Shown: piece by piece, positions 1 through 64,000 of the stretch
Position numbering within the stretch: position 1 is the first letter of the stretch
Layout of the letters: each line of letters begins with the position of its first letter
Source: Steroidobacteraceae bacterium
GTDB taxonomy: Bacteria; Pseudomonadota; Gammaproteobacteria; Steroidobacterales; Steroidobacteraceae
Length of the DNA: 64,000 bases
Assembly (NCBI GenBank): GCA_035487155.1
Contig: DATHMK010000015.1
Coordinates: 67,840 to 131,839 of the forward strand
Direction of reading: 5' to 3'
Notes under the pieces: model-generated
What the model saw: the letters and a program-made list of their open reading frames with translations, nothing else
Told to the model about the DNA's origin: nothing
Database searches by the model: none
Program-made: the position numbers and the translations under genes

Positions 1-714
1 GGCGATCACTATGCGGCGCATCGGACTCTCATCCTTGCGCATCTCGCCCATGACGCGGCGTATGTAGTCGCGGCCGGCGAGAAAGAACACCTCATCGCCA
101 TCCTCGATGATGGTTTCCCCGTCCGGACGCACCGCGCCGGTATTGCGGTAGATGGCCACGATGCGCGCCTCGGTGCTGGGGATGTGTTCGCGCAGCTCGC
201 GCAGCCGCTGTCCGACCAGTTTGCCGTCCTTGCGCGCGCGCACGCCCACCAGACGCACCTTGCCGTCGGCGAAATCCAGCACCTGCAGGGTGCCGGGGAA
301 ATTGACCAGGCGTTCGATGTACTCGGTGACCAGCCGCTCCGGACTGATGAAGAAGTCCACCGCCAACGCATCGTCACTGAACAGTTCAGGGCGGGCGGTG
401 TATTCGGCCGAGCGTATGCGTGCGATCTTGGTGGGGGTGCGGAACAGCGTGTCCGCGACCTCGCAGGCCAGGATGTTCACTTCATCGCTGTTGGTCAGGG
501 CGATGAGGATGTCGGCCTCGGCCGCGCCCGCAGCTTCCAGCACCGAAGGGTAGGCGCCGTTGCCAGCGACGGTGCGGATGTCGATGCGGTCCTGCAGGTC
601 ACGCAGGATGTCCTCGTTCACATCCACCACGGTGACCTCATTGGCCTCTTCTCGGGACAGCTGGTAGGCCACCGTTCTGCCGACCTGCCCCGCTCCCAGG
701 ATGACGATTTTCAT
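1..714 (-). CDS. trkA: Trk potassium uptake NAD-binding subunit TrkA, N-terminal 238 codons; gene runs off the window edge
   Basis: Absent from the ORF track because it is open at position 1. Reverse-strand translation from the ATG at 714 reads MKIVILGAGQVGRTVAYQLSREEANEVTVVDVNEDILRDLQ (GxGxxG Rossmann). It continues without a stop to position 1, ending ...GDEVFFLAGRDYIRRVMGEMRKDESPMRRIVIA. Confidence 0.8.
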   Translation of the reverse strand, partial: MKIVILGAGQVGRTVAYQLSREEANEVTVVDVNEDILRDLQDRIDIRTVAGNGAYPSVLEAAGAAEADILIALTNSDEVNILACEVADTLFRTPTKIARIRSAEYTARPELFSDDALAVDFFISPERLVTEYIERLVNFPGTLQVLDFADGKVRLVGVRARKDGKLVGQRLRELREHIPSTEARIVAIYRNTGAVRPDGETIIEDGDEVFFLAGRDYIRRVMGEMRKDESPMRRIVIA

Positions 715-726
715 GTGGAACTTATG

Positions 727-2916
727 TCAGACGGGCTCGAGGTTTGCGTACTGCAGCATAAGCCACTTGGTACCCTCCTGCTCAAAATTCACCTGCACGC
801 GCGCGTGCGCGCCATTGCCTTCCAGGTTGAGTATCACGCCTTCGCCAAACTTGCCGTGCCGCACCCTGGCACCCAGGCCCATGCCGGGCTGGCCGTTACC
901 AACCGGTTCACGCAGCGCCGCGCCGCGCAGCGTCCCTGGTGCACTGAAACGCCCGCTCATCATCGGCCGCGCCACCGGCACCCGCGCCCTGACCTCTTCA
1001 ATCAGCTCACCGGGAATTTCCTTGATGAAACGCGATGCCGCGCCGTAGGTGTCCATGCCATGCAGCCGCCGCTGCTCGGCATAGGTGAGGTACAGCTGCT
1101 GCATCGCGCGGGTCATGCCCACGTAGGCCAGGCGACGCTCTTCCTCCAGGCCCTCGATGTCATTCAATGAGCGCTGGTGCGGGAACAGGCCGTCCTCCAT
1201 TCCCGAGAGGAACACCACCGGAAATTCCAGTCCCTTCGCGGTATGCAGCGTCATCATCTGTATGCAGTCCTCCCAGGCATCCGCCTGGCCCTCGCCGGAC
1301 TCCAGCACGGCGTGGGCCAGAAACGCCGCCAGCGGCGGCAGATCCTCGCTGCCCTCGCCGGTGAAACCGCGGGCCGCGCTCACCAGTTCCTCGAGGTTCT
1401 CCACGCGCGCCTCGCCGCGATCGGCCTTTTCGCGCCGATGATGCTCGATGAGGCCGCTGTGATTGATGACATGGTCGACCTGTTCGTGCAGCGCCAGGCC
1501 CTGGATCTCGCGCTCCAGGCGTTCGATCAGCTGCATGAAGCCGTGCACGGCCGCGGCCGCCTTGGGTCCCAGCGCCTCGCCGATGCAGGCGCCGGCTGCG
1601 TCCCACAGACTCTGTCCGGAGCCCTTGGCCGCCTCGCGCACGATGTCCAGGCTCCTGGTGCCTATGCCGCGGGTGGGCAGGTTCACCACGCGTTCGAACG
1701 AAGCATCATCCAGGCGGTTGCAGATGAGCCGCAGGTAGGCGAGCGCATCCTTGATTTCGGCACGCTCGAAGAACCGCAGGCCGCCATAGACCTTGTAGGG
1801 AATCCGCGCCGAGAGAAACACCTCTTCAAACACCCGCGACTGCGCATTGGAGCGATACAGGATGGCCACCTGGCTGCGCAGTCCACCACGCTGGGTCCAG
1901 TCGCGAATGCGCTGCAGCACGAACTCGGCCTCGTCGCGCTCATTGAACGCGGCGTAGACGTGTATGGGATCGCCGTGCGCGCCATCGGTCCACAAGGTCT
2001 TGCCCAGACGTCCGGCGTTGTGGGCGATCAGCGCATTGGCGCCGTTGAGTATGGTGGCGGTGGAGCGGTAGTTCTGTTCCAGCCGAAACAGCTTGGCATG
2101 CGGAAAGTCGCGCCGGAACTGGTGCAGGTTCTCGACCCGGGCGCCGCGCCAGCGATAGATGGACTGGTCATCATCACCCACCGCGAAGGGCTGCACCACG
2201 CTGCCGGCCAGCAGCTTCATCCAGCCGTACTGGATGGCGTTGGTGTCCTGGAACTCATCGATCAGCACGTGCCGGAATCGGTTGCGATAATGATCCAGCA
2301 GCGCCGGCTGATCGCGCCACAGCTCGAAGGCGCGCAGCAGCAGCTCGGCGAAGTCGACCACGCCGGCGCGCGCGCAGGCCTCCTCATAGTCCGCATACAG
2401 GCGTATCAGCTGCCGGCGCGTCGGGTCATTGCCGTCCTTCAGATGCTTCGGCCGATGGCCCTCGTCCTTGTTCGAGTTGATGAAGCCCTGCACCTCGCGG
2501 GGCACCCAGCGGCTCTCATCCAGGCCCTGCGTCTTGATCAGTTTCTTCAGCAAACGCAGCTGGTCCTCGGAATCCAGGATCTGAAACCCCTGCACCAGGC
2601 CCGCCTCGCGCCAGTGCATGCGCAACAGCCGGTGCGCGATCCCATGGAAGGTCCCGATCCACAGCGACTGGGCCGAGTAGCCGAGCAGGCTCTCGATTCT
2701 GGCGCGCATCTCGCCGGCCGCCTTGTTGGTGAAAGTCACCGCGAGGATGCTGTAGGGGGAGACATTTTCGACCTGGCACAGCCACGCCAGACGGTGGATG
2801 AGCACGCGCGTCTTGCCGCTGCCGGCGCCGGCGAGTACCAGCACCGGGCCGACGGGGGCGGTAACGGCGGCACGCTGTGCGTCGTTCAGCGACGCTAGGA
2901 TGGGAGACAAATCCAT
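727..2916 (-). CDS. uvrD: DNA helicase II (UvrD/Rep superfamily 1 helicase)
   Basis: 729 aa. Walker A AGAGSGKTRVL, motif II DEFQDTN, and typical C-terminal region. Confidence 0.93.
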   Translation of the reverse strand: MDLSPILASLNDAQRAAVTAPVGPVLVLAGAGSGKTRVLIHRLAWLCQVENVSPYSILAVTFTNKAAGEMRARIESLLGYSAQSLWIGTFHGIAHRLLRMHWREAGLVQGFQILDSEDQLRLLKKLIKTQGLDESRWVPREVQGFINSNKDEGHRPKHLKDGNDPTRRQLIRLYADYEEACARAGVVDFAELLLRAFELWRDQPALLDHYRNRFRHVLIDEFQDTNAIQYGWMKLLAGSVVQPFAVGDDDQSIYRWRGARVENLHQFRRDFPHAKLFRLEQNYRSTATILNGANALIAHNAGRLGKTLWTDGAHGDPIHVYAAFNERDEAEFVLQRIRDWTQRGGLRSQVAILYRSNAQSRVFEEVFLSARIPYKVYGGLRFFERAEIKDALAYLRLICNRLDDASFERVVNLPTRGIGTRSLDIVREAAKGSGQSLWDAAGACIGEALGPKAAAAVHGFMQLIERLEREIQGLALHEQVDHVINHSGLIEHHRREKADRGEARVENLEELVSAARGFTGEGSEDLPPLAAFLAHAVLESGEGQADAWEDCIQMMTLHTAKGLEFPVVFLSGMEDGLFPHQRSLNDIEGLEEERRLAYVGMTRAMQQLYLTYAEQRRLHGMDTYGAASRFIKEIPGELIEEVRARVPVARPMMSGRFSAPGTLRGAALREPVGNGQPGMGLGARVRHGKFGEGVILNLEGNGAHARVQVNFEQEGTKWLMLQYANLEPV

Positions 2917-2948
2917 GGGACGCGCATTCTATACCACGGGCGCCCGCA

Positions 2949-4010
2949 TCAATGGGGGTGAGGGGTGACGTCGGTGAAGGACCGAACGATCTCCACCACC
3001 AGGCTGATCAGCACCGGCCCGACCACGAAGCCTATGAAGCCAAAGGCACTGACCCCGCCTATGGCGCCGACGAACACCGCCAGGGCGGAAACCTTGGCGT
3101 GGCGGGAGGTCAGCAGGGGGCGCAGGAACTGCTCACCCAGCGCCAGCAGGCCGCACCACACCAGCAGAAACACCGCGGCGCCCCAGCGGCCGATGAACAT
3201 CAGGTAGAGGATGGCCGGCACCAGCACCGTGGCCGAGCCGATCGCGGGAATGAAGGAGGCGGCCGCGGCGAGCGCGCCGAAGACCACCGGCGAGGGCAGG
3301 CCGATGATGGCAAAGCCGATGCCGATGAGCACCCCCTGCAGCAGCGCCGTCATGGTCGTGCCATACACCACGGCGCGCATCACCGACACCAGGTTGTTGA
3401 TCAGCTGGTCGCTGCGCTCGGTCTCCACCGGAATCAGCCGCGCCAGGTGCCGGATGATGCTGCGGCCGTCGAGCAGCGCGAAGAACAGCAGGAACAGCAT
3501 CAGTACAAACTGCACCACGGTGCCCGCCACTTCCATGGCGAAGTCGCCACTCAAGGCGGCAGCCGTCTGCAGCGCGGCGTGCGCGGTCTGGGTGGCCCAA
3601 TCCTGCACCTGAACGGCACTGATGGGCAGGCTCTCCTGCAGCAGCCGCACCACCGGGCCGATCACCGGATAGCTCGCCAGATCCCCGCTCAGGCCGGGAA
3701 TCGACAGCGTGCCCTGCTTGAAGCCGGTGATCAGACTGCCAACCTGCCGGGCGAACACCAGGGCCAGCATGCTCAATGGCGCGATGATCACGAAGGGCGT
3801 CAGGATGGTGATCAGCACCGCGGAGAGCTCGCGGCGGTGTTTCAGCGCCCGCGACAGCCGCACCTGCACCGGATACAGCAGGAAGGCCAGGACCGTGGCC
3901 GACATCAGGGCAGCGGCCAGGGGTGCCAGCATCCGCAGCAGCAGGTAGCCCAGCAGGCCTAGGGTCACCAGGGCAAAGGCGCCACGGTAGAAGGGCGAGT
4001 AGCGTTGCAC
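2949..4010 (-). CDS. AI-2E family (PerM/UPF0118) transporter
   Basis: Multi-pass membrane protein with the AI-2E-like layout. The track start at 4097 would overlap the divergent GST start, so an in-frame GTG at 4010 (VQRYSPFYRG...) is preferred. Start is uncertain. Confidence 0.7.
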   Translation of the reverse strand: MQRYSPFYRGAFALVTLGLLGYLLLRMLAPLAAALMSATVLAFLLYPVQVRLSRALKHRRELSAVLITILTPFVIIAPLSMLALVFARQVGSLITGFKQGTLSIPGLSGDLASYPVIGPVVRLLQESLPISAVQVQDWATQTAHAALQTAAALSGDFAMEVAGTVVQFVLMLFLLFFALLDGRSIIRHLARLIPVETERSDQLINNLVSVMRAVVYGTTMTALLQGVLIGIGFAIIGLPSPVVFGALAAAASFIPAIGSATVLVPAILYLMFIGRWGAAVFLLVWCGLLALGEQFLRPLLTSRHAKVSALAVFVGAIGGVSAFGFIGFVVGPVLISLVVEIVRSFTDVTPHPH

Positions 4011-4095
4011 GGCGCAGAGCCTAACCGGATTGGCGCTGGACGGCGAGCGTCCCGGCGCTGGCGTACCCCAAGGCCCATGGCGGATACTGGGCGCC

Positions 4096-4713
4096 ATGTT
4101 GACGCTGTACGATTACCTGGATTCGGGGAACGGCTTCAAGATCCGGCTGCTGCTCTCGCAGCTGACGCGGCAGTATCGCTGGGTCGAGCGCGACATCATG
4201 GCGGGGGAGACCCGTACTCCTGATTTCCTCGCCAGAAATCCCAACGGCTGCATCCCGGTCATCGAGACCGACGATGGTGTGTGCCTGGCCGAGTCCAACG
4301 CCATTCTCTTCTATCTGGCCGAGGGGACACGATTCCTGCCCGAGAACCCGATGCTGCGCGCGCAGGCGCTGCAGTGGATGTTCTTCGAGCAGTACAGCCA
4401 TGAACCCTACGTCGCCACGCCGCGTTTCATCATCAAGCATCTGCCCGCGGATTCTCCCCGCCACGCGGAGCTGCCGCGGCGGCTGGCGCAGGGCCGCAAG
4501 GCACTGGGGATCATGGACCAGCATCTGAATGGTCGTCAGTTCATGGTGGCTGAGCGCTACAGCATCGCCGACATCGCCCTGTACGCCTATACCCACGTTG
4601 CCGAGGAAGCAACGCTGGATCTGAGCCCCTACCCGCATGTGAGCGCCTGGCTCAAACGGGTCGCCGAGCAGCCTTATTACATACCGATCACGTTCCGGCC
4701 GGCGGTAGTCTGA
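4096..4713 (+). CDS. Glutathione S-transferase family protein
   Basis: From the internal ATG the protein begins MLTLYDYLDSGNGFKIRLLL, with a thioredoxin-like N-domain and a helical C-domain. The upstream extension from 4030 looks non-coding. Confidence 0.78.
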   Translation: MLTLYDYLDSGNGFKIRLLLSQLTRQYRWVERDIMAGETRTPDFLARNPNGCIPVIETDDGVCLAESNAILFYLAEGTRFLPENPMLRAQALQWMFFEQYSHEPYVATPRFIIKHLPADSPRHAELPRRLAQGRKALGIMDQHLNGRQFMVAERYSIADIALYAYTHVAEEATLDLSPYPHVSAWLKRVAEQPYYIPITFRPAVV

Positions 4714-6628
4714 CGGCGCGTCGGGCGTTGAAGGCCGCCTGCAGCAGTCGCTCGACCTCATCCGGATCGACCGGCTTGGTCAGATGATGGTCAAAGCCCG
4801 CGGCCGCCGCGCGCGCCTTGTCATCCTCCTGTCCCCACCCCGTGACCGCGATCAGACAGATGTCCTGTCCCCAGGGCGCGGCGCGGATCTTGGCCGCGAC
4901 TTCGTAGCCGGTCATGTCGGGCATGCCGACATCCAGGATGGCCACATGCGGCGCGGCGCCGCGGACCATCTCGAGGGCCTGGGTGCCGCCGTAGCCGACC
5001 GACACCTGGTAACCCTGTGACTGCAGCAGCATCGCCAGGCTGTCGGCGGCATCGCGATTGTCATCGGCCACCACGATGCGGCAGGCCAGCGTGCCGGTCC
5101 GGGGTTGTGCCGGGGTCTGCGCCGGGTCCTCGCCGGGTGCGAAGGACAGGACGGATCGCGGCAGGTGCATCACGAACTCGCTGCCCCGTCCCACCCCGGG
5201 GCTGTGCGCCTCGACGGTTCCGGAGTGCAGGCCAATCAGCCCCTTGACCAGCGCCAGACCGATGCCCAGGCCGCCCTCCGAGCGGGCCACGGCGGAGCTG
5301 GCCTGCGAAAACATCTCAAACAGATGCGCCGCGGTCTCGGGCGCAAAACCGATGCCGTTGTCCTGCACCGCAAGGATCAGCTCATCCTCCAGCACCCGGG
5401 CCGTCAGCCTGATCTGGCCCTGGCCATCGGTGTACTTGGCGCTGTTGGTGAGAAGGTTCGCCAGTGATTGGGAAATCCGCAATGGATCCACCCTCAGCAG
5501 CACCGGAGTTGCCGGCAGCTCCATGGTCAGCTGGTGATGCCGGGAATCGATCAGCGGCCGGGCAATCTCCACCGCCGCATCGACAATGGACTCCAGGGTT
5601 ACGGTTTCGAGCTTCAGCTGCAGGCGGCCGCGGGTGATCCGCGACACATCCAGCAGATCATCCAGCAGCAGCGCCATGCGCCGTACCTGCCGGGCGATGA
5701 CATCCCGTGCCCACTTCTCCTTCACCCCATCGAGCGATCGCGACTCCAGCAGCCGCGCCGCATGGCGGATCGGCGCCAGAGGATTGCGCAATTCATGGGC
5801 CAGGGTCGCCAGGAATTCATCCTTGCGCCGGTCGGCATCGCGCAGCGCCTCCTGCGCGGCCTTGCGCACTTCGATCTCATCGCTCAGTGCGCGATTGGAG
5901 GTTTCCAGCGCCCGGGCGCGCGTCTGCACCTCCTCGAGCATGTTGTTGAAGGCATCCACGACCACGCCGATCTCATCCTCGGAGGTCTTCTTCGCGCGCG
6001 AGGAGTAGTCGCGCCGCCTGACGATGGCATTGGCGATGCCGGCGATGTCATCCAGGGGCTGCAGAATGGCCTGCTGCAGGCGCCGGGACAGCAGCAGCGC
6101 CACCAGCATGCTCAGGAGCGTGACCAGCACGAAGATCAGCAGATAGTCCTCGACACGCCCCAGGGTGTCGTAGCGCGCCTGCAGGTAGATGCTGCCCAGG
6201 TGCTCGCCATTGCGCTCGATGGGACGCGAATACTCAGCGCGCTCGCCGGAGGTGAACATGCCCGGTAGCGGTACGCGCTGCGGCAATGCCAGGCTGCCAG
6301 ATCGTGTGAAGGATGCGTAGAGGGCGCCATTGGCCGAGTACAGTGCCGCGGCCATCACCTGCGGCCGCACCTTCAGCGCGCTCAGATCGCGAATCGCGGC
6401 GTCATGATCGTTGAAGGCCACGGCCGGTGCCAGCGAGACCGCGAGAATGGAAGCCTCCGACGCCAGGTCCTGGGTCCAGGATTGCTGATAGCGCTTGATA
6501 TCGACGCTGAGCATCAAGGTGCCCGCCACGCACAGGGCAATGACGGTGGTGATCAGCACCACGCGCATCAGCTTGCCGCGCACCGAGCGGCGCACACCCG
6601 CGAAGCTTGAAAGCGGCGTGAAGCTCAT
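4688..6628 (-). CDS. Hybrid sensor histidine kinase/response regulator with periplasmic sensor (CHASE8-like), HAMP, HisKA, HATPase and REC
   Basis: Two transmembrane segments flank a ~150-aa periplasmic loop. H-box FLATLAHELRNPL, G-box DNGIGF...GGLGIGL, C-terminal receiver RIVVADDNRD...DVGMPDMTGYEV. The start overlaps the upstream gene stop (ATGA). Confidence 0.88.
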   Translation of the reverse strand: MSFTPLSSFAGVRRSVRGKLMRVVLITTVIALCVAGTLMLSVDIKRYQQSWTQDLASEASILAVSLAPAVAFNDHDAAIRDLSALKVRPQVMAAALYSANGALYASFTRSGSLALPQRVPLPGMFTSGERAEYSRPIERNGEHLGSIYLQARYDTLGRVEDYLLIFVLVTLLSMLVALLLSRRLQQAILQPLDDIAGIANAIVRRRDYSSRAKKTSEDEIGVVVDAFNNMLEEVQTRARALETSNRALSDEIEVRKAAQEALRDADRRKDEFLATLAHELRNPLAPIRHAARLLESRSLDGVKEKWARDVIARQVRRMALLLDDLLDVSRITRGRLQLKLETVTLESIVDAAVEIARPLIDSRHHQLTMELPATPVLLRVDPLRISQSLANLLTNSAKYTDGQGQIRLTARVLEDELILAVQDNGIGFAPETAAHLFEMFSQASSAVARSEGGLGIGLALVKGLIGLHSGTVEAHSPGVGRGSEFVMHLPRSVLSFAPGEDPAQTPAQPRTGTLACRIVVADDNRDAADSLAMLLQSQGYQVSVGYGGTQALEMVRGAAPHVAILDVGMPDMTGYEVAAKIRAAPWGQDICLIAVTGWGQEDDKARAAAAGFDHHLTKPVDPDEVERLLQAAFNARRAVRLPPAGT

Positions 6629-7203
6629 CCGAGCTGCCCATGGCCGCCCTGAACGCGCACGGCGACGCCGAGCAGATCGGCGCTGATCTTAAGTCCCCAG
6701 CGCTCGGCCGCGGCGAGAGACACTTCGAAGCGCACGTTGCTGTCGACGGTGAGGAAATTGATGACGCTGCCGTCGCCCAGGCCACCCTCCTCGGCCGTGA
6801 CCAGCAACAGTGCCGAGCGGCCCTGGGGGCGCAGCTCCCGCAGCAGCTGGGCGCGGCCCTCGGCCACATAGAGTATCTGCGCGTTGCCGACATCCTGCAG
6901 CCTTGAGACCTCGCGCACCAGCGTCATGCGTCCATTGATCGAGTGTGAGGCCAGGATGCGGCGCAGCTCGCGCGCCATGGCCGGTGAATCCATCACATCG
7001 ATGACGAAGGGGGCATCGGCCGCTGCGCCATCCGGCCAGGCGACGTAGCCGGCGAAGCGATACAGATAGGCGGCCCGCACCGCATCCTCCGAGGGGGCCT
7101 CCGCGGCGAGGCCGCCACGAAACGCGGCGGCGAGGGCCATGAGCCCGAGGAGCATCACCCTCGGGAGCATCATGCGCGCTTCACATCGCCGGCCGTACAT
7201 CAT
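6625..7203 (-). CDS. YfiR-like (DUF4154) periplasmic protein
   Basis: Signal peptide MMLPRVMLLGLMALAAA. Motif AYLYRFAGYVAWPD is typical of YfiR/DUF4154. The true start may be the internal ATG at 7173. Confidence 0.68.
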   Translation of the reverse strand: MMYGRRCEARMMLPRVMLLGLMALAAAFRGGLAAEAPSEDAVRAAYLYRFAGYVAWPDGAAADAPFVIDVMDSPAMARELRRILASHSINGRMTLVREVSRLQDVGNAQILYVAEGRAQLLRELRPQGRSALLLVTAEEGGLGDGSVINFLTVDSNVRFEVSLAAAERWGLKISADLLGVAVRVQGGHGQLG

Positions 7204-7209
7204 GGAGGT

Positions 7210-9150
7210 TCAGAAGTTGCAGCGGGCTTCAGCGATCACGGAACGGGTGATCTCTTCGCCAGCGGCCGCCGGAAGTTCGTAATGCCGCGCATGCAGCAGG
7301 TTCGCGCCACGCAGCGAGAACTCCACGGTGCGGTTCATGCGCCATCCCAGGCGCGTATCCAGCTCGGTGTAATGAGGCAGTGCGGGGGATGGCAGGGCTC
7401 CCACATAGCGCAGCATCGCATCCAGGGTCAGATGGTGCGGCAGGTTCATCGAGGAGCTGAGCGAGGCATGCGAACCGGGATCATCCCCGGCCTGGACCGT
7501 TCCCAGAAGTCCGCTGGCACCGGGACTGAATGTCAGACGCTCGCGCACCCAGGTCACGCCCGGAGACAGACGCCACCAGTCGGTGACCTGCCAGCTGGCC
7601 CAGCTGTCGATGCCGAAGGTGTTGCCGCGCATCATGTTGCCCCAGTACAGGGGCACGAAGCTCGTCGCGGAGTTGGGTTCAACGGTGCGCAGATCGTCAT
7701 AGTGATCGTGGAAGCCGGCGATGCTGAAGGACAGTGAGTCGGTGGGCTGAGCGCGCGTACCGATCTCCAAGGCGCGCACTTCTTCGGGGCGAAAGTCCGG
7801 ATTGCCATGCAGAAAGACTTCCGTTCCGACCTTCTCCTGCACATCCGTATCAAAGGGTGTCGGTGAGCGTATCCCACGGGAGGCAGCGGCCCAGGTCGTC
7901 ATCCGATCATTGATCGCCCAGGACAGGCGCGCATCAGGCAGCGGTGTCCAGCCGGAGAACGGGTCATCCTCGGCCTTCATGCCCAGCACCGCATTCACAG
8001 TGCCGGTCAGGGCGATGGTGTCCTGCAGGAACGCATTGGCCAGCGTCAGGTCGCGACTGGCCGGAACGAAAAGCAGTTCGGTCTCATTGGTGATGCCATA
8101 GGTGTACAGGCGTTCACCCCCGCCCCACACGATGCGGTTGCGGGAGCCGAGCATGAGCGCATCCTGCAGGGAAACGTCGTAGGTGTGCACGGTGAAGCCG
8201 CTGCTGCCCCCGGGTCCGAGCTGCTCGCTCTGGTCGATATAGGCCTGGACCTGCAGATCCGAGAGCGAGTCGTGATGCTCGTAACGGCCAAGAAGATTGC
8301 CGCCCAGCAGCACCCCGTCGAGACTGTTCAGAACGTTTTCCGTGGCGCGATAGAAATCCCCCTGAACCGTCAGCGTGTCCTGCGCGAGGCCCCAGTCGCT
8401 GCGAAACCCCGCCTGGCCCTTGGACCAGCCATCGCCCGCGCCGGAGGCGTCGGCCAGCTCCATCGCCCCGCGATGAAAGCCAAAACCATAGACCCGCACG
8501 GCGCCATCGTCGCCGACGCCGGCGCCGTAGCGGCCATCGCCGAACTGCTGCTGATTGCCGCCGCCTAAGTCGGCGTACGAGCCTTTGGTCAGGTAGGAAG
8601 GACGCGTGATGATGTTGATGACCCCGTTCATGGCATTTGCGCCCCACAATGTCGCGCCGACGCCGCTTATTACTTCAATACGGTCTATGTCCTCCAGCAT
8701 GACGTCGATCGTGTCGGCGTAGATGCCCGAATACAGGGGCGTGTAGACCGAGCGTCCGTCGATGAGTATCAGCAGCTTGTTCGAGAAGTTCTGTGCGGTG
8801 GGGTTGCCGCCCAGGCCGCGTGCCGATATCACATAGGCACTGGCGGAGCTCTGCGTCACCAGCAGATTGGGTGCCAGGCGCAGCGCCTCGGGCACACTGG
8901 TCACTCCGGATCTGACGATGTCATCGTGGGAGATCACATAGATGGTGGCCGCGGCGCGCTGCAGGACTTCGTTGGTTTTCGAAACCGAGGTGACTTCGAC
9001 CTTGGCGAGGTCCGAGAGCGACATCGCCGTGAGGTCACCATCGGCGGTGGCGTCCGTGGCATTGCAGGACAGCGGGCCGAGCAGCGCCGCCGCGATGCCA
9101 AGCGCAAGCCAGCGCACTGTCGCGGCGCTTCGGTGGGCAGGAAAATGCAT
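7210..9150 (-). CDS. TonB-dependent outer-membrane receptor
   Basis: 646 aa with a signal peptide. Plug region VEVTSVSK...IYVISHDDIVRSGVTSVPEALRLAPNLLV, a long beta-barrel, and a terminal aromatic residue (...ARCNF). Confidence 0.85.
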   Translation of the reverse strand: MHFPAHRSAATVRWLALGIAAALLGPLSCNATDATADGDLTAMSLSDLAKVEVTSVSKTNEVLQRAAATIYVISHDDIVRSGVTSVPEALRLAPNLLVTQSSASAYVISARGLGGNPTAQNFSNKLLILIDGRSVYTPLYSGIYADTIDVMLEDIDRIEVISGVGATLWGANAMNGVINIITRPSYLTKGSYADLGGGNQQQFGDGRYGAGVGDDGAVRVYGFGFHRGAMELADASGAGDGWSKGQAGFRSDWGLAQDTLTVQGDFYRATENVLNSLDGVLLGGNLLGRYEHHDSLSDLQVQAYIDQSEQLGPGGSSGFTVHTYDVSLQDALMLGSRNRIVWGGGERLYTYGITNETELLFVPASRDLTLANAFLQDTIALTGTVNAVLGMKAEDDPFSGWTPLPDARLSWAINDRMTTWAAASRGIRSPTPFDTDVQEKVGTEVFLHGNPDFRPEEVRALEIGTRAQPTDSLSFSIAGFHDHYDDLRTVEPNSATSFVPLYWGNMMRGNTFGIDSWASWQVTDWWRLSPGVTWVRERLTFSPGASGLLGTVQAGDDPGSHASLSSSMNLPHHLTLDAMLRYVGALPSPALPHYTELDTRLGWRMNRTVEFSLRGANLLHARHYELPAAAGEEITRSVIAEARCNF

Positions 9151-9259
9151 GGTTTTTGGGACCCCTGAAGACGTCTGCGCGCGAACGGCTGTTTTCTTGT
9201 TGCTGGACGCAGTCTCAATGAAAACGGCCGATCCGGCTGTCGGACAGGGCCTACAAACC

Positions 9260-10219
9260 TCAGGGAGTGCGATCCGTCAGGCTGCCCAGGAATGCCTCCA
9301 GCTCGTCACGCTCGCTGGCATCGAGGCTGAAGGTGCGCAGGCGCGGGTCGCGCCGGCCACCGTGGCGGCTGTCGGGCCTGTGCCCCACGCGCTGATAGTG
9401 CTCCAGCACCGCATCCAGCGTGGCGAAACGCCCGTCATGCATGTATGGCGCGGTAAGCGCGATGTTGCGCAGCGTCGGTACGCGCACCGGCCCCACTCCC
9501 AGGCCGTCGTCGGCACGTGTGGCCTTGCCCGTGGCCCCCGCGCTGTCGCGCCAGTTGCCGGAGAAGTTGAATCCCGAATGGCAGCCCGAGCACCCCAGGC
9601 GGCTGGAGAAGAACAGCGCCATGCCGCGCTTGGCCGGCGCCGACAGCGCCTGGTGTTCACCGCCAAAGACGTAGGCGTCGAAGGCCGATCGACCGCCGAT
9701 CAGGGTGCGCTCGAAGGCCGCGATGGCCTTGATCACCCGCTGCACCGTGATGGCGGCGCCGAAGGCGGCGGCGAACTGCTGCCGGTAGCTCGGATCGGCG
9801 GCCAGCGTGTCGACCAGGCTGTGCTCGCGCCCGCTCAGGCCGATCTCCACCGGATGGCGATTGAACAATGGCTGGCGCATCTGCTGTTCCAGGGAACTCA
9901 CCCCGGGGCTCTGCCAGCCATAGGAGAGGTTGTAGACCACATTGACCAGTGACATGGCACTGCGCGTCAGCGTCGCGCCGGTCGCACCCACCGCCAGCGC
10001 GCGGCCGTCGGTGTAGCTGCGCGCCGGGTCGTGGCAACTGGCGCAGCTGTACCGGCCGGTCACCGACAGTTGGGTTTCCCGGAACAGGCGCTGGCCGAGA
10101 CTGACCTTCGCCGCCGACATCGGGTTGTCGGCCGGTACGAAGGGCGTGGGAAAACCGCGCGGCAGATGCCATTCGAACGCGGGGGGATCCGGCGGAGCCG
10201 CCGACGCCAGGGCTGCCAT
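9260..10219 (-). CDS. Di-haem cytochrome c peroxidase / MauG family protein
   Basis: Two CxxCH haem motifs (CASCHDP and CSGCHSG), NPMSAAKVSLGQRLF, and PTLRNIALTAPYMHDG. No N-terminal signal peptide is visible (see findings). Confidence 0.82.
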   Translation of the reverse strand: MAALASAAPPDPPAFEWHLPRGFPTPFVPADNPMSAAKVSLGQRLFRETQLSVTGRYSCASCHDPARSYTDGRALAVGATGATLTRSAMSLVNVVYNLSYGWQSPGVSSLEQQMRQPLFNRHPVEIGLSGREHSLVDTLAADPSYRQQFAAAFGAAITVQRVIKAIAAFERTLIGGRSAFDAYVFGGEHQALSAPAKRGMALFFSSRLGCSGCHSGFNFSGNWRDSAGATGKATRADDGLGVGPVRVPTLRNIALTAPYMHDGRFATLDAVLEHYQRVGHRPDSRHGGRRDPRLRTFSLDASERDELEAFLGSLTDRTP

Positions 10220-10238
10220 GGCCGAACCGCGCCGGACC

Positions 10239-10874
10239 TCAGCGCCAGCTGGCCGCGGCGCCGGCGCGGGTCAGTGCCGCAGTCTGGGTGGCAATCTGGC
10301 TGCGCTCCTGCACCCATTGCTCAAGATCCGTCAGGACGCTGGCATCCACCGCGGAAGCGCCGCGCTGAGTCTTCAGCCAGCTCCTCATGGACTCGAGCAA
10401 GGTGGCGGCAATGGTGCGATTGGTGGCGAACAGATCCAGGTAGGCCTGCTTGGCCTCCTGGATGCGGTTCATGCGCAGATAGGCCTCGCCGCGGTACTCC
10501 AGCGCTTCTGGATAACCGGGCTTCAGCTCCAGCGCCCTGGCGTACGAGGCCAGGGCATCATCGTAGGCGCCGAGTCTGCGCTGGGTGTAGCCCAGGGCAT
10601 TCCAGGCTTCGGCGATCTGCGGCGAGCGGGCGACCAGTGACTGCAGCTTGGTGCGCGCACTGGCATAGGCCTCGCGGGCATCGGCCCGCCCTTGCAGGTC
10701 ATCCCCCTGCTTCATCAGTTTGAGCGCGTCGGTGTAGAGCGCGCTGTCCTGCGCCGAGGGGGCGGCCTTGGGCGCGGAGCTGTCATCCTCCAGCGAGGGG
10801 CTGGGAATTGCCCAGACCAGCGGGGCCGCCAGCAGCAGCGCGGCGCTGAACGTCACAAGAGCTCGGGTGCGCAT
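10239..10874 (-). CDS. Secreted tetratricopeptide-repeat protein
   Basis: Signal peptide MRTRALVTFSAALLLAAPLVWA, then TPR-like repeats (AWNALGYTQRRLGAYDDALASYARALELKPGYPEALEYRGEAYLRM). Confidence 0.68.
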   Translation of the reverse strand: MRTRALVTFSAALLLAAPLVWAIPSPSLEDDSSAPKAAPSAQDSALYTDALKLMKQGDDLQGRADAREAYASARTKLQSLVARSPQIAEAWNALGYTQRRLGAYDDALASYARALELKPGYPEALEYRGEAYLRMNRIQEAKQAYLDLFATNRTIAATLLESMRSWLKTQRGASAVDASVLTDLEQWVQERSQIATQTAALTRAGAAASWR

Positions 10875-10897
10875 GAAAATGTCTCCGTTTGCTGGGC

Positions 10898-11689
10898 CTA
10901 CCAGGCGTTGCGCAGCTCGCGCAGTTTCAGGAACACGGCTTTGGGATCGGGGTGTTCGCCAAGATCCGGGAAACGCTCGCTGAGCCCTTTGATGATGCGC
11001 GGATTGTGCAATCTGAAGAAGGTGTTGATGCGCTTCTCCTGCCCCAGTGTGGTCACCGGCAGTGCTTCGGGCGCCGTGCCCTGCGCCACTGCCAGCAACT
11101 GCGCGGCTTCCTGGTTGTCCGGCTCGCGGTCCAGGGTGAATTCCAGGTTGCGGGCCAGGTATTCATGGCCCGGATACAGGCGGGTGGAGTCCGGCAGCCG
11201 CGCCAGTTGCGTGACAAAAGTGTCGTAGAGCAGTTCGGGCCGGCCGGTGCTGTGGCAGTTGCCGGCGCCGGCATTGAACAGAGTGTCCCCGGAGAACAGC
11301 GCGGGCGCTTCGCCATGGGCGAAGAGACAGATGTGCGAGAGCGTATGGCCCGGGGTATCCAGGCATTCAAGTTCGACGGTGCGTCCGACACGGATCACAT
11401 CACCGCGCTGCAGGCCCTGATCCACGCCGCCGATACGGCTGGCCGCCTGCGCATGCGCCAGGACCCTGGCATGGGTGGCCGCCACCAAAGCGGCGTTGCC
11501 GCCGGTGTGGTCGGGATGTTCGTGGGTGTTCAGGATCTGGGTGATGGTCCAGCCCTGCTCGCGCGCCGCCGCCAGGCACAGCCCCCACTCCAGAGGATCG
11601 ATCGCCAGCGCCTCGCCGGTTTGCGGGCAGGCGATGAGGAAGTGGAAGTTCCGCAAATCGTTGCCGGACCAGATGCGTTTGATGATCAT
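10898..11689 (-). CDS. gloB: MBL-fold hydrolase, hydroxyacylglutathione hydrolase-like
   Basis: HxHxDH motif THEHPDHTGG, plus TPGHTLSHI and the length and layout of glyoxalase II. Confidence 0.75.
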   Translation of the reverse strand: MIIKRIWSGNDLRNFHFLIACPQTGEALAIDPLEWGLCLAAAREQGWTITQILNTHEHPDHTGGNAALVAATHARVLAHAQAASRIGGVDQGLQRGDVIRVGRTVELECLDTPGHTLSHICLFAHGEAPALFSGDTLFNAGAGNCHSTGRPELLYDTFVTQLARLPDSTRLYPGHEYLARNLEFTLDREPDNQEAAQLLAVAQGTAPEALPVTTLGQEKRINTFFRLHNPRIIKGLSERFPDLGEHPDPKAVFLKLRELRNAW

Positions 11690-11702
11690 GACGCGGCCGC
11701 TC

Positions 11703-12611
11703 TCACAGCAGGTGCTGGGTCGTGGGCAGGTAGTGATCCACGAGCAGCGCCGCGAACATCCACATCAGGTAGTTGACCGAGAAGCGGAACACCCGCATCG
11801 GCAGCTCCTGGCGGGTGGAAATCTTCAGCACCAGGGCGTGGTAGAGAAACAGTCCATCCAGCACCAGCGCCGCAGCCAGGTAGATCAGACCGCTCATCCG
11901 GGTCATGAAGGGCAGCAGCGTCACCAGCACCAGCAGCACCGTGTACAGCAGCACCTGCAGGCGCGTGTGGGCCACGCCGTGCGTGACCGGCAGCATGGGG
12001 ATTCCGGCGCGCGCATATTCATCGCGGCGCGCGATGGCCAGCGCCCAGAAGTGCGGCGGCGTCCAGGCGAAGATGATCAGGAACAGCAGCAGCGCATCGG
12101 CATCCACATGACCGGTCACCGCCGTCCAGCCCAGCACCGGTGGTGCGGCACCCGCAGCACCGCCGATCACGATGTTCTGCGAGGTTGCCCGCTTCAACCA
12201 CGCCGTATAGATGATGGCGTAGCCGATCAGCGAGGCAAATGTCAGCGCCGCGGTCAGCAGGTTGACCAGCAGCCCCAGCACCGCCATGGAAGCAAAGCCG
12301 AGTATGGCGGCAAAGGTCAGGGCCTGGCGCTCGGTTAAGCCCCCGGTGGGCAGCGGCCGGCCACGCGTGCGCGACATCTGCGCGTCGATGCGCCGGTCGA
12401 GCACATGGTTGATGGCGGCGGCGCTCGCCGAGGCCAGCGCAATTCCGAGATTTCCCCACAGCAGTGCATGCACCGGCGGCAACCCGGGCGTCGACAGCAA
12501 GGTGCCGACGATGGCGGTGAACACGATCAGCGCGACCACCCGTGGCTTGGTCAGCGCCAGGTACAGCCGCCAGTGCGCCTGGGGCAGTACATATCCGGAT
12601 TGCAGTGCCAT
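11703..12611 (-). CDS. ctaB: Protohaem IX farnesyltransferase (haem O synthase)
   Basis: UbiA-family polytopic protein with [20 protein letters not shown], located in the cox cluster. Confidence 0.9.
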
Positions 12612-12623
12612 GGCGTGGTTCCG

Positions 12624-13667
12624 TCAGGCGCGCTGGCCCGCCGCCAGCAGCCGATGGTTGAGTGCCAGGGTTGCCAGCAGCAGCAGTGCGGCACCGCCGT
12701 TGTGGGCGGTGGCGAGCCACAGCGGGAATCCCTTCAGCACCATGCTGATGCCGATCGTCAGCTGCAGCAGCAGCGCGGCTAGCACCGCGATGGCCGCCGG
12801 GCGGGCGCGCGCCAGGGCCGTTTCGCGCAGTGTCCACCCGGCCGCGAGCAGCAGCGCCAGGGTTGCGACCAGCGCGCCCAAGCGGTGCGTGAAATGAATC
12901 GCGATGCGCGCGGGATTGCCGAGAACGCCGCCCTCGTAGTTCACGGTCGGCGCATGCCACAGCACGAAGGCACTGCCGAAGTCCATGTGCGGCCACCATG
13001 AGGCCTGGCAGGTTGGAAAATCAGGGCAGGCGATGGCCGCGTAGTTGGTGCTGGTCCAGCCACCCAGTGCGATCTGCAGGCCCAGGGCAACCAGGCCGAG
13101 GAGCGCCAGTCGGCCGCTGAGCCGATGCGAGGGTGCCCAGCGCACCCCTGGACTGCGTCCCAATTCCGGCACCGCCGTGCGCGGCACGCGCGCATCGAGG
13201 TTGAGCCACAACCACCACAGCAGACCCAGGGTGGTCATGCCGAACAGCAGATGCAGGGTCACGATCTGCGGGGCGACCTGCCAGGTCACCGTCAGCATCC
13301 CCAGCAGCGCCTGGATGAAGATGGTCGCGACCACCGCCAGCACAAACGCCAGGCTGGCTCCGCCGCTGTTGCGGGCATGGCGCCGCATGAATGCCAGCAC
13401 CGCCAGAACCAGGGTCAGTACCACCAGCGAGCCGGCGAGGTAGCGGTGGATCATTTCCCGCCAGGCCTTGCCCACATCGGCCGCGGCGGCGGTGGGCGTT
13501 GCATGGCCGTAACAGCCCGGCCAGTCCGGACACCCCAGGCCCGCCGTCGTCAAACGCACATAAGCCCCCAGCACCACCACGCCAAAGGCGAGCAGCACGG
13601 CGACCAGGGCGACCCGGCGCATCAGGGTGAGAAGTAGTGGGGATTCGCGAAGCATGGGATCAGCCAA
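12624..13667 (-). CDS. ctaA: Haem A synthase (COX15/CtaA)
   Basis: Eight-TM protein. N-terminal LGAYVRLTTAGLGCPDWPGCYG is typical of COX15. Adjacent to ctaB. Confidence 0.85.
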   Translation of the reverse strand: MADPMLRESPLLLTLMRRVALVAVLLAFGVVVLGAYVRLTTAGLGCPDWPGCYGHATPTAAAADVGKAWREMIHRYLAGSLVVLTLVLAVLAFMRRHARNSGGASLAFVLAVVATIFIQALLGMLTVTWQVAPQIVTLHLLFGMTTLGLLWWLWLNLDARVPRTAVPELGRSPGVRWAPSHRLSGRLALLGLVALGLQIALGGWTSTNYAAIACPDFPTCQASWWPHMDFGSAFVLWHAPTVNYEGGVLGNPARIAIHFTHRLGALVATLALLLAAGWTLRETALARARPAAIAVLAALLLQLTIGISMVLKGFPLWLATAHNGGAALLLLATLALNHRLLAAGQRA

Positions 13668-14259
13668 TCTGGGACAGCTGCAGCAGCCGCTTCAGATCCT
13701 CGAGCAGGCCCCTGGGCGGCTGTCGAGCATCGTAGCGCATCATGAGGTTTCCCAAGGGATCCACGATGTACAGCCCCTGCGCACGTCCCTGCGGCTCGAA
13801 CAGCGCCAGCAGCGGCTGTGCAGCAGGCGCTGATGCGTCAAATACCCGCAGGCCCGGATGCTCGGCCGCCAGGTACGCGCGGTCACAGCACTGCCCCGTG
13901 CTCAGGAACACCCTTTGCACCCGCGTCATCTCATTGTTGAGCGACAGGCGCGTCTGGCGCATGAAGAACAGAGTGGTGCGACAGTTGTCATCGCAGGCCC
14001 CGTCGCCCACATACACCAGGCTCCACTTGCCGGAAAAAATGTGCTGCGCCGGCACTGCGTCCTCACCCGCCAGGGTGATGTCGGGCAGCGGCCGCGGCGG
14101 CACGATCAGTTCCCCGTGATTGGCCGTGCCCTGGGGGCGCCAGTGCAGGCCGTAGTACAGCCAGAATGACAATAGCAGCGGCAGCAGAAACAGCCCGCCC
14201 AGGGCGAATACGGTACGGAAGTTGCGGCGGTGCAGTTCGGGGTCGATGACGCTGCTCAT
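13660..14259 (-). CDS. Membrane-anchored CxxxC thioredoxin-fold protein (SCO1/SenC-like), cox-cluster associated
   Basis: Starts at the internal ATG (MSSVIDPELHRR..., ATGA overlap with the SURF1 stop). One TM segment. CDDNC motif in GKWSLVYVGDGACDDNC. The family assignment is tentative. Confidence 0.5.
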   Translation of the reverse strand: MSSVIDPELHRRNFRTVFALGGLFLLPLLLSFWLYYGLHWRPQGTANHGELIVPPRPLPDITLAGEDAVPAQHIFSGKWSLVYVGDGACDDNCRTTLFFMRQTRLSLNNEMTRVQRVFLSTGQCCDRAYLAAEHPGLRVFDASAPAAQPLLALFEPQGRAQGLYIVDPLGNLMMRYDARQPPRGLLEDLKRLLQLSQIG

Positions 14260-15002
14260 GAACCTTTTGGCTCCTGCCGCGGGGCGCTCATGATCCCCCA
14301 GATGATCACCAGCGTCACGGCGAATCCCCACCATTGAATGGCATAGGCCCAATGACGCAGGGGTGACAGGCCGGGCGGCTGCCACTGCCTGAGGAAACCA
14401 TCGGCAGTGGTCGGATCCAGCAGCAGCATCCACGGTTCCACCGGATGTTTCAGCGCCGCCGCCAGTTCCGCGAACGTTGGGAAACTGGTGACCTTGGGCC
14501 AGCTCGCATCCGCCGCGGGCGCCGCATGGCCCAGTGCCAGACCGCCGGCCGGCAGGTTGTCCAGGCGCCCGGTCAGCGCCACCTGTCCCGGATCACGCAG
14601 CGTGATGTCCGGCAGATGCGCCCGCGAGCCGGTGAAGGGCACCCAGCCGCGGTCCACCAGCAGCAACCGGTCGCCGGGCAGGCGCAGTGGCGTCAGGACT
14701 TCATAGCCCGGCAGGCCCTGATGCGAGCGGTTGTCGAGCAGGAACTGGCGGGCGGCGTCCCACTGACCCGCCACGCTGATGCGTGTGAAACGGGGCAGGG
14801 ATTTGAGCGGCTGGGCCCCGGGTGCGATGGGCGAATCCGCGCCGCGGGCGAACGCATCCCACTCGGCCTGGCGATACACACCCTTGTGCCACTGCCATTC
14901 GCCCAGCCTCACGAACAGCACGCACAGCCCGATGCTCAGCAGCGTCATCCACCACGAGGGTGCGAAGCGGCGTCTATAATGCGGCGATGGCGCAGACGGC
15001 AT
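14256..15002 (-). CDS. SURF1 family cytochrome oxidase assembly protein
   Basis: 248 aa with N- and C-terminal TM helices. Motifs VRLGEWQWHK and LLVDRGWVP are typical of SURF1/Shy1. Confidence 0.8.
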   Translation of the reverse strand: MPSAPSPHYRRRFAPSWWMTLLSIGLCVLFVRLGEWQWHKGVYRQAEWDAFARGADSPIAPGAQPLKSLPRFTRISVAGQWDAARQFLLDNRSHQGLPGYEVLTPLRLPGDRLLLVDRGWVPFTGSRAHLPDITLRDPGQVALTGRLDNLPAGGLALGHAAPAADASWPKVTSFPTFAELAAALKHPVEPWMLLLDPTTADGFLRQWQPPGLSPLRHWAYAIQWWGFAVTLVIIWGIMSAPRQEPKGS

Positions 15003-15199
15003 TCAAGGTCCTGGTTGTCCTGATCTTCGTGGCAATCGTCGCGAGCCTGGGGTCGGCGCTGTTCCACCTGTCCCGCAGCGGTGGTGATTCGCGCAAGATG
15101 TTCCGCGCGCTGGCGCTGCGCGTAGGGCTGTCCGTGGGCCTGTTCATCCTGCTGATGGTGGCCTGGGCACTGGGGCTGATCTCGCCCCACGGCCTATGA
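14987..15199 (+). CDS. Twin transmembrane-helix small protein (DUF2909-like)
   Basis: 70 aa from the internal ATG: MAQTAFKVLVVLIFVAIVASLGSALFHL...GLFILLMVAWALGL. Sits on the opposite strand between SURF1 and coxC, as seen in other proteobacterial cox clusters. Confidence 0.6.
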   Translation: MAQTAFKVLVVLIFVAIVASLGSALFHLSRSGGDSRKMFRALALRVGLSVGLFILLMVAWALGLISPHGL

Positions 15200-15210
15200 G
15201 GGGAAACCGG

Positions 15211-16104
15211 CTACAGCCAGTACACGAACACGAACAGGCCCAGCCAGACCACGTCGACGAAGTGCCAGTACCAGGCCACGGCCTCGAAGGCGAAGTGCTT
15301 CTCCGGCGTGAAGTGACCGCGCAGTACCCGCAGCCACACCACCGTCAGCATGATGGCACCGATGGTGACGTGCAGGCCGTGGAAGCCGGTGAGCATGAAG
15401 AAGGTCGAGCCGTAGATACCGGTGCTCAGTTTCAGGCCCAACTCGCGGTAAGCCTCACCGTACTCGTGCGCCTGCATCGTGACGAAGCTGAATCCCAGGA
15501 GGAACGTCAGCGCCAGGAACACCTTCAGCACGCCGCGGTGACCCGCACGCAGCGCATGATGCGCGATGGTGACGGTGACGCCGCTGGTGAGCAGGATGAT
15601 GGTATTCAGGGCCGGCACGCCGAACGCCGGCACGGTTTCGAAGGTACCGTCCGCATGACCCCCGACGTGGCCCGGCCCATTGGTCGGCCAGGTGCCGTCG
15701 TAATGGGGCCACAGCAGAATGTTCGTGAAGATGTGGACCGAGCGTCCGCCAAGCCAGGCGGTGGAGAGTACGCGCGCATAGAACAGCGCGCCGAAGAAGG
15801 CGGCGAAGAACATCACTTCGGAGAAGATGAACCACATCATTCCCATGCGAAATGAGCGATCCACCTGGCTGTTGAATATTCCCTGCTGGTCTTCTCCGAT
15901 GACGGAGTAGAACCAGCCGAAGAAGGTGCAGGCGATCAGGGTGAAGCCAGGCACCAGGGAAATGGGTCCGGTCCAGTCATTGAAGTACGAAACGGTGCCC
16001 AGCATGATCGAGAACAGCGACACCGACCCGACGATGGGCCAGAGGCTGTGGTGCGGCACGTAGTAGTGGCTGGTGTCCGGGGCGTGAGCCTGTGACATTG
16101 TCAT
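15211..16104 (-). CDS. coxC: Cytochrome c oxidase subunit III
   Basis: Starts at [23 protein letters not shown], overlapping the ctaG stop. Seven-TM subunit III pattern, ending [20 protein letters not shown]. Confidence 0.9.
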
Positions 16105-16658
16105 TTCTCGGGTTTGATCATGGTCGACGAATCGTAGAACGTGTAGGTCAGCGTCACACGATCGATGTACTTGGGCAGCGCGGGATCCACGAAGAAGCGC
16201 ACCGGCATCACCCGTTCCTGGTTGACGCTGAAATGCTGCGGCGAGAAGCAGAAGCACTCGGTCTTGCGAAACCAGGCGACGGCCTTCGACGGGGAGATAT
16301 CCGGCACCGCCTGGGCCACGGTGTCATGACCCATCAGATTGTGTGCATAGAATTGAGTCAGGTACAGCTGGCCCGGATGCACCTGCATGCTCTTGACCAT
16401 GGGGTGGAATTCCCAGTTGCCCACGGCCGGCACGTCGGTCAGGAAGTCCACGGTGACCAGTCGATTCAGATCCGGGTGCTCGCTCACCGTGGCGGCGCGC
16501 GCCAGCGAGGACTGGTCGCCCTGGCCCGTCACCGCGCACAGCACGTTGTACAGCGGCACCAGCGCGAATCCGAAGCCGAAGCTTCCCAGCGCGAACATCA
16601 GCAGCTTTGCAGTCAGTGACCGGTTGGTCTTGCCCGCCCTGTCGCGCTCCAGGCTCAT
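16101..16658 (-). CDS. ctaG: Cytochrome c oxidase copper-insertion protein CtaG/Cox11
   Basis: N-terminal TM helix and the conserved CFCF copper motif ([10 protein letters not shown]). Confidence 0.87.
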
Positions 16659-16795
16659 CGCGAAGCCCGCCAGATCATCATGATGATGAAGCCCACGTAG
16701 AACACCGCGGCGATGATGCCCAGCAGCACTGCGCTGCGTCGCACCTCGCGGCGGCGTTTGCCGGCGTCAGGGGCTGCGGGGACGTCCGTGGTCAT
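16655..16795 (-). CDS. 46-aa single-TM small protein between coxA and ctaG
   Basis: Below the track length cutoff. Reverse-strand ATG at 16795 overlaps the coxA stop by 1 nt, and the stop overlaps the ctaG start. Translation: [46 protein letters not shown]. Confidence 0.5.
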
Positions 16796-18408
16796 CAATG
16801 CGCCGCACCGCGCTGGATGATGGCGTCAGAGGGCGGCTCGGTCCAGGAATGGAAAGGCGGCGGCGAAGGCAGCTCCCATTCCAGGCCATGCGCGCCTTCC
16901 CAGGCGCGGTTGCCGATGCGCACGCCACCGCGCACGCACTTCCAGATGATGTACGGGAACAGGAACTGCGACAGACCGAAGGCGAAGCCGCCGATCGAGG
17001 ACACCTGGTTCCAGTCGGTGAACTGCACGGCATAGTCCGGAATGCGCCGCGGCATCCCCGCCAGGCCCAGGAAGTGCTGCGGGAAGAACAGCACGTTCAC
17101 GAAGATGGTCGACAGCCAGAAGTGCCACTTGGCGAGCTTCTGGTCATACATGTTGCCGGTCCATTTCGGCAGCCAGTAGTAGACGGCGCCCATGATGGCG
17201 AAGATGGCACCGGGCACCAGCACGTAGTGGAAATGCGCCACGACGAAATAGGTGTCCTGGTACTGGTAGTCGGCGGGCACGATGGCCAGCATCAGTCCGG
17301 AGAGGCCGCCGATGGTGAACAGGAACAGGAACGAGAGCGCAAACAGCATCGGCGGCTCGAAGCTGAGCGAACCCTTGTACATGGTCGCCGTCCAGTTGAA
17401 GACCTTCACGCCGGTGGGAATGGCGATCAGCATGGTCGAGAGCATGAAGAACAGCTGTCCGGCCAGCGGCATGCCCACGGTGAACATGTGGTGGGCCCAG
17501 ACGATGAACGACAGGAAGGCGATCGAGGCGGTGGCATACACCATGGCGTCATAGCCGAACAGCGGCTTGCGCGAGAAGGTCGGGATGATCTCCGAGACCA
17601 CGCCGAAGGCCGGCAGGATCAGGATGTAAGCCTCGGGATGGCCGAAGAACCAGAAGATATGCTGGAACATGACCGGATCACCACCGCCGGCGGCGGTGAA
17701 GAAAGTGGTGCCGAAGAAATGATCGGTCAGCAGCATGGTCACAGCCCCGGCCAGCACCGGCATCACCGCGATCAGCAGGTACGCGGTGATCAGCCAGGTC
17801 CACACGAACAGCGGCATGCGCAGCAGCGTCATGCCGGGCGCGCGCAGATTCATGATGGTGACCACGACATTGATCGCACCCAGGATGGAGGAGATACCCA
17901 TCATGTGGATGGCGAAGATGGTCATGGGGAAGCTCGCGCCGCCCTGCAGCATCAGCGGCGGATACATGGTCCAGCCACCCGCGGGCGCGCCCCCTGGAAC
18001 GAACAGCGTCGCCAGCAGCAGCGTGAAGGCGAAGGGCAGGATCCAGAAGCTGAAATTGTTCAGACGCGGCAGCGCCATGTCGGGCGCACCCACCTGCATC
18101 GGAATCATCCAGTTCGCAAGGCCGGTCCAGGCCGGCATGACGGCGCCGAAGATCATCTCCAGCGCATGCATGGTGGTCATGCTGTTGAAGAACTGCGGAT
18201 CCAGGAACTGCATGCCCGGCTTGAACAGCTCCAGGCGGATGAGCATGGCCATCGAGCCGCCGATGAAGAAGCTGATGCCCGCGAACACCAGGTACATCGT
18301 GCCGATGTCCTTGTGATTGGTCGCGTACACCCAGCGGCGCCAGCCATGCGGTTTGTGATCATGCGCATCATGGTCGTGCGCGGTGGCTGCCTGATCGTTG
18401 TATGCCAT
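16795..18408 (-). CDS. coxA: Cytochrome c oxidase subunit I (aa3 type)
   Basis: 537 aa. Contains WFFGHPEAYILILPAFG and HHMFTVGM plus twelve-TM architecture. Confidence 0.97.
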   Translation of the reverse strand: MAYNDQAATAHDHDAHDHKPHGWRRWVYATNHKDIGTMYLVFAGISFFIGGSMAMLIRLELFKPGMQFLDPQFFNSMTTMHALEMIFGAVMPAWTGLANWMIPMQVGAPDMALPRLNNFSFWILPFAFTLLLATLFVPGGAPAGGWTMYPPLMLQGGASFPMTIFAIHMMGISSILGAINVVVTIMNLRAPGMTLLRMPLFVWTWLITAYLLIAVMPVLAGAVTMLLTDHFFGTTFFTAAGGGDPVMFQHIFWFFGHPEAYILILPAFGVVSEIIPTFSRKPLFGYDAMVYATASIAFLSFIVWAHHMFTVGMPLAGQLFFMLSTMLIAIPTGVKVFNWTATMYKGSLSFEPPMLFALSFLFLFTIGGLSGLMLAIVPADYQYQDTYFVVAHFHYVLVPGAIFAIMGAVYYWLPKWTGNMYDQKLAKWHFWLSTIFVNVLFFPQHFLGLAGMPRRIPDYAVQFTDWNQVSSIGGFAFGLSQFLFPYIIWKCVRGGVRIGNRAWEGAHGLEWELPSPPPFHSWTEPPSDAIIQRGAAH

Positions 18409-18441
18409 GTTCGTGTCTCTATTGAATAGGTGTGCTGGCGG

Positions 18442-19323
18442 TTACTGGGCCGCCGGAGCCGACGCTGCGGCAGCAGCCGGTGCCGACGCGTCCGCCGCGG
18501 GCGGATGCTCCGCGGCCTGTTCGCCCTTCAGCCAGGCCTGGAAATCTTCCTTGGAGCGCGCATCGACCACGATCGGCATGAAGCCATGGTCACGGCCACA
18601 CAGCTCGGCGCAGTTGCCGCGGTAGAGGCCGGGTTTATCGGCATCGACGTTGAACCAGGCTTCATTCACAAAGCCGGGGATGGCGTCCTTCTTGACGCCG
18701 AAGGCCGGCACCCACCAGGAATGGATCACATCGTTGGCGGTCACCAGCAGACGCACCTTGGTGCCCACCGGCACCACCAGCGGCTTGTCGACGTTGAGCA
18801 GGTAATGCGGAACGGTGGTGACATCCACGCCCGAACCCAGCTGCCGGGCCGCATCGCTGGCCCGATCCAGGCGCGAGAAGTAGTTCACCCCGTTGTTGAG
18901 GTACTCGTAGTTCCAGCCCCACTGAAAGCCGGTCACCCGGATGGTCAGCTGCGAGTTGCGCAGGTCCTCGGTCTTGATCAGCGTGGTGGCGGCGGGAACC
19001 GCGGTTGCCACCAGGATTGCGATCGGCAGGATGGTCCAGATGATCTCCACCGTGGTGCTGTGGACCAGGGTGGTATCGGCGATGGCGCCGCGGGATTTGC
19101 GGAAGGCAAAGATGGAATAGGCCATCACGCCGAAGACCACCACCGCGATCCCGACGCACAGCCAGAACATCAGCATGTGCAGGCCGTAGATCTGGCGCGA
19201 CATCGCGGTCACGCCCTGAGTCATGTTCAGCTGGCTCCAGCCCGAATCGGCATGGGCCACCGGCGCCAGGCTCAGGGCCAGGGCCGCGACGGTGGCTAGC
19301 GGGGAAAGGAATTTACGCATCAT
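18442..19323 (-). CDS. coxB: Cytochrome c oxidase subunit II
   Basis: Signal peptide, two TM helices, and the CuA site VIHSWWVP...CAELCGRDHGFM. Ala/Pro-rich C-terminal tail. Confidence 0.95.
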   Translation of the reverse strand: MMRKFLSPLATVAALALSLAPVAHADSGWSQLNMTQGVTAMSRQIYGLHMLMFWLCVGIAVVVFGVMAYSIFAFRKSRGAIADTTLVHSTTVEIIWTILPIAILVATAVPAATTLIKTEDLRNSQLTIRVTGFQWGWNYEYLNNGVNYFSRLDRASDAARQLGSGVDVTTVPHYLLNVDKPLVVPVGTKVRLLVTANDVIHSWWVPAFGVKKDAIPGFVNEAWFNVDADKPGLYRGNCAELCGRDHGFMPIVVDARSKEDFQAWLKGEQAAEHPPAADASAPAAAAASAPAAQ

Positions 19324-19351
19324 GTTTTATGTATCTCATGGCCTGCAGCCA

Positions 19352-19855
19352 TCAAAAACCTCGGGCCTCACCTGCATACCCTAGCGCCGGCGACTCGTTT
19401 ACGCGGCCGATAAGCCCGTGCAGCTTACCGTAGAGGCCGCGGCGTTCTTCCTCGGTCAGAAAGTCACCGACTGGGCACTGCCGGCCGTGCGATTCGATGA
19501 CCAGTCGGCTCGGATGCAGGCGCAACGCAGAGCGGCGCAGTTTAACCTGTGCCCAGTGCCGCGGAAACACAACCTCACTATGGATCTTGCCAATTCTTGA
19601 CTGTACCGCGACATCTGACTCGGAAATGACGATCGTCTGGTGGTGATGACGGCGCGCCAGGCTCAGGCGCAGGGCCACGCCGAGAAGCAGCATTTCCAGC
19701 CCGGCAAAGGGCAGAACCGGCCAGAATCCCAGATAGGTCAACAGCCCCGCGATGCCAAAACAGGGAAAACACGCGACCAGAAAAAAGATCACCGCGCCAC
19801 GCACGCTGAGCGAGCAGTTCGGAGCAATCACGATTCGGGCCTGCGCTGACTCCAC
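19352..19855 (-). CDS. DUF2244-like integral membrane protein upstream of coxB
   Basis: 167 aa with two adjacent TM helices followed by a soluble domain. Position immediately upstream of coxB is typical for DUF2244. The family call is from memory of this context. Confidence 0.55.
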   Translation of the reverse strand: MESAQARIVIAPNCSLSVRGAVIFFLVACFPCFGIAGLLTYLGFWPVLPFAGLEMLLLGVALRLSLARRHHHQTIVISESDVAVQSRIGKIHSEVVFPRHWAQVKLRRSALRLHPSRLVIESHGRQCPVGDFLTEEERRGLYGKLHGLIGRVNESPALGYAGEARGF

Positions 19856-19885
19856 CGGTTCATGGTACAGACGGAATATATTTAT

Positions 19886-20590
<705 letters not shown>

Positions 20591-21475
20591 CTAGATTTCC
20601 CGGCGCCGGCGTATGACATGCACCGGAATGTGCACCTCACCGCCAATGGCCGGCATGGCGGGGCGCCCGAGCGCGCCCCAGGCCGCACCGTAGACCACCT
20701 CGTAGGTCGCGGGCAGCAGCCCCGCCTGGCGCAAAGTCTCATAGGCCTCGGTCATCGCCCGCCAGCGGCCCTTGCCGGTCAGACCGCGGCTGCGCGCCGC
20801 GGTGGCGTTGCGCGCGCCGATGACCTTCAGGTCGCGGCTGATTGCCGCAACGTCCGGATAGACCAGGGTCAGGCGCTCCACGTCCATCACCGGCTCGGCC
20901 AGGCCGGCGCGGGTCACGGCGTCCCCGATGTCATGCATGTCGCGAAAGCCGCTGACATGCGTGCCGCCATCGGCCGCCGCCCAGGCCTGGCGCAGCTCCC
21001 GCAGCGTATCCGGGCCGAAGGTGCTGAAGGCAAAGAAGCCCCCTGGGGCAAGAACGCGGCGAACCTCGCGCAAGGCGCCGTCAAGGTCATCACACCACTG
21101 CAGCATCAGATTGCTGAACATCAGCTCGACCGCACCGTCCCTGAAGGGCAGCTGGTAGACATCGGCGCACACCCGCTGCAGCGGACGCAGCCAGCCGCCG
21201 CGGCGCCTGGCTTCGCGCAGCATGCCGGGCGCCAGGTCCAGCCCGATCACGCTCGCCGCGCGGTAACGGTCCTTCAGAGCACGGGTGCCGAGCCCGGTAC
21301 CGCAGCCCAGGTCGACCACCACCTGCGGTGCCAGGCGTATCAGGTCCAGCCGCGACAGCAGCTCCTCGCGCACGCGAGTCTGCACCACCGCGGCCGCATC
21401 GTAGGTGGCGCTGGCGCGCTCGAAGTGCGCCCGTACCGCACGGCGATCGAGGATGAAGGGATCAGGCGGCTGCAT
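20591..21475 (-). CDS. bioC: Malonyl-ACP O-methyltransferase
   Basis: Starts at [25 protein letters not shown] motif I VVDLGCGTGLGT. Lies between bioF and bioD. Confidence 0.8.
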   Translation of the reverse strand: MQPPDPFILDRRAVRAHFERASATYDAAAVVQTRVREELLSRLDLIRLAPQVVVDLGCGTGLGTRALKDRYRAASVIGLDLAPGMLREARRRGGWLRPLQRVCADVYQLPFRDGAVELMFSNLMLQWCDDLDGALREVRRVLAPGGFFAFSTFGPDTLRELRQAWAAADGGTHVSGFRDMHDIGDAVTRAGLAEPVMDVERLTLVYPDVAAISRDLKVIGARNATAARSRGLTGKGRWRAMTEAYETLRQAGLLPATYEVVYGAAWGALGRPAMPAIGGEVHIPVHVIRRRREI

Positions 21476-22661
21476 GGGGCAGGTCCGGCGTCGTGCGCAG
21501 CGCCTGGTCGAGCGCCTCAAGCAGGGCATCCACCTGCTGTTCGGTGTGTGAGGCGCACAGCGTGATGCGCAGCCGCGCCGACCCCCTGGGCACCGTGGGC
21601 GGGCGGATTGCGGCCACCCATAACCCGCTCGCGAACAGCTGCTCGCTCACCGCCAGCGTGCGCGCGCTCGATCCCAGTACCACCGGCTGAATCGGCGTGA
21701 TCGACGGCAGCAGCGGTATCGCCAACTGCGCGGCGCCGTGGCGCAGGCGCGCGACCAGTTCGAGCAGCCGTTCGCGCCGCCAGGGCTCCGCGGCCGTCAC
21801 GGCCAGCGCCGCGCGCGCGGCGGCGGCGACCGGCTGCGGCAGCGCCGTGGTGTAGAGGTAGCTGCGCGCCGTCTGCAACAGCCACTCGATGTAGTCCTCC
21901 TGCGCCGCGACGAAGGCGCCGAAGCAGCCGAACGCCTTGCCCAGGGTGCCGACCAGGATTGGCACCGCCTGAGGGTCGAGACCGAAATGCTCCAGGCAGC
22001 CGCGGCCGGTCGCACCCATCACGCCCAGGCCATGGGCGTCATCGACGATGAGACAGGCATTCTCCGCTGCGGCCTGCTGCGCCAGTTGCGGCAGCGGCGC
22101 CAGATCTCCGTCCATGCTGAACACGCCATCGGTCACCAGCAGATCTGCGCCCTGGCTCTCGCCGGCGCGCAACATCACAGCGGCGGCGGCGCAATCAGCG
22201 TGCGCATAGCGCTTCAGGCGCGCGCCCGACAGTCGCGCGGCATCGATCAGCGAGGCATGGCACAGGCGATCCATGACCACCCGCCCATCGCGCTCCGCCA
22301 GGCAGGTGATGGCGGCGAGGTTGGCCATGTAGCCCGTCGAGAACAGCAGCGCGCGCGCCCGTCCGGTGAAGTGCGCCAGCGCCTGTTCCAGCCTTTCATG
22401 CTCAATGCCGTGGCCGCTGACCAGGTGCGAGGCGCCGCTGCCGGCGCCGGCGACGGCCGCGCATTGGCTCATCGCCAGCGCCAGCGCCGGATGGGAGGCC
22501 AGGCCCAGATAGTCGTTGCCGCAGAAATTGACCAGTCGGCGGCCATCCACCACAACGGCCGGCCCGGCGCCGGACTGGAGCGCCGTGACGGTGCGCCGCC
22601 GGCGCTGCAGGTGCTGTGCCGCCAGCTGCGACAGCCGCGCCCGCAGTGCCGCGGGCTTCAT
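21462..22661 (-). CDS. bioF: 8-amino-7-oxononanoate synthase
   Basis: Starts at [10 protein letters not shown] (ATGA overlap with the bioB stop). PLP-enzyme motifs DDAHGLG and TLGKAFG. Confidence 0.9.
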
Positions 22662-23659
22662 GCGGCAACGTGCTGGTGCACGGGTGTCAGCGGCGGCGCT
22701 TCGGCGGTCAGACCCAGGCGCACCAGCAGCTCGCGGTCCTTTTCGACATCCGGATTGCCGGTGGTGAGCAGCTTCTCGCCGTAGAAGATGGAGTTGGCGC
22801 CGGCCATGAAGCACAACGCCTGCATCTCATCGCTCATTTGGGTCCGCCCCGCCGACAGGCGCACATGGGAGCGCGGCAGAACGAGGCGCGCCACGGCAAT
22901 GGTGCGGATGAAATCGAAGGGATCCACCGCCGCCACGCCATGCAGCGGCGTACCGGGTACCTGGACCAGCTCATTGATGGGCACGCTCTCCGGGTGCTGC
23001 GGCAATCCGGCAAGGGTGGCCAGCATGGAGGCGCGGTCGCGCGTGGATTCGCCCATGCCGACGATGCCGCCGCAGCACACCTTCAGGCCCGCCGCGCGCA
23101 CCGCCGACAAGGTGTCCAGACGGTCCTGGAAGGTACGGGTGGTGATGATCTCCCCGTAGAACTCCGGGGAGGTGTCGAGGTTGTGGTTGTAGAAGTCCAG
23201 CCCCGCGTCCTTCAACTGCCGGGCCTGTGCAGGCTCCAGCATCCCCAGGGTGGCGCAGCTCTCCAGGCCCAGCGCGCGAACCTCGCGGACCATGGCGCAG
23301 ATGACCTCGAGGTCGCGCGCCTTGGGCGAGCGATAGGCCGCGCCCATGCAGAACCGGGTCGCCCCGGCCGCCTTGGCGCGCTCGGCACTTTCCTTCACCG
23401 CGGCGACTTCCATCAGCGCTTCGCGTGACAGGCCGGTATCGTAGCGGACGCTTTGCGGGCAGTAGGCGCAGTCCTCGGGGCAGGCGCCGGTCTTGATCGA
23501 CAGCAGCGTGCTCATCTGCACCGTGTTGGGCGTGAAATGCTGGCGGTGGACGCGCTGCGCCTCCAGCAGCAGATCCATGAAGGGTTGGGCGAACAGCCCC
23601 TCGATCTCGGCCACGGTCCAGTCATGTCGGGGGGCGCTGTGCATCGTCGGTTCCTGCAT
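22658..23659 (-). CDS. bioB: Biotin synthase (radical SAM)
   Basis: [11 protein letters not shown] CxxxCxxC motif, plus [12 protein letters not shown] and a BioB-like N-terminus. Alternative ATG at 23644. Confidence 0.95.
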
Positions 23660-23705
23660 ACCTTTGGTTTTGACGCCAGGGCATGTTCCGGGGCGCCCCG
23701 GTCCG

Positions 23706-23736
23706 TGTCAACCGCAAGCCTGCCAATGGGGTGACA
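23706..23736. promoter_or_regulatory. Candidate BirA-type operator (imperfect inverted repeat) upstream of bioB
   Basis: TGTCAACC-N15-GGGTGACA. The half-sites match as inverted repeats in 7 of 8 positions. Located about 50-90 nt upstream of the bioB start in the bioB/oxygenase divergent region. Confidence 0.3.
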
Positions 23737-23828
23737 ATTGGTGTTTTTTTGACCACGGGTGCTTTGAATCCGGGGGCCGCGCATTGGGGGTATGATCCGC
23801 GGGTTTTTCCTTCACGAGGAAGTCCGAC

Positions 23829-25418
23829 ATGAGCCGCAAGCCACCCAGCAGCGAAGACTCCAGCTCACCCGGTTCCCTGAGCCGTCGCAGTTTCATGGGT
23901 GCGGTGGCCGGTGCCGGCGCAGGCGCCGCGGCCGGAATCGGCGGCCTGGTAATGCCCGACAGTGCCCGGGCCGAGGTGCTGTTCCCCAAGGACCGTAGCG
24001 GTTTCGGCGGCGGCGGCAGCGCCATGGGCGCCGTCTACCGCTCTGAAAATGACCTGTACGACTGCGAAGTCGACGGCACGCTGCCGAAGGACCTGGACGG
24101 CATCTTCTTTCGTGTCGGGCCGGATCCGCAGTACCCGAAGCCTGAAATTTACGCGCACGACATCCCCTTCGATGGCGAGGGCATGGTCGGTGCCTTCCGC
24201 ATCAAGGACGGGCATGTGGATTTTCGCAGCCGCTACGTGCGCACCCAGCGCTACAAGGCGCAGCACGAGGCGCGCCGCTCGCTGTTCGGCATGTACCGCA
24301 ATCCGACCACGGATGACCCGAGCGTCAAGGACCTCAGCCGCGGTACCGCCAACACCCAGATCTTCTATCACCACAATCTGCTGCTGGCGATGAAGGAAGA
24401 CAGCCCGCCCGTGGCGCTCAATCCCCTGACCCTCGAAACCATCGATGACTACTACACCTTCAATGGCGGCCTGAAGGGCCGGACCTTCACCGCGCATCCC
24501 AAGGTTGACCCGCACACCGGGGAACTGGTCGCCTTTGGCTATGAGGCCAAGGGACTGGCCACGGATGATGTGTTCGTGTTCTCCGCCGATCCCAAAGGCG
24601 CGGTGAACTGGTCGGCATGGATCAAGGTGCCCTATGCGGGAATGATCCACGACTTCGGCGTGACGCAGCAGTACGTGATCTTCTACGTGAGCCCCATGGC
24701 CACGAACCTGGAGATCATCAAGAACGGCGGCCCGCATTTCGCATGGGACTCCACCCTGCCGACCTGGCTGGGCATCATGCGGCGTGGCGGTGACGGCACC
24801 GACCTGCGCTGGTTCAAGGGCCCCGGCTACATGGCTACGCACACCATGGGCGCGTGGAACGAGGGGCAGAAGATCTACTTCGACGTTGATGGGGCCGATT
24901 CCAACCAGTTCCCGTTCTTCCCGCAGCTGCACGAGAAGTTCGATCCGGTGAAGGCCGCCGGCCGGGTCATGCGTTACAGCGTGAATCTCGCCAACCGCAG
25001 GCAGACCAGCTACGAGATCGAGAACATGTACGCCGGCGTCAGCGGGGCGCTGTCGCGCCAGGATGATCGCTACCACACGGTGCCCTATCGCTATGGCTTC
25101 CTGCTCAGCAGCGATCCGGCGGTCGGCAGCCGCTGGGCCATGTTCGATCACATGACCCGCACCGCGAAATTCTTCTCGCTGGGGAAGGAAGCGAGCCTTG
25201 CGGAGATGTGCTTCGTGCCGCGACACAAAGGTGCCGCGGAGGGCGATGGCTACCTGATCGGCGTGGCCTCACACCCGCGCGAAGGCGGGCGTGCGGACCT
25301 GGTGCTGGTGGATACGCAGCATCTGGAGGACGGCCCGGTGGCAACCGTCAAGCTGCCCTACCGGATCGCCGGACAGATTCACGGCTTCTGGGTGCCCGGG
25401 GATCAGCTGCCCGCGTAG
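23829..25418 (+). CDS. Carotenoid/stilbene cleavage oxygenase family protein (RPE65/CCD fold) with twin-arginine signal
   Basis: N-terminus SLSRRSFMGAVAGAGAGAAAG is Tat-like. Family motifs FTAHPKVDP, MIHDFGVT, THTMGAW and QIHGFWVP. Confidence 0.83.
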   Translation: MSRKPPSSEDSSSPGSLSRRSFMGAVAGAGAGAAAGIGGLVMPDSARAEVLFPKDRSGFGGGGSAMGAVYRSENDLYDCEVDGTLPKDLDGIFFRVGPDPQYPKPEIYAHDIPFDGEGMVGAFRIKDGHVDFRSRYVRTQRYKAQHEARRSLFGMYRNPTTDDPSVKDLSRGTANTQIFYHHNLLLAMKEDSPPVALNPLTLETIDDYYTFNGGLKGRTFTAHPKVDPHTGELVAFGYEAKGLATDDVFVFSADPKGAVNWSAWIKVPYAGMIHDFGVTQQYVIFYVSPMATNLEIIKNGGPHFAWDSTLPTWLGIMRRGGDGTDLRWFKGPGYMATHTMGAWNEGQKIYFDVDGADSNQFPFFPQLHEKFDPVKAAGRVMRYSVNLANRRQTSYEIENMYAGVSGALSRQDDRYHTVPYRYGFLLSSDPAVGSRWAMFDHMTRTAKFFSLGKEASLAEMCFVPRHKGAAEGDGYLIGVASHPREGGRADLVLVDTQHLEDGPVATVKLPYRIAGQIHGFWVPGDQLPA

Positions 25419-26365
25419 AGGTACTGCAGCAGGATGCCGGCGAAGATCGCCACGCCGGTGTAATTGTTGTTCTGGAACGCCTGCAGGCTGGCATTCGGAT
25501 CGCGATCGCGTATCAGCCACTGCTGGTAGCTGAAGGTTGCGGCGGCCACGACCAGGCCGCCGTAGAACCAGGCACCGAAGTGCAGGGTGCGGCCCACCAG
25601 TGCCAGCGCCGCCAGCATCAGCACCTGCAGGATGCCGAGCATGGCCCGGTCCATGTCGGCGAAGGCGATGGCCGTGGAGTGCACGCCGACCTTCAAGTCA
25701 TCCTCGCGATCCACCATGGCGTATTGCGTGTCGTAGATCACCGCCCACACCACCGCGGCCATGAATACCAGCCAGGCGATTCGCGGCACCTGACCGCTCT
25801 GGGCGGCAAAGGCCATGGGCACGCCCCAGCCGCCGAAGGAAATCCCCAGATACAGCTGCGGCAGCGGAAAGAAACGCTTCACGAAGGGATAGCTCACGGT
25901 GAGCGCGGCGCCCACCACAGACAGACGCAAGGTGAGCGCATCCAGCTGCAGAACCAGGCACAGCGCCGCCGCGCACAGCAGCACGAACAGCACCAGGGCC
26001 TCGTACGGGGTGACGCGGCGTGCCGCCAGCGGCCGCTGCCGCGTGCGCCGGATGCGCGGATCGATGTTGCGGTCGGCCAGATCGTTGATGACGCAGCCGG
26101 CGGTGCGCATGATGAAAACGCCCAGCACGAAAACGATGAGCACCCGGGGCGCAGGGTGACCTGAACCGGCGATCCACATTGCCCACAGCACCGGCCACAG
26201 CAGCAGCCAGATGCCGATGGGACGATCGAACCGCGCCAGCAGCGCGTATTCGTGGAGCCTGCGACCCAGGCGATAGGAAATCGGCGCCGTCCTGGGTCGT
26301 GGCACCAGCTCCAGCGGGTTCGCACCAAGGTTTTCAGCCAACGGTTCCGTAGCGTTCACCCTCAC
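25403..26365 (-). CDS. ubiA: 4-hydroxybenzoate polyprenyltransferase
   Basis: ARFDRPIGIWLLLWP and the NDLADRNID aspartate-rich motif. The GTG start overlaps the recG end, so the true start may be further downstream. Confidence 0.85.
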   Translation of the reverse strand: MRVNATEPLAENLGANPLELVPRPRTAPISYRLGRRLHEYALLARFDRPIGIWLLLWPVLWAMWIAGSGHPAPRVLIVFVLGVFIMRTAGCVINDLADRNIDPRIRRTRQRPLAARRVTPYEALVLFVLLCAAALCLVLQLDALTLRLSVVGAALTVSYPFVKRFFPLPQLYLGISFGGWGVPMAFAAQSGQVPRIAWLVFMAAVVWAVIYDTQYAMVDREDDLKVGVHSTAIAFADMDRAMLGILQVLMLAALALVGRTLHFGAWFYGGLVVAAATFSYQQWLIRDRDPNASLQAFQNNNYTGVAIFAGILLQYLYAGS

Positions 26366-28418
26366 CGATCCAGCGTGCAGTCAGCGGCGTAATGTTATCC
26401 GGATAATCGCGCAGCATCAGCTCGGCGGTCTTCTGTACCAGCGGCAGCAGGTCGGTGTCGCGCGCCAGGTCCGCGACCCGCAGCTGCGCCAATCCGGTCT
26501 GACGGGTACCGAGCAGCTCTCCGGGTCCGCGCAATTCCAGATCGCGCCGCGCGATCTCGAAGCCATCGGTGGTTTCGCGGATGGTATGCAGCCGCGCGCG
26601 CGCCAGTTGCGACAGCGGTGCGCGATACAGCAGCACGCAGGTGGAAGCGGCAGCGCCGCGACCGACGCGGCCGCGCAGCTGGTGCAGCTGCGCCAGGCCC
26701 ATGCGTTCGGCATTCTCGATGACCATGAGCGTGGCATTGGGAACATCCACTCCCACCTCGATCACCGTGGTGGCCACCAGCAGCTGCACGCGATTGGCCT
26801 TGAAGGCCGCCATGGTCGCCTCCTTGCGGGCGGCCGGCTGCCGTCCATGCACCAGCTCCACCGTCAGTTCCGGCAGCGCCTCGCGCAAGGCCGCCGCGGT
26901 TTCCTCCGCCGCCTGGTAGCGCAGCTCCTCGGACTCATCGATCAGCGGACACACCCAGTAGGCCTGGCGCCCGGCGCGACAGGCCAGCAGGATGCGCTCG
27001 ACCACCTCGTGACGGCGCTGCTCCGCCATCACCACGGTCACCACCGGCGTGCGGCCCGGTGGCAGCTCATCGATGACCGAGATGTCCAGGTCCGCATAGG
27101 CAGTCATGGCCAGGGTGCGTGGAATCGGAGTCGCGGTCATGATCAGCTGATGTGGCATGACTCCGGCGGCGCGACCCTTCTCCTGCAAAGTCATGCGCTG
27201 CTCGACCCCGAAACGGTGCTGCTCATCCACGACGATCAGGGCCAGTTTCGCAAAATTGATTCCCTTTTGAAACAATGCATGCGTTCCAACGACGATCTGG
27301 ATCTCACCTGAGGCAATAGCCTCCTCGGCACTGCGCCGGGTGCGCGCGGGCTGCGACCCGGTCAAAAGCGCCACGGGCAGGTTCAAGGTCTTGAACCAGC
27401 CACTGAGGCTGCGCCAATGCTGCTCGGCCAGAAGCTCCGTCGGGGCCATCAGCGCCACCTGCTGACCGCTGCCGATGGCGCGCGCGGCCGCCAGCGCCGC
27501 GACCACGGTCTTGCCGCAGCCGACATCGCCTTGCAGAAGCCGCAGCATCGGATGCCGGCCCATGAGATCGGCGTCGATTTCGGCGCAGGCGCGCTGTTGC
27601 GCGCCGGTGAGCCGGAACGGCAGAGCCGCGAGCAGCCGTGCCACCAGGCCCTCATGGTCCTCCAGCGGCAGGCCCGGGTCGGCCGCGGTGCGCAGCTTGC
27701 GCAGCCGCAGACTCAACTGGTGTGCCAGCAGCTCCTCGAAGGCGAGCCGGCGCTGCGCCGGGTGATGCCCGGTCAGAAGCTGCGTGTGGTCCTGCTCGCG
27801 CGGTGGCCTATGCAACAGCTCCAGGGCATCGCGCAGCGCCGGCAGTTTCAAGGAGCGCTGCACGTCGGCGGGCAGCCAGTCGCGCACCGCAATCGCGTTT
27901 CCGGCTTCACCCAGTGCCTGGGCGATCAGCATGCGCAGGCGCGGCTGGGTCAGGCCCTCGGTGGCCGGATACATCGGCGTCAGGGATTCCGCCAGCGCCT
28001 CCTGATCCGGGTTTGCCCGGCGGTATTCCGGGTGCACCATCTCCAGGCCCAGCGGGCCGCGGCGCACTTCGCCATAGCAGCGCAGGCGCAGCCCGCGGGC
28101 CATGGCGTTGTGCTGCACCGTGGTGAAGTAGAAGAAGCGCAGCGTCAGGAATCCTGAGCCGTCGCTGATCCGGCACAGCAGCTGGCGGCGTCGGCGGTAG
28201 GTCACTTCGGTGAGCTGTATCTCGCCTTCCACCACGGCGTGCTCGCCCGGTTTCAGCGCCCCGAGCGGCACTATGCGCGTGCGATCCTCGTAGCGGGTCG
28301 GCAGCAGGAACAGCAGGTCCTGCACCCGGGTGATGCCGAGTTTCGCGAGGCGCTCGGCGAGGGCGGCGCCGACGCCCCTGAGGGAGGTGACCGGGCGCTG
28401 TTCGGCGGCCTCACTCAA
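26334..28418 (-). CDS. recG: ATP-dependent DNA helicase RecG
   Basis: 694 aa with a wedge domain, Walker [12 protein letters not shown], and DEQHRFG. Confidence 0.95.
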
Positions 28419-28794
28419 GGCAGAGGATGCACTCGATTTCCACGCGCGCGCCGCGGGGCAGCTGCGCGACGCCCACGGCGGCCCGCGCCGGGTAGGGCTG
28501 CCGGAAATACGTCGCCATGACCTCGTTGACCTTGGGGAAGTGCACCAGGTCGGTCAGGAACACCGTGACCTTGGCGACCTGCGAGAAGGTGCCGTCCGCG
28601 GCCGTCACGATCGCCAGGAGATTGTCGAAGGCGCGGCGGATCTCCGCTTCGATATCGCCGCTGACCAGTTCGCCGCTGCGCGGATCCAGCGGAATCTGGC
28701 CCGACACATAGACCGTCTTGCCCACGCGTACGGCCTGCGAATAGGTGCCGATGGCCTTGGGTGCGCTGTCGGTGTGGATGATGGTGTGGCTCAT
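28411..28794 (-). CDS. ridA: RidA/YjgF family reactive-intermediate deaminase
   Basis: 127 aa. [12 protein letters not shown]...[11 protein letters not shown] and a C-terminal ARVEIECI-type motif. Confidence 0.9.
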
Positions 28795-30989
28795 GATTTG
28801 TCTTCCGGGCGCTTGCGTGAATGGGCCGCCAGGGTGCGTGTGACGCGCAGTATGTCAGGCATGCGGCGGATGGTGCGGATGACGACGGCCAGCTGCGCGC
28901 GGTCGCGCACCCGCAGTTCGAAGTCCAGCACCGAGCTTTCCGATTCGCGTTCCTCCACCGATACCCGCTCGATATTGGTTTCGGTGGCGGCAATCGCCGC
29001 CGCCACGGCGGCGAGTATGCCCATGCGGTTGGGCACATCGACCCGTATCTGCGAGCTGAAGACCCGCTCGTGGGTGGCCTGCCAGGAGACCGGCAGCCAT
29101 TTTTCAGGGTGTTTGCGATAGTCCTCGACGTTGACGCAGGCCTCACGATGCACGACCACGCCGCGGCCGCTGGACAGAAAGGCGATCACCGGGTCGTTGG
29201 GAATGGGGAAACAACAGCGCGCATAGGTGACCAGCAGCCCCTCGGTTCCGGCGATGGCCATGGCCCCGGGTGCAACGACCTCAGCGCCGGCTTCCTGTGG
29301 TGCCGCGGGCAACAGGCGCCGGCCCACCAGCGGCGCCAGCCGCTCGCCCATGCCGATACGCTCGAACAGCTCGTCGATATCCTTCATGCCGAACTCGGCG
29401 ACGGCCGCCTGCATCAGTGCCGGCGTGACATCCTCCAGGGCGAGATGGAATTCCCCGAGCGACTGGTTCAGCAGGCGCTTCCCCAGGGCGATGGCCTCGG
29501 AGCGGCGCAGGCCCTTGAGGTAGTGACGGATGGCATTGCGCGCCTTGGCGGTGACCACGAAGTTCACCCAGGAGGGATTGGGCATGGCGCCCTTCGCAGT
29601 GATGATCTCAACCGTCTGGCCGTTGCGCAGCACCGTGCGCAGCGGCGTCAGGCGCCGGTCCACCTTGGCCGCCACACAGCGGTTGCCGATGTCGGTGTGC
29701 ACCGAGTAGGCGAAGTCGACCACGGTGGCGCCACTGGGCAGGCGCAGGATTTCGCCCTTGGGCGTGAACACGTACACCTTGTCCGGGAACAGGTCGACCT
29801 TGACGCTCTCCAGGAACTCCTCGGAGCTGCTGCCGCCGTCCTGCAGTTCCACCAGCCGCGACAGCCATTCGCGCGCGCGTTCCTGCTGCGAGGAGCCGAC
29901 GCTTTCCCCGGTCTTGTAGCGCCAATGCGCGGCGATGCCGCTTTGCGCCACGCTGTTCATGTCCTCGGTGCGGATCTGCACTTCGATGGGGACGCCATTG
30001 GGGCCGAACAGCGTCGTGTGCAGCGACTGGTAGCCATTCACCCGCGGAATGGCGATGTAATCCTTGAACCGTCCCGGCATGGGCTTGAAGACGCTGTGCA
30101 CGCTGCCCAGGGCGCGATAGCAGGTGTCGGCCCGGTCGACCACGATCCGCAGTCCATAGACGTCCACTATTTCATTGAGCGTGGAGCGCTTGCGCTGCAT
30201 CTTGCGGTAGATGCTGTACAGGTGCTTCTCGCGCGCCGCGACCCTGGCGGCGATCTCGTTCTTCATCAGCGCCGCGGTCAGCTGCTGCTCGATCTTCTTC
30301 AGGAACTCCTTCTGATTGCCGCGGGCGCGCTTGAGCGCACGCTCCAGCACCCGATAGCGCTGCGGATACAGGGCCGCGAACCCCAGGTCCTCCAGTTCCA
30401 GTTTCAGGTCGTACAGGCCGAGGCGTTCGGCGATCGGCGCATAGATTTCAAGTGTCTCGCGGGCGATGGCGCGGCGCCGGGGCACGGCCATGGCCTCGAT
30501 GGTGCGCATGTTGTGGGTGCGGTCGGCGAGCTTGACCAGCACCACGCGCAGGTCGCGCACCATGGCGAGCAGCATCTTGCGGAAGCTTTCCGCCTGGGCC
30601 TCCTCGCGGCTCTTGAACTTGATCTGGTCGAGCTTGGTGACACCGTCGACGATTTCGGCGACATCGGCACCGAAGCGCTGGGCCAGCTGGTCCTTCGGGG
30701 TGGGCGTGTCCTCGATGACGTCATGGAGGATGGCCGCGATGATGGTATCGGTGTCCAGGTGCAGCTCGGCGAGAATCGCCGCCGCGGCCACCGGATGGGC
30801 GATGAAGGGTTCGCCGCTCAGACGGGTCTGGCCCTTGTGCGCCGAGGCACCAAACTCGGCAGCCTCCCGGATCCGCTCCACCTGCTCGGGCGGCAGGTAG
30901 GTGCCCACCGTGGCCAGCAGATCCTTAAGCCCCGGCGTGGCGCGCCTTGCACCGGGGATCAGTCCCAGGAGCGAAGACGCATAGTCCAT
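28791..30989 (-). CDS. spoT: Bifunctional (p)ppGpp synthetase/hydrolase
   Basis: HD hydrolase motif LHDVIEDT, synthetase motif [19 protein letters not shown], and TGS and ACT regions. Lies in the rpoZ-spoT context. Confidence 0.93.
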
Positions 30990-31005
30990 AGTTCACGCCT
31001 CGGAG

Positions 31006-31284
31006 TCAGTCTCCAAGACCGAATTGGGGGGCTCGGAATGCCATGGATTCGGCATCCGGCATGGGGGCCTCGACCGGCGGCGGCTCCGGTTCGCGCAGCA
31101 TCTCGGCCGTGATCGAGCCTTCGGCTATTTCGCGCAGGGCCACAACCGTGGGCTTGTCGTTTTCCCAGGGTACGGTGGGCTCGGCGCCATTGGCCAGGCG
31201 TCGGGCACGCTGGGAGGCCAGCAGCACGAGCTGGAACAGGTTATCCACGTTCTGTAGACAGTCTTCGACGGTGATTCGGGCCAT
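31006..31284 (-). CDS. rpoZ: RNA polymerase omega subunit
   Basis: [30 protein letters not shown]. Confidence 0.95.
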
Positions 31285-31373
31285 ATCCTGCTGACTTTGG
31301 TGATGACCGCCGCAACGGGCGGGTAGAGGTTCAGAAGTCTACGGCAACCCGACCCGCTTTGGCCAGACCGGCG

Positions 31374-32015
31374 TTACGGGGCTCCCAGCAGGTCCGTGAG
31401 CAGCGGTTCGAGCTCCGGGCGATCGCTGGTGAGCGCCTGGCCGGTGCCCGCCAGGATGCTTTCAAGCTGCCGGCAGGCGGTATCGAAATCGTCATTGACC
31501 ACCACATAGCCGAACTCGTGGTAGTGGGACATGTCGCCGACGGCGTCCTGCAGGCGTCGCGCGATCACGGCGTCGGAATCCGTCTGTCGGTTGCGCAGCC
31601 GTTCCTCAAGCGCGGCGCGTGAGGGCGGCAGAATGAAAATGGTGGTGCATCCGGGTGCGGACTGACGAACCTGGCGCGCACCCTGCCAGTCGATCTCCAG
31701 GATCACATCGCGTCCCGCGGCCAGCAGCGCTTCGACCGTCGCGCGGCCGGTGCCATAGAAGTTGTCAAACACGCGGGCGTGTTCCAGAAACTCACCGCGC
31801 GCCAGATGCTCCTGGAACTGCGCGGTCGTTACGAACCAATACTCGCGACCCGCCACTTCATTGGCCCGCTTCGGACGCGTGGTGTGCGACACGGAAACGG
31901 TCAGCGCCGGATTGCGTTCCAGCAGGGCCTTCACCAGCGAGGTTTTGCCCGCGCCCGAGGGTGCTGAAATCACAAACAGACCGCCGGAGCGCAAGCTCTG
32001 TTTCCCGGGAGTCAT
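31374..32015 (-). CDS. gmk: Guanylate kinase
   Basis: P-loop ISAPSGAGKTSL. Starts at the ATG for MTPGKQ...; the track start at 32033 is a GTG six codons upstream. Confidence 0.93.
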   Translation of the reverse strand: MTPGKQSLRSGGLFVISAPSGAGKTSLVKALLERNPALTVSVSHTTRPKRANEVAGREYWFVTTAQFQEHLARGEFLEHARVFDNFYGTGRATVEALLAAGRDVILEIDWQGARQVRQSAPGCTTIFILPPSRAALEERLRNRQTDSDAVIARRLQDAVGDMSHYHEFGYVVVNDDFDTACRQLESILAGTGQALTSDRPELEPLLTDLLGAP

Positions 32016-32149
32016 GACTGCATGCTGCTGCACCCCGACATTGTATCCAAACCGCGGTTTTTAGCTTTTATCTGTATTGCGCCAATGTGTCCGAGTCCTC
32101 ATTCTGGCGCAGCCTGGCTTTCAGGTCGCCGACCTAAGGAAAATCACCA

Positions 32150-34294
32150 ATGCGCCGGCACTGGACAGGGATGTTCGTCACGCTGTGCACCATCGCCGGC
32201 GCGCGCTGCGCGCTGGCGGAGAATGCGCCAGCGGATGTCGCCCCGCCGGACCTGAACGAGGTGGTCGTGACCGCGACCCGTATAGCGCAGGAAAGCCTGA
32301 CACTGCCGATGTCCGTGGACCGCATCAGCCGCGCCGAGATTCACGACGGTCAATCCCAGGTCAATCTCTCCGAGTCGCTCGAGACCGTACCCGGCGTGTC
32401 GGTGCAGAGCCGCCAGAACTATGCGCAGGACCTGCAGATCTCCTCGCGCGGTTTCGGCGCCCGCTCCGCCTTCGGCGTGCGCGGTGTGCGCCTGTACTCG
32501 GATGGCATTCCGGGCACCATGCCCGATGGCCAGGGTCAGTTTTCGCAGTTCGACCTGGGCAGCGCCGATCACATCGAAGTGCTGCGCGGACCTTTCTCGG
32601 CGCTGTACGGAAATTCCTCAGGCGGCGTCATCGCCGTCTTTACCGAGGACGCACCCCCGGGATTCGAGCTTGGCTCCACGCTTGAATACGGTTCCTTGAA
32701 TACCCAGCGTTATGCGGCGCTGCTGGGCGGTGACACCGGTGCGGTCAACTACATCATGGATGTCTCGCACTTCCAGACCGACGGCTACCGCCGACACAGC
32801 GAAGCCCAGCGCAATCTTCTGAACAGCAAGGTGCGCGTGAAGCTCGACGAGCTATCGACGCTGACCTTCATCGCCAATGCCATCGAGACGCCCTTCGTCC
32901 AGGATCCGCTGGGACTTACCGCGGCACAGCTGGCCGCCGATCCGATCCAGGCGGGCACCGGTGCCGACATGTTCAACACCAGAAAATCCCTCGCCCAGGA
33001 GCAGTTGGGTGTGATCTACGACCGTGAGTTGAACGACAATGACAGCCTGGTCGCGATGCTCTACAGCGGCCATCGGCAGACGACCCAGTTCCAGGCCATT
33101 CCGCTCGCCACCCAGGCCGTAGCCACCAGTCCCGGCGGGGTCGTCGATCTGGCGCGCGGCTACAGCGGCACCGACGTGCACCTGAGCGACCACCGCGATC
33201 TATGGGGCACCACCTTGATTACGACGGCGGGCTTCAGCTATGACGATCTGGATGAGCACCGTCGCGGTTATCTCAACTACATCGGCGCCGACCTGGGCGT
33301 GGAGGGCGCGCTGCGCCGTTACGAGACCAACCTGGTGCACGACCTGGATGAGTACCTGCAGGAGCAGTGGGATCTGACCCCGCACCTGCACGCCACGGCG
33401 GGCATTCGCAACAGTGTCGTGGATATCAGCGACCACAGCCACCTGTCGGTCAGCGGCGCGCTGCCCTTGAGCGGCACCCGCTACTCGGCCACCAATCCCG
33501 TCGCCGGATTGAGTTACGAGCTCACCAGAGACCTGAGTACCTATGCCTCCTTTGGTCGGGGTTTTGAGACACCGACCCTGAACGAGCTGGCGTACCGTTC
33601 CGTGACCGGCAATCTCCCGGGCCTGAACTTCGGCCTGCAACCGGCACGCAGCAGTGACTACGAAGTCGGCGTGAAGACACGGGGGGCGAACTTCCGGCTC
33701 GATGCGTCGCTGTTCTTCATCCGCACCGAAAATGAACTGGGCGTGCTGCAAAGTTCCGGGGGACGTTCGGTCTACGAGAACATCGGCGCGACGCAGCGCG
33801 AGGGCGCCGAGCTTGGCGTGACGGCGGACCTGCCGGGTAACTTCGAGACGCGCCTCGCCTATTCCTATCTCAAGGCCGTCGTCGAGGATGCCTACGCCGG
33901 ATGTGCGGGTACGCCCTGCGCGCCTGATGTCATTCCAGCAGGCAGTGTGCTGCCCGCCATTCCCCAGAACATACTGTACGCCGGGCTGACCTGGCGCTAT
34001 CCGGCCACGGGGTTCTTCGCCACCGCCGAAACCCTCGCGCGTTCAGGAATCTATGCGGATGACCGCAACACCGGCTACGCCGGAGGTTACTGGACCGAGA
34101 ACCTGCGTGCCGGCTTCGAGCACAAAAGCAGCGGCTGGCAGACCAGCGAGTTCGTGCGCATCGAGAACATGTTCAACAAGGCCTATGTGGGCTCGGTCAT
34201 CGTCAACGACGCCAACTCACGGTTCTTTGAACCGGCTCCGGGGTTCAGCGTGTTCGTGATGTTTGAAGCCAAGTACCTGGATCCCAGGGGCTGA
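32150..34294 (+). CDS. TonB-dependent outer-membrane receptor
   Basis: Signal peptide, plug region (NEVVVTATRIAQ...VPGVSVQSRQNYAQDLQISSRGFG), and a long barrel. Confidence 0.85.
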   Translation: MRRHWTGMFVTLCTIAGARCALAENAPADVAPPDLNEVVVTATRIAQESLTLPMSVDRISRAEIHDGQSQVNLSESLETVPGVSVQSRQNYAQDLQISSRGFGARSAFGVRGVRLYSDGIPGTMPDGQGQFSQFDLGSADHIEVLRGPFSALYGNSSGGVIAVFTEDAPPGFELGSTLEYGSLNTQRYAALLGGDTGAVNYIMDVSHFQTDGYRRHSEAQRNLLNSKVRVKLDELSTLTFIANAIETPFVQDPLGLTAAQLAADPIQAGTGADMFNTRKSLAQEQLGVIYDRELNDNDSLVAMLYSGHRQTTQFQAIPLATQAVATSPGGVVDLARGYSGTDVHLSDHRDLWGTTLITTAGFSYDDLDEHRRGYLNYIGADLGVEGALRRYETNLVHDLDEYLQEQWDLTPHLHATAGIRNSVVDISDHSHLSVSGALPLSGTRYSATNPVAGLSYELTRDLSTYASFGRGFETPTLNELAYRSVTGNLPGLNFGLQPARSSDYEVGVKTRGANFRLDASLFFIRTENELGVLQSSGGRSVYENIGATQREGAELGVTADLPGNFETRLAYSYLKAVVEDAYAGCAGTPCAPDVIPAGSVLPAIPQNILYAGLTWRYPATGFFATAETLARSGIYADDRNTGYAGGYWTENLRAGFEHKSSGWQTSEFVRIENMFNKAYVGSVIVNDANSRFFEPAPGFSVFVMFEAKYLDPRG

Positions 34295-34303
34295 GCCGCC
34301 GCG

Positions 34304-35482
34304 GTGAACCTTTCCGCCGGAAAGGGGAACTCAGTGGCAGTGGTCGTCCTACGCAACGTCGCAGTCGCCTCTCCTGCCGATGGCAGCGTCGCGCTTCGCG
34401 ACCTGCGCCTCGAATCGCGGGACTCTCCTCTTTGTGCATTCGAGAAGGACCTGCGTGGCCACGTGGTGCTGCCCGCCCTGATCAATGCGCATGACCACCT
34501 GCACCAGAATGGCGTTCCGCCACTGCCGCAGTGCGCACCATTCAGCAACAGCTACCAATGGGCCGCCGCCTTCCAGGGCCATTTTCAGAACCCGGCCGTC
34601 ACGGCGGCACTGGCCAGGCCGCTGACGCTGCGCCTGTGGCAGGGGGCCCTGAAGAACTCACTCAGTGGTGCCACGGTCGTCATGCACCACGACTCTTCCT
34701 ATGGCCTTTGCGAGGACATGGCGTTCCCGGTTCGTGTGGCACGGCCTTGTACCTGGGCACACTCGCTGCACCAGGGTTACGGCCCGGACGTGGTCGCCAG
34801 TTACCATGCCTCACCAGGTCACGTTCCCTGGTTCATTCATCTTGCAGAAGGGGTGGACCCGCTCGCCTGCGGTGAGCTGCAGGAACTGCGTCAGCTCGGA
34901 TGCCTGGGCGGCAACACCGTCCTGGTCCATGCAGTGGGTCTGGATGATGAGGATATCGAGCACATCCTGCGCGCGGGCGCCGGCGTGGTGTGGTGTCCGT
35001 CGAGCAATCTTTCAATGCTCGGGCGGACCATTGCGCCGCACCGCCTGCGCATTCTCTTTGATGCCGGTCGCCTGGCCCTGGGCACCGACTCGCGACTGAC
35101 CGGTGCGCGCGACCTGCTGGCAGAGCTCGAGGTGGCGCAGGCTCACAGTGATTTCTCGCCGCGCGAACTGCTGCAGCTGGTCACCGATCATGCCCGTCGT
35201 GTGCTGCGAATCGCGGCCGACGAGGACTGCATCATCGTTCGTGATCAGCACGCCGACCCGTTTGGCACCCTCAAGGGGCTGCAGCGCGCACAGCTGCGGG
35301 CAGTGGTACGCAATGGCCAGCCCTTCATAACCGATCCGGATTTCAAGCAGTGGTTCGCAGCGCTTGGCATCCGCTGCACCGCCGTGAGTCTGGATGGTCA
35401 GCCGAAGCTGTGCCGAACCGAAGCCCTGTGGCCGCAGACCGCGCCCTCGTTCTCCCTGGAGCCGGGGCTGACAGTGCAGTGA
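34304..35482 (+). CDS. Amidohydrolase-superfamily metal-dependent hydrolase
   Basis: HxH metal motif LINAHDHLH near the N-terminus, with later His/Asp positions (VLVHAVGL, LGTDS). GTG start 9 nt after the receptor stop. Confidence 0.62.
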   Translation: MNLSAGKGNSVAVVVLRNVAVASPADGSVALRDLRLESRDSPLCAFEKDLRGHVVLPALINAHDHLHQNGVPPLPQCAPFSNSYQWAAAFQGHFQNPAVTAALARPLTLRLWQGALKNSLSGATVVMHHDSSYGLCEDMAFPVRVARPCTWAHSLHQGYGPDVVASYHASPGHVPWFIHLAEGVDPLACGELQELRQLGCLGGNTVLVHAVGLDDEDIEHILRAGAGVVWCPSSNLSMLGRTIAPHRLRILFDAGRLALGTDSRLTGARDLLAELEVAQAHSDFSPRELLQLVTDHARRVLRIAADEDCIIVRDQHADPFGTLKGLQRAQLRAVVRNGQPFITDPDFKQWFAALGIRCTAVSLDGQPKLCRTEALWPQTAPSFSLEPGLTVQ

Positions 35483-36156
35483 ACGACACGCAGCAACTTG
35501 ATCCGGTGGCAGGCTACGCATTGTGGGCGGCGAACTATCCGCCGTTTCCCCACAACCCCTTCATGCTCGCCGAAGAGCGCGCGATGCTGGCGCAGCTGCC
35601 GCCAAGCCTGCACGGAGCGCATCTGCTGGATGTGGGCTGTGGCAGTGGCCGCTACCTGCTGCATGGACGCCGTCGCGGTGCCGCGCTGTGCGGCGTGGAC
35701 CGATCCGCGCAGATGCTGGCAGTGGCCCGCGCGCAGGATCTGCCGGTGGTGCAAGGTTCGGTCACGCGCGTGCCCGTGACCGATGCCTGGGCAGACCTGG
35801 TCGTGTGCGCCCTGACCCTGGGGCATGTCGCGGACCTCAAGGGCGCGCTGATCGAGCTGGCGCGCGTGCTCAAGGATTCAGGAACCCTGCTGTGCAGTGA
35901 CTTTCATCCCATGGCGGATGCCCTGGGGTGGCAGCGCACTTTCAGCCACAAGGGCGCGCGCTACGCGGTGCGTTACACCACGCATCGCTACGCCGACTGG
36001 CATGCCGCGAGCAAGGCGGCCGGTCTGCAGATCGAGGAGGTCATCGAGCCGCTGCTGGATCCCGCCGACATCCCGGCGGGCCAGCACTTCGATCCGCGCG
36101 CGCTTGGCGTACCGGTTGCCATCGTACTGAGGATGAGCAAAACCGTTTCTCCCTAG
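35479..36156 (+). CDS. Class I SAM-dependent methyltransferase
   Basis: Motif I LLDVGCGSGRY. Proposed GTG start overlaps the amidohydrolase stop (GTGA). The track start at 35350 lies inside the upstream gene. Confidence 0.72.
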   Translation: MNDTQQLDPVAGYALWAANYPPFPHNPFMLAEERAMLAQLPPSLHGAHLLDVGCGSGRYLLHGRRRGAALCGVDRSAQMLAVARAQDLPVVQGSVTRVPVTDAWADLVVCALTLGHVADLKGALIELARVLKDSGTLLCSDFHPMADALGWQRTFSHKGARYAVRYTTHRYADWHAASKAAGLQIEEVIEPLLDPADIPAGQHFDPRALGVPVAIVLRMSKTVSP

Positions 36157-36482
36157 TGCTCGTCCGGACAGGGCTGACAGTTGTGCGAACGCACCTGATC
36201 AAGGCAAGGTTCGAAGCTGCTGATCGAACAGTAGCGCACACCGGCATGATCCGTGCGCTGTCCGACGACGAGTTTAGCCAGTTGCTTCGGATCCTTGACC
36301 GCCACGGTCACGACCGTACCGGTCTGGTCGTCGCGCAACGTCAGGGTGCCATGCGCGGTGTCAATGGACACGATGGAGCAACAGTCGTCGGCCGCAGATG
36401 CCTGGGGAGCAGGCAGCGCGGAAAATGCAGCGAGCGTGATCAGCAGACCGACAGACTTCGCACCGGTGCTGAAGATGTTCAT
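36153..36482 (-). CDS. Small secreted cysteine-rich protein (109 aa)
   Basis: Internal ATG preceded by AGGAGG. Signal peptide MNIFSTGAKSVGLLITLAAFSALPAPQASA. The mature part has six Cys (DDCC..., CSISSFEPC, NCQPC) and ends DEH. Confidence 0.6.
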   Translation of the reverse strand: MNIFSTGAKSVGLLITLAAFSALPAPQASAADDCCSIVSIDTAHGTLTLRDDQTGTVVTVAVKDPKQLAKLVVGQRTDHAGVRYCSISSFEPCLDQVRSHNCQPCPDEH

Positions 36483-36685
36483 GATCGACCTCCTATGGGG
36501 CCAGCCACCTTGAGTATTCTCCTGCCAGAGCTCGTCGCCGGTAGAAATTAAATTTTTGTGGCTGAGCCACAACCTTCGCCGGGTCTGCTTCACCCTGGCA
36601 TGCTTCACTTCGCGATTCCGAAGCGGGCCATCGGTGAAATAAAACCGCGGATCAGACTCAGCCGCGAGTTCACTACGCCGCCCCT

Positions 36686-37459
36686 TCAGTGGCTGACCCA
36701 GCCGATTTCCCGGGCCGTGGCAGGTCCGACGCGCTCCTCTTCGAGACCGTCGGGCAGGGCTGCCTCGGTTGGACTGAGCGGCATCCTCGCCGCCATGATC
36801 TCCGCCAGGTGCTGCGGATAGCGCGGCGAGAGTTGCGGCTCGACGAAACCATCCGGATACAAAGGCAAACCCGTGGCCAGATCGTATCTATCCGTGGCAC
36901 CGAAGGTATGCAGCAGTTCGTGAGTCATCACGATGCGGTTCTGCGCCTCCTGCGAACGGCTGGCGAACAGGTGCACCACGGCACTCAGGCCCCGTTGCAG
37001 TCCCGCCGAGTGCGGCAGGGTTTGGGTCAGCGCCGGATCGTGATACAGCAGGAACAGCACAATCTGCGGACGCGGGCCTGAAACCGAGGCGAGCGCCCGG
37101 GACCGGTAATACCGCAGCCTCAGGCTCCAGAATATTCGCGTGAACACCCCGGCGCCCGGCTCCAGCGCCGGCGGCGGCACCCTCAGGGTCGGGTACAGCT
37201 GCAGCTGGATCGGCTCATCGATGCCCACTGCGTAGTGCCGTGCCTGGGCCTTCAGGAAGTCGGCGACGCCCTCGATGCTTCCCTGATCCAGCTGCACCAC
37301 ATAGCGCGCCGTGACCTCGCTCGAATCGGTATTCACCGGGAAGGCACCCACCAGGATCGTGCGCTGCCAGCTGGTGGTGCTGAAGCGGTCGATCCACGCC
37401 TGGCCGGCCACGACCAGCAGTACCAGCAAGAGAAGGATGATGCGCAGTGCTCGCCACAT
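36686..37459 (-). CDS. N-terminally anchored HExxH protein (putative zinc metallopeptidase, family unrecognised)
   Basis: TM anchor MWRALRIILLLLVLLVVAG. Motif VMTHELLHTFGATDRYD. Confidence 0.55.
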   Translation of the reverse strand: MWRALRIILLLLVLLVVAGQAWIDRFSTTSWQRTILVGAFPVNTDSSEVTARYVVQLDQGSIEGVADFLKAQARHYAVGIDEPIQLQLYPTLRVPPPALEPGAGVFTRIFWSLRLRYYRSRALASVSGPRPQIVLFLLYHDPALTQTLPHSAGLQRGLSAVVHLFASRSQEAQNRIVMTHELLHTFGATDRYDLATGLPLYPDGFVEPQLSPRYPQHLAEIMAARMPLSPTEAALPDGLEEERVGPATAREIGWVSH

Positions 37460-37472
37460 GGGAAATAGCCGC

Positions 37473-38264
37473 TCAACCCTCGTGCGCCGGCGCTGCCTGC
37501 GGCAGCGGCGCGAGCGCGACGGCCTTGCGGAGATTTTGGTCGCGTCGGTCGAATATGTCGCGATAGGCGACGAAGTTGAACACTCCCAGGAAAACCAGGA
37601 ACGCTGCGGCCGTCATGCCATAGGCAGGCGCCACCGATGCCACCGCGTTGGCACCTACGGCGACGATGGCCACGAAGATCCAGGTCGGCCAATCGCCATT
37701 GATCCGTGCCGCCTTCCTTGAGAGATGACGCGCATCACCGGGTGACAACTCCGGCCCAAGGACCAGCAGTGGGAAATAGCACAGTCCAACGAAGACGCAG
37801 GTGATGAGCACGTTCGCCGCGATCGACTCCATGAACTCACCCGGGTGTTGTAAGGAGACCTGAGGGCCCTGGGCCCGCAGGGGCACAACTCCTGCGAGCA
37901 TCAGTCTGACCAGCCACTGCATGATCACGATCGTGGCACCCGTGCTCAAGGTGCCCAACCACACCTGCCGGCGCCGCAGGGCGCTCAGGGCTTCCCAGGT
38001 TCTATGCGAGTCATCAGCGCCGCGGGAGACCGCGCTGACAATCATCCATAATATGGGCAGCAGCAGGGTGCCGATCCGATCGATCCAGATCTTGGGCACC
38101 ACGTAGCCGTCCGCGAGCTTCACCGCGGAGGTATCGATCCAACCCAGGGCGGCAATCAGTATTCCGAACCGTACCGGTGAGCGCGCGAAAAGTTGCAGCG
38201 TCAGACGCAGCCAACGCGGGATGAACGGTTTATCGACCTCTCTGGGTTCGAAGGGCGTGGCCAT
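37473..38264 (-). CDS. Polytopic membrane protein, function unknown
   Basis: About six predicted hydrophobic helices. 13-nt gap to the downstream HExxH gene and 19-nt gap to the upstream esterase gene. Confidence 0.5.
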   Translation of the reverse strand: MATPFEPREVDKPFIPRWLRLTLQLFARSPVRFGILIAALGWIDTSAVKLADGYVVPKIWIDRIGTLLLPILWMIVSAVSRGADDSHRTWEALSALRRRQVWLGTLSTGATIVIMQWLVRLMLAGVVPLRAQGPQVSLQHPGEFMESIAANVLITCVFVGLCYFPLLVLGPELSPGDARHLSRKAARINGDWPTWIFVAIVAVGANAVASVAPAYGMTAAAFLVFLGVFNFVAYRDIFDRRDQNLRKAVALAPLPQAAPAHEG

Positions 38265-38283
38265 GAGCCTGCATCTTCCGGCT

Positions 38284-39732
38284 CTATTTCAACCTGGCAA
38301 GCTTTACTTCGCGATCCTGAAGTTCCAGGCCCACGACTTGCCCGTGAGCGTCGCGGTCGAAGGTGATGACCTCCTCGCCACCGGTGAAATAAAACTGCGT
38401 ATCAGACTCGGCCGTGAGTTCATTTTCCTGATCCGCTATGACTGCGAACAGCTTGGCGCCCCGCCGCAGGATCTGAACGACGGGGACTGTCAGCCCATAG
38501 GCGCCGACGCATTTCTGCAGTTCGCCGGCCGGCACCGTCACCGGACGCAGCACCTGCCGGGGATCCAGCTTCAAGGCCGCATAGTCCACACCCATGGAGC
38601 GGGCCTGCGGCGCCAGCAGCAGTGCTTTTGTCAGGTATTGCGTGGCCTTTGCCGTGTCACCCCGGTCGAAGTACAGCCGCCCGGCGGTCAACAGCGTACT
38701 GACATCGTTCGGATGCAGCTCCAGCGTGTGCAGAATCACCTGCTCCGCCTCGGCCACACGCTTCTGGCGGTACAACGAGAAAGCAGGTGACAGAAGAACT
38801 CCCGCGGGAACGGCGACCGGAAAGCCGAAGCGCGAGGACAGCGCGGCGTAGTGCTTGTCGATGGCCGCGAGCCCACCTTGCTCGTACAGCGCAAAGGCAT
38901 CCGGAACCGGCCAGCCATCGAAAATGAATTCCAATCCGTCGTAGACACTCTTCAGGGTAACGGTGCCGTGGGATTCCTCAGGGTAGCGTCGATAGGTGAA
39001 GGACAAATGCGGATCTCGTGAAGCCAGTGTCTGCAGGTCCGCCGACAGCTCCCAGTTGCCGCTGAGGAATTCGCCGCCCTCATCCGCCGTGGTGACGTAG
39101 ATGCTGGCCGCGAGATCCTTCTGTTGTTCGAGGAATGAGGCGACGGTCTTGGGTAAGGCGCGATTCTCCCGTTCGAGCGTCGGACTGGCGAGGATGTAAC
39201 CTTTGAACACCTGCGGCGCCTGCATCAAGGCGTACAGGCCGAACAGGCTTCCATACGAATGGCCGACCAGAATCCGGTAGGGCTGCGTGCGGAAGTCCCG
39301 ATCTATCTTCGGGATCAGTTCGGTCGCGAGGAATTTCAGGAAATTCTCCGACCCGCTGCCGGGCACCAACGGAATCATGTCACGATTCCGATCGGTGTTC
39401 GGAATGCCCACGACCAGCAGGGAGGGAATGCGCCCCGCATCCGCCAGAAGATCCGCGGTCGTGCTGGCTAGCTGGAAATCACCCGCACCGTCCAGTACCA
39501 CCAGCACCGGATAGCGGGCGCTGCTCAGATCGTAATCCTCGGGACGGTGCACGAAATAGCTGCGCGTCTCGCCGGTGGCCTGCGAGTGCAGCTCGTACCG
39601 CTCGCCGATCACGATCGGATGGCTGTCCGTCTCCGGCGCCGCCGCCCGGCACAGGGCCGCAAGGCCAATCACCAGGGTTGCCAGAGACATCTTCAGCGCC
39701 GAATTCAGTGCCATGCCGACTCCCGAAGCCAT
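38284..39732 (-). CDS. Secreted alpha/beta-hydrolase (esterase-type) with TPR and a C-terminal beta-rich domain
   Basis: Signal peptide, nucleophile elbow GHSYGS, TPR-like segment (LELHPNDVSTLLTAGRLYFDRGDTAKATQYLTKAL), and a C-terminal FYFTGGEEVITFDRDAHGQVVGLEL-type domain. Confidence 0.72.
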   Translation of the reverse strand: MASGVGMALNSALKMSLATLVIGLAALCRAAAPETDSHPIVIGERYELHSQATGETRSYFVHRPEDYDLSSARYPVLVVLDGAGDFQLASTTADLLADAGRIPSLLVVGIPNTDRNRDMIPLVPGSGSENFLKFLATELIPKIDRDFRTQPYRILVGHSYGSLFGLYALMQAPQVFKGYILASPTLERENRALPKTVASFLEQQKDLAASIYVTTADEGGEFLSGNWELSADLQTLASRDPHLSFTYRRYPEESHGTVTLKSVYDGLEFIFDGWPVPDAFALYEQGGLAAIDKHYAALSSRFGFPVAVPAGVLLSPAFSLYRQKRVAEAEQVILHTLELHPNDVSTLLTAGRLYFDRGDTAKATQYLTKALLLAPQARSMGVDYAALKLDPRQVLRPVTVPAGELQKCVGAYGLTVPVVQILRRGAKLFAVIADQENELTAESDTQFYFTGGEEVITFDRDAHGQVVGLELQDREVKLARLK

Positions 39733-39910
39733 GGAATCGAATCTTAGCGCCCGCGGACGACCGCGTTTCGGTTATCGCCGATGGCCACCCGGCGCATGCA
39801 CATCTGCTGCGAAGCATCATGGCCGGCGGCCGATCGAGAGCGGCCCCTTGAGCGCTGTAATACAATGGGCCACTCACGCTCCTGTCCACCTGCCCGTGGA
39901 GCTCAATGCG

Positions 39911-40087
39911 ATGCAAACGGTTCAGCTGTTTCAACGGCGCGTGGCTTTCGGCGCTTTGGGATTGACGTTTAGTGCTGCGCTCATTGCGTGGTGTTTCGAT
40001 GACTACAGAACCTTTGCAAACATTGCGGGCCAGGCCTTGTTTTCCTGTTTGCTGGTCTACGGCGCCGTGAAGCGCCGCAGGCTGTAG
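39911..40087 (+). CDS. Possible 58-aa two-TM small membrane protein
   Basis: MQTVQLFQRRVAFGALGLTFSAALIAWCFDDYRTFANIAGQALFSCLLVYGAVKRRRL. The longer track ORF from 39575 overlaps the esterase gene. Third-position GC is low compared with neighbouring genes. Weak call. Confidence 0.3.
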   Translation: MQTVQLFQRRVAFGALGLTFSAALIAWCFDDYRTFANIAGQALFSCLLVYGAVKRRRL

Positions 40088-40155
40088 CGCAAGCCGCACG
40101 ACCTGGGCGGCAGGAACGCTCCGTCGCGGCGGGAAGTACCATCCTGCGGGGAAGG

Positions 40156-41637
40156 TCAACTGAGATAACGGGATTCCAGATGCCGTCGAAAGTGCGCGGG
40201 ATTCAGCGACTCCCCGCTGGCCCGGCGCACCAGCTGCGACGTCTCCCAGCGGCTGGCCTGCGACCAGATGCGATCGCGTAGCCAATCGAACAAGCCGCCC
40301 AGTTCGCCGCGCGCAATCTGTTGATCAAGACCGCTCAGGTCCCGGCGCATCGATGCAAACCATTGCGCGGCATAGAGCGCACCGAGCGTGTAGGTGGGAA
40401 AATAGCCGAACAGCCCCTGTGCCCAGTGCACGTCCTGCATGCAGCCGTCACGGTAATTGCCGCGAGTGTCGAGTCCGAAGAGCTGTTGCATACCCGAATC
40501 CCACAGACCCGGAATGTCTTCGACTTCGATTTGCCCCTCGATCAGCGGCCGTTCGATTTCATAACGCAGGATGACGTGCGCCGGGTAGCTCACCTCGTCG
40601 GCATCCACGCGGATCAGTCCGCGGCGCGCGCGGGTCAACAGGCGCGTGAGATTGTCCGGTGCGAACGCCGGCTGCTCGCCCAGGTGGCGCACCAGCAGCG
40701 GTCGCAGGCAGTGCGCAAAACCCGGATGGCGCGCGAGCTGCATCTCGAAGGAGAGGCTCTGGCTCTCATGGATACCCATCGAGCGTGCCTGGGCGACCGG
40801 TAATCCGAGCCACTCCCGCGGCAGGTTCTGTTCGTAGCGCCCGTGACCCGTTTCGTGTATGACGCCCATCAGCGCGCCGAGGAAGTCCGCCTCATTGTAG
40901 CGAGTCGTCAGGCGCACATCCTGCGGCACGCCACCGCAGAAGGGGTGGGCACTTTCATCGAGTCGGCCCGCGGCGAAGTTGAAACCGATGAGCTGCATGG
41001 TTTCCAGGCCCAGGGCGCGCTGCGCAGCTTTCGGAAACGGCCCTTGCGGCGCGATGACACTCCGCTCCCGCTGCCGCAGCAACACCTCCTGCATCAGCGC
41101 CGGCAGCCACGACTTCAGATCCGCGAACAGCCGATCGATATCGGCGCAGCGCGCGCCCGGCTCGTACAGATCCAGCAGCGCCTCGTAGGGCGAGCGGTCC
41201 GTGCCGTCGGCCAGGCAACGTGCCTGCTCACGTGCAAGGCGCACCACCTCGCGCAGGTTGGGCACGAAGCCCTGCCAATCGTTGTTGGTGCGCTGGGAAC
41301 GCCATGCGTGTTCGCAGCGCGAGCCCGCCAAGGTACTTTCCTTCACCAGCGCATCCGGCAGCGCCGTTGCCGTGCGCCAGGCGCGGGTCATTTCGCGCAG
41401 ATTCGCGCTTTGCACCTCGTCCAAAGGTTCATTGGATGCGCGCTTGAGCAGCGCACCGAGCGCGGCGCTGGTGGCGATCTCGTGCTGCATGCCCTCCAGT
41501 TCGGCCAGGGCGTATGCGCGCGCCTCGTTGCCCTGCGGCGGCATGTTGGCCATCTGATCCCAGCGGGTGATGGCGTTGAGGTGGGCGAGGCGATCCAGGC
41601 GCCGGAAATGTCCGCAGGCATCTTCATACGCAGTCAT
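40156..41637 (-). CDS. M32 family metallocarboxypeptidase (Taq-type)
   Basis: HETGHGRYE zinc motif and the IHESQS motif. Starts at MTAYEDAC... (internal ATG). Confidence 0.85.
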   Translation of the reverse strand: MTAYEDACGHFRRLDRLAHLNAITRWDQMANMPPQGNEARAYALAELEGMQHEIATSAALGALLKRASNEPLDEVQSANLREMTRAWRTATALPDALVKESTLAGSRCEHAWRSQRTNNDWQGFVPNLREVVRLAREQARCLADGTDRSPYEALLDLYEPGARCADIDRLFADLKSWLPALMQEVLLRQRERSVIAPQGPFPKAAQRALGLETMQLIGFNFAAGRLDESAHPFCGGVPQDVRLTTRYNEADFLGALMGVIHETGHGRYEQNLPREWLGLPVAQARSMGIHESQSLSFEMQLARHPGFAHCLRPLLVRHLGEQPAFAPDNLTRLLTRARRGLIRVDADEVSYPAHVILRYEIERPLIEGQIEVEDIPGLWDSGMQQLFGLDTRGNYRDGCMQDVHWAQGLFGYFPTYTLGALYAAQWFASMRRDLSGLDQQIARGELGGLFDWLRDRIWSQASRWETSQLVRRASGESLNPAHFRRHLESRYLS

Positions 41638-41762
41638 GGCGATTGTCGGCTCCCCTTGCATCTGCGGATGAGTCTACCGTGGGGCGCGAAGGGGGGCCAT
41701 GTGGCGAAGGTGACGCGAACCTTGCGTCTTGAAATCCTGCCGGAGGCCCCAACAGCCTGTGC

Positions 41763-42197
41763 ATGCGCGACACGCCCCACCTCGTCTGTCCCCACTGCCA
41801 CACCATCAATCGCATTCCGACCGCGCGGTTGAGCGAGGCCCCCAAATGTGGGCAGTGTCATCAGCCCTTGTTCACCGGCCATCCCGTCGAGCTCAACGGC
41901 GAGACCTTCCGCCGTCATATCGAGCACAGTGATATTCCGGTGGTCGTGGACTTCTGGGCATCCTGGTGCGGCCCGTGTCGGGCGATGGCGCCCCAGTACG
42001 CCCAGGCGGCGGCGGAGCTGGAACCGGCGGTGCGTCTGGCCAAGCTGGACACGGACGCTGCGCAGAACATTGCCGCCGAGTTTGGTATCCGCAGCATTCC
42101 CACCCTGATCGTCTTCAAGTCGGGGCGCGAAGTGGCGCGCCAGGCCGGCGCCATGGGCAAGGCGGACATCATCCGCTGGGTGCGCACACAGGCTTAG
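41763..42197 (+). CDS. trxC: Thioredoxin 2 with N-terminal zinc-finger
   Basis: CPHC...CGQC zinc-finger motifs followed by the WASWCGPC active site. Confidence 0.9.
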   Translation: MRDTPHLVCPHCHTINRIPTARLSEAPKCGQCHQPLFTGHPVELNGETFRRHIEHSDIPVVVDFWASWCGPCRAMAPQYAQAAAELEPAVRLAKLDTDAAQNIAAEFGIRSIPTLIVFKSGREVARQAGAMGKADIIRWVRTQA

Positions 42198-42353
42198 CGG
42201 ACAGAACCCTCCGGGGGCGGCCCGGTACTCACGAGGACCATGCCACCGCCCCTGGGAAACCATCGAAGGCGCCGCTGCGGAACCGGGGGACCTGAACCTT
42301 CCTCCCCGCCGTGGGTACTCAATCTAAGGGCCTGGTAGCGCGCGGGTTTCCTG

Positions 42354-43775
42354 ATGTTGTCGGTTCTGGTTAGTCATTCTTACTTTCTGCGGTTCGACCC
42401 CAAGCAATTCCAGCGCGCCAAGCCTTACCCTCCGCTTGCCACGCTTCAGGTCGCGGGGATGCTGCGGCGCCATGGCCACCAGGTGGCGCTGTTCGACGCC
42501 ATGCTGGCGGATGGCCTGGAGGACTACTTCCGCTGCCTTCGGGAGCACTCCCCCCAGCTGCTGATCATCTACGAGGACAATTTCAATTTCCTGAGCAAGA
42601 TGTGCCTGGGCGCCATGCGGCGCGCCGCCTGCGACATGATCCGCGCCGCGCGGGAGCGTGGCGCCCGCATCATCGTGGCCGGCTCCGACGCCAGCGACGC
42701 GCCGGATCCCTATCTCGGCGCCGGTGCGGATGCGGTGCTCGCAGGCGAGGGACTGGAGGCGCTGCGACAGCTGGTGCAGCGTCTGGATGCCGACCCGACG
42801 CTGGATCGTGAGCGCCTGGTGTCCGGTATTCCCGGTATCGCCGGGGGCGGCAGCATCAAGGCAAAAGCACAGCCCGTCGCGCGGCGTATGGATAGCAGTC
42901 AGACGGAACGGCCGGCCTGGGATCTCATCGACATCGAAAGCTACCGGCGCACCTGGCAGGCGGCGCATGGCTACTTCAGCATGAACATGGCCTCTTCGCG
43001 GGGCTGTTCGTTCCGTTGCGCCTGGTGCGCGAAACCGATCTGGGGCAATCGCTATCTGCAGCGAGAACCCGGCGCGGTCGCCGAGGAGCTGCTGCATCTG
43101 AAGCGCCACTTTGCACCCGATCACATCTGGTTTGCCGATGACATATTCGGCTTCCGCGCGGACTGGGTGCAGGCCTTCGCCCGGGCGGCCCGGGCCGGCG
43201 GTGGCGCCGTGCCTTTCACCATCCAGACGCGCGCGGACCTGATCACTCCGGCCATGGCAGCCGCATTGAGCGAGGCGGGCTGCCAGGAGGCGTGGCTCGG
43301 CGCCGAGAGCGGCAGTCAGCGGGTCCTGGATGCCATGAACAAGGGCGTGCAGGTCGCCGAGATCCATACCGCGCGGGCGCGCCTCAAGGCCGCCGGGATC
43401 CGCGTGGGCTTTTTCATCCAGCTCGGGTACCTCGGCGAGCAGCTCGAGGACATTCTGGCGACCCGCGAACTGATCGACACCGCCTGTCCGGACGACATCG
43501 GCATCAGCGTCTCCTATCCATTACCCGGCACCGTCTTCTACGAGCAGGTCAAGGCGCAGCTGGGAGCCAAGACTCATTGGCAGGACAGCAATGATCTGGC
43601 GATGATGTTTCAGGGGACCTACGGTTCGGAGTTCTATCGGGCCGTGCGCGACCTGCTGCACGAACAGGTAAAGCTGCAATCCAACCTCGGAGTTGCCGAG
43701 GCTGAGCCCGCCCGCCAGCAGCTGCGCCGCTCCTGGCAGCGCCTGGTCGCGCGGGAGGGCGAGTGCCGCACCTAG
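42354..43775 (+). CDS. Cobalamin-binding-domain (class B) radical SAM enzyme, copy 1
   Basis: N-terminal Rossmann-like B12-type region (PPLATLQVAGMLRRHGHQVALFDA...IIVAGSDAS), cluster motif SRGCSFRCAWC, and WLGAESGSQRVLDAM. Confidence 0.88.
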   Translation: MLSVLVSHSYFLRFDPKQFQRAKPYPPLATLQVAGMLRRHGHQVALFDAMLADGLEDYFRCLREHSPQLLIIYEDNFNFLSKMCLGAMRRAACDMIRAARERGARIIVAGSDASDAPDPYLGAGADAVLAGEGLEALRQLVQRLDADPTLDRERLVSGIPGIAGGGSIKAKAQPVARRMDSSQTERPAWDLIDIESYRRTWQAAHGYFSMNMASSRGCSFRCAWCAKPIWGNRYLQREPGAVAEELLHLKRHFAPDHIWFADDIFGFRADWVQAFARAARAGGGAVPFTIQTRADLITPAMAAALSEAGCQEAWLGAESGSQRVLDAMNKGVQVAEIHTARARLKAAGIRVGFFIQLGYLGEQLEDILATRELIDTACPDDIGISVSYPLPGTVFYEQVKAQLGAKTHWQDSNDLAMMFQGTYGSEFYRAVRDLLHEQVKLQSNLGVAEAEPARQQLRRSWQRLVAREGECRT

Positions 43776-45277
43776 CGCACATATTGCTCGTCAACCCGAC
43801 GATCACCTCCCGCCGCAGCGCGCGTTTTCCGCTGGCCGCGCTCAACCTGTCGGCCGCGCTCGACGGCCGCTACGCCTCGAGCATTCTGGATGGCAACGTG
43901 GACCGCGATTTCGTGTCCACCGCGCTGAGCCGGATCGAATCCGGTGGCGTCGATGCCGTTGGCGTGAGCGTCATGGGCGGTCCGCAGCTGCGCACCGCCA
44001 TCGCCCTATCGCAGGCGGTGCGCGCGCGCTTTCCGCAGATCCCCATCATCTGGGGGGGGCACTTCCCCACCATCTGCGCCGCGGCCTGCCTGGCCGAAGC
44101 CTTCGTCGACTATGCCATCCGCGGCCAGGGTGAGCAGACCTTCATCGAGCTGCTGGACGCATTGTTCGGACACCGCCTGGATTGCCTGCCGGACATTTCC
44201 GGGCTGTCCTGGCGCGCCGGTAACCGGGTCATCCACAACCGCAATCGCCCGTTCTCGACCGCGGGACTGGCGCGTGAACTGCCCTTTGAACGGCTGGGGA
44301 ATCCGCGCCGCTACCTGGGCAGGACCTATCTGGGGCAGCGTACAACGGGCTACCAGGCCGCACTGGGCTGCCGTTTCCGCTGCACCTTCTGTGGCGTGGC
44401 CGCGATGTTCCGCGGTCGTACGGCGCTGCCGCCGGCGCAGCGCCTGCACCAGGATCTGCGCTACCTGCGCGATGAGTTCGGGGCCGATTCGATCCAGTTC
44501 TACGATCACAATTTCTTTGATCGCGAAGAGGACACCTTACCGCTGCTTGAGGTACTGGCTGACATTCAACTGCCCTGGTGGTGCTTCGCGCGCTCGGATG
44601 CCCTGCTGAATCTGTCGGCGCAGGGCTGGGCGCAGGTGCGCAGAAGCCGCCTGAGCATGGCCTACATCGGCGCCGAGTCGCCCAGCGACTGGCTGCTGCA
44701 CGATATCCGCAAGGGCACCAAGACCGATCAAACCCTGGAGGTCGTGGAGAAGTGCCGCAGCAACGGCGTCATCCCCGAACTGTCCTTCATGCTCGCGCCG
44801 CCGCAGGATCCGGAGGGCGAGACCGAACGGACCTTTGAATTCATCCGCCGCATCAAGCGCGTGCATCCACGCACGGAAATCATGCTGTACATCTATGCGC
44901 CGCTGCCGCCGGCACCGGGCAGCAGCAATCCGCACGTGGAGCGCTCGGTCGCCAATCTTCGCGGCGCGGATGGGCAGCCACTGCAGTTTCCGACCACCGC
45001 GCAGCAATGGGCCGAGCAGGCCTGGGTGCAGTACTGGTGCCACACCAACACCCCGTGGATCTCCCCGCAACTGCGCCAGCGCATCAACGATTTCACCACG
45101 GTGCTCGGGTGTCGCTTCCCCACCATCACCGATGTGCGCTCCCCGCCTTGGGGCAAGTCCGCGCTGCGCGCCCTGGCTTCCTGGCGCTATCGCTTTCGAC
45201 GCTACGGGCGGCCCTGGGAGCTGGATGCGTCGCAACGTTTCATAAAACTTTGGGACCCGCGGGTCTCAGGTTTGTAG
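43763..45277 (+). CDS. Cobalamin-binding-domain (class B) radical SAM enzyme, copy 2 (divergent)
   Basis: GTG start overlaps the copy 1 stop by 13 nt. ILLVNPT...FPLAALNLSAAL...IIWGGHFPT B12-type region, cluster motif LGCRFRCTFC, and YIGAESPS. Confidence 0.88.
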   Translation: MPHLAHILLVNPTITSRRSARFPLAALNLSAALDGRYASSILDGNVDRDFVSTALSRIESGGVDAVGVSVMGGPQLRTAIALSQAVRARFPQIPIIWGGHFPTICAAACLAEAFVDYAIRGQGEQTFIELLDALFGHRLDCLPDISGLSWRAGNRVIHNRNRPFSTAGLARELPFERLGNPRRYLGRTYLGQRTTGYQAALGCRFRCTFCGVAAMFRGRTALPPAQRLHQDLRYLRDEFGADSIQFYDHNFFDREEDTLPLLEVLADIQLPWWCFARSDALLNLSAQGWAQVRRSRLSMAYIGAESPSDWLLHDIRKGTKTDQTLEVVEKCRSNGVIPELSFMLAPPQDPEGETERTFEFIRRIKRVHPRTEIMLYIYAPLPPAPGSSNPHVERSVANLRGADGQPLQFPTTAQQWAEQAWVQYWCHTNTPWISPQLRQRINDFTTVLGCRFPTITDVRSPPWGKSALRALASWRYRFRRYGRPWELDASQRFIKLWDPRVSGL

Positions 45278-46299
45278 TGACGCCGCGCCGCCATCACGAC
45301 AGCTCCGATCCGCATCCTGATCCGTTCGCCGAACGCACGCGGATGCGGGCGGCGGTGTCGCGACCACTGCTGGGCGGCCGGTTTCGTTTCGAGAGCAGCA
45401 GCGCCGAGCTCTTAGGCCTGGTGCAGTGGGCCTACGGCGGTCTCCCCGAGCACATCTTCAAGGCGCCCGCCCCGCGCTTCACCGTGCGCCTGGTTCTGAA
45501 TGGCAACGATCCGCCCCGCTCGCGCAGCGGGCCCTCGGCGTTGAGGCTCATGGGGGGCGGGGGAGTTCTCGGCGGCGTGACCGGCTGCGCGAGCTTCGTG
45601 GCACTGGCCCCTGAGGCGGCCGGCGCGCTGGTGGCCGTATCGGGCGCAATGCTCAAGTATCCCTACCATGCGCGTTACGAGCTGCTTGAATTCGCGGTGT
45701 TCACCCTGGCAACCCGCGCGCAGCAGCTCACGCCATTGCATGCCGCGTGTGTGAGCCTGCATGACCGTGGCGCGCTGCTGATGGGCGCGAGCGGCGCCGG
45801 AAAATCCACCCTGGCGCTGCACTGTGCGCTGCGCCAGCTGGACTTCGTGGCCGAGGACGCTGTGTTCGTGACGGCCAAGGAACTGCTCGCTACAGGCATC
45901 GCCAATTTCCTGCATGTGCGCCCCGACAGCCTGCGCTGGCTGTCGCAGCAGCAGGCGCTCACGATCCGCAGCGCACCGACCATCAAGCGCCGCAGCGGCG
46001 TGCGCAAGTTCGAAGTCGACCTGCGTCGCGACCCGTATCGCCTGGCCGCGCGCCCGCCGCAGCTGCGCGCGGTCGTGTTCCTCTCGCCCCGGGCGGGCGG
46101 CCGGGACCTTCTTCGGCCGCTGTCCGCCGCTGACACACGCGCGAGGCTGTCGGCTGCTCAACCGTATGCCGCGGGCCAGTCCAGCTGGAAGCCGTTTGCA
46201 TCCAGCGTGCGAGCGCTTCGTGGCTACGAACTGCGCCGTGGCCGGCACCCCCAGGAGGGTGCCGAAGTCCTGCACGAACTGCTGGCGGGCGAGCGATGA
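45277..46299 (+). CDS. Stand-alone HprK C-terminal-domain-like P-loop protein (putative kinase)
   Basis: LHAACVSLHDRGALLMGASGAGKSTLALHCALRQLDFVAEDAVFV resembles the HPr kinase catalytic core. Candidate starts are a GTG at 45277, sharing its first base with the last base of the upstream stop codon, or an ATG at 45343. Confidence 0.68.
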   Translation: MTPRRHHDSSDPHPDPFAERTRMRAAVSRPLLGGRFRFESSSAELLGLVQWAYGGLPEHIFKAPAPRFTVRLVLNGNDPPRSRSGPSALRLMGGGGVLGGVTGCASFVALAPEAAGALVAVSGAMLKYPYHARYELLEFAVFTLATRAQQLTPLHAACVSLHDRGALLMGASGAGKSTLALHCALRQLDFVAEDAVFVTAKELLATGIANFLHVRPDSLRWLSQQQALTIRSAPTIKRRSGVRKFEVDLRRDPYRLAARPPQLRAVVFLSPRAGGRDLLRPLSAADTRARLSAAQPYAAGQSSWKPFASSVRALRGYELRRGRHPQEGAEVLHELLAGER

Positions 46300-46301
46300 G
46301 C

Positions 46302-47018
46302 TCAGAGTTTCTGGAAGGCCACGGCCCGGTAGCGCTCGCGCTCGCCGCTCATCAGCTGGTTGTTTCGATCGAAGAGCACATCCGGCGCGAGGTGCTTCGG
46401 ATCCGCTTCGCAGACGACATTGAAGTGCGCCGCCACGGCGGTATCGCAAAAGCGGAAGTTGGTCGTGTGCAATACCAGCAGCCCTCCGGGCTTCAGGCAG
46501 CGGGCAAAATCGCCAATCAACCGATCGAAGGTCTCGAACCGCAGCAACGGATCGCTGCGCTGTGCCTTCGAGGTGGTCAGATCGCCATTCAACAGCACCG
46601 CGAGGCAGAAGATCGCATCGTAGGATCCGCTGGCCTCGCCAGCGGTCGTCGCCGCCAGCTCGAATGTGCCATTGGCAAATCCTATGGCGCGTGCGCGCGC
46701 CTGGCAGCGGGCGATGTTGCGCGCATTGATGTCGATGCCCTTGATGTTGGCAGCAGGAAAATAGCGCCGCAGGCTGAACACCTCCTCGCCGCGCGAACAG
46801 CCAAACGACAGAATGCGCAGGTTCTCGCGCGGCCCGATGTGCTCGGCCGCAAACCCGAACAGCCACGGATAGCGATCCGTCCGCGTGTAGGTGTAAGGCT
46901 GGAATTCACCCGGCGCCGGGCGGCGCACCAGGCGCGTCAGCGACAGGCCAACATCCCAGACCGCATGGCGTCCCCAGCGGGCTGCGCCCTTGAACGAAAC
47001 GAGATTTGGAATTTTCAT
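46302..47018 (-). CDS. Class I SAM-dependent methyltransferase
   Basis: Starts at the internal ATG (MKIPNLVSFKG...). Motif I ILSFGCSRGEE, post-I IKGIDIN, and later KPGGLLVL. The longer track ORF upstream is Arg/Ala/Pro-rich and implausible. Confidence 0.72.
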   Translation of the reverse strand: MKIPNLVSFKGAARWGRHAVWDVGLSLTRLVRRPAPGEFQPYTYTRTDRYPWLFGFAAEHIGPRENLRILSFGCSRGEEVFSLRRYFPAANIKGIDINARNIARCQARARAIGFANGTFELAATTAGEASGSYDAIFCLAVLLNGDLTTSKAQRSDPLLRFETFDRLIGDFARCLKPGGLLVLHTTNFRFCDTAVAAHFNVVCEADPKHLAPDVLFDRNNQLMSGERERYRAVAFQKL

Positions 47019-47083
47019 GGTGCGCCCGATGCGGCAGTGAATTATATCCCGCGACCAGGCCTGCAGACATCCTAAAGACACCC

Positions 47084-49189
47084 ATGGCCATAGCAACATC
47101 TTCCCCGCCGCCCCTGCGCCTGCTGGTGATTGGCGCCGGACCGGCACCCGATGCGCTGCACCTGCCGCTGCTTTCGCGGCTGCGCGACCGCGGCCAGGTC
47201 GAGCTGTCGGTGGTGTGCGATATCCGGCGCGAACGCGCGGCGGGCGCCCGTAAGAAATTCGGCTTTCAGCAGGACAGCGGCGAGGCGGTGGCGGCGCTGG
47301 AGCGTCCCGATATAGATGCCGTATACATTTTCGGCAGCGCTCAGCTGCACTATGAATATGGAAAGCTGGCGCTGCGCAATGACAAGCACCTGTTCGTCGA
47401 GAAGCCCGTCGCACCCAGCTTTGCGCAGGCGCGCGAGCTGGCGGATCTTGCCGGCCAGCGTGGCCTGATTGCCGCCGCCGGTCTTAATCGGCGGTTCCTG
47501 AAATCCTTCGCCGCGGTTCGTGCCCGCGCCGGGCAAGCCGGCTGGAGATTTGCCGAAGCCGTGTTCCACAAGAGCGAGTTCGCCAATCCAGCCTCATTCG
47601 GGGCCCTAACCTGGCTGGGCGCCAACGGCATCCATGCTCTGGATGCACTGGTGTTCATGATGGGTGGTCTGCCCGAGCAGCTCACGGCGCTGGCTGGCGA
47701 GAGTGCCGCGGCGCAGCCGGGCGCCTTTTCGGCCCTGATGCGCTGGCGCGACGGCGCCCAGGGCGTATTTCTCTGCAACAACAACGCTGGCTCGCGGCGC
47801 GAGGAGTACGTCTTCCACGCGCCTGATGAGACCTGCACGGTCGCCGCGGCGGGACTCACGATTGAACACAAAGGACAGGCTGCCAGCTTCATACCGCTGC
47901 CCATGCAGGGTGACGGCTTTGCGCTGGAGCACGAGGCCTTCGTGGAGGCGATTCGCAGCGGCAGCGCGCCGCCGCACAGCATCGCCGCGGTCGCCCCCTC
48001 GATGTTTCTTGCCGAACTGATTGAAAGCGGCTTCAGCGGGCGCGTCGAGCTGCCCAAGACCGAGCCTCGCGCGCTCCCGCGCTGGCCGAGCGCCGAGCGC
48101 TCGATACTGGTCGTGCAGCCGGCCGAACTGCAGGCGGCGCTCTCGGATCTGCTCCCGCAATACCGCTTTGTGTCACTGGATGACATAGGCGCATCCGCCG
48201 CTGCACGTCCGGATGTGGTGGCGGCCATATTGGGCCGCGGCTCGGCCGCGCTATCCGCGCAAATCCTGGACAAGCTGCCACAGCTTGCGGTGGTCGGAAT
48301 CTCAGGTCAGTCGGTGGCGCGTCATGAACCCGAGGCGCTGCTGGCGCGCAACATCACCCTCATCAACGCCAGCGATGCCTACGCAGACAGTGTCGCGGAA
48401 TTCGCGCTCGGGCTGGCCATCCTCGGCCGCCGCCGTGCCTTTGTCTCGCACGATGTCATGCGTGCCGGTGGGTGGGGAATCACCCCGCGCATACCCGGGT
48501 TCAAGTGCCTGTTGAACCGCAGCGCCCGCAGTGTGTATCCCATCGTCAGGGCAATCGGTCTTCATACGGTGCTTCTCAAGCTGTGGCGTGCCGCATCGCC
48601 ATGGGTGGGTGCCCCGCAGTGGGGCGCGGGGCGGGCGCGCGATCTGCAGGGGGCGATGGTGGGGCTCATCGGCTGGGGCCCCAATGCGCGCGCCTTTGCC
48701 GAGCGTCTGGTTGGCTGCAAGGCGCAGGTACTGGTGTATTCAGAACATGCCCACCCGCAGGACATTCGCGGCAGCGGTGCGCAGCCCGCCTCCCTTGGCG
48801 AAGTGCTGGCGGCCGATATCGTGTCCTTGCATCGCGGACTCACGGCGAGCACGCGGCATCGTCTGGGCGCCGCCGAACTTGCCAGGCTGCGTCCCGGTGC
48901 GGTGCTCATCAATGTCGCGCGCGGCGCGCTGCTCGAACCCGAAGCGCTCCTGGCCAGATTGCAGCGCGGTGACATCTACGCCTGCCTGGACACCCTCGAA
49001 GGGGAGCCCCCAAGCCCTGCACACCCGTTGAGACGTCTGCCGAATGTATTTCTCACCTCGCACATCGCGGGCGGTTCGCCCGACAACTATGCGGCGGCGA
49101 ACCTGGAGGTGGTGCGCAAAGTCGCGGCTCACCTGGCCGGCAATGGCAGCCAGGCCATTTCCGCGGAACGTCTACGCACCATGTCCTGA
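47084..49189 (+). CDS. Fusion protein: N-terminal Gfo/Idh/MocA oxidoreductase plus C-terminal D-isomer-specific 2-hydroxyacid dehydrogenase
   Basis: N-terminal half: LRLLVIGAGP...VYIFGSAQLHYEYGKLALRNDKHLFVEKPVA (EKP motif). C-terminal half: VGLIGWGPNARAFAERL, INVARGALL and FLTSHIAGGS (Arg/Glu/His triad positions). Confidence 0.78.
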   Translation: MAIATSSPPPLRLLVIGAGPAPDALHLPLLSRLRDRGQVELSVVCDIRRERAAGARKKFGFQQDSGEAVAALERPDIDAVYIFGSAQLHYEYGKLALRNDKHLFVEKPVAPSFAQARELADLAGQRGLIAAAGLNRRFLKSFAAVRARAGQAGWRFAEAVFHKSEFANPASFGALTWLGANGIHALDALVFMMGGLPEQLTALAGESAAAQPGAFSALMRWRDGAQGVFLCNNNAGSRREEYVFHAPDETCTVAAAGLTIEHKGQAASFIPLPMQGDGFALEHEAFVEAIRSGSAPPHSIAAVAPSMFLAELIESGFSGRVELPKTEPRALPRWPSAERSILVVQPAELQAALSDLLPQYRFVSLDDIGASAAARPDVVAAILGRGSAALSAQILDKLPQLAVVGISGQSVARHEPEALLARNITLINASDAYADSVAEFALGLAILGRRRAFVSHDVMRAGGWGITPRIPGFKCLLNRSARSVYPIVRAIGLHTVLLKLWRAASPWVGAPQWGAGRARDLQGAMVGLIGWGPNARAFAERLVGCKAQVLVYSEHAHPQDIRGSGAQPASLGEVLAADIVSLHRGLTASTRHRLGAAELARLRPGAVLINVARGALLEPEALLARLQRGDIYACLDTLEGEPPSPAHPLRRLPNVFLTSHIAGGSPDNYAAANLEVVRKVAAHLAGNGSQAISAERLRTMS

Positions 49190-50659
49190 GGGCACCAGCG
49201 CCAGCAGTTCCTGTACCGCTTCGGGCCTGAGCGGCGCGACATGGCGTTCGCACAGCTCAGCCGCGCGAGTGCCGGCGGCGCAATCCTGATGTGCGTCGGC
49301 ATAGTCGATCCGGTCAATGAACTCCTCGGGGGCAGTTACGCATTCGCGCCAGTCATGCAGCGCATGCAGGCAGTCGAACGGCAGCTCGCCGGTGCGCGCA
49401 AGGTAGTAGGGGCGTATGCCCGCGCGCACCGCATGCAATGCCGCCGAGGAACCACGGTAGAGACAGTAGCGCGCCTGCGCCAGATCCTGCTCCAGCGGCC
49501 TGTCTGCCGACAGCACGACATTGCCCGGCAAGCTTGCCAATGCCGGCAGACGCCGGCGCAGCGATCCGGTATCGACCATGGGATGCGGGCGCAGGATGAA
49601 GCCCAAGTCCGGGCACCTGCGCGCACAGCGCAAGGCGAAGTCAAACAGTGTCACGCATTCAGGATGGCTAGCATCCGGCAGTACCAGGCAGCTGCGCGGG
49701 CGGCCGTGCGGCGCCGGCAGCGCGGGCAGCGTTGCGCGCCGGTGTGACCCATACTGAATGAACCGCACTGCGCGAAGTTCAGGACTGCTGGCGAGCATCG
49801 CCTGCGGGATTGGCCCCAGCGTCAGAATGACATCCGGATCGCAATCGAGGCCGGGGGCCGCAACCGGCCGCCGGATCGCATGAGCGCGCCTTAGGATCAT
49901 GGCATGCTGATATCCCACGCACAGCGGCCGTCGTCCCGAGTCGCGCGCGGCGTGCCAGATCAACCTTTCGGCGACCGTGCCTTCGTAGGTGGTGATGACC
50001 ATCTTTGGGGCAACCGCCCGGCAAAGGTCGGCAAGAGCGGCATGCATCCGCAGATTGGCCGCCGCCGCGGATGACACGGCCTGCCGGCCTGCGAGCCTGG
50101 CAACTGCAGTGTCGAGGGCGCTGCCCGCAGCGGCGGCCTCCCGGCTCAGGGCCCGCCAGGCGCGCGCGCCTTCGCGCCAGATACGAGCCTCCGTCGCCAG
50201 CGCTACCGTGCCCGGCAACACCACGCGTGCATTGGCGCCGCGCCGCTCCTGGAGTTGCGGTGTGTCCGGCAGATGGCTGATCAGAACCAGCAGTGATGTC
50301 GCCCCCTGATCCTGCAACCGGTCCTGCAGAGCGCCGAAATAGAAATCCTGGTCCTGTTGGAGCTGCTCAGGCCTTAGCAGGTGGGAGACGATCACGACAT
50401 CCGCCGGCGCCGCCCTCAGGGGCGGGCGCCCCGCCGCCGCGCGCGCCAGTGCGCGTGCGGCGCGAACCAGGGTCCCTGGAGCCTCGGCAAGACCCCCGAG
50501 GGGACGTCCCGACAGCACGCACCGGTACTGAGCCAGGGAACTGGGATGTTCGTTCAGGAAATGCAGCGCCGGGATCGCCAGTCGCGCAAGGCTGGTATCC
50601 GCAGCGCGCAACCGCCGGTCGCAGGCCGCGGCGATGCTGGCATATTCCTCCTCGGTCAT
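49172..50659 (-). CDS. Hypothetical 495-aa protein; possibly a two-Rossmann (GT-B-like) fold, unverified
   Basis: Starts at the internal ATG (MTEEEYASIAAACDRR...). No motif I can name. Alternating beta-alpha-like segments (VVIVSHL..., KMVITTYEG..., CLVLPDASH..., CLYRGSSAALHAV). The 3' end overlaps the convergent fusion gene by 18 nt. Confidence 0.5.
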   Translation of the reverse strand: MTEEEYASIAAACDRRLRAADTSLARLAIPALHFLNEHPSSLAQYRCVLSGRPLGGLAEAPGTLVRAARALARAAAGRPPLRAAPADVVIVSHLLRPEQLQQDQDFYFGALQDRLQDQGATSLLVLISHLPDTPQLQERRGANARVVLPGTVALATEARIWREGARAWRALSREAAAAGSALDTAVARLAGRQAVSSAAAANLRMHAALADLCRAVAPKMVITTYEGTVAERLIWHAARDSGRRPLCVGYQHAMILRRAHAIRRPVAAPGLDCDPDVILTLGPIPQAMLASSPELRAVRFIQYGSHRRATLPALPAPHGRPRSCLVLPDASHPECVTLFDFALRCARRCPDLGFILRPHPMVDTGSLRRRLPALASLPGNVVLSADRPLEQDLAQARYCLYRGSSAALHAVRAGIRPYYLARTGELPFDCLHALHDWRECVTAPEEFIDRIDYADAHQDCAAGTRAAELCERHVAPLRPEAVQELLALVPSGHGA

Positions 50660-50669
50660 CCGCGGCGCC

Positions 50670-51626
50670 TCATGAGGCTGACGGAAAGGGCCGGCCGTGG
50701 CGGGTTCTGAAGTGCTGATAGATTCCGCTGGTGTGAAAGAACTGCGCCGCATCGGCAAACGACTGGTCCGAGGCGATTGCGGTGACGAAGAAGGTGTGCG
50801 AGCCGATGGTTTCAAAGTCCAGAATCGAGCACTCGCGCACCCGCAGTGCACTGGCGGGATAGGGCAGCGAAAACCGGGTCGATCGCACCGTCTCGAAGGG
50901 CAGCTGGTCCCAGGCGACCATCGCATTCTTATGATGAACACCAAGCTTGTAGGCCAGCGCATAGTCGCGGGCCGGGACGTCCGACAAAGTCACCCGGCGG
51001 GCGCTCTTCATCGTGGCTATCGACGGACTGGTACTGCGCAGCGCCAGTGTAAAACGGTCGGCGGTCACCGGGCCTATCAGATCCATCGGGAAAATATTGC
51101 TGTGCGCGCCATCTTCCACGGACACCAGCACCACCGGGCGCGGGCAGATGTAGAAGATCATTTGCTGCTGCACGGCTTCCGGAGGCATGAAGAAATTATT
51201 CGGATCAGTATTACGGCGCATCCTGCGGTTCTGCAACCAACGGTTCCAGGGCCGGTAGGGCCAGCCCAGGCAGCGCTGAGTACCGCTTCGAACTTCGAAC
51301 AAACCGATGGCCGCCCCTGATGTGTGCCAGGTCCTGAGGTGGCGCAACTGCAGCAGCCCCACGGTGCGGCGGGATTCCTGATCCACGAATTGCAGCTCCG
51401 GTGGGCCGCCCTCAGCGACCGCGGCGATGCGCTGCGAGTCAAGGCCCACGGCCAGCGTCAGTGGTCGCAACGCGGCCACGACCGCAGCACCGGTTACATC
51501 GAAGTCAGCGCTGCCCGTCATCAGGCGGACCTGCACGGCATCCTGGGGCTGACGCAGCGCGACCGGCGGCCATTGCGGCAAGGGCCGCAGCCACTGCTTC
51601 AATACCTTTGGTACCCGTCGCGCCAT
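50670..51626 (-). CDS. Flavin-reductase-like (FMN-binding split-barrel) domain protein with N-terminal extension
   Basis: C-terminal ~190 aa carry CPRPVVLVSVEDGAHSNIFPMDL...IGSHTFFVTAIA, resembling the flavin reductase domain. The N-terminal ~120 aa are unassigned. Confidence 0.55.
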   Translation of the reverse strand: MARRVPKVLKQWLRPLPQWPPVALRQPQDAVQVRLMTGSADFDVTGAAVVAALRPLTLAVGLDSQRIAAVAEGGPPELQFVDQESRRTVGLLQLRHLRTWHTSGAAIGLFEVRSGTQRCLGWPYRPWNRWLQNRRMRRNTDPNNFFMPPEAVQQQMIFYICPRPVVLVSVEDGAHSNIFPMDLIGPVTADRFTLALRSTSPSIATMKSARRVTLSDVPARDYALAYKLGVHHKNAMVAWDQLPFETVRSTRFSLPYPASALRVRECSILDFETIGSHTFFVTAIASDQSFADAAQFFHTSGIYQHFRTRHGRPFPSAS

Positions 51627-51628
51627 GA

Positions 51629-52363
51629 TCAGCGTGTCTTTTCAAAGACCAGAAACAGGTAGCGGGATCTGGCCGCGTGCAGCCAGGAAAATCGACCGTC
51701 ACGGCGTGGATCGATGCCGAGCATGCTCTGCAGCCGGAAATGCGCTGCGCTGGCCGCGCGGAAGTGACGCAGCAGACGCCGGTAGTGTGGCGCCTGGGGT
51801 CCGGGCATGAACAGCTGTCCATCGCGCCACAGACGCGGTGCCTCACGCCACCACCAGCGGTGGCGCATTTCGCCGAGGAACAGTGGATTGAGCACGCTGG
51901 CCAGGACCCTGCCCTGGGGGAGGGTCAGCGCCTGGAATTTCGCAAACAGCTCGGGCAGATCATCGATGAGGTTGAGCGGCGCGAAATTCGATATCACCAG
52001 CTCGCATCCGCGCTCGTTGTCCTTGGCTTCAAGAAAATCCCGATAGGCTCTGCCATCAAGGGTGATGCGACCTGTGCCCATGAGGTCGCGGCAATGCTCG
52101 GCGAAGAAATCCCGCATTCTCGGATCCACTTCGTAGGCATCGACCGTGAAGCCGCGCTCGGCGAAAAACCGCGCATCGATGCCGGGGCCCGCACCGAAGT
52201 CGAACAGCCTGGCGCCCGGCGCGACCATGCGCAGCACCAGGTCCCGAAAGGCCGCGCGTGTGCGGCGGTCGGCGCATTGGGCGTTGATCTGACGGACATA
52301 CTCCGCGCCCGCCGGCGTGTGCTGAACATAGCGCAGGTCGGAATCATCGCGCGCGGCGCTCAT
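51629..52363 (-). CDS. Class I SAM-dependent methyltransferase
   Basis: Motif I RLFDFGAGPGIDARFFAERG, and acidic post-I residue in VDAYEVDPRM. Confidence 0.78.
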   Translation of the reverse strand: MSAARDDSDLRYVQHTPAGAEYVRQINAQCADRRTRAAFRDLVLRMVAPGARLFDFGAGPGIDARFFAERGFTVDAYEVDPRMRDFFAEHCRDLMGTGRITLDGRAYRDFLEAKDNERGCELVISNFAPLNLIDDLPELFAKFQALTLPQGRVLASVLNPLFLGEMRHRWWWREAPRLWRDGQLFMPGPQAPHYRRLLRHFRAASAAHFRLQSMLGIDPRRDGRFSWLHAARSRYLFLVFEKTR

Positions 52364-53121
52364 CAGACCCGCTCCAGTTCCAGAAGATAATGATCCGCCA
52401 ACCGCGGCAGCGGCCAGCGTGTCTCGAAGCGACGTTCAATTCGCTCCAGGGTGTCGAGCAGGCGCGGATACCGGCGCAGAGTGCCTTCCGTGTAGGGCGG
52501 GGGCAGCAGCGCTCCGATGGCAGAGACGCGCAGTGGCCGGAAGCCGGGCGCAAAGGCTGCCGTGGCTGCGCCAATGGATGGATAGCGGATCGTGACCCCG
52601 GCCCATTCGCGGCTGCGATGCAAACGGCGAAACGCCGCTGCGGGACGGCCGCGCGCCAGGAACCACAGCCACTCCCACGGTACGTGCGGTCCCATGATGC
52701 ACAGAATCGCCGTGGCACCGGGCCTGAGGCGCCCGGCCAGGGCGCAAGCCGCGCCCTTCAGGTCGGACACGCAATTCAGACCCCCGAAATTCGAGAGCAT
52801 GCCATCGAAGGGTCCGGCATCAAGGCCGCCGAGCTCTTCCCAGGCCAGCCTCCGGAACTGCACGGCAGCCCTCTGCGGCTGCGCATCGAGCTTGCGGTGC
52901 GCGACCTCAATCATGCGCGCGGATATGTCAGTTGCCAGAACCTGCATTCCCTGATTCGCCAGCCAGCCGGCGTCCTCCCCGGTGCCGCAGTTCATCTCCA
53001 GGATCCTGAAGCCGGGCCGGAAGCGCGCCGCGCAGCGCGCCCAAACGGCCGCGCGCATGGCTGCGCCGATGCGGGTGTGCGTGAACTGGCCGTCGTACGC
53101 TTCCGCGACAGAGTCGAACAC
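52363..53121 (-). CDS. Class I SAM-dependent methyltransferase
   Basis: Motif I ILEMNCGTGEDAGWLANQG, post-I VLATDIS. Proposed GTG start (VFDSVAEAYDGQF...) lies 20 nt after the upstream radical SAM stop. The track start at 53274 lies inside that gene. Confidence 0.72.
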   Translation of the reverse strand: MFDSVAEAYDGQFTHTRIGAAMRAAVWARCAARFRPGFRILEMNCGTGEDAGWLANQGMQVLATDISARMIEVAHRKLDAQPQRAAVQFRRLAWEELGGLDAGPFDGMLSNFGGLNCVSDLKGAACALAGRLRPGATAILCIMGPHVPWEWLWFLARGRPAAAFRRLHRSREWAGVTIRYPSIGAATAAFAPGFRPLRVSAIGALLPPPYTEGTLRRYPRLLDTLERIERRFETRWPLPRLADHYLLELERV

Positions 53122-53140
53122 GTACTCTCGCGCGGCCAGA

Positions 53141-54544
53141 TCAGGCCTCCGTTTCGGCGGCGAGCCCCAGCATCGACTCGCGCGCGTCGCGGGCCGCGGC
53201 GCGCTTCCGGGCGGCGGCCAACGGGTCCTGGGTGGCGATGCGCGTGGCTTCCACCTCGTTGCGCAGCCAGGCATCGGCCTGCTTGTAGTAGCCGCGCGAA
53301 TGCCGGCCCCGGATGCGAAAGTCGCGGTCCGTGGCCGCGGCCCAGTCCTTCTCCAGCACCACGGACTGCGCGGTCTTTTGAAAGTAGGCGGTGTTCTTGA
53401 TCGGATAGGCCACCGTCGTCAGGTAAATGTCCGGCTGGCATTCCTTCACCAGCTCGACGGTGGCCGCGATGTCCTCGATCTGCTCACCGCTGTAGCCCCA
53501 CATCAGGAACATGCCGACCTGGATGCCATAGCGCTTGGCCGCCTTCGCCGCCCAGGTCACCTCCTCGATGGTGACCCCGCGTTCCATGGCATCCAGAATC
53601 CGCTGGCTGCCGCTCTCCGAGCCAATCCAGATGCGATAGCAGCCCATCTGCGCGAGCGTCTCCAGAACCTCGTCCTTGAGCATCCGGTCGGCACGCGAAA
53701 TGGTCTCGAAGGGCACGCGCAGATTGCGGCGCTTCAGTTCCTTGGCATAGCCGTACAACCAGGGATGGCTGATGGTGAAGACATCATCCGCATACCAAAC
53801 CTGGTCAGGCCGCCAGGTCTGCATGATGTGCTCGAGTTCTGCCGCGCAGTCCATGAAACTGCGTCGCCGGTGGGTATAGCCATACACGGCGTGGGAACAC
53901 CAGTTGCAGCGATAGGGACAGCCGCGCGCGGTGATCATGTTGACACTGCCCATGCCGTGCTTCTCGCGCCAGACATCGACATAGCGCGCCTGGTCGATGC
54001 GGCCGCGATCCGGCCATGGCAGGGAGTCCAGGTCCGCGATCTTGACCCGCTCGGGGTTCGTGAGCACCACTCCCTGTTCGTCGCGGAAGGTGCAGCCCGC
54101 GACCCCATGCAGGCGATGGGGTCCGCGTGCAGCCAGTGCCGGCAACAGTTCCTCCAGGGTGGTTTCCCCTTCCCCCGTCACGATGACATCCGCGCCATGC
54201 GCCAGGTATTCGCCCGGATAGTTGGCGCACTCCGGCCCACCCAGCACCACCGTCCAGCCATGCCGCTTGGCGACGGCGATGATGTCCAGGACCGGGCGGC
54301 GGGTCATGAGATTGGTGTAGATGCCCAGCACCCCCCGGGTGTTTGCCAGCCGTTCGAAGAGCTGGCCGCGCTCGGCGAAGGTGGAATCGAAAATATCGAC
54401 CGCAAAGCCCGCCCGGCGCAGGTAGGCTGAGAGATACAAGAGACCCAGGGTGGGGTAGGGACGCATGATCTGCAGTTCCTTTTCGTCTTCGAAAAGGAAA
54501 TAGCCATGGGTCAGCAGCAGCTCGCACATCCCCGTAGGTGCCAC
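53141..54544 (-). CDS. Cobalamin-binding-domain (class B) radical SAM enzyme, copy 3 (paralogue of copy 1)
   Basis: PYPTLGLLYLSAYLRRAGFAVDIFDS...VVLGGPE B12-type region, cluster motif ARGCPYRCNWC, WIGSESGSQRILDAM and YPIKNTAYF. Confidence 0.88.
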   Translation of the reverse strand: MAPTGMCELLLTHGYFLFEDEKELQIMRPYPTLGLLYLSAYLRRAGFAVDIFDSTFAERGQLFERLANTRGVLGIYTNLMTRRPVLDIIAVAKRHGWTVVLGGPECANYPGEYLAHGADVIVTGEGETTLEELLPALAARGPHRLHGVAGCTFRDEQGVVLTNPERVKIADLDSLPWPDRGRIDQARYVDVWREKHGMGSVNMITARGCPYRCNWCSHAVYGYTHRRRSFMDCAAELEHIMQTWRPDQVWYADDVFTISHPWLYGYAKELKRRNLRVPFETISRADRMLKDEVLETLAQMGCYRIWIGSESGSQRILDAMERGVTIEEVTWAAKAAKRYGIQVGMFLMWGYSGEQIEDIAATVELVKECQPDIYLTTVAYPIKNTAYFQKTAQSVVLEKDWAAATDRDFRIRGRHSRGYYKQADAWLRNEVEATRIATQDPLAAARKRAAARDARESMLGLAAETEA

Positions 54545-54588
54545 TTTCGTGCCACGCGGTTCAACGGCTGGGCAACCAGGCTGCCGTA

Positions 54589-54607
54589 GGTCGCGCGCCG
54601 CGCGACC
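54589..54607 (-). terminator. GC-rich palindrome directly after the stop of the 54609 gene
   Basis: GGTCGCGCG-C-CGCGCGACC. No U-tract follows, so it is only a hairpin candidate. Confidence 0.25.
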
Positions 54608-54608
54608 C

Positions 54609-55202
54609 TTAAGTCGTTGAATTCACTCTGGTCATCGCCATCTCGACCGATACCGGATCCCAGGTACGACCGCCATCACCCGACAGCTCCGTGCTGTAGG
54701 TGAAGTGGTTCTTGTCGGTCAACCGATAGCGTTCCCGAATCTGGGTCTTGCCGTTGTCTGAAATGACCACGATGGTGCCGGCATCCTCGCTCACCGACCC
54801 CGAATGCGGGTTTACCTGTCTGCGTATGAAGGAATTCGAGACATTCAGGTACTCAATGATCCAGGCTTGGCGCTTCGAGTCGAACTGCCGAAAGCTGATC
54901 CCCAGATACGGCTTGCCATCCGGACCCAGCGAGTGGATCTCATCCGCTATGGCCATGCCGTCCAGGATGTATCGGCCGATCCAAGTCAACTCGAAGCGAG
55001 CTTGGCCTCCATCCGCAAGCCTGGTGCTGCCGGTACCTTGCCACTTGCCCACCAGGAACGAAAACAAATCAAGCTGCGCGGGTGCCTGGGCGTTCCTTGC
55101 GCCGAAGGTCGTGATGGGCGCTTCACCGGCCCTGCCGTGAGACGCAGTTCCGAGGTAGATGGCGCAGGCCGTGATGAGAACGATGAGCCGTCGACTTGCC
55201 AA
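54609..55202 (-). CDS. Secreted protein or possible lipoprotein, function unknown
   Basis: The track ORF starts at a TTG at 55235. An in-frame TTG at 55202, preceded by GAGAGG, gives (M)ASRRLIVLITACAIY... with a possible lipobox ITAC. The beta-rich remainder (FLVGKWQGTGS...) has no assigned family. Confidence 0.55.
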   Translation of the reverse strand: MASRRLIVLITACAIYLGTASHGRAGEAPITTFGARNAQAPAQLDLFSFLVGKWQGTGSTRLADGGQARFELTWIGRYILDGMAIADEIHSLGPDGKPYLGISFRQFDSKRQAWIIEYLNVSNSFIRRQVNPHSGSVSEDAGTIVVISDNGKTQIRERYRLTDKNHFTYSTELSGDGGRTWDPVSVEMAMTRVNSTT

Positions 55203-55245
55203 GATGGTTGGCCTCTCGAACCATTTGTTATACAATATAAAAGAT

Positions 55246-55578
55246 ATGAAGAAGGGTCAAGATCCACTCGGCTCCCTGGAGCACGTCGTGCTGCTTTCCG
55301 TGATGCGTCTGGGTACGAACGCCTACGGAGTGTCGGTACGCAGGGATATCCAGGGTACGACCGGGCGCGACATTTCAATCGGCGCCGTGTACGCCACGCT
55401 GATGCGGATGCAGTCCAAGGGCTTCATCAGGTCATACACCGGAGAACCCACTGCGGAACGCGGTGGTCGGGCGAAGCGTTACTTCCGCATGACCGCAGGC
55501 GGAGAGAGCGCATTGCGCAACACGCATGAGATCATCCTGAAGATGAGCGCCGGCCTCAAAGGTCTGCAGGTCAGCTGA
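55246..55578 (+). CDS. PadR family transcriptional regulator
   Basis: Starts at MKKGQDPLGSLEHVVLLSVMRLGTNAYGVSVRRDIQ...GAVYATLMRMQSKGFI (winged helix typical of PadR). Confidence 0.83.
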   Translation: MKKGQDPLGSLEHVVLLSVMRLGTNAYGVSVRRDIQGTTGRDISIGAVYATLMRMQSKGFIRSYTGEPTAERGGRAKRYFRMTAGGESALRNTHEIILKMSAGLKGLQVS

Positions 55579-56132
55579 TGCACAATCGAGCTGTGCGGTG
55601 GGTGGGGTGGGTATTTTCCTGGCTGGTGCCCGCAAATGAGCGCGAGGCTTTGCTGGGCGATCTGGCGGAGGAGTACGCGCTGCGCGCGCAGGGCGCCTCC
55701 TGCGCGGCGGCTTTCCGATGGTATCTGCGACAGGTCTGCGTATCTGCTCCGCCGCTGCTGTGGGTCAGGGTGGCGCGCGCTGCGTGGCCTGGCACGGTCG
55801 GCGTGGCGTTGCTGGCGTATGTCGCCGTCGCGGTCGTTGAGATAACTGTCAATTGGGCGATCGCCCACTTATCGGCAGTGGGCGCAGCCGCCTACAACCC
55901 GCTTGGGATGGCCCTGACCTTCCCGATGGTGGTTTTGATTGGCTATTTCGCCGCAGGGTATCGGCGCAGCGCCGCCATCGTTCTGGCGGTGATGATGCTG
56001 CTCGCGGTTTCGGTCATGACCCTAACCACGACTGAGCACGTCCCCCTCTGGTACCGGGTCGCGTACTTCCTCGTGGGGCCCGCGGCGGCGTTCATTGGCA
56101 GCGGGCTAAGCAGGGGCCGGTCGGGCCGCTGA
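55578..56132 (+). CDS. Membrane protein translationally coupled to PadR
   Basis: Its ATG shares one base with the last base of the PadR stop codon. The cytoplasmic N-terminus (EREALLGDLAEEYALRAQ) resembles the prefix found on PadR-associated permeases. Four to five TM helices follow. Confidence 0.58.
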   Translation: MHNRAVRWVGWVFSWLVPANEREALLGDLAEEYALRAQGASCAAAFRWYLRQVCVSAPPLLWVRVARAAWPGTVGVALLAYVAVAVVEITVNWAIAHLSAVGAAAYNPLGMALTFPMVVLIGYFAAGYRRSAAIVLAVMMLLAVSVMTLTTTEHVPLWYRVAYFLVGPAAAFIGSGLSRGRSGR

Positions 56133-56159
56133 TGAGCCGGGCCCCAGGGCCCGGCTCAT
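56132..56159. terminator. Bidirectional terminator-like hairpin between convergent genes
   Basis: ATGAGCCGGGCC-CCAG-GGCCCGGCTCAT: a 12-bp perfect stem with a 4-nt loop. It starts at the last base of the 55578-56132 stop codon. Confidence 0.5.
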
Positions 56160-56176
56160 CGCCTGCGTTGTCGGTC

Positions 56177-56647
56177 TCAGTCCTTGAACACACGTCGGGC
56201 CGCATTGATGGCCCCATCGATATGGCCGATGGCGCGGTCCCTGAGCCCGTTTGCGAACCCGTTGTTTTCGGCGCCCGAGACATCGGCGCGCGCCTTGCGC
56301 AGATACTCCACGGCCTCATGGATCCGACCACGATGATCGGGGTGTTCATCCAGCGGCGGGTGATCGGCGAGGTTCTTGCCATCATCGATCGAAGCGTGCT
56401 TGATTTCATTGATGGCCGCGTCGATCCGACGCACCGCCTCCATTTCGTCGCCGGTCTGGGCCCAGTCACCGGGCCGATGCTCGATCAGCCAACGCGCCGC
56501 GCGCAGATCCGTCAGCGCGTGCAGGTAGGCAGGATGATGCGCCTGCGGCGCTGGCGGTGGCGGCGGTGCGGCGACGCATCCGGCCAGTGTCGCGACGACT
56601 ATTAGAACCAAACCCACTAACGTCGTGTTCTTTCGACAAGCTTTCAT
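56177..56647 (-). CDS. Lipoprotein, helical, function unknown
   Basis: Starts at MKACRKNTTLVGLVLIVVATLAGC (lipobox LAGC), followed by a Pro-rich linker and helical repeats. Confidence 0.6.
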   Translation of the reverse strand: MKACRKNTTLVGLVLIVVATLAGCVAAPPPPPAPQAHHPAYLHALTDLRAARWLIEHRPGDWAQTGDEMEAVRRIDAAINEIKHASIDDGKNLADHPPLDEHPDHRGRIHEAVEYLRKARADVSGAENNGFANGLRDRAIGHIDGAINAARRVFKD

Positions 56648-57060
56648 CGTATATGCTCCCGTTCGATGGCGTTCAAATGGTGCGGCATCGTACGCAGCGC
56701 CGTGTGCGGCGCAGAAGTCCAATGCGCCGGAACTGTGACCGGAACGACATAAAGCAAATAGATCTCAAGGGGGCTTATGGACATGTGCGGCGGCTCGCGG
56801 CCAGAAGTTGTCCCTCGACTGTGCGAACTCACAACCTGCAAGCGGCCGTTCGATTCATGGAAAAACAACGGGCGCCGACACCAGCCATTTATGAGACCGG
56901 ACCCGCGGCAGACGTGATGGCACAACAAAAACAACCGCTTGCGACCGTCCGATGTGGCGCTGCAGATGTTTGATAGAGGCGAGCCGAAGACAATGTAGAC
57001 ACTGTGGAGCGCGCCAAGGGATAAGAGGCGTGGTTAGTCCTCAGGTCTGGAAACGACGAG

Positions 57061-58770
57061 ATGACGGAACCATCAACGCCCCCGCAGGGAGAGGCCAGGG
57101 AACCACCGCCAGCTGCCAGTGCGCCGCAGGCAGCCGCCACTTCCCCCGCAAACCTTTGGGTGAGGCTCTGGGAGCATAAGGTCCTCCAGTGGAGCCTTGC
57201 CTATCTGGGCGCTGCAATCGCGATCGCGCACGGTCAGGAGCTCGTGGCGGAGGCGTTCGAATGGCCACACCTGATCGGACGGCTCCTCATGAGCCTTCTT
57301 GTGGTTGGGTTTCCCATCGTGATCACACTCGCGTGGTACCACGGCCACAAGCGGCTGAAGCAAATCGGTGCAGGTGAGCTGGGAATTATATCGGTGCTGG
57401 TTGTTATCGCGGCGGGGCTGCTCGTGGTCTTCGTGCGCCTACCGGGGGAGCAAGTGCAAGCTCGGATGGAGCAAACTTCACATCAAGACATTTCACAATC
57501 TCCGCGAACGGCGATGACCGTGCCTGCGGGAGTGTCAATCGCCGTACTGCCGTTCGTCGATATGTCTCCCGAGCACAATCAAGACTACTTCTCCGACGGG
57601 CTCTCAGAAGAAGTGCTAAATCAGCTGGCGCAAATCAAGGAGCTGAGGGTGACCGGACGTACCTCGAGCTTCTCGTTCAAGGGCAAGAACGAGGACCTGC
57701 GCGTAATCGGAGAGAAGCTCGGTGTTAATCATCTGTTGGAAGGCAGCGTGCGCAAGTCCGATAAGCGCTTGCGCGTCACCGCGCAGCTCATCAACGCTGC
57801 TGACGGCACTCATCTGTGGTCACACAGCTATGACAGCGAGTTGACCGATGTCTTCGCAGTTCAGGAACAAATCGCGATTGCCGTCGCTCAAGCCCTGAGC
57901 ATTACGCTGGATGTCGGTGAGATGTCACGGGCCAAGGGTGGTACAACCAATGTTGAGGCTTACGACAGATATCTACAGGCCCGTACGATCTCTAATCGGG
58001 GTTACGGACGTCAAGATCTCCTGAGGGCCACGGAACTGTACCGCGAGGCGCTGGCGATTGATCCTAAGTTCGCGCGCGCCTGGAGCGCTCTGTACTCTGT
58101 GCTGGCAGCCACGTTGATCTATCTCCCAGAGAATGCCACTTCAGCACGTAAGGAGATGGCCGACGCGAGCGCGCACATGATTGCGCTAGCGCCGGATGCC
58201 TGGTGGACGCAGGCTATGCGCGCCAGGCAGCTTACAGAGAACCACAGATGGGCAGACGCTGAAGCCGCTTCGAACGCCGCGCAGGCGGCAGCGCCAGTCT
58301 CTGAAGTCGAAGCTGTCGAAGCGTATTCCATCTTTCTGTGGACCGTTGGGCGCGCGACCGAGGCGACTGAAGTCGGGGAGCGTGTCCGTCAGAGAGATCC
58401 ATTGTCGCTTGGACTCTCATACCTACTGCAGATAAGTCTCTGCATGTCCGATCGCATGGAGGATTATCAGGCGGAATATCAGCGGAGCAAGGGGTTGGCC
58501 GGCGACCACGTCGAGATAGATAGACTTGCGGCAACGTGCCACAGAACCGTGGCACTGGACTCGACACTGGACTCGCTGCACCAAAACTACGTCGCACAGA
58601 ATGGCACGAATATCGGCATTATGTGGATCTTGAGCAAGAACGGCCTGCGCACTAATCCGCGTTTCAAGGGTCTGCTGCGCGATCTGGGCTTGGTGGAATA
58701 CTTCCGAGCCAGCGGGAAGTGGGGGGATTTCTGCAAGCCGGTTGGCACGGATGATTTCGAGTGTCACTGA
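57061..58770 (+). CDS. Membrane-anchored protein with TolB-N/FlgO-like domain and TPR repeats
   Basis: Three TM helices, then IAVLPFVDMSPEHNQDYFSDGLSEEVLNQLAQIKELRVTGRTSSF...HLLEGSVRKSDKRLRVTAQLINAADGTHLW (typical TolB-N-like module), then TPR-like helices. Confidence 0.68.
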   Translation: MTEPSTPPQGEAREPPPAASAPQAAATSPANLWVRLWEHKVLQWSLAYLGAAIAIAHGQELVAEAFEWPHLIGRLLMSLLVVGFPIVITLAWYHGHKRLKQIGAGELGIISVLVVIAAGLLVVFVRLPGEQVQARMEQTSHQDISQSPRTAMTVPAGVSIAVLPFVDMSPEHNQDYFSDGLSEEVLNQLAQIKELRVTGRTSSFSFKGKNEDLRVIGEKLGVNHLLEGSVRKSDKRLRVTAQLINAADGTHLWSHSYDSELTDVFAVQEQIAIAVAQALSITLDVGEMSRAKGGTTNVEAYDRYLQARTISNRGYGRQDLLRATELYREALAIDPKFARAWSALYSVLAATLIYLPENATSARKEMADASAHMIALAPDAWWTQAMRARQLTENHRWADAEAASNAAQAAAPVSEVEAVEAYSIFLWTVGRATEATEVGERVRQRDPLSLGLSYLLQISLCMSDRMEDYQAEYQRSKGLAGDHVEIDRLAATCHRTVALDSTLDSLHQNYVAQNGTNIGIMWILSKNGLRTNPRFKGLLRDLGLVEYFRASGKWGDFCKPVGTDDFECH

Positions 58771-59004
58771 AGCAGCCAAGAGTTGAATCATCCGTTTTCT
58801 GATGCCCGATAGTTGCCATTGACGACGGTCAGCTTCGGGTGCACAACCGGACATTCGGAGTGCGACGGCCCGGGCAGCAGGTGTCGGGAACTATATTCGG
58901 CGCCTTCGGCCAATAGGGGCTGTTGGAGGTCAGCCTTTGGCCGCCCGAAAAATGCGGCTCGCTGGGGCTGCATCGGATGTCAGGGTTTTAAACTTCATTA
59001 AGCG

Positions 59005-59493
59005 GTGATGTTCTGTGACGCATTAGTCACCAACAACAGCAAGGGAAGGATATCGAACGTGCCAGACACGGAATACGAAATCTATCGGCCAGCCTTCGCC
59101 TACTTGGATCTAGTTCGAGTAGCGCTAGGGACACTTGTTGATGGTGAGCACTTCTTTGACTGTGTCGCTGACGATATCGTCTATGAGGTCCTCTACGACT
59201 TTCCTGGATGGCCCCGACTCATCAACGGACGAGCCGACCTGTTAAAGAGTTTCCGTGGATACGTACAGCACATCAAGCTGCATTCCGCAGATCATCTGAT
59301 AAAGCATTCGGCCGATAATGGACAGGTCATGGTGATCGAGTACGAAGTTCACGGGACAATTCTCGCCACCGGCGTCGCGTACAACAATCGCTTCTGTTCG
59401 ATCATCAAACTTGAGACACGAAAGATTGCGCATTGGAGGGACTATATGGACTCTCTCGCCGCCTGGAACGCGTTGACGTTCGGCGCATCTTAG
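59005..59493 (+). CDS. NTF2/SnoaL-like fold protein
   Basis: About 160 aa ending ...FCSIIKLETRKIAHWRDYMDSLAAW, a pattern typical of SnoaL/ketosteroid-isomerase-like proteins. Confidence 0.55.
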   Translation: MMFCDALVTNNSKGRISNVPDTEYEIYRPAFAYLDLVRVALGTLVDGEHFFDCVADDIVYEVLYDFPGWPRLINGRADLLKSFRGYVQHIKLHSADHLIKHSADNGQVMVIEYEVHGTILATGVAYNNRFCSIIKLETRKIAHWRDYMDSLAAWNALTFGAS

Positions 59494-60215
59494 GTGCCCC
59501 AGGCAATGGCGCAAGGCATCGACAGCGCCAAGGGCGGCCAGGAGTACCCGTGCGTCAGCAACAAGACGATTCGGTTTCGATCGCCTCACACTGGCAGACT
59601 GCGTGTTCGTGCCTGGACGCTTGTCCGTCGAGTATGTCCTGCCGGCGGTTCGCGTCGAGACGCCAATCCCGGAAATTTCAAAAGTCGCTGCCTATTGGAC
59701 TGAAATCCAGAATACCGAACACGCAAGCAGCGTGTCGTTCGAACTGAACATCGGTCTCGAAGAACGCCGTGAAGAAATCCGCAGCGGCGCCTGGGAGCGG
59801 TTCAAGGCCGAGAGGGCCGTGGTGCAGAAGGCGACGGATGCGGAAATGTTATGGGTTGCCAGTCGCGCGAATTCGATAGGCGCTCTTACTGGTCAACGAA
59901 TGCGGGTTCAGGCCTGAAAGGGCCAGGTGTGCTCTACGCGGAAAGAAAACGGTAAACCTTGTGCTTTGAAGCAAGTCGATTACGTGATTCGGGCGATGGC
60001 AGATCGGGGCTCATGTGCGCCAAGTCAACTTCCCGATAGCTGCCGGTCGCATCCATCAGCAGTGGGAGCACCTTCGCAAATAATCCGTTCCTCCGTCTCC
60101 AAGGGATGTCGAGCCGGTGTGAATCATCCGCCGGCAACCGAGCAGGATGCGTCGACGGAACCAAGGGCGCAAAAGTCGGTCAGATGGAGTTTGCAGGTGA
60201 AATGGGAGAGTATCC

Positions 60216-60998
60216 GTGCCGGTAAACCGACGAACTTTCTTGGCAATCGGAGCCTCCAGTTTGCTCGCTGACGCTGGCGCGTCCACCAGCTCGGGCCAGA
60301 CCACCAAGTGGTCTCACATCAAGGCGGTCGCTTTCGATGCCTTCCCGGTGTTTGACTCCAGACCGATACTTCGTGCCTGCGAGGAGCAGTTCCCTGGCCT
60401 GGGCACTGAATTGAACGCTGCGTGGCGCACCAGACAGTTCGAGTATCAATGGCTACGTGCACTTGCCGGACAGTATGAGGATTTTTGGCAGACCACCCAA
60501 AGTGCACTCGAGTTCGCCGCGCGAGACCTGAAGCTCGAACTGTCCAGCAGCGCACGCCAACGTCTGATGCAGGGGTACCTGACTCTGAAGGCGTGGCCAG
60601 ATGTGGCGGACGTGCTCGCCGAGCTTAGGCGATCCGGGATGAAAGTTGCTCTGCTCTCCAATGTCACTCCACAAATGTTAGAAGGTGGAATACGGAGTGC
60701 CGGATTGCACGAGTTGTTCGATCACGTCATCAGTACGGATCGAATCAGATCCTTCAAGCCCGATCCACGCGCCTATCAACTCGGCGTAGATGTACTCCGC
60801 CTCCACAAAGAAGAGATTATGTTCGTCGCGTTTGCGGGTTGGGATGTCGCTGGCGCGAAGTGGTTTGGGTACCCGACATTCTGGAACAACCGGCAAAACG
60901 CGACCAGCGAGCAATTGGATATAAGCCCGGACGGTAATGGGCAGTCGCTCTATGAATTGGTCGCCTTTCTCTCCGATTCTCACGCTCCGGAAGCTTGA
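60216..60998 (+). CDS. Type II haloacid dehalogenase (HAD superfamily) with twin-arginine signal
   Basis: VNRRTFLAIGASS Tat-like motif. IKAVAFDAFPVFD (nucleophile Asp), LSNVTPQML, SFKPDPRAY and FVAFAGWDVAGAKWFGYPTFWNNR match L-2-haloacid dehalogenase motifs. Confidence 0.78.
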   Translation: MPVNRRTFLAIGASSLLADAGASTSSGQTTKWSHIKAVAFDAFPVFDSRPILRACEEQFPGLGTELNAAWRTRQFEYQWLRALAGQYEDFWQTTQSALEFAARDLKLELSSSARQRLMQGYLTLKAWPDVADVLAELRRSGMKVALLSNVTPQMLEGGIRSAGLHELFDHVISTDRIRSFKPDPRAYQLGVDVLRLHKEEIMFVAFAGWDVAGAKWFGYPTFWNNRQNATSEQLDISPDGNGQSLYELVAFLSDSHAPEA

Positions 60999-61039
60999 AT
61001 TGAGACGTCAGTCAACGGCGCTAAAAGGTTGCGAGTTGA

Positions 61040-61069
61040 TTGCCGGTCACCGCCGGGGGTGACCGGCAA
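61040..61069. terminator. Bidirectional terminator-like hairpin between convergent genes
   Basis: TTGCCGGTCACC-GCCGGG-GGTGACCGGCAA: a 12-bp perfect stem with a 6-nt loop. Confidence 0.5.
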
Positions 61070-61094
61070 GGTTGTTGCCAATGGGGGGCAGGAC

Positions 61095-62450
61095 TCAGTT
61101 GTGGAGAATGGAGGATTGCAGGATGGCCGCCGCTTTCTTTTCCGAGGCGGTCGCTTGTACATGAAGATGAAAATGGTACGATCCGGGCGATTCCACGGCC
61201 TCGATCATCGCCGACTCTCCATCTTTGATGATGACAGATGTCCGCCGGACGATCTGACCCTCATGCTGAATTGTGCAGTCAAGCAGGATCTCGCCGGACG
61301 TCGGAAGCGAATTGCCTTGCGCCAGTTCTTCGCCCCAGTCGGTTGATTGACCGGGGGCATCGGGGAGGTACGGCGTGCATCCGAAGCCGTATTGCCCGAC
61401 ATGCAACAGCGGCTCGCCGGTGTCCTTGTCGTTAATTATCTCGCCAGAGTGGACGGAATACATCGTTGAATACTCTTGCAACAGGTGCAGATCGGAATTC
61501 GACACCTTCATATCAACGCCGATGAGTATCGCCGGCCCTGGGGCCACCAATGGCTGCGCGGCCCATGCCGTGTATGTTACGGCGCCGGTGAGGGCAGCGA
61601 TGAACGTCAGTGCGGCAAGCCGGCGTGACCTCACGGGAAGCGGGCGCTTGAGCATGGCAACTCTCTCCTTGAGTGGATGGATGGACTGCCAATGGCAGCC
61701 AACGGATAACCGCCACGCGGACTCCGTAGCGAGTTGAGTCTTCAGCAACGCCTCTGCGTAGCGGCGCCGCGCAACGTCACGCCCAAGCAGAACGTAGGCG
61801 TCACAGGCGAGTTCCTGGTCCATTCGAAGCCAAGCAAGCGCGGCGTATATCAGCGGATTGAACCAAAAGATGCAGAGCGCGAGCGATCCCAACACGTTGA
61901 CCGCAACATCGTGTCGGGTTGCGTGCGCGCGCTCATGGGCAAGGACCAACTCCTGCTCATCCCTGGGGTAGCGCGCCTCAAAATCCATCGGTACCACAAT
62001 CCTTGGATGTAACGCACCGACTACCATCGGCGTCATCACGTTGCCGCGATGGAATCCCCCCGCATCGGGAATCAACTCGCTGAGGGTTGGCGCAAACTGG
62101 CGTTGGCGCCTGATCATCAAGACCCCCGCGATAGTGAACCCGGCGCCCCACAATGCCAGGGCAATGTCGATGAGCGAAGTTCGACGATTAGGATCGGCGC
62201 GTCCTGTAACTGCTGCCGTCATCGCGGAACTGATATGTTGAGGGAGGACGACCGTTCGAACAAAATACACTTGCTTCGGTGCCGGCAGCAGGACCGCCAC
62301 CGCCATCGCTGGAACCAGAAGCCACAGCCAATATGCCACCTTTGCACCGGCCGCGACCCGCACTGGCCTGCGCAGCAGGCCAACCAAAGCCACGGCGATG
62401 CTTGTGGCAATCGTCGAATTCGCCAATACGCGGAACAAATCAGCGCTCAT
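61095..62450 (-). CDS. BlaR1/MecR1-like M56 peptidase signal transducer with non-PBP C-terminal domain
   Basis: Starts at MSADLFRVLANSTIA... TM helices and the HExxH motif LAHERAHATRHD. The C-terminal ~150 aa have no SxxK-type penicillin-binding motif. Confidence 0.78.
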   Translation of the reverse strand: MSADLFRVLANSTIATSIAVALVGLLRRPVRVAAGAKVAYWLWLLVPAMAVAVLLPAPKQVYFVRTVVLPQHISSAMTAAVTGRADPNRRTSLIDIALALWGAGFTIAGVLMIRRQRQFAPTLSELIPDAGGFHRGNVMTPMVVGALHPRIVVPMDFEARYPRDEQELVLAHERAHATRHDVAVNVLGSLALCIFWFNPLIYAALAWLRMDQELACDAYVLLGRDVARRRYAEALLKTQLATESAWRLSVGCHWQSIHPLKERVAMLKRPLPVRSRRLAALTFIAALTGAVTYTAWAAQPLVAPGPAILIGVDMKVSNSDLHLLQEYSTMYSVHSGEIINDKDTGEPLLHVGQYGFGCTPYLPDAPGQSTDWGEELAQGNSLPTSGEILLDCTIQHEGQIVRRTSVIIKDGESAMIEAVESPGSYHFHLHVQATASEKKAAAILQSSILHN

Positions 62451-62823
62451 CGTCGATGTCCTTAATGAGTTGTTTGAGCTCTTCAACGTCTTTTTTGGTG
62501 AGCTTCCTTTGCTGACTGAAATAAGAAACCAGCGGTGCAACCCGGCCTCCAAAAAGGCGGTCTACAAATCCATGACTTTCGGAGGATAGCCACTCATCCC
62601 GCGTGAGCACGGGTGAATAAATGTAGCGACGGTTCTCTTTGCGCGCGCGCAGCGCCCCTTTCTTTAGCAGGCGATTCAGCAGAGTCTTCACCGTGGGTTC
62701 TTGCCATTTCCCATGACGCAGCGCATCGACAACTTCCTCGCTGATGAGAGCACCGCGCGCCCAGAACACCTGCATCACAACGGATTCAGCCTCGCTAATC
62801 GGCGTCCGCTTCTTACCGCGCAT
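62440..62823 (-). CDS. BlaI/MecI/CopY family transcriptional repressor
   Basis: Starts at MRGKKRTPISEAESVVMQVFWARG...TVKTLLNRLLKKGAL...YSPVLTRDEW. The 3' end overlaps the BlaR1-like start by 11 nt. Confidence 0.85.
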   Translation of the reverse strand: MRGKKRTPISEAESVVMQVFWARGALISEEVVDALRHGKWQEPTVKTLLNRLLKKGALRARKENRRYIYSPVLTRDEWLSSESHGFVDRLFGGRVAPLVSYFSQQRKLTKKDVEELKQLIKDIDDER

Positions 62824-62866
62824 CTTTTTTGCTCCATCGGTTACAGGCGTAATCCTACAACAATAA

Positions 62867-62878
62867 TTACACATGTAA
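62867..62878. promoter_or_regulatory. Candidate BlaI-type operator half-palindrome upstream of the repressor gene
   Basis: TTACACATGTAA lies 44 nt upstream of the repressor start. It resembles the TACA/TGTA dyad recognised by BlaI/MecI-family repressors. Confidence 0.33.
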
Positions 62879-63073
62879 ACAACCGATGCAATAACGTGGC
62901 TAGTTAAGACACCTAACCGGTGGCATCAGAATCTGTTTGAGGAGTCACGCCGCAGGGCCGATGAACCGTCGAGGCAGCAAGCCGGGCAGCCACTGTCGTG
63001 CCGGCCCGCAACGGTCCGTCCCTGAAGCCGACTTGGGAATGTCCGCCCGGCTCGCTCATGGCCCATCTGCGGC

Positions 63074-63850
63074 TCAAATCGCGAGGGCAAACCCAGGTCC
63101 AAGGAACACCATCGACGCAGCTCCAATGAATACGGCGATAACGATCCAAGGGACCGAGCAAGTCAGGGTGGCTGCCGCGCCGTCAGCTGATGACAATCGC
63201 TCCGCTCTTGCTGGCGTAAACAACAGGCCGATCGAAAGCAGCAGGGATTGCGGCGCGCCATGGCGCACTATGGCCGCAGCAGCATTATGGTCGAACGCCG
63301 CAGTCGCACACGCAATGGCGCCGGCGGTGAGCCATGCCGTTGCAACGATCGTCTTCGCGCGGGTTCGGGGATGTCCAAAGGGTGCCATCTGAGACCCGAT
63401 GAATCGCACGGTAAGAACGTATAGCAGAGCGCCAAGCGCGATCATCGCGGATCGGACAGGTCCCCCAATGTGGAATTGCTGCATGGCCCACGCCCAGTCG
63501 TCTGTCCTGGTTGCCGCGCTGAAGACAAGTTGCAGTTCAATCCACAGCAGATTGAAGGCTGCCACCAGGATGACGAACAGTCGCATTGCGGTGGATGTGC
63601 GGTGCACAATGCGAATGCACAGCACCGCGGCAAGGCCAACCACGAGATTTGCAAATGGACCAGCCAAATCGATGGCAGATCCGGTAAGGGAACAATCCAC
63701 GAAAATAGAAGATAACGAACGAATCCGCCCGCCAAGCGCGAGGCATGCGGCACCATGTCCCAGAGCATGGTGAGCGACATCGGCGGAAACGTAAGCGAGC
63801 AGCCCAATCGCCCCAATAGTTGCGACATTGTCTTTGGATGCGGCGCCCAT
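63074..63850 (-). CDS. Polytopic membrane protein, M50B-like with degenerate metal motif
   Basis: N-terminal VAHHALGHGAACLALGGRI resembles the HExGH...GG motif of M50B-like zincins, but has Ala where the catalytic Glu would be. About seven TM helices. Confidence 0.45.
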   Translation of the reverse strand: MGAASKDNVATIGAIGLLAYVSADVAHHALGHGAACLALGGRIRSLSSIFVDCSLTGSAIDLAGPFANLVVGLAAVLCIRIVHRTSTAMRLFVILVAAFNLLWIELQLVFSAATRTDDWAWAMQQFHIGGPVRSAMIALGALLYVLTVRFIGSQMAPFGHPRTRAKTIVATAWLTAGAIACATAAFDHNAAAAIVRHGAPQSLLLSIGLLFTPARAERLSSADGAAATLTCSVPWIVIAVFIGAASMVFLGPGFALAI

Positions 63851-64000
63851 TGTGGGAAGGATACAGGTGAATCAATGGCAACAGCGCGGTTGCATTGAAC
63901 TCTTAGCGACCAAAATGCTGCCGTTGGCGACCGACAGCAATGGCTCAACAGCTGGCTTCAGCCGAAATAGGAGCAACTGTCAGCGATGACTCTGCAGGAG

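What the first reader, a model, noticed from the sequence alone, without database searches (positions are those of the whole stretch)
42354..54544. Orphan ~12-kb cluster: three class-B radical SAM enzymes, three methyltransferases, HprK-like protein, fused dehydrogenase, flavin-reductase-like protein and a 495-aa unknown
Ten contiguous genes form three tightly packed units.
- Plus strand: rSAM-1, rSAM-2 and an HprK-like protein, with overlapping or abutting start and stop codons.
- A divergent pair: a methyltransferase (minus strand) and a Gfo/Idh/MocA plus 2-hydroxyacid-dehydrogenase fusion (plus strand), separated by only 65 nt.
- Minus strand: rSAM-3, two methyltransferases, a flavin-reductase-like protein and a 495-aa unknown, with gaps of 0-20 nt.

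Each radical SAM protein shows a CxxxCxxC motif (CSFRCAWC, CRFRCTFC, CPYRCNWC) after an N-terminal Rossmann-like region of the cobalamin-binding type. Established knowledge: class-B radical SAM enzymes methylate unactivated carbon or phosphorus centres, or catalyse ring contractions and rearrangements, in antibiotic, lipid (hopanoid, tetraether) and cofactor pathways.

I could not find any of the following in or next to the cluster:
- A scaffold-forming enzyme (no PKS, NRPS, terpene cyclase, clear glycosyltransferase or ATP-grasp).
- A PqqD-like RiPP recognition element or a convincing precursor peptide.
- A transporter or a regulator.

I therefore cannot match this gene combination to any pathway I know. 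It has the same high-GC composition as the surrounding core genes. It is flanked by trxC (a possible reductant supplier; speculation) and, at about 54.55 kb, by the start of the more AT-rich region.

Working hypotheses (inference only):
- Multi-step C-methylation or rearrangement plus O/N-methylation and redox tailoring of a lipid or a cyclitol/sugar-like metabolite.
- Modification of a peptide or protein encoded elsewhere.
Basis: partly seen in the sequence, partly recalled or inferred. Interest (0 to 1): 0.86.

Follow-up and report, generated by a model that had tools for sequence, protein, structure and literature searches.

The report
Orphan radical-SAM sugar-tailoring gene cluster
A real gene cluster, conserved in uncultured soil Steroidobacteraceae, combines three B12-type radical SAM enzymes with sugar-type dehydrogenases, methyltransferases, a kinase and a previously unrecognised glycosyltransferase-fold protein; it most likely builds an unknown, heavily modified cell-envelope sugar, and no characterised pathway matches it.

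Summary
The ten genes are present as described, with the stated motifs and spacing. All domain calls hold. No protein reaches any curated NCBIfam family cutoff.

The window comes from a Steroidobacteraceae MAG. The gene set recurs, in shuffled order and in different genomic contexts, in at least nine independent loci, so it is a functional unit.

New findings:
- **The 495-aa "unknown".** It has a GT-B glycosyltransferase fold. Its wider family has no Pfam, NCBIfam or PDB sequence match and carries invariant YEG, RxHP and YRG(SS) motifs. Distant members sit in polysaccharide loci next to CMP-sugar synthetases, aldolases or NeuB, and separate Gfo/Idh/MocA and 2-hydroxyacid dehydrogenase genes.
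- **Extra genes in relatives.** These include a PF14907 nucleotidyltransferase, GT2, GT87, a polysaccharide deacetylase, a sulfotransferase and a PglK/MsbA-like ABC exporter.
- **Likely wider boundary.** An amidohydrolase plus methyltransferase pair (34.3-36.2 kb) and an esterase/TPR gene (38.3-39.7 kb) probably belong to the cluster.
- **The "HprK-like" protein.** Its full-length fold resembles ATP-dependent PEP carboxykinase.
- **No peptide signature.** No precursor peptide or PqqD-like element appears in eight loci.

Best reading (confidence about 0.45): cytoplasmic tailoring and transfer of an acidic or ulosonic-type sugar for an envelope glycoconjugate. The main rival is modification of a peptide or protein encoded elsewhere. 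The product is unknown.

The parts
42354..43775 (+). rSAM-1. It has a B12-binding-domain plus radical SAM architecture and the motif CSFRCAWC.
   Evidence: - Pfam Radical_SAM 59.6 bits and B12-binding 34.2 bits, both above cutoff.
- The best NCBIfam hit is 98 bits against a cutoff of 360, so it is not a member of any curated family.
- Orthologues at 61-80% identity occur in L004, L012, L014 and L019.
43763..45277 (+). rSAM-2. It has a B12-binding-domain plus radical SAM architecture and the motif CRFRCTFC. It is the most conserved gene of the system.
   Evidence: - Pfam domains are found.
- Identity to rSAM-1 and rSAM-3 is only 22-23%.
- Orthologues at 62-81% identity occur in L004, L005, L014, L019 and L022.
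- More than 120 protein clusters at 74% identity or higher exist in metagenomes.
45277..46299 (+). P-loop kinase of the PEPCK/HprK fold (340 aa), with Walker A motif GASGAGKST.
   Evidence: - Hpr_kinase_C scores 30.8 bits, below the 33.3 cutoff.
- Homologues carry PF27840 ScmC in precomputed annotation.
- The AF2 model has pLDDT 85.6.
- Foldseek's best hits are full-length ATP-dependent PEPCK (E 6e-9, TM 0.52). HprK/P matches only the C-terminal domain.
- It is conserved in every rSAM-type locus except L022.
46302..47018 (-). Class-I SAM methyltransferase MT_a (238 aa).
   Evidence: - Pfam Methyltransf_31/25/11/12/23.
- Orthologues at 67-78% identity occur in L002, L005, L011, L012 and L022.
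47084..49189 (+). Fused Gfo/Idh/MocA oxidoreductase plus D-2-hydroxyacid dehydrogenase (701 aa).
   Evidence: - Pfam GFO_IDH_MocA 68 bits and 2-Hacid_dh_C 126 bits.
- The best PDB relatives of the C-terminal half are phosphoglycerate, glycerate or glyoxylate dehydrogenases.
- Orthologues at 61-73% identity occur in seven loci.
- The two halves are separate genes flanking the GT-B gene in polysaccharide loci L017 and L020.
49172..50659 (-). The 495-aa "unknown": a GT-B-fold glycosyltransferase-like protein from an unannotated family. The family has invariant YEG, RxHP and YRG(SS) motifs.
   Evidence: - No Pfam or NCBIfam hit.
- The AF2 model has pLDDT 81 and pTM 0.84.
- Foldseek finds 269 PDB hits at E<=1e-3, and the top 50 listed are nearly all GT-B glycosyltransferases, led by a natural-product glycosyltransferase at E 4e-9.
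- The family has 1345 representatives at 50% clustering.
- The motifs are invariant across 40 diverse members.
- A profile search against PDB sequences finds nothing.
50670..51626 (-). Protein of 318 aa with a C-terminal flavin-reductase-like (split-barrel) domain.
   Evidence: - Pfam Flavin_Reduct scores 30.5 bits against a cutoff of 27, over residues 161-284.
- A PDB FMN-binding protein (PH0856) matches at E 0.004.
- Orthologues at 75-77% identity are always next to MT_b and, except in L012, next to rSAM-3.
51629..52363 (-). Class-I SAM methyltransferase MT_b (244 aa).
   Evidence: - Pfam Methyltransf_23 46.6 bits.
- Orthologues at 66-73% identity.
52363..53121 (-). Class-I SAM methyltransferase MT_c (252 aa, GTG start).
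   Evidence: - Pfam Methyltransf_25/11/12 and TPMT.
- The best NCBIfam hit is the corrinoid-protein-associated methyltransferase CpaM, 53 bits against a cutoff of 180.
- An orthologue at 80% identity occurs in L012. Relatives at 33-47% identity occur in L014 and L019.
53141..54544 (-). rSAM-3. It has a B12-binding-domain plus radical SAM architecture and the motif CPYRCNWC.
   Evidence: - Pfam Radical_SAM 67 bits and B12-binding 48 bits.
- Identity to rSAM-1 is 31.5%.
- The nearest solved structure is MgmA (9ccb), E 1.4e-16.
- Orthologues at 58-63% identity occur in the other cluster types, and at 80-87% in L012.
34304..35482 (+). Amidohydrolase-superfamily protein (392 aa). It is a probable outlying member of the system.
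   Evidence: - Weak hits to the TRZ/ATZ, 8-oxoguanine, guanine and 5'-deoxyadenosine deaminase group.
- Orthologues lie inside the cluster in L012 (71% identity), L014 (48%) and L019 (41%).
- In L022 it is fused to the methyltransferase.
35479..36156 (+). Class-I methyltransferase MT225. It is a probable outlying member and is always paired with the amidohydrolase.
   Evidence: - The best NCBIfam hit is the DVU_1556-family methyltransferase, 79 bits against a cutoff of 155.
- It is adjacent to the amidohydrolase in L012, L014 and L019 and fused to it in L022.
38284..39732 (-). Secreted esterase (PF00756) plus TPR protein. It is a possible accessory gene.
   Evidence: -
- It has an N-terminal hydrophobic segment.
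- A 71%-identical homologue directly flanks the kinase gene in L014.
- It is not seen in the other loci.

Best explanation
The cluster is a chromosomal, vertically maintained cassette of soluble cytoplasmic enzymes. It most likely tailors, activates and transfers an unusual acidic (ulosonic-acid-like) or otherwise highly modified sugar destined for a cell-envelope glycoconjugate.

Proposed steps. All are inferred from family membership and gene context; none is shown experimentally.
1. **Redox tailoring.** The Gfo/Idh/MocA half of the fused dehydrogenase oxidises a sugar hydroxyl. The D-2-hydroxyacid-dehydrogenase half interconverts a 2-keto and 2-hydroxy acid function.
2. **Radical chemistry.** The three B12-domain radical SAM enzymes act at unactivated carbons. 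C-methylation is most likely. AprD4-like dehydration or a skeletal rearrangement is not excluded.
3. **Methylation.** Three to five class-I methyltransferases add O- or N-methyl groups.
4. **Activation.** The PEPCK/HprK-fold P-loop kinase phosphorylates the intermediate. In most relatives a PF14907 nucleotidyltransferase acts next.
5. **Transfer.** The 495-aa GT-B protein, from a sialyltransferase-like family, transfers the product to its acceptor.
6. **Cofactor support.** The flavin-reductase-like protein supplies electrons to the Fe-S or cobalamin cofactors. The amidohydrolase (a deaminase-type family) either removes 5'-deoxyadenosine or SAH by-products or deacylates the substrate.
7. **Export (relatives only).** In related genomes GT2, a polysaccharide deacetylase, a PglK/MsbA-like ABC exporter and a GT-C (GT87) enzyme would carry the unit across the inner membrane onto the final acceptor.
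For: - **Conserved unit.** The gene set is conserved but reshuffled, and sits in different genomic contexts, in L002, L004, L005, L011, L012, L014, L019 and L022.
- **GT-B fold.** The 495-aa protein has this fold.
- **Polysaccharide context of its family.** Members at 33-41% identity are embedded in polysaccharide loci:
  - They lie directly beside CTP_transf_3 CMP-sugar synthetases, HpcH aldolase or NeuB, SIS isomerase, HAD phosphatase, Wzx, GT2 and GT4.
  - In L017 and L020 there are also separate Gfo/Idh/MocA and 2-Hacid_dh genes. These are the same two domains that are fused in the window.
- **Motifs.** Invariant YEG, RxHP and YRG(SS) motifs parallel the D/E-D/E-G, HP and SS donor-binding motifs of bacterial sialyltransferases (PMC2996176).
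- **Glycan genes in orthologous clusters.**
  - GT87, a sulfotransferase and a MsbA/HepA/PglK-like ABC exporter.
  - A TuaG-like GT2.
  - Two GT2 genes plus Polysacc_deac_1.
- **Sugar-type dehydrogenase.** The N-terminal half of the fusion best matches sugar or inositol dehydrogenases (IolG, levoglucosan and UDP-GlcNAc 3-dehydrogenases).
- **Kinase fold.** The full-length kinase model matches the small-molecule kinase PEPCK better than HprK/P.
- **Localisation.** All ten proteins lack transmembrane segments.
- **No peptide signature.** No conserved small ORF and no PqqD/RRE domain is found in eight loci. Intergenic space is almost nil (Pfam lists).
Against: - The window has no sugar-forming enzyme (aldolase or NeuB), no CMP-sugar synthetase, no priming transferase and no exporter. 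It also lacks the PF14907 gene found in five of its six closest relative loci.
- All experimentally characterised HprK homologues phosphorylate proteins or peptides. The kinase + PF14907 nucleotidyltransferase + sulfotransferase trio is otherwise known from lasso-peptide clusters (PMC8498205).
- The nearest solved relative of rSAM-1 and rSAM-3 is MgmA, a protein-glutamine C-methylase.
- The sialyltransferase-motif resemblance is motif-level only. The Foldseek top 50 hits are generic GT-B enzymes, not sialyl- or Kdo-transferases.
- No substrate or product is known for any homologue.
Confidence: 0.45

Rival explanations
1. The cluster modifies a peptide or protein encoded elsewhere. The HprK-like kinase phosphorylates a Ser. 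In relatives, the PF14907 nucleotidyltransferase decorates the phosphate, as in the lasso peptide pseudomycoidin. The B12 radical SAM enzymes C-methylate side chains, as in MgmA, Mmp10, PoyC and ApyD. The methyltransferases and the GT-B enzyme add further groups, and the ABC exporter secretes the product.
For: - The HprK-homologue kinase, nucleotidyltransferase and sulfotransferase are documented lasso-peptide tailoring genes (PMC8498205). All three occur in L011.
- Homologues of the kinase hit PF27840 ScmC. From memory, this is the SynChlorMet radical-SAM/SPASM cassette.
- L019 also has a weak ScmF-like radical SAM protein.
- MgmA is the nearest solved structure to rSAM-1 and rSAM-3.
- rSAM-2's best NCBIfam hit is the RiPP enzyme ApyD, 77 bits against a cutoff of 750.
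- An M32 carboxypeptidase and an HExxH protein lie nearby in the window.
Against: - Eight loci have no conserved small ORF. L019 has no intergenic segment of 60 nt or more in 21.5 kb.
- No locus has a PqqD/RRE domain, lasso B or C enzyme, leader peptidase or SPASM maturase at significant score.
- The M32 and HExxH genes are not conserved with the cluster.
- The GT-B, fused dehydrogenase, GT2, GT87 and CE4 content points to carbohydrate chemistry.
Confidence: 0.25
2. The cluster tailors a membrane lipid or glycolipid. The radical SAM enzymes methylate or cross-link acyl or isoprenoid chains. The GT-B enzyme and the kinase build a glycosyl or phospho head group.
For: - rSAM-1's best NCBIfam hit is the "lipid biosynthesis B12-binding/radical SAM protein" (ladderane-type), at 98 bits. 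HpnJ and HpnR hits are also present.
- The exporter resembles MsbA.
- The cluster is a conserved chromosomal trait of one bacterial family.
Against: - Scores are three- to six-fold or more below every lipid-family cutoff.
- No locus has an acyltransferase, prenyltransferase, squalene/hopene or fatty-acid gene.
- All ten proteins are soluble.
Confidence: 0.12
3. The cluster makes a diffusible small molecule of the nucleoside, cyclitol or aminoglycoside type, or a cofactor. The deaminase-type amidohydrolase, kinase, nucleotidyltransferase, inositol-dehydrogenase-like domain and B12 radical SAM enzymes act as in gentamicin, oxetanocin or apramycin-type pathways.
For: - There are weak IolG-like and AprD4-like similarities.
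- The amidohydrolase belongs to the purine or pterin deaminase group.
- A TonB-dependent receptor (PqqU-like, 648 bits against a cutoff of 1200) is in operon position with the amidohydrolase in the window.
- The esterase is Fes-like.
Against: - No scaffold-forming enzyme is present.
- The TonB-dependent receptor is not conserved with the cluster in other loci.
- The cluster is a stable chromosomal feature of a whole family rather than a patchy secondary-metabolite island.
Confidence: 0.1

Closest known systems
Bacterial ulosonic/nonulosonic-acid glycan loci (CMP-sugar synthetase plus sialyl/Kdo-type GT-B transferase)
   Same: - The 495-aa protein has a GT-B fold.
- Its relatives sit immediately beside CTP_transf_3, NeuB or HpcH aldolase, SIS and HAD genes, together with Gfo/Idh/MocA and 2-Hacid_dh genes.
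- It carries HP- and SS-like motifs.
   Different: - The window cluster has no sugar synthase or CMP-synthetase.
- It adds three B12-domain radical SAM enzymes, a PEPCK/HprK-fold kinase and a flavin-reductase-like protein.
- The GT family has no detectable sequence similarity to any solved or curated glycosyltransferase.
B12-dependent radical SAM sugar C-methylases of natural-product pathways (GenK, GenD1, Fms7, MoeK5), listed in PMC12931638
   Same: The same B12-binding plus radical SAM architecture acts beside glycosyltransferases and dehydrogenases on carbohydrate substrates.
   Different: - There is no aminoglycoside or moenomycin scaffold gene.
- The cluster is a conserved chromosomal trait of Steroidobacteraceae.
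- Orthology could not be tested, because no reference sequences or models were available here.
Lasso-peptide tailoring set: HPr-kinase homologue + nucleotidyltransferase + sulfotransferase (paeninodin, pseudomycoidin)
   Same: The same three enzyme types co-occur, with an ABC exporter, in L011 (PMC8498205).
   Different: - There is no precursor, no B1/B2/C enzymes and no PqqD domain.
- The window lacks the nucleotidyltransferase and the sulfotransferase.
- The kinase's full-length fold resembles PEPCK.
Arn-type undecaprenyl-phosphate sugar modification pathway (dehydrogenase, GT2, CE4 deacylase, flippase, GT-C)
   Same: Relatives combine a dehydrogenase, GT2, Polysacc_deac_1, an ABC exporter and a GT-C (GT87) enzyme.
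   Different: - This is a resemblance of logic only.
- No ArnA/B/C/T orthology was shown.
- None of these accessory genes is in the window.
MgmA (PDB 9ccb), the B12 radical SAM glutamine C-methyltransferase of methyl-coenzyme M reductase
   Same: It is the closest solved sequence to rSAM-1 and rSAM-3 (E 5e-14 and 1e-16), with the same two-domain architecture.
   Different: - The NCBIfam MgmA model scores 88-100 bits against a cutoff of 360.
- The host is an aerobic proteobacterium without MCR.

Membership tests
Class-B (B12-binding domain) radical SAM enzymes | CxxxCxxC cluster motif within a Radical_SAM (PF04055) domain | tested here: met
   CSFRCAWC, CRFRCTFC and CPYRCNWC are present. PF04055 scores 59.6, 44.4 and 67.1 bits against a cutoff of 29.5.
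Class-B (B12-binding domain) radical SAM enzymes | N-terminal Rossmann-like B12-binding domain (PF02310) | tested here: met
   Scores are 34.2, 57.2 and 48.2 bits against a cutoff of 32.1.
Class-B (B12-binding domain) radical SAM enzymes | Actual cobalamin binding and methyl-transfer chemistry | not testable with these tools
   AprD4 and ArsL share the architecture without binding cobalamin, and sequence cannot separate methylases from other chemistries (PMC12931638). AprD4 is among the closest solved relatives of rSAM-1 and rSAM-2.
Characterised B12 radical SAM families (BchE, HpnJ, HpnR, PhpK, MgmA, BzaD, ApyD, ladderane-type, AprD4, KedN5, TsrM-type) | Score at or above the curated NCBIfam equivalog cutoff | tested here: not met
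   The best score for any of the three proteins is 124 bits (PhpK, cutoff 600). BchE scores 66-114 bits against 481. HpnJ scores 60-109 bits against 578. MgmA scores 47-100 bits against 360.
HPr kinase/phosphorylase (HprK/P) | Hpr_kinase_C domain at gathering score, or the TIGR00679 equivalog | tested here: not met
   PF07475 scores 30.8 bits against 33.3, covering only 50 residues around the P-loop. TIGR00679 scores 28 bits against 240. HprK_rel_A and HprK_rel_B score 36 and 38 bits against 200.
HPr kinase/phosphorylase (HprK/P) | P-loop (Walker A) of the PEPCK/HprK kinase fold | tested here: met
   GxSGxGKST is invariant in 25 homologues. Foldseek matches PEPCK (E 6e-9) and HprK/P C-terminal domains (E 6e-6).
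RiPP (lasso-type or other) biosynthetic cluster | Precursor peptide gene in or next to the cluster | tested here: not met
   No conserved intergenic ORF of 20-120 aa is found across the window and seven related loci.
RiPP (lasso-type or other) biosynthetic cluster | PqqD-like recognition element, leader peptidase or cyclase | tested here: not met
   No PF05402, transglutaminase-like or Asn_synthase hit appears in the Pfam lists of L008-L012, L014, L019 or L022.
GT-B glycosyltransferases | Two Rossmann-like domains of the GT-B fold | tested here: met
   The AF2 model has pLDDT 81 and pTM 0.84. Foldseek finds 269 PDB hits at E<=1e-3, and the top 50 listed are nearly all GT-B enzymes, all with probability 1.00.
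Sialyl/Kdo-type (CMP-sugar-dependent) GT-B transferases | D/E-D/E-G, HP and SS donor-binding motifs | tested here: inconclusive
   YEG(225-227), R357-x-H359-P360 and Y401-R402-G403-S-S are invariant or nearly so in 40 diverse members. The equivalence to the published motifs (PMC2996176) rests on motif order only. No structural or sequence alignment to a sialyltransferase was obtained.
Sialyl/Kdo-type (CMP-sugar-dependent) GT-B transferases | Genomic association with a CMP-sugar synthetase | tested here: inconclusive
   This is met for distant members (L007, L013, L017, L018, L020). It is not met in the window or in any radical-SAM-type locus.
Gfo/Idh/MocA and D-2-hydroxyacid dehydrogenase families | Pfam domains above the gathering score | tested here: met
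   PF01408 scores 68.1 bits against 24. PF02826 scores 126.4 bits against 25.1. PF00389 scores 30 bits against 24.6. No NCBIfam equivalog is reached.
Flavin reductase-like (PF01613) | Domain at the gathering score | tested here: met
   It scores 30.5 bits against 27, over the C-terminal 125 residues only. Flavin binding was not testable.

The most novel reading that the evidence does not exclude
The system makes a new kind of branched or C-methylated higher-carbon acidic sugar for the envelope of soil Gammaproteobacteria. B12 radical SAM enzymes would remodel the carbon skeleton. A PEPCK/HprK-fold kinase plus a PF14907 nucleotidyltransferase would replace the usual CMP-sugar synthetase as the activation route. 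A previously unrecognised sialyltransferase-like GT-B family would install the sugar. This would also be the first non-peptide substrate for the HprK-related kinase / PF14907 pair.
Probability: 0.2. Interest if true: 0.8.

Novelty: new variant of a known kind. Interest (0 to 1): 0.6.

Why it matters
- **Three orphan families get a testable context.** These are a GT-B family with about 1,300 representative sequences and no annotation, the HprK-related/ScmC kinases, and the PF14907 nucleotidyltransferases.
- **A possible new role for B12 radical SAM enzymes.** If the glycan reading is right, it would place multiple B12-type radical SAM enzymes in primary cell-envelope glycan biosynthesis of Gram-negative bacteria. 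So far such enzymes are known mainly from antibiotics, RiPPs, pigments, hopanoids and cofactors.
- **Ecological reach.** The cluster is abundant in soil metagenomes. rSAM-2 alone has more than 120 protein clusters at 74% identity or higher, and 2567 of the 8000 scored candidates reach E<=1e-3. The product may therefore be a widespread surface trait of uncultured Steroidobacteraceae.
- **A systematic misannotation.** Source annotations in JGI/IMG records, and one NCBI MAG record, call rSAM-2 orthologues "BchE" or "YgiQ".

Tried and rejected
**Dead ends**
- The metagenome-contig scan seeded with the kinase alignment failed.
- Literature searches for "ScmC" and for cobalamin radical SAM plus nonulosonic acid found nothing relevant. 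PF14907 appears only as an uncharacterised neighbour in a phosphonate survey.
- A profile of the GT-B family against all PDB sequences gave no true hit.
- hhalign of that profile against the 476-aa unknown of L022 was not significant.
- Rfam found no cobalamin riboswitch or any other RNA family, and ARAGORN found no tRNA.
- PDB sequence searches with the 391-aa unknown (U392) and the PF14907 protein found nothing.

**Rejected readings**
- *Hopanoid, BchE or PhpK identity.* Scores are far below cutoff.
- *Mobile island.* The window's flanks are core genes: uvrD, cox, bioB/F, recG, spoT and gmk. GC content is native.
- *RiPP with a cis-encoded precursor.* No conserved small ORF was found.
- *trxC as a dedicated partner.* It is not conserved next to the cluster in the loci other than those that duplicate the window.
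- *Arsenic or selenium chemistry.* This was suggested by weak ArsL, CUAEP-tail and DVU_1556 methyltransferase hits. No Cys-rich C-terminal tails are present and scores are sub-threshold.

Full report
**1. Observation**

- The plus-strand unit is rSAM-1, rSAM-2 and the kinase, with overlaps of 13 nt and 1 nt.
- The divergent pair is MT_a and the fused dehydrogenase, 65 nt apart.
- The minus-strand unit is rSAM-3, MT_c, MT_b, the flavin-reductase-like gene and the 495-aa gene, with gaps of 0-19 nt.

Pfam confirms the following:
- B12-binding plus Radical_SAM for all three radical SAM proteins;
- class-I methyltransferase domains in three proteins;
- GFO_IDH_MocA plus 2-Hacid_dh in the fusion;
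- Flavin_Reduct, marginally above cutoff;
- Hpr_kinase_C, just below cutoff;
- nothing for the 495-aa protein.

NCBIfam gives many weak hits to characterised B12 radical SAM families. Every one is several-fold below its curated cutoff, so none of the three enzymes belongs to a named family. All ten proteins lack transmembrane segments.

**2. Source and context**

The 495-aa protein is 100% identical to a hypothetical protein of a Steroidobacteraceae MAG. The rest of the window holds core genes: uvrD, the aa3 oxidase operon, bioB/bioF, recG, spoT and gmk. The cluster has the GC content of these genes. It is therefore native chromosome, not an island. No Rfam family (including the cobalamin riboswitch) and no tRNA is present.

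**3. Conservation**

Related loci were fetched from genomes and metagenomes and mapped with tblastn. They show the same genes in several different orders and with different flanks.
- **L012.** It has all ten genes, plus a PF14907 nucleotidyltransferase, and homologues of window genes 34304-35482 (amidohydrolase) and 35479-36156 (methyltransferase) directly attached.
- **L002, L004, L005 and L011 (next to ccm genes in L005 and L011).** The order is NTase, MT_b, FlavRed, rSAM-3, GT-B, kinase, fused dehydrogenase, MT_a. L002 ends about 1.5 kb past MT_a; in the other three there follow a 392-aa unknown, a sulfotransferase in L011, GT87, an ABC exporter and rSAM-2.
- **L014.** The order is MT, amidohydrolase, MT225, GT-B, fused dehydrogenase, rSAM-2, NTase, rSAM-1, kinase, then an esterase/TPR 71% identical to window gene 38284-39732.
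- **L019.** It has four B12 radical SAM genes, the NTase, an FkbM methyltransferase, GT-B, an ABC exporter, the kinase, a TuaG-like GT2 and the amidohydrolase plus MT225 pair. It has no fused dehydrogenase.
- **L022.** It has an MT225-amidohydrolase fusion, rSAM-2, an ABC exporter, two GT2 genes, Polysacc_deac_1, MT_a and the fused dehydrogenase.

The radical SAM orthologues are 58-81% identical across these types. The kinase is 44-52% identical and the GT-B protein 40-67%.

Reshuffling with retention is strong evidence of a functional unit. It also shows that the window copy is a reduced or split version. Its amidohydrolase-MT225 pair lies 6 kb upstream. The NTase, exporter and extra glycosyltransferases are not in the 64 kb.

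**4. The 495-aa protein**

An AlphaFold2 model (pLDDT 81, pTM 0.84) matches GT-B glycosyltransferases almost exclusively. These include natural-product glycosyltransferases, OGT, a methylmannose-polysaccharide mannosyltransferase, trehalose-phosphate and sucrose-phosphate synthases, MurG and BshA.

The family is large, with 1345 representatives at E<=1e-3 in the 50%-clustered library. It is unannotated, and the few members whose source names were checked are all called "hypothetical". A family profile finds nothing among PDB sequences.

Members at 33-41% identity lie in polysaccharide loci:
- **L007.** Upstream are an HpcH aldolase, two SDRs and CTP_transf_3. Downstream are GT2, an epimerase, two GT4 genes and RmlD.
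- **L017 and L020.** Both contain the cassette SDR, SDR, CTP_transf_3, Gfo/Idh/MocA, an unknown gene, HpcH, (HAD), 2-Hacid_dh, GT-B and SIS. L020 also has Wzx and further GT2 and GT4 genes; L017 has a GT2 gene.
- **L018.** It has two NeuB genes plus CTP_transf_3.
- **L013.** A fused 1026-aa member lies next to CTP_transf_3.

Two conclusions follow. The family is tied to CMP-activated ulosonic or nonulosonic-type sugars. The Gfo/Idh/MocA plus 2-hydroxyacid-dehydrogenase partnership pre-dates the fusion seen in the window.

Across 40 diverse members the invariant positions include YEG (225-227), R357-x-H359-P360 and Y401-R402-G403, followed by SS. Their order resembles the D/E-D/E-G, HP and SS donor-binding motifs of bacterial sialyltransferases (PMC2996176). 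I treat this as a lead, not a test.

**5. The kinase**

The Walker A motif GxSGxGKST is invariant. Over its full length, the model (pLDDT 85.6) best matches ATP-dependent PEP carboxykinase (E 6e-9, TM 0.52). HprK/P aligns only with the C-terminal P-loop domain. Homologues carry the precomputed Pfam label PF27840 ScmC.

Known HprK homologues outside HprK/P itself are lasso-peptide Ser kinases. These work with a nucleotidyltransferase that glycosylates the phosphate, and sulfotransferases occur in the same clusters (PMC8498205). That trio is present in L011. This is the main argument for a peptide substrate.

**6. Test of the peptide hypothesis**

I extracted all ORFs of 20-120 aa that do not overlap long coding ORFs, from the window (31-57 kb) and seven related loci. 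None is conserved across loci, apart from ccmH fragments at the ends of two loci. L019 has no intergenic segment of 60 nt or more. No PqqD/RRE domain, lasso B/C enzyme or leader peptidase appears in any Pfam list. A cis-encoded RiPP is therefore unlikely. A substrate encoded in trans cannot be excluded.

**7. Radical SAM enzymes**

The three are old paralogues or independent recruits. rSAM-1 and rSAM-3 share 31.5% identity, and rSAM-2 shares 22-23% with either.

The closest solved sequences are MgmA (9ccb; identified through PMC11796369) and AprD4, then CysS, OxsB, TokK and TsrM. A 2026 review stresses that architecture does not predict chemistry and that AprD4 and ArsL do not bind cobalamin (PMC12931638). 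"C-methylation" is therefore the most probable chemistry but remains unproven.

rSAM-2 orthologues are very abundant and conserved. They are routinely mis-named BchE or YgiQ by automatic annotation.

**8. Interpretation**

- **Carbohydrate pathway (about 0.45).** Supporting evidence:
  - the GT-B fold and its family context;
  - the sugar-type fused dehydrogenase;
  - the GT2, GT87, CE4 and PglK/MsbA-like genes in orthologous clusters;
  - the soluble nature of all ten proteins;
  - the absence of precursor genes.

  On this reading the cluster tailors (by redox, radical C-methylation or rearrangement, and O/N-methylation), activates (kinase, with or without PF14907 NTase) and transfers (GT-B) an acidic or otherwise unusual sugar to an envelope glycoconjugate.
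- **Peptide or protein encoded elsewhere (about 0.25).** This rests on the kinase/NTase/sulfotransferase precedent and the similarity to MgmA.
- **Lipid tailoring (about 0.12) and a diffusible small molecule (about 0.1).** These have little specific support.

**9. Novelty and score**

- Every component belongs to a known superfamily, and radical-SAM-containing orphan clusters are common. This is not categorically new.
- The combination matches no characterised pathway. It contains an unannotated GT-B family. It places the HprK-related kinase and PF14907 pair in an apparently non-RiPP setting. It is also widespread in soil metagenomes.
- I rate it a new variant of a known kind, with interest 0.6.

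Noticed in passing
L007:5897-11467; L017:3763-12215; L020:3262-12090: A conserved cassette recurs in polysaccharide loci of Comamonadaceae, Steroidobacteraceae and unassigned metagenome contigs. Its order is SDR, SDR, CTP_transf_3, Gfo/Idh/MocA, a roughly 335-aa unknown, HpcH aldolase, (HAD), 2-Hacid_dh, GT-B and SIS. It looks like a Kdo-like pathway for an unknown CMP-activated ulosonic acid, and the cassette itself appears uncharacterised.
   Followed up: partly
window 32150-34294 (+): A TonB-dependent receptor resembles the PQQ importer PqqU (648 bits, below the equivalog cutoff of 1200). It ends 10 nt before the amidohydrolase gene that elsewhere belongs to the radical SAM cluster. The receptor itself is not conserved with the cluster.
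   Followed up: partly
window 36153-38264 (-): Three unannotated genes lie between MT225 and the esterase. They encode a secreted Cys-rich 109-aa protein, a membrane-anchored 257-aa protein with an HELLH motif (a possible metalloprotease) and a 263-aa multi-pass membrane protein. None has a Pfam or NCBIfam hit, and none is found in the related loci.
   Followed up: partly
L012:6131-7521 and L012:15381-16607; L022:8537-10004: In some relatives the radical SAM genes are split or truncated. rSAM-3 appears as a 248-aa B12-domain ORF plus a 148-aa fragment. rSAM-2 is shortened to 408 aa. A fourth radical SAM gene is split into 251 aa plus 254 aa. These may be frameshifts, pseudogenes or long-read assembly errors.
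   Followed up: no
L001 (ERZ27253725 k141_28522), corresponding to window about 45480: One public assembly of the same sequence breaks about 200 nt into the kinase gene, just downstream of rSAM-2. Three other assemblies run through this point. This may reflect strain microdiversity at that position.
   Followed up: no
rSAM-2 orthologues (P0406-P0525): Source annotations (JGI/IMG records, and one NCBI MAG record) name these proteins "anaerobic Mg-protoporphyrin IX monomethyl ester cyclase" (BchE) or "YgiQ". The BchE model scores 66 bits against a cutoff of 481, so this is a systematic misannotation.
   Followed up: yes
window 54609-64000: The lower-GC stretch (0.56-0.62) after the cluster holds several genes. 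These are a DUF1579-like protein, PadR, a permease-prefix protein, a 569-aa protein with no Pfam hit (weak CadC/TPR-like similarity), a SnoaL-like protein, a HAD hydrolase and a BlaR1-type M56 peptidase. The same arrangement occurs in three other assemblies of this population.
   Followed up: partly
window 19862-21565 (+) and 23829-25418 (+): A 567-aa ORF with no Pfam or NCBIfam match lies next to the cox operon. An RPE65-type carotenoid oxygenase lies between bioB and a UbiA prenyltransferase.
   Followed up: no
L022:6636-8540: The MT225-type methyltransferase and the amidohydrolase are fused into one 634-aa protein. This is independent evidence that the two act together.
   Followed up: partly
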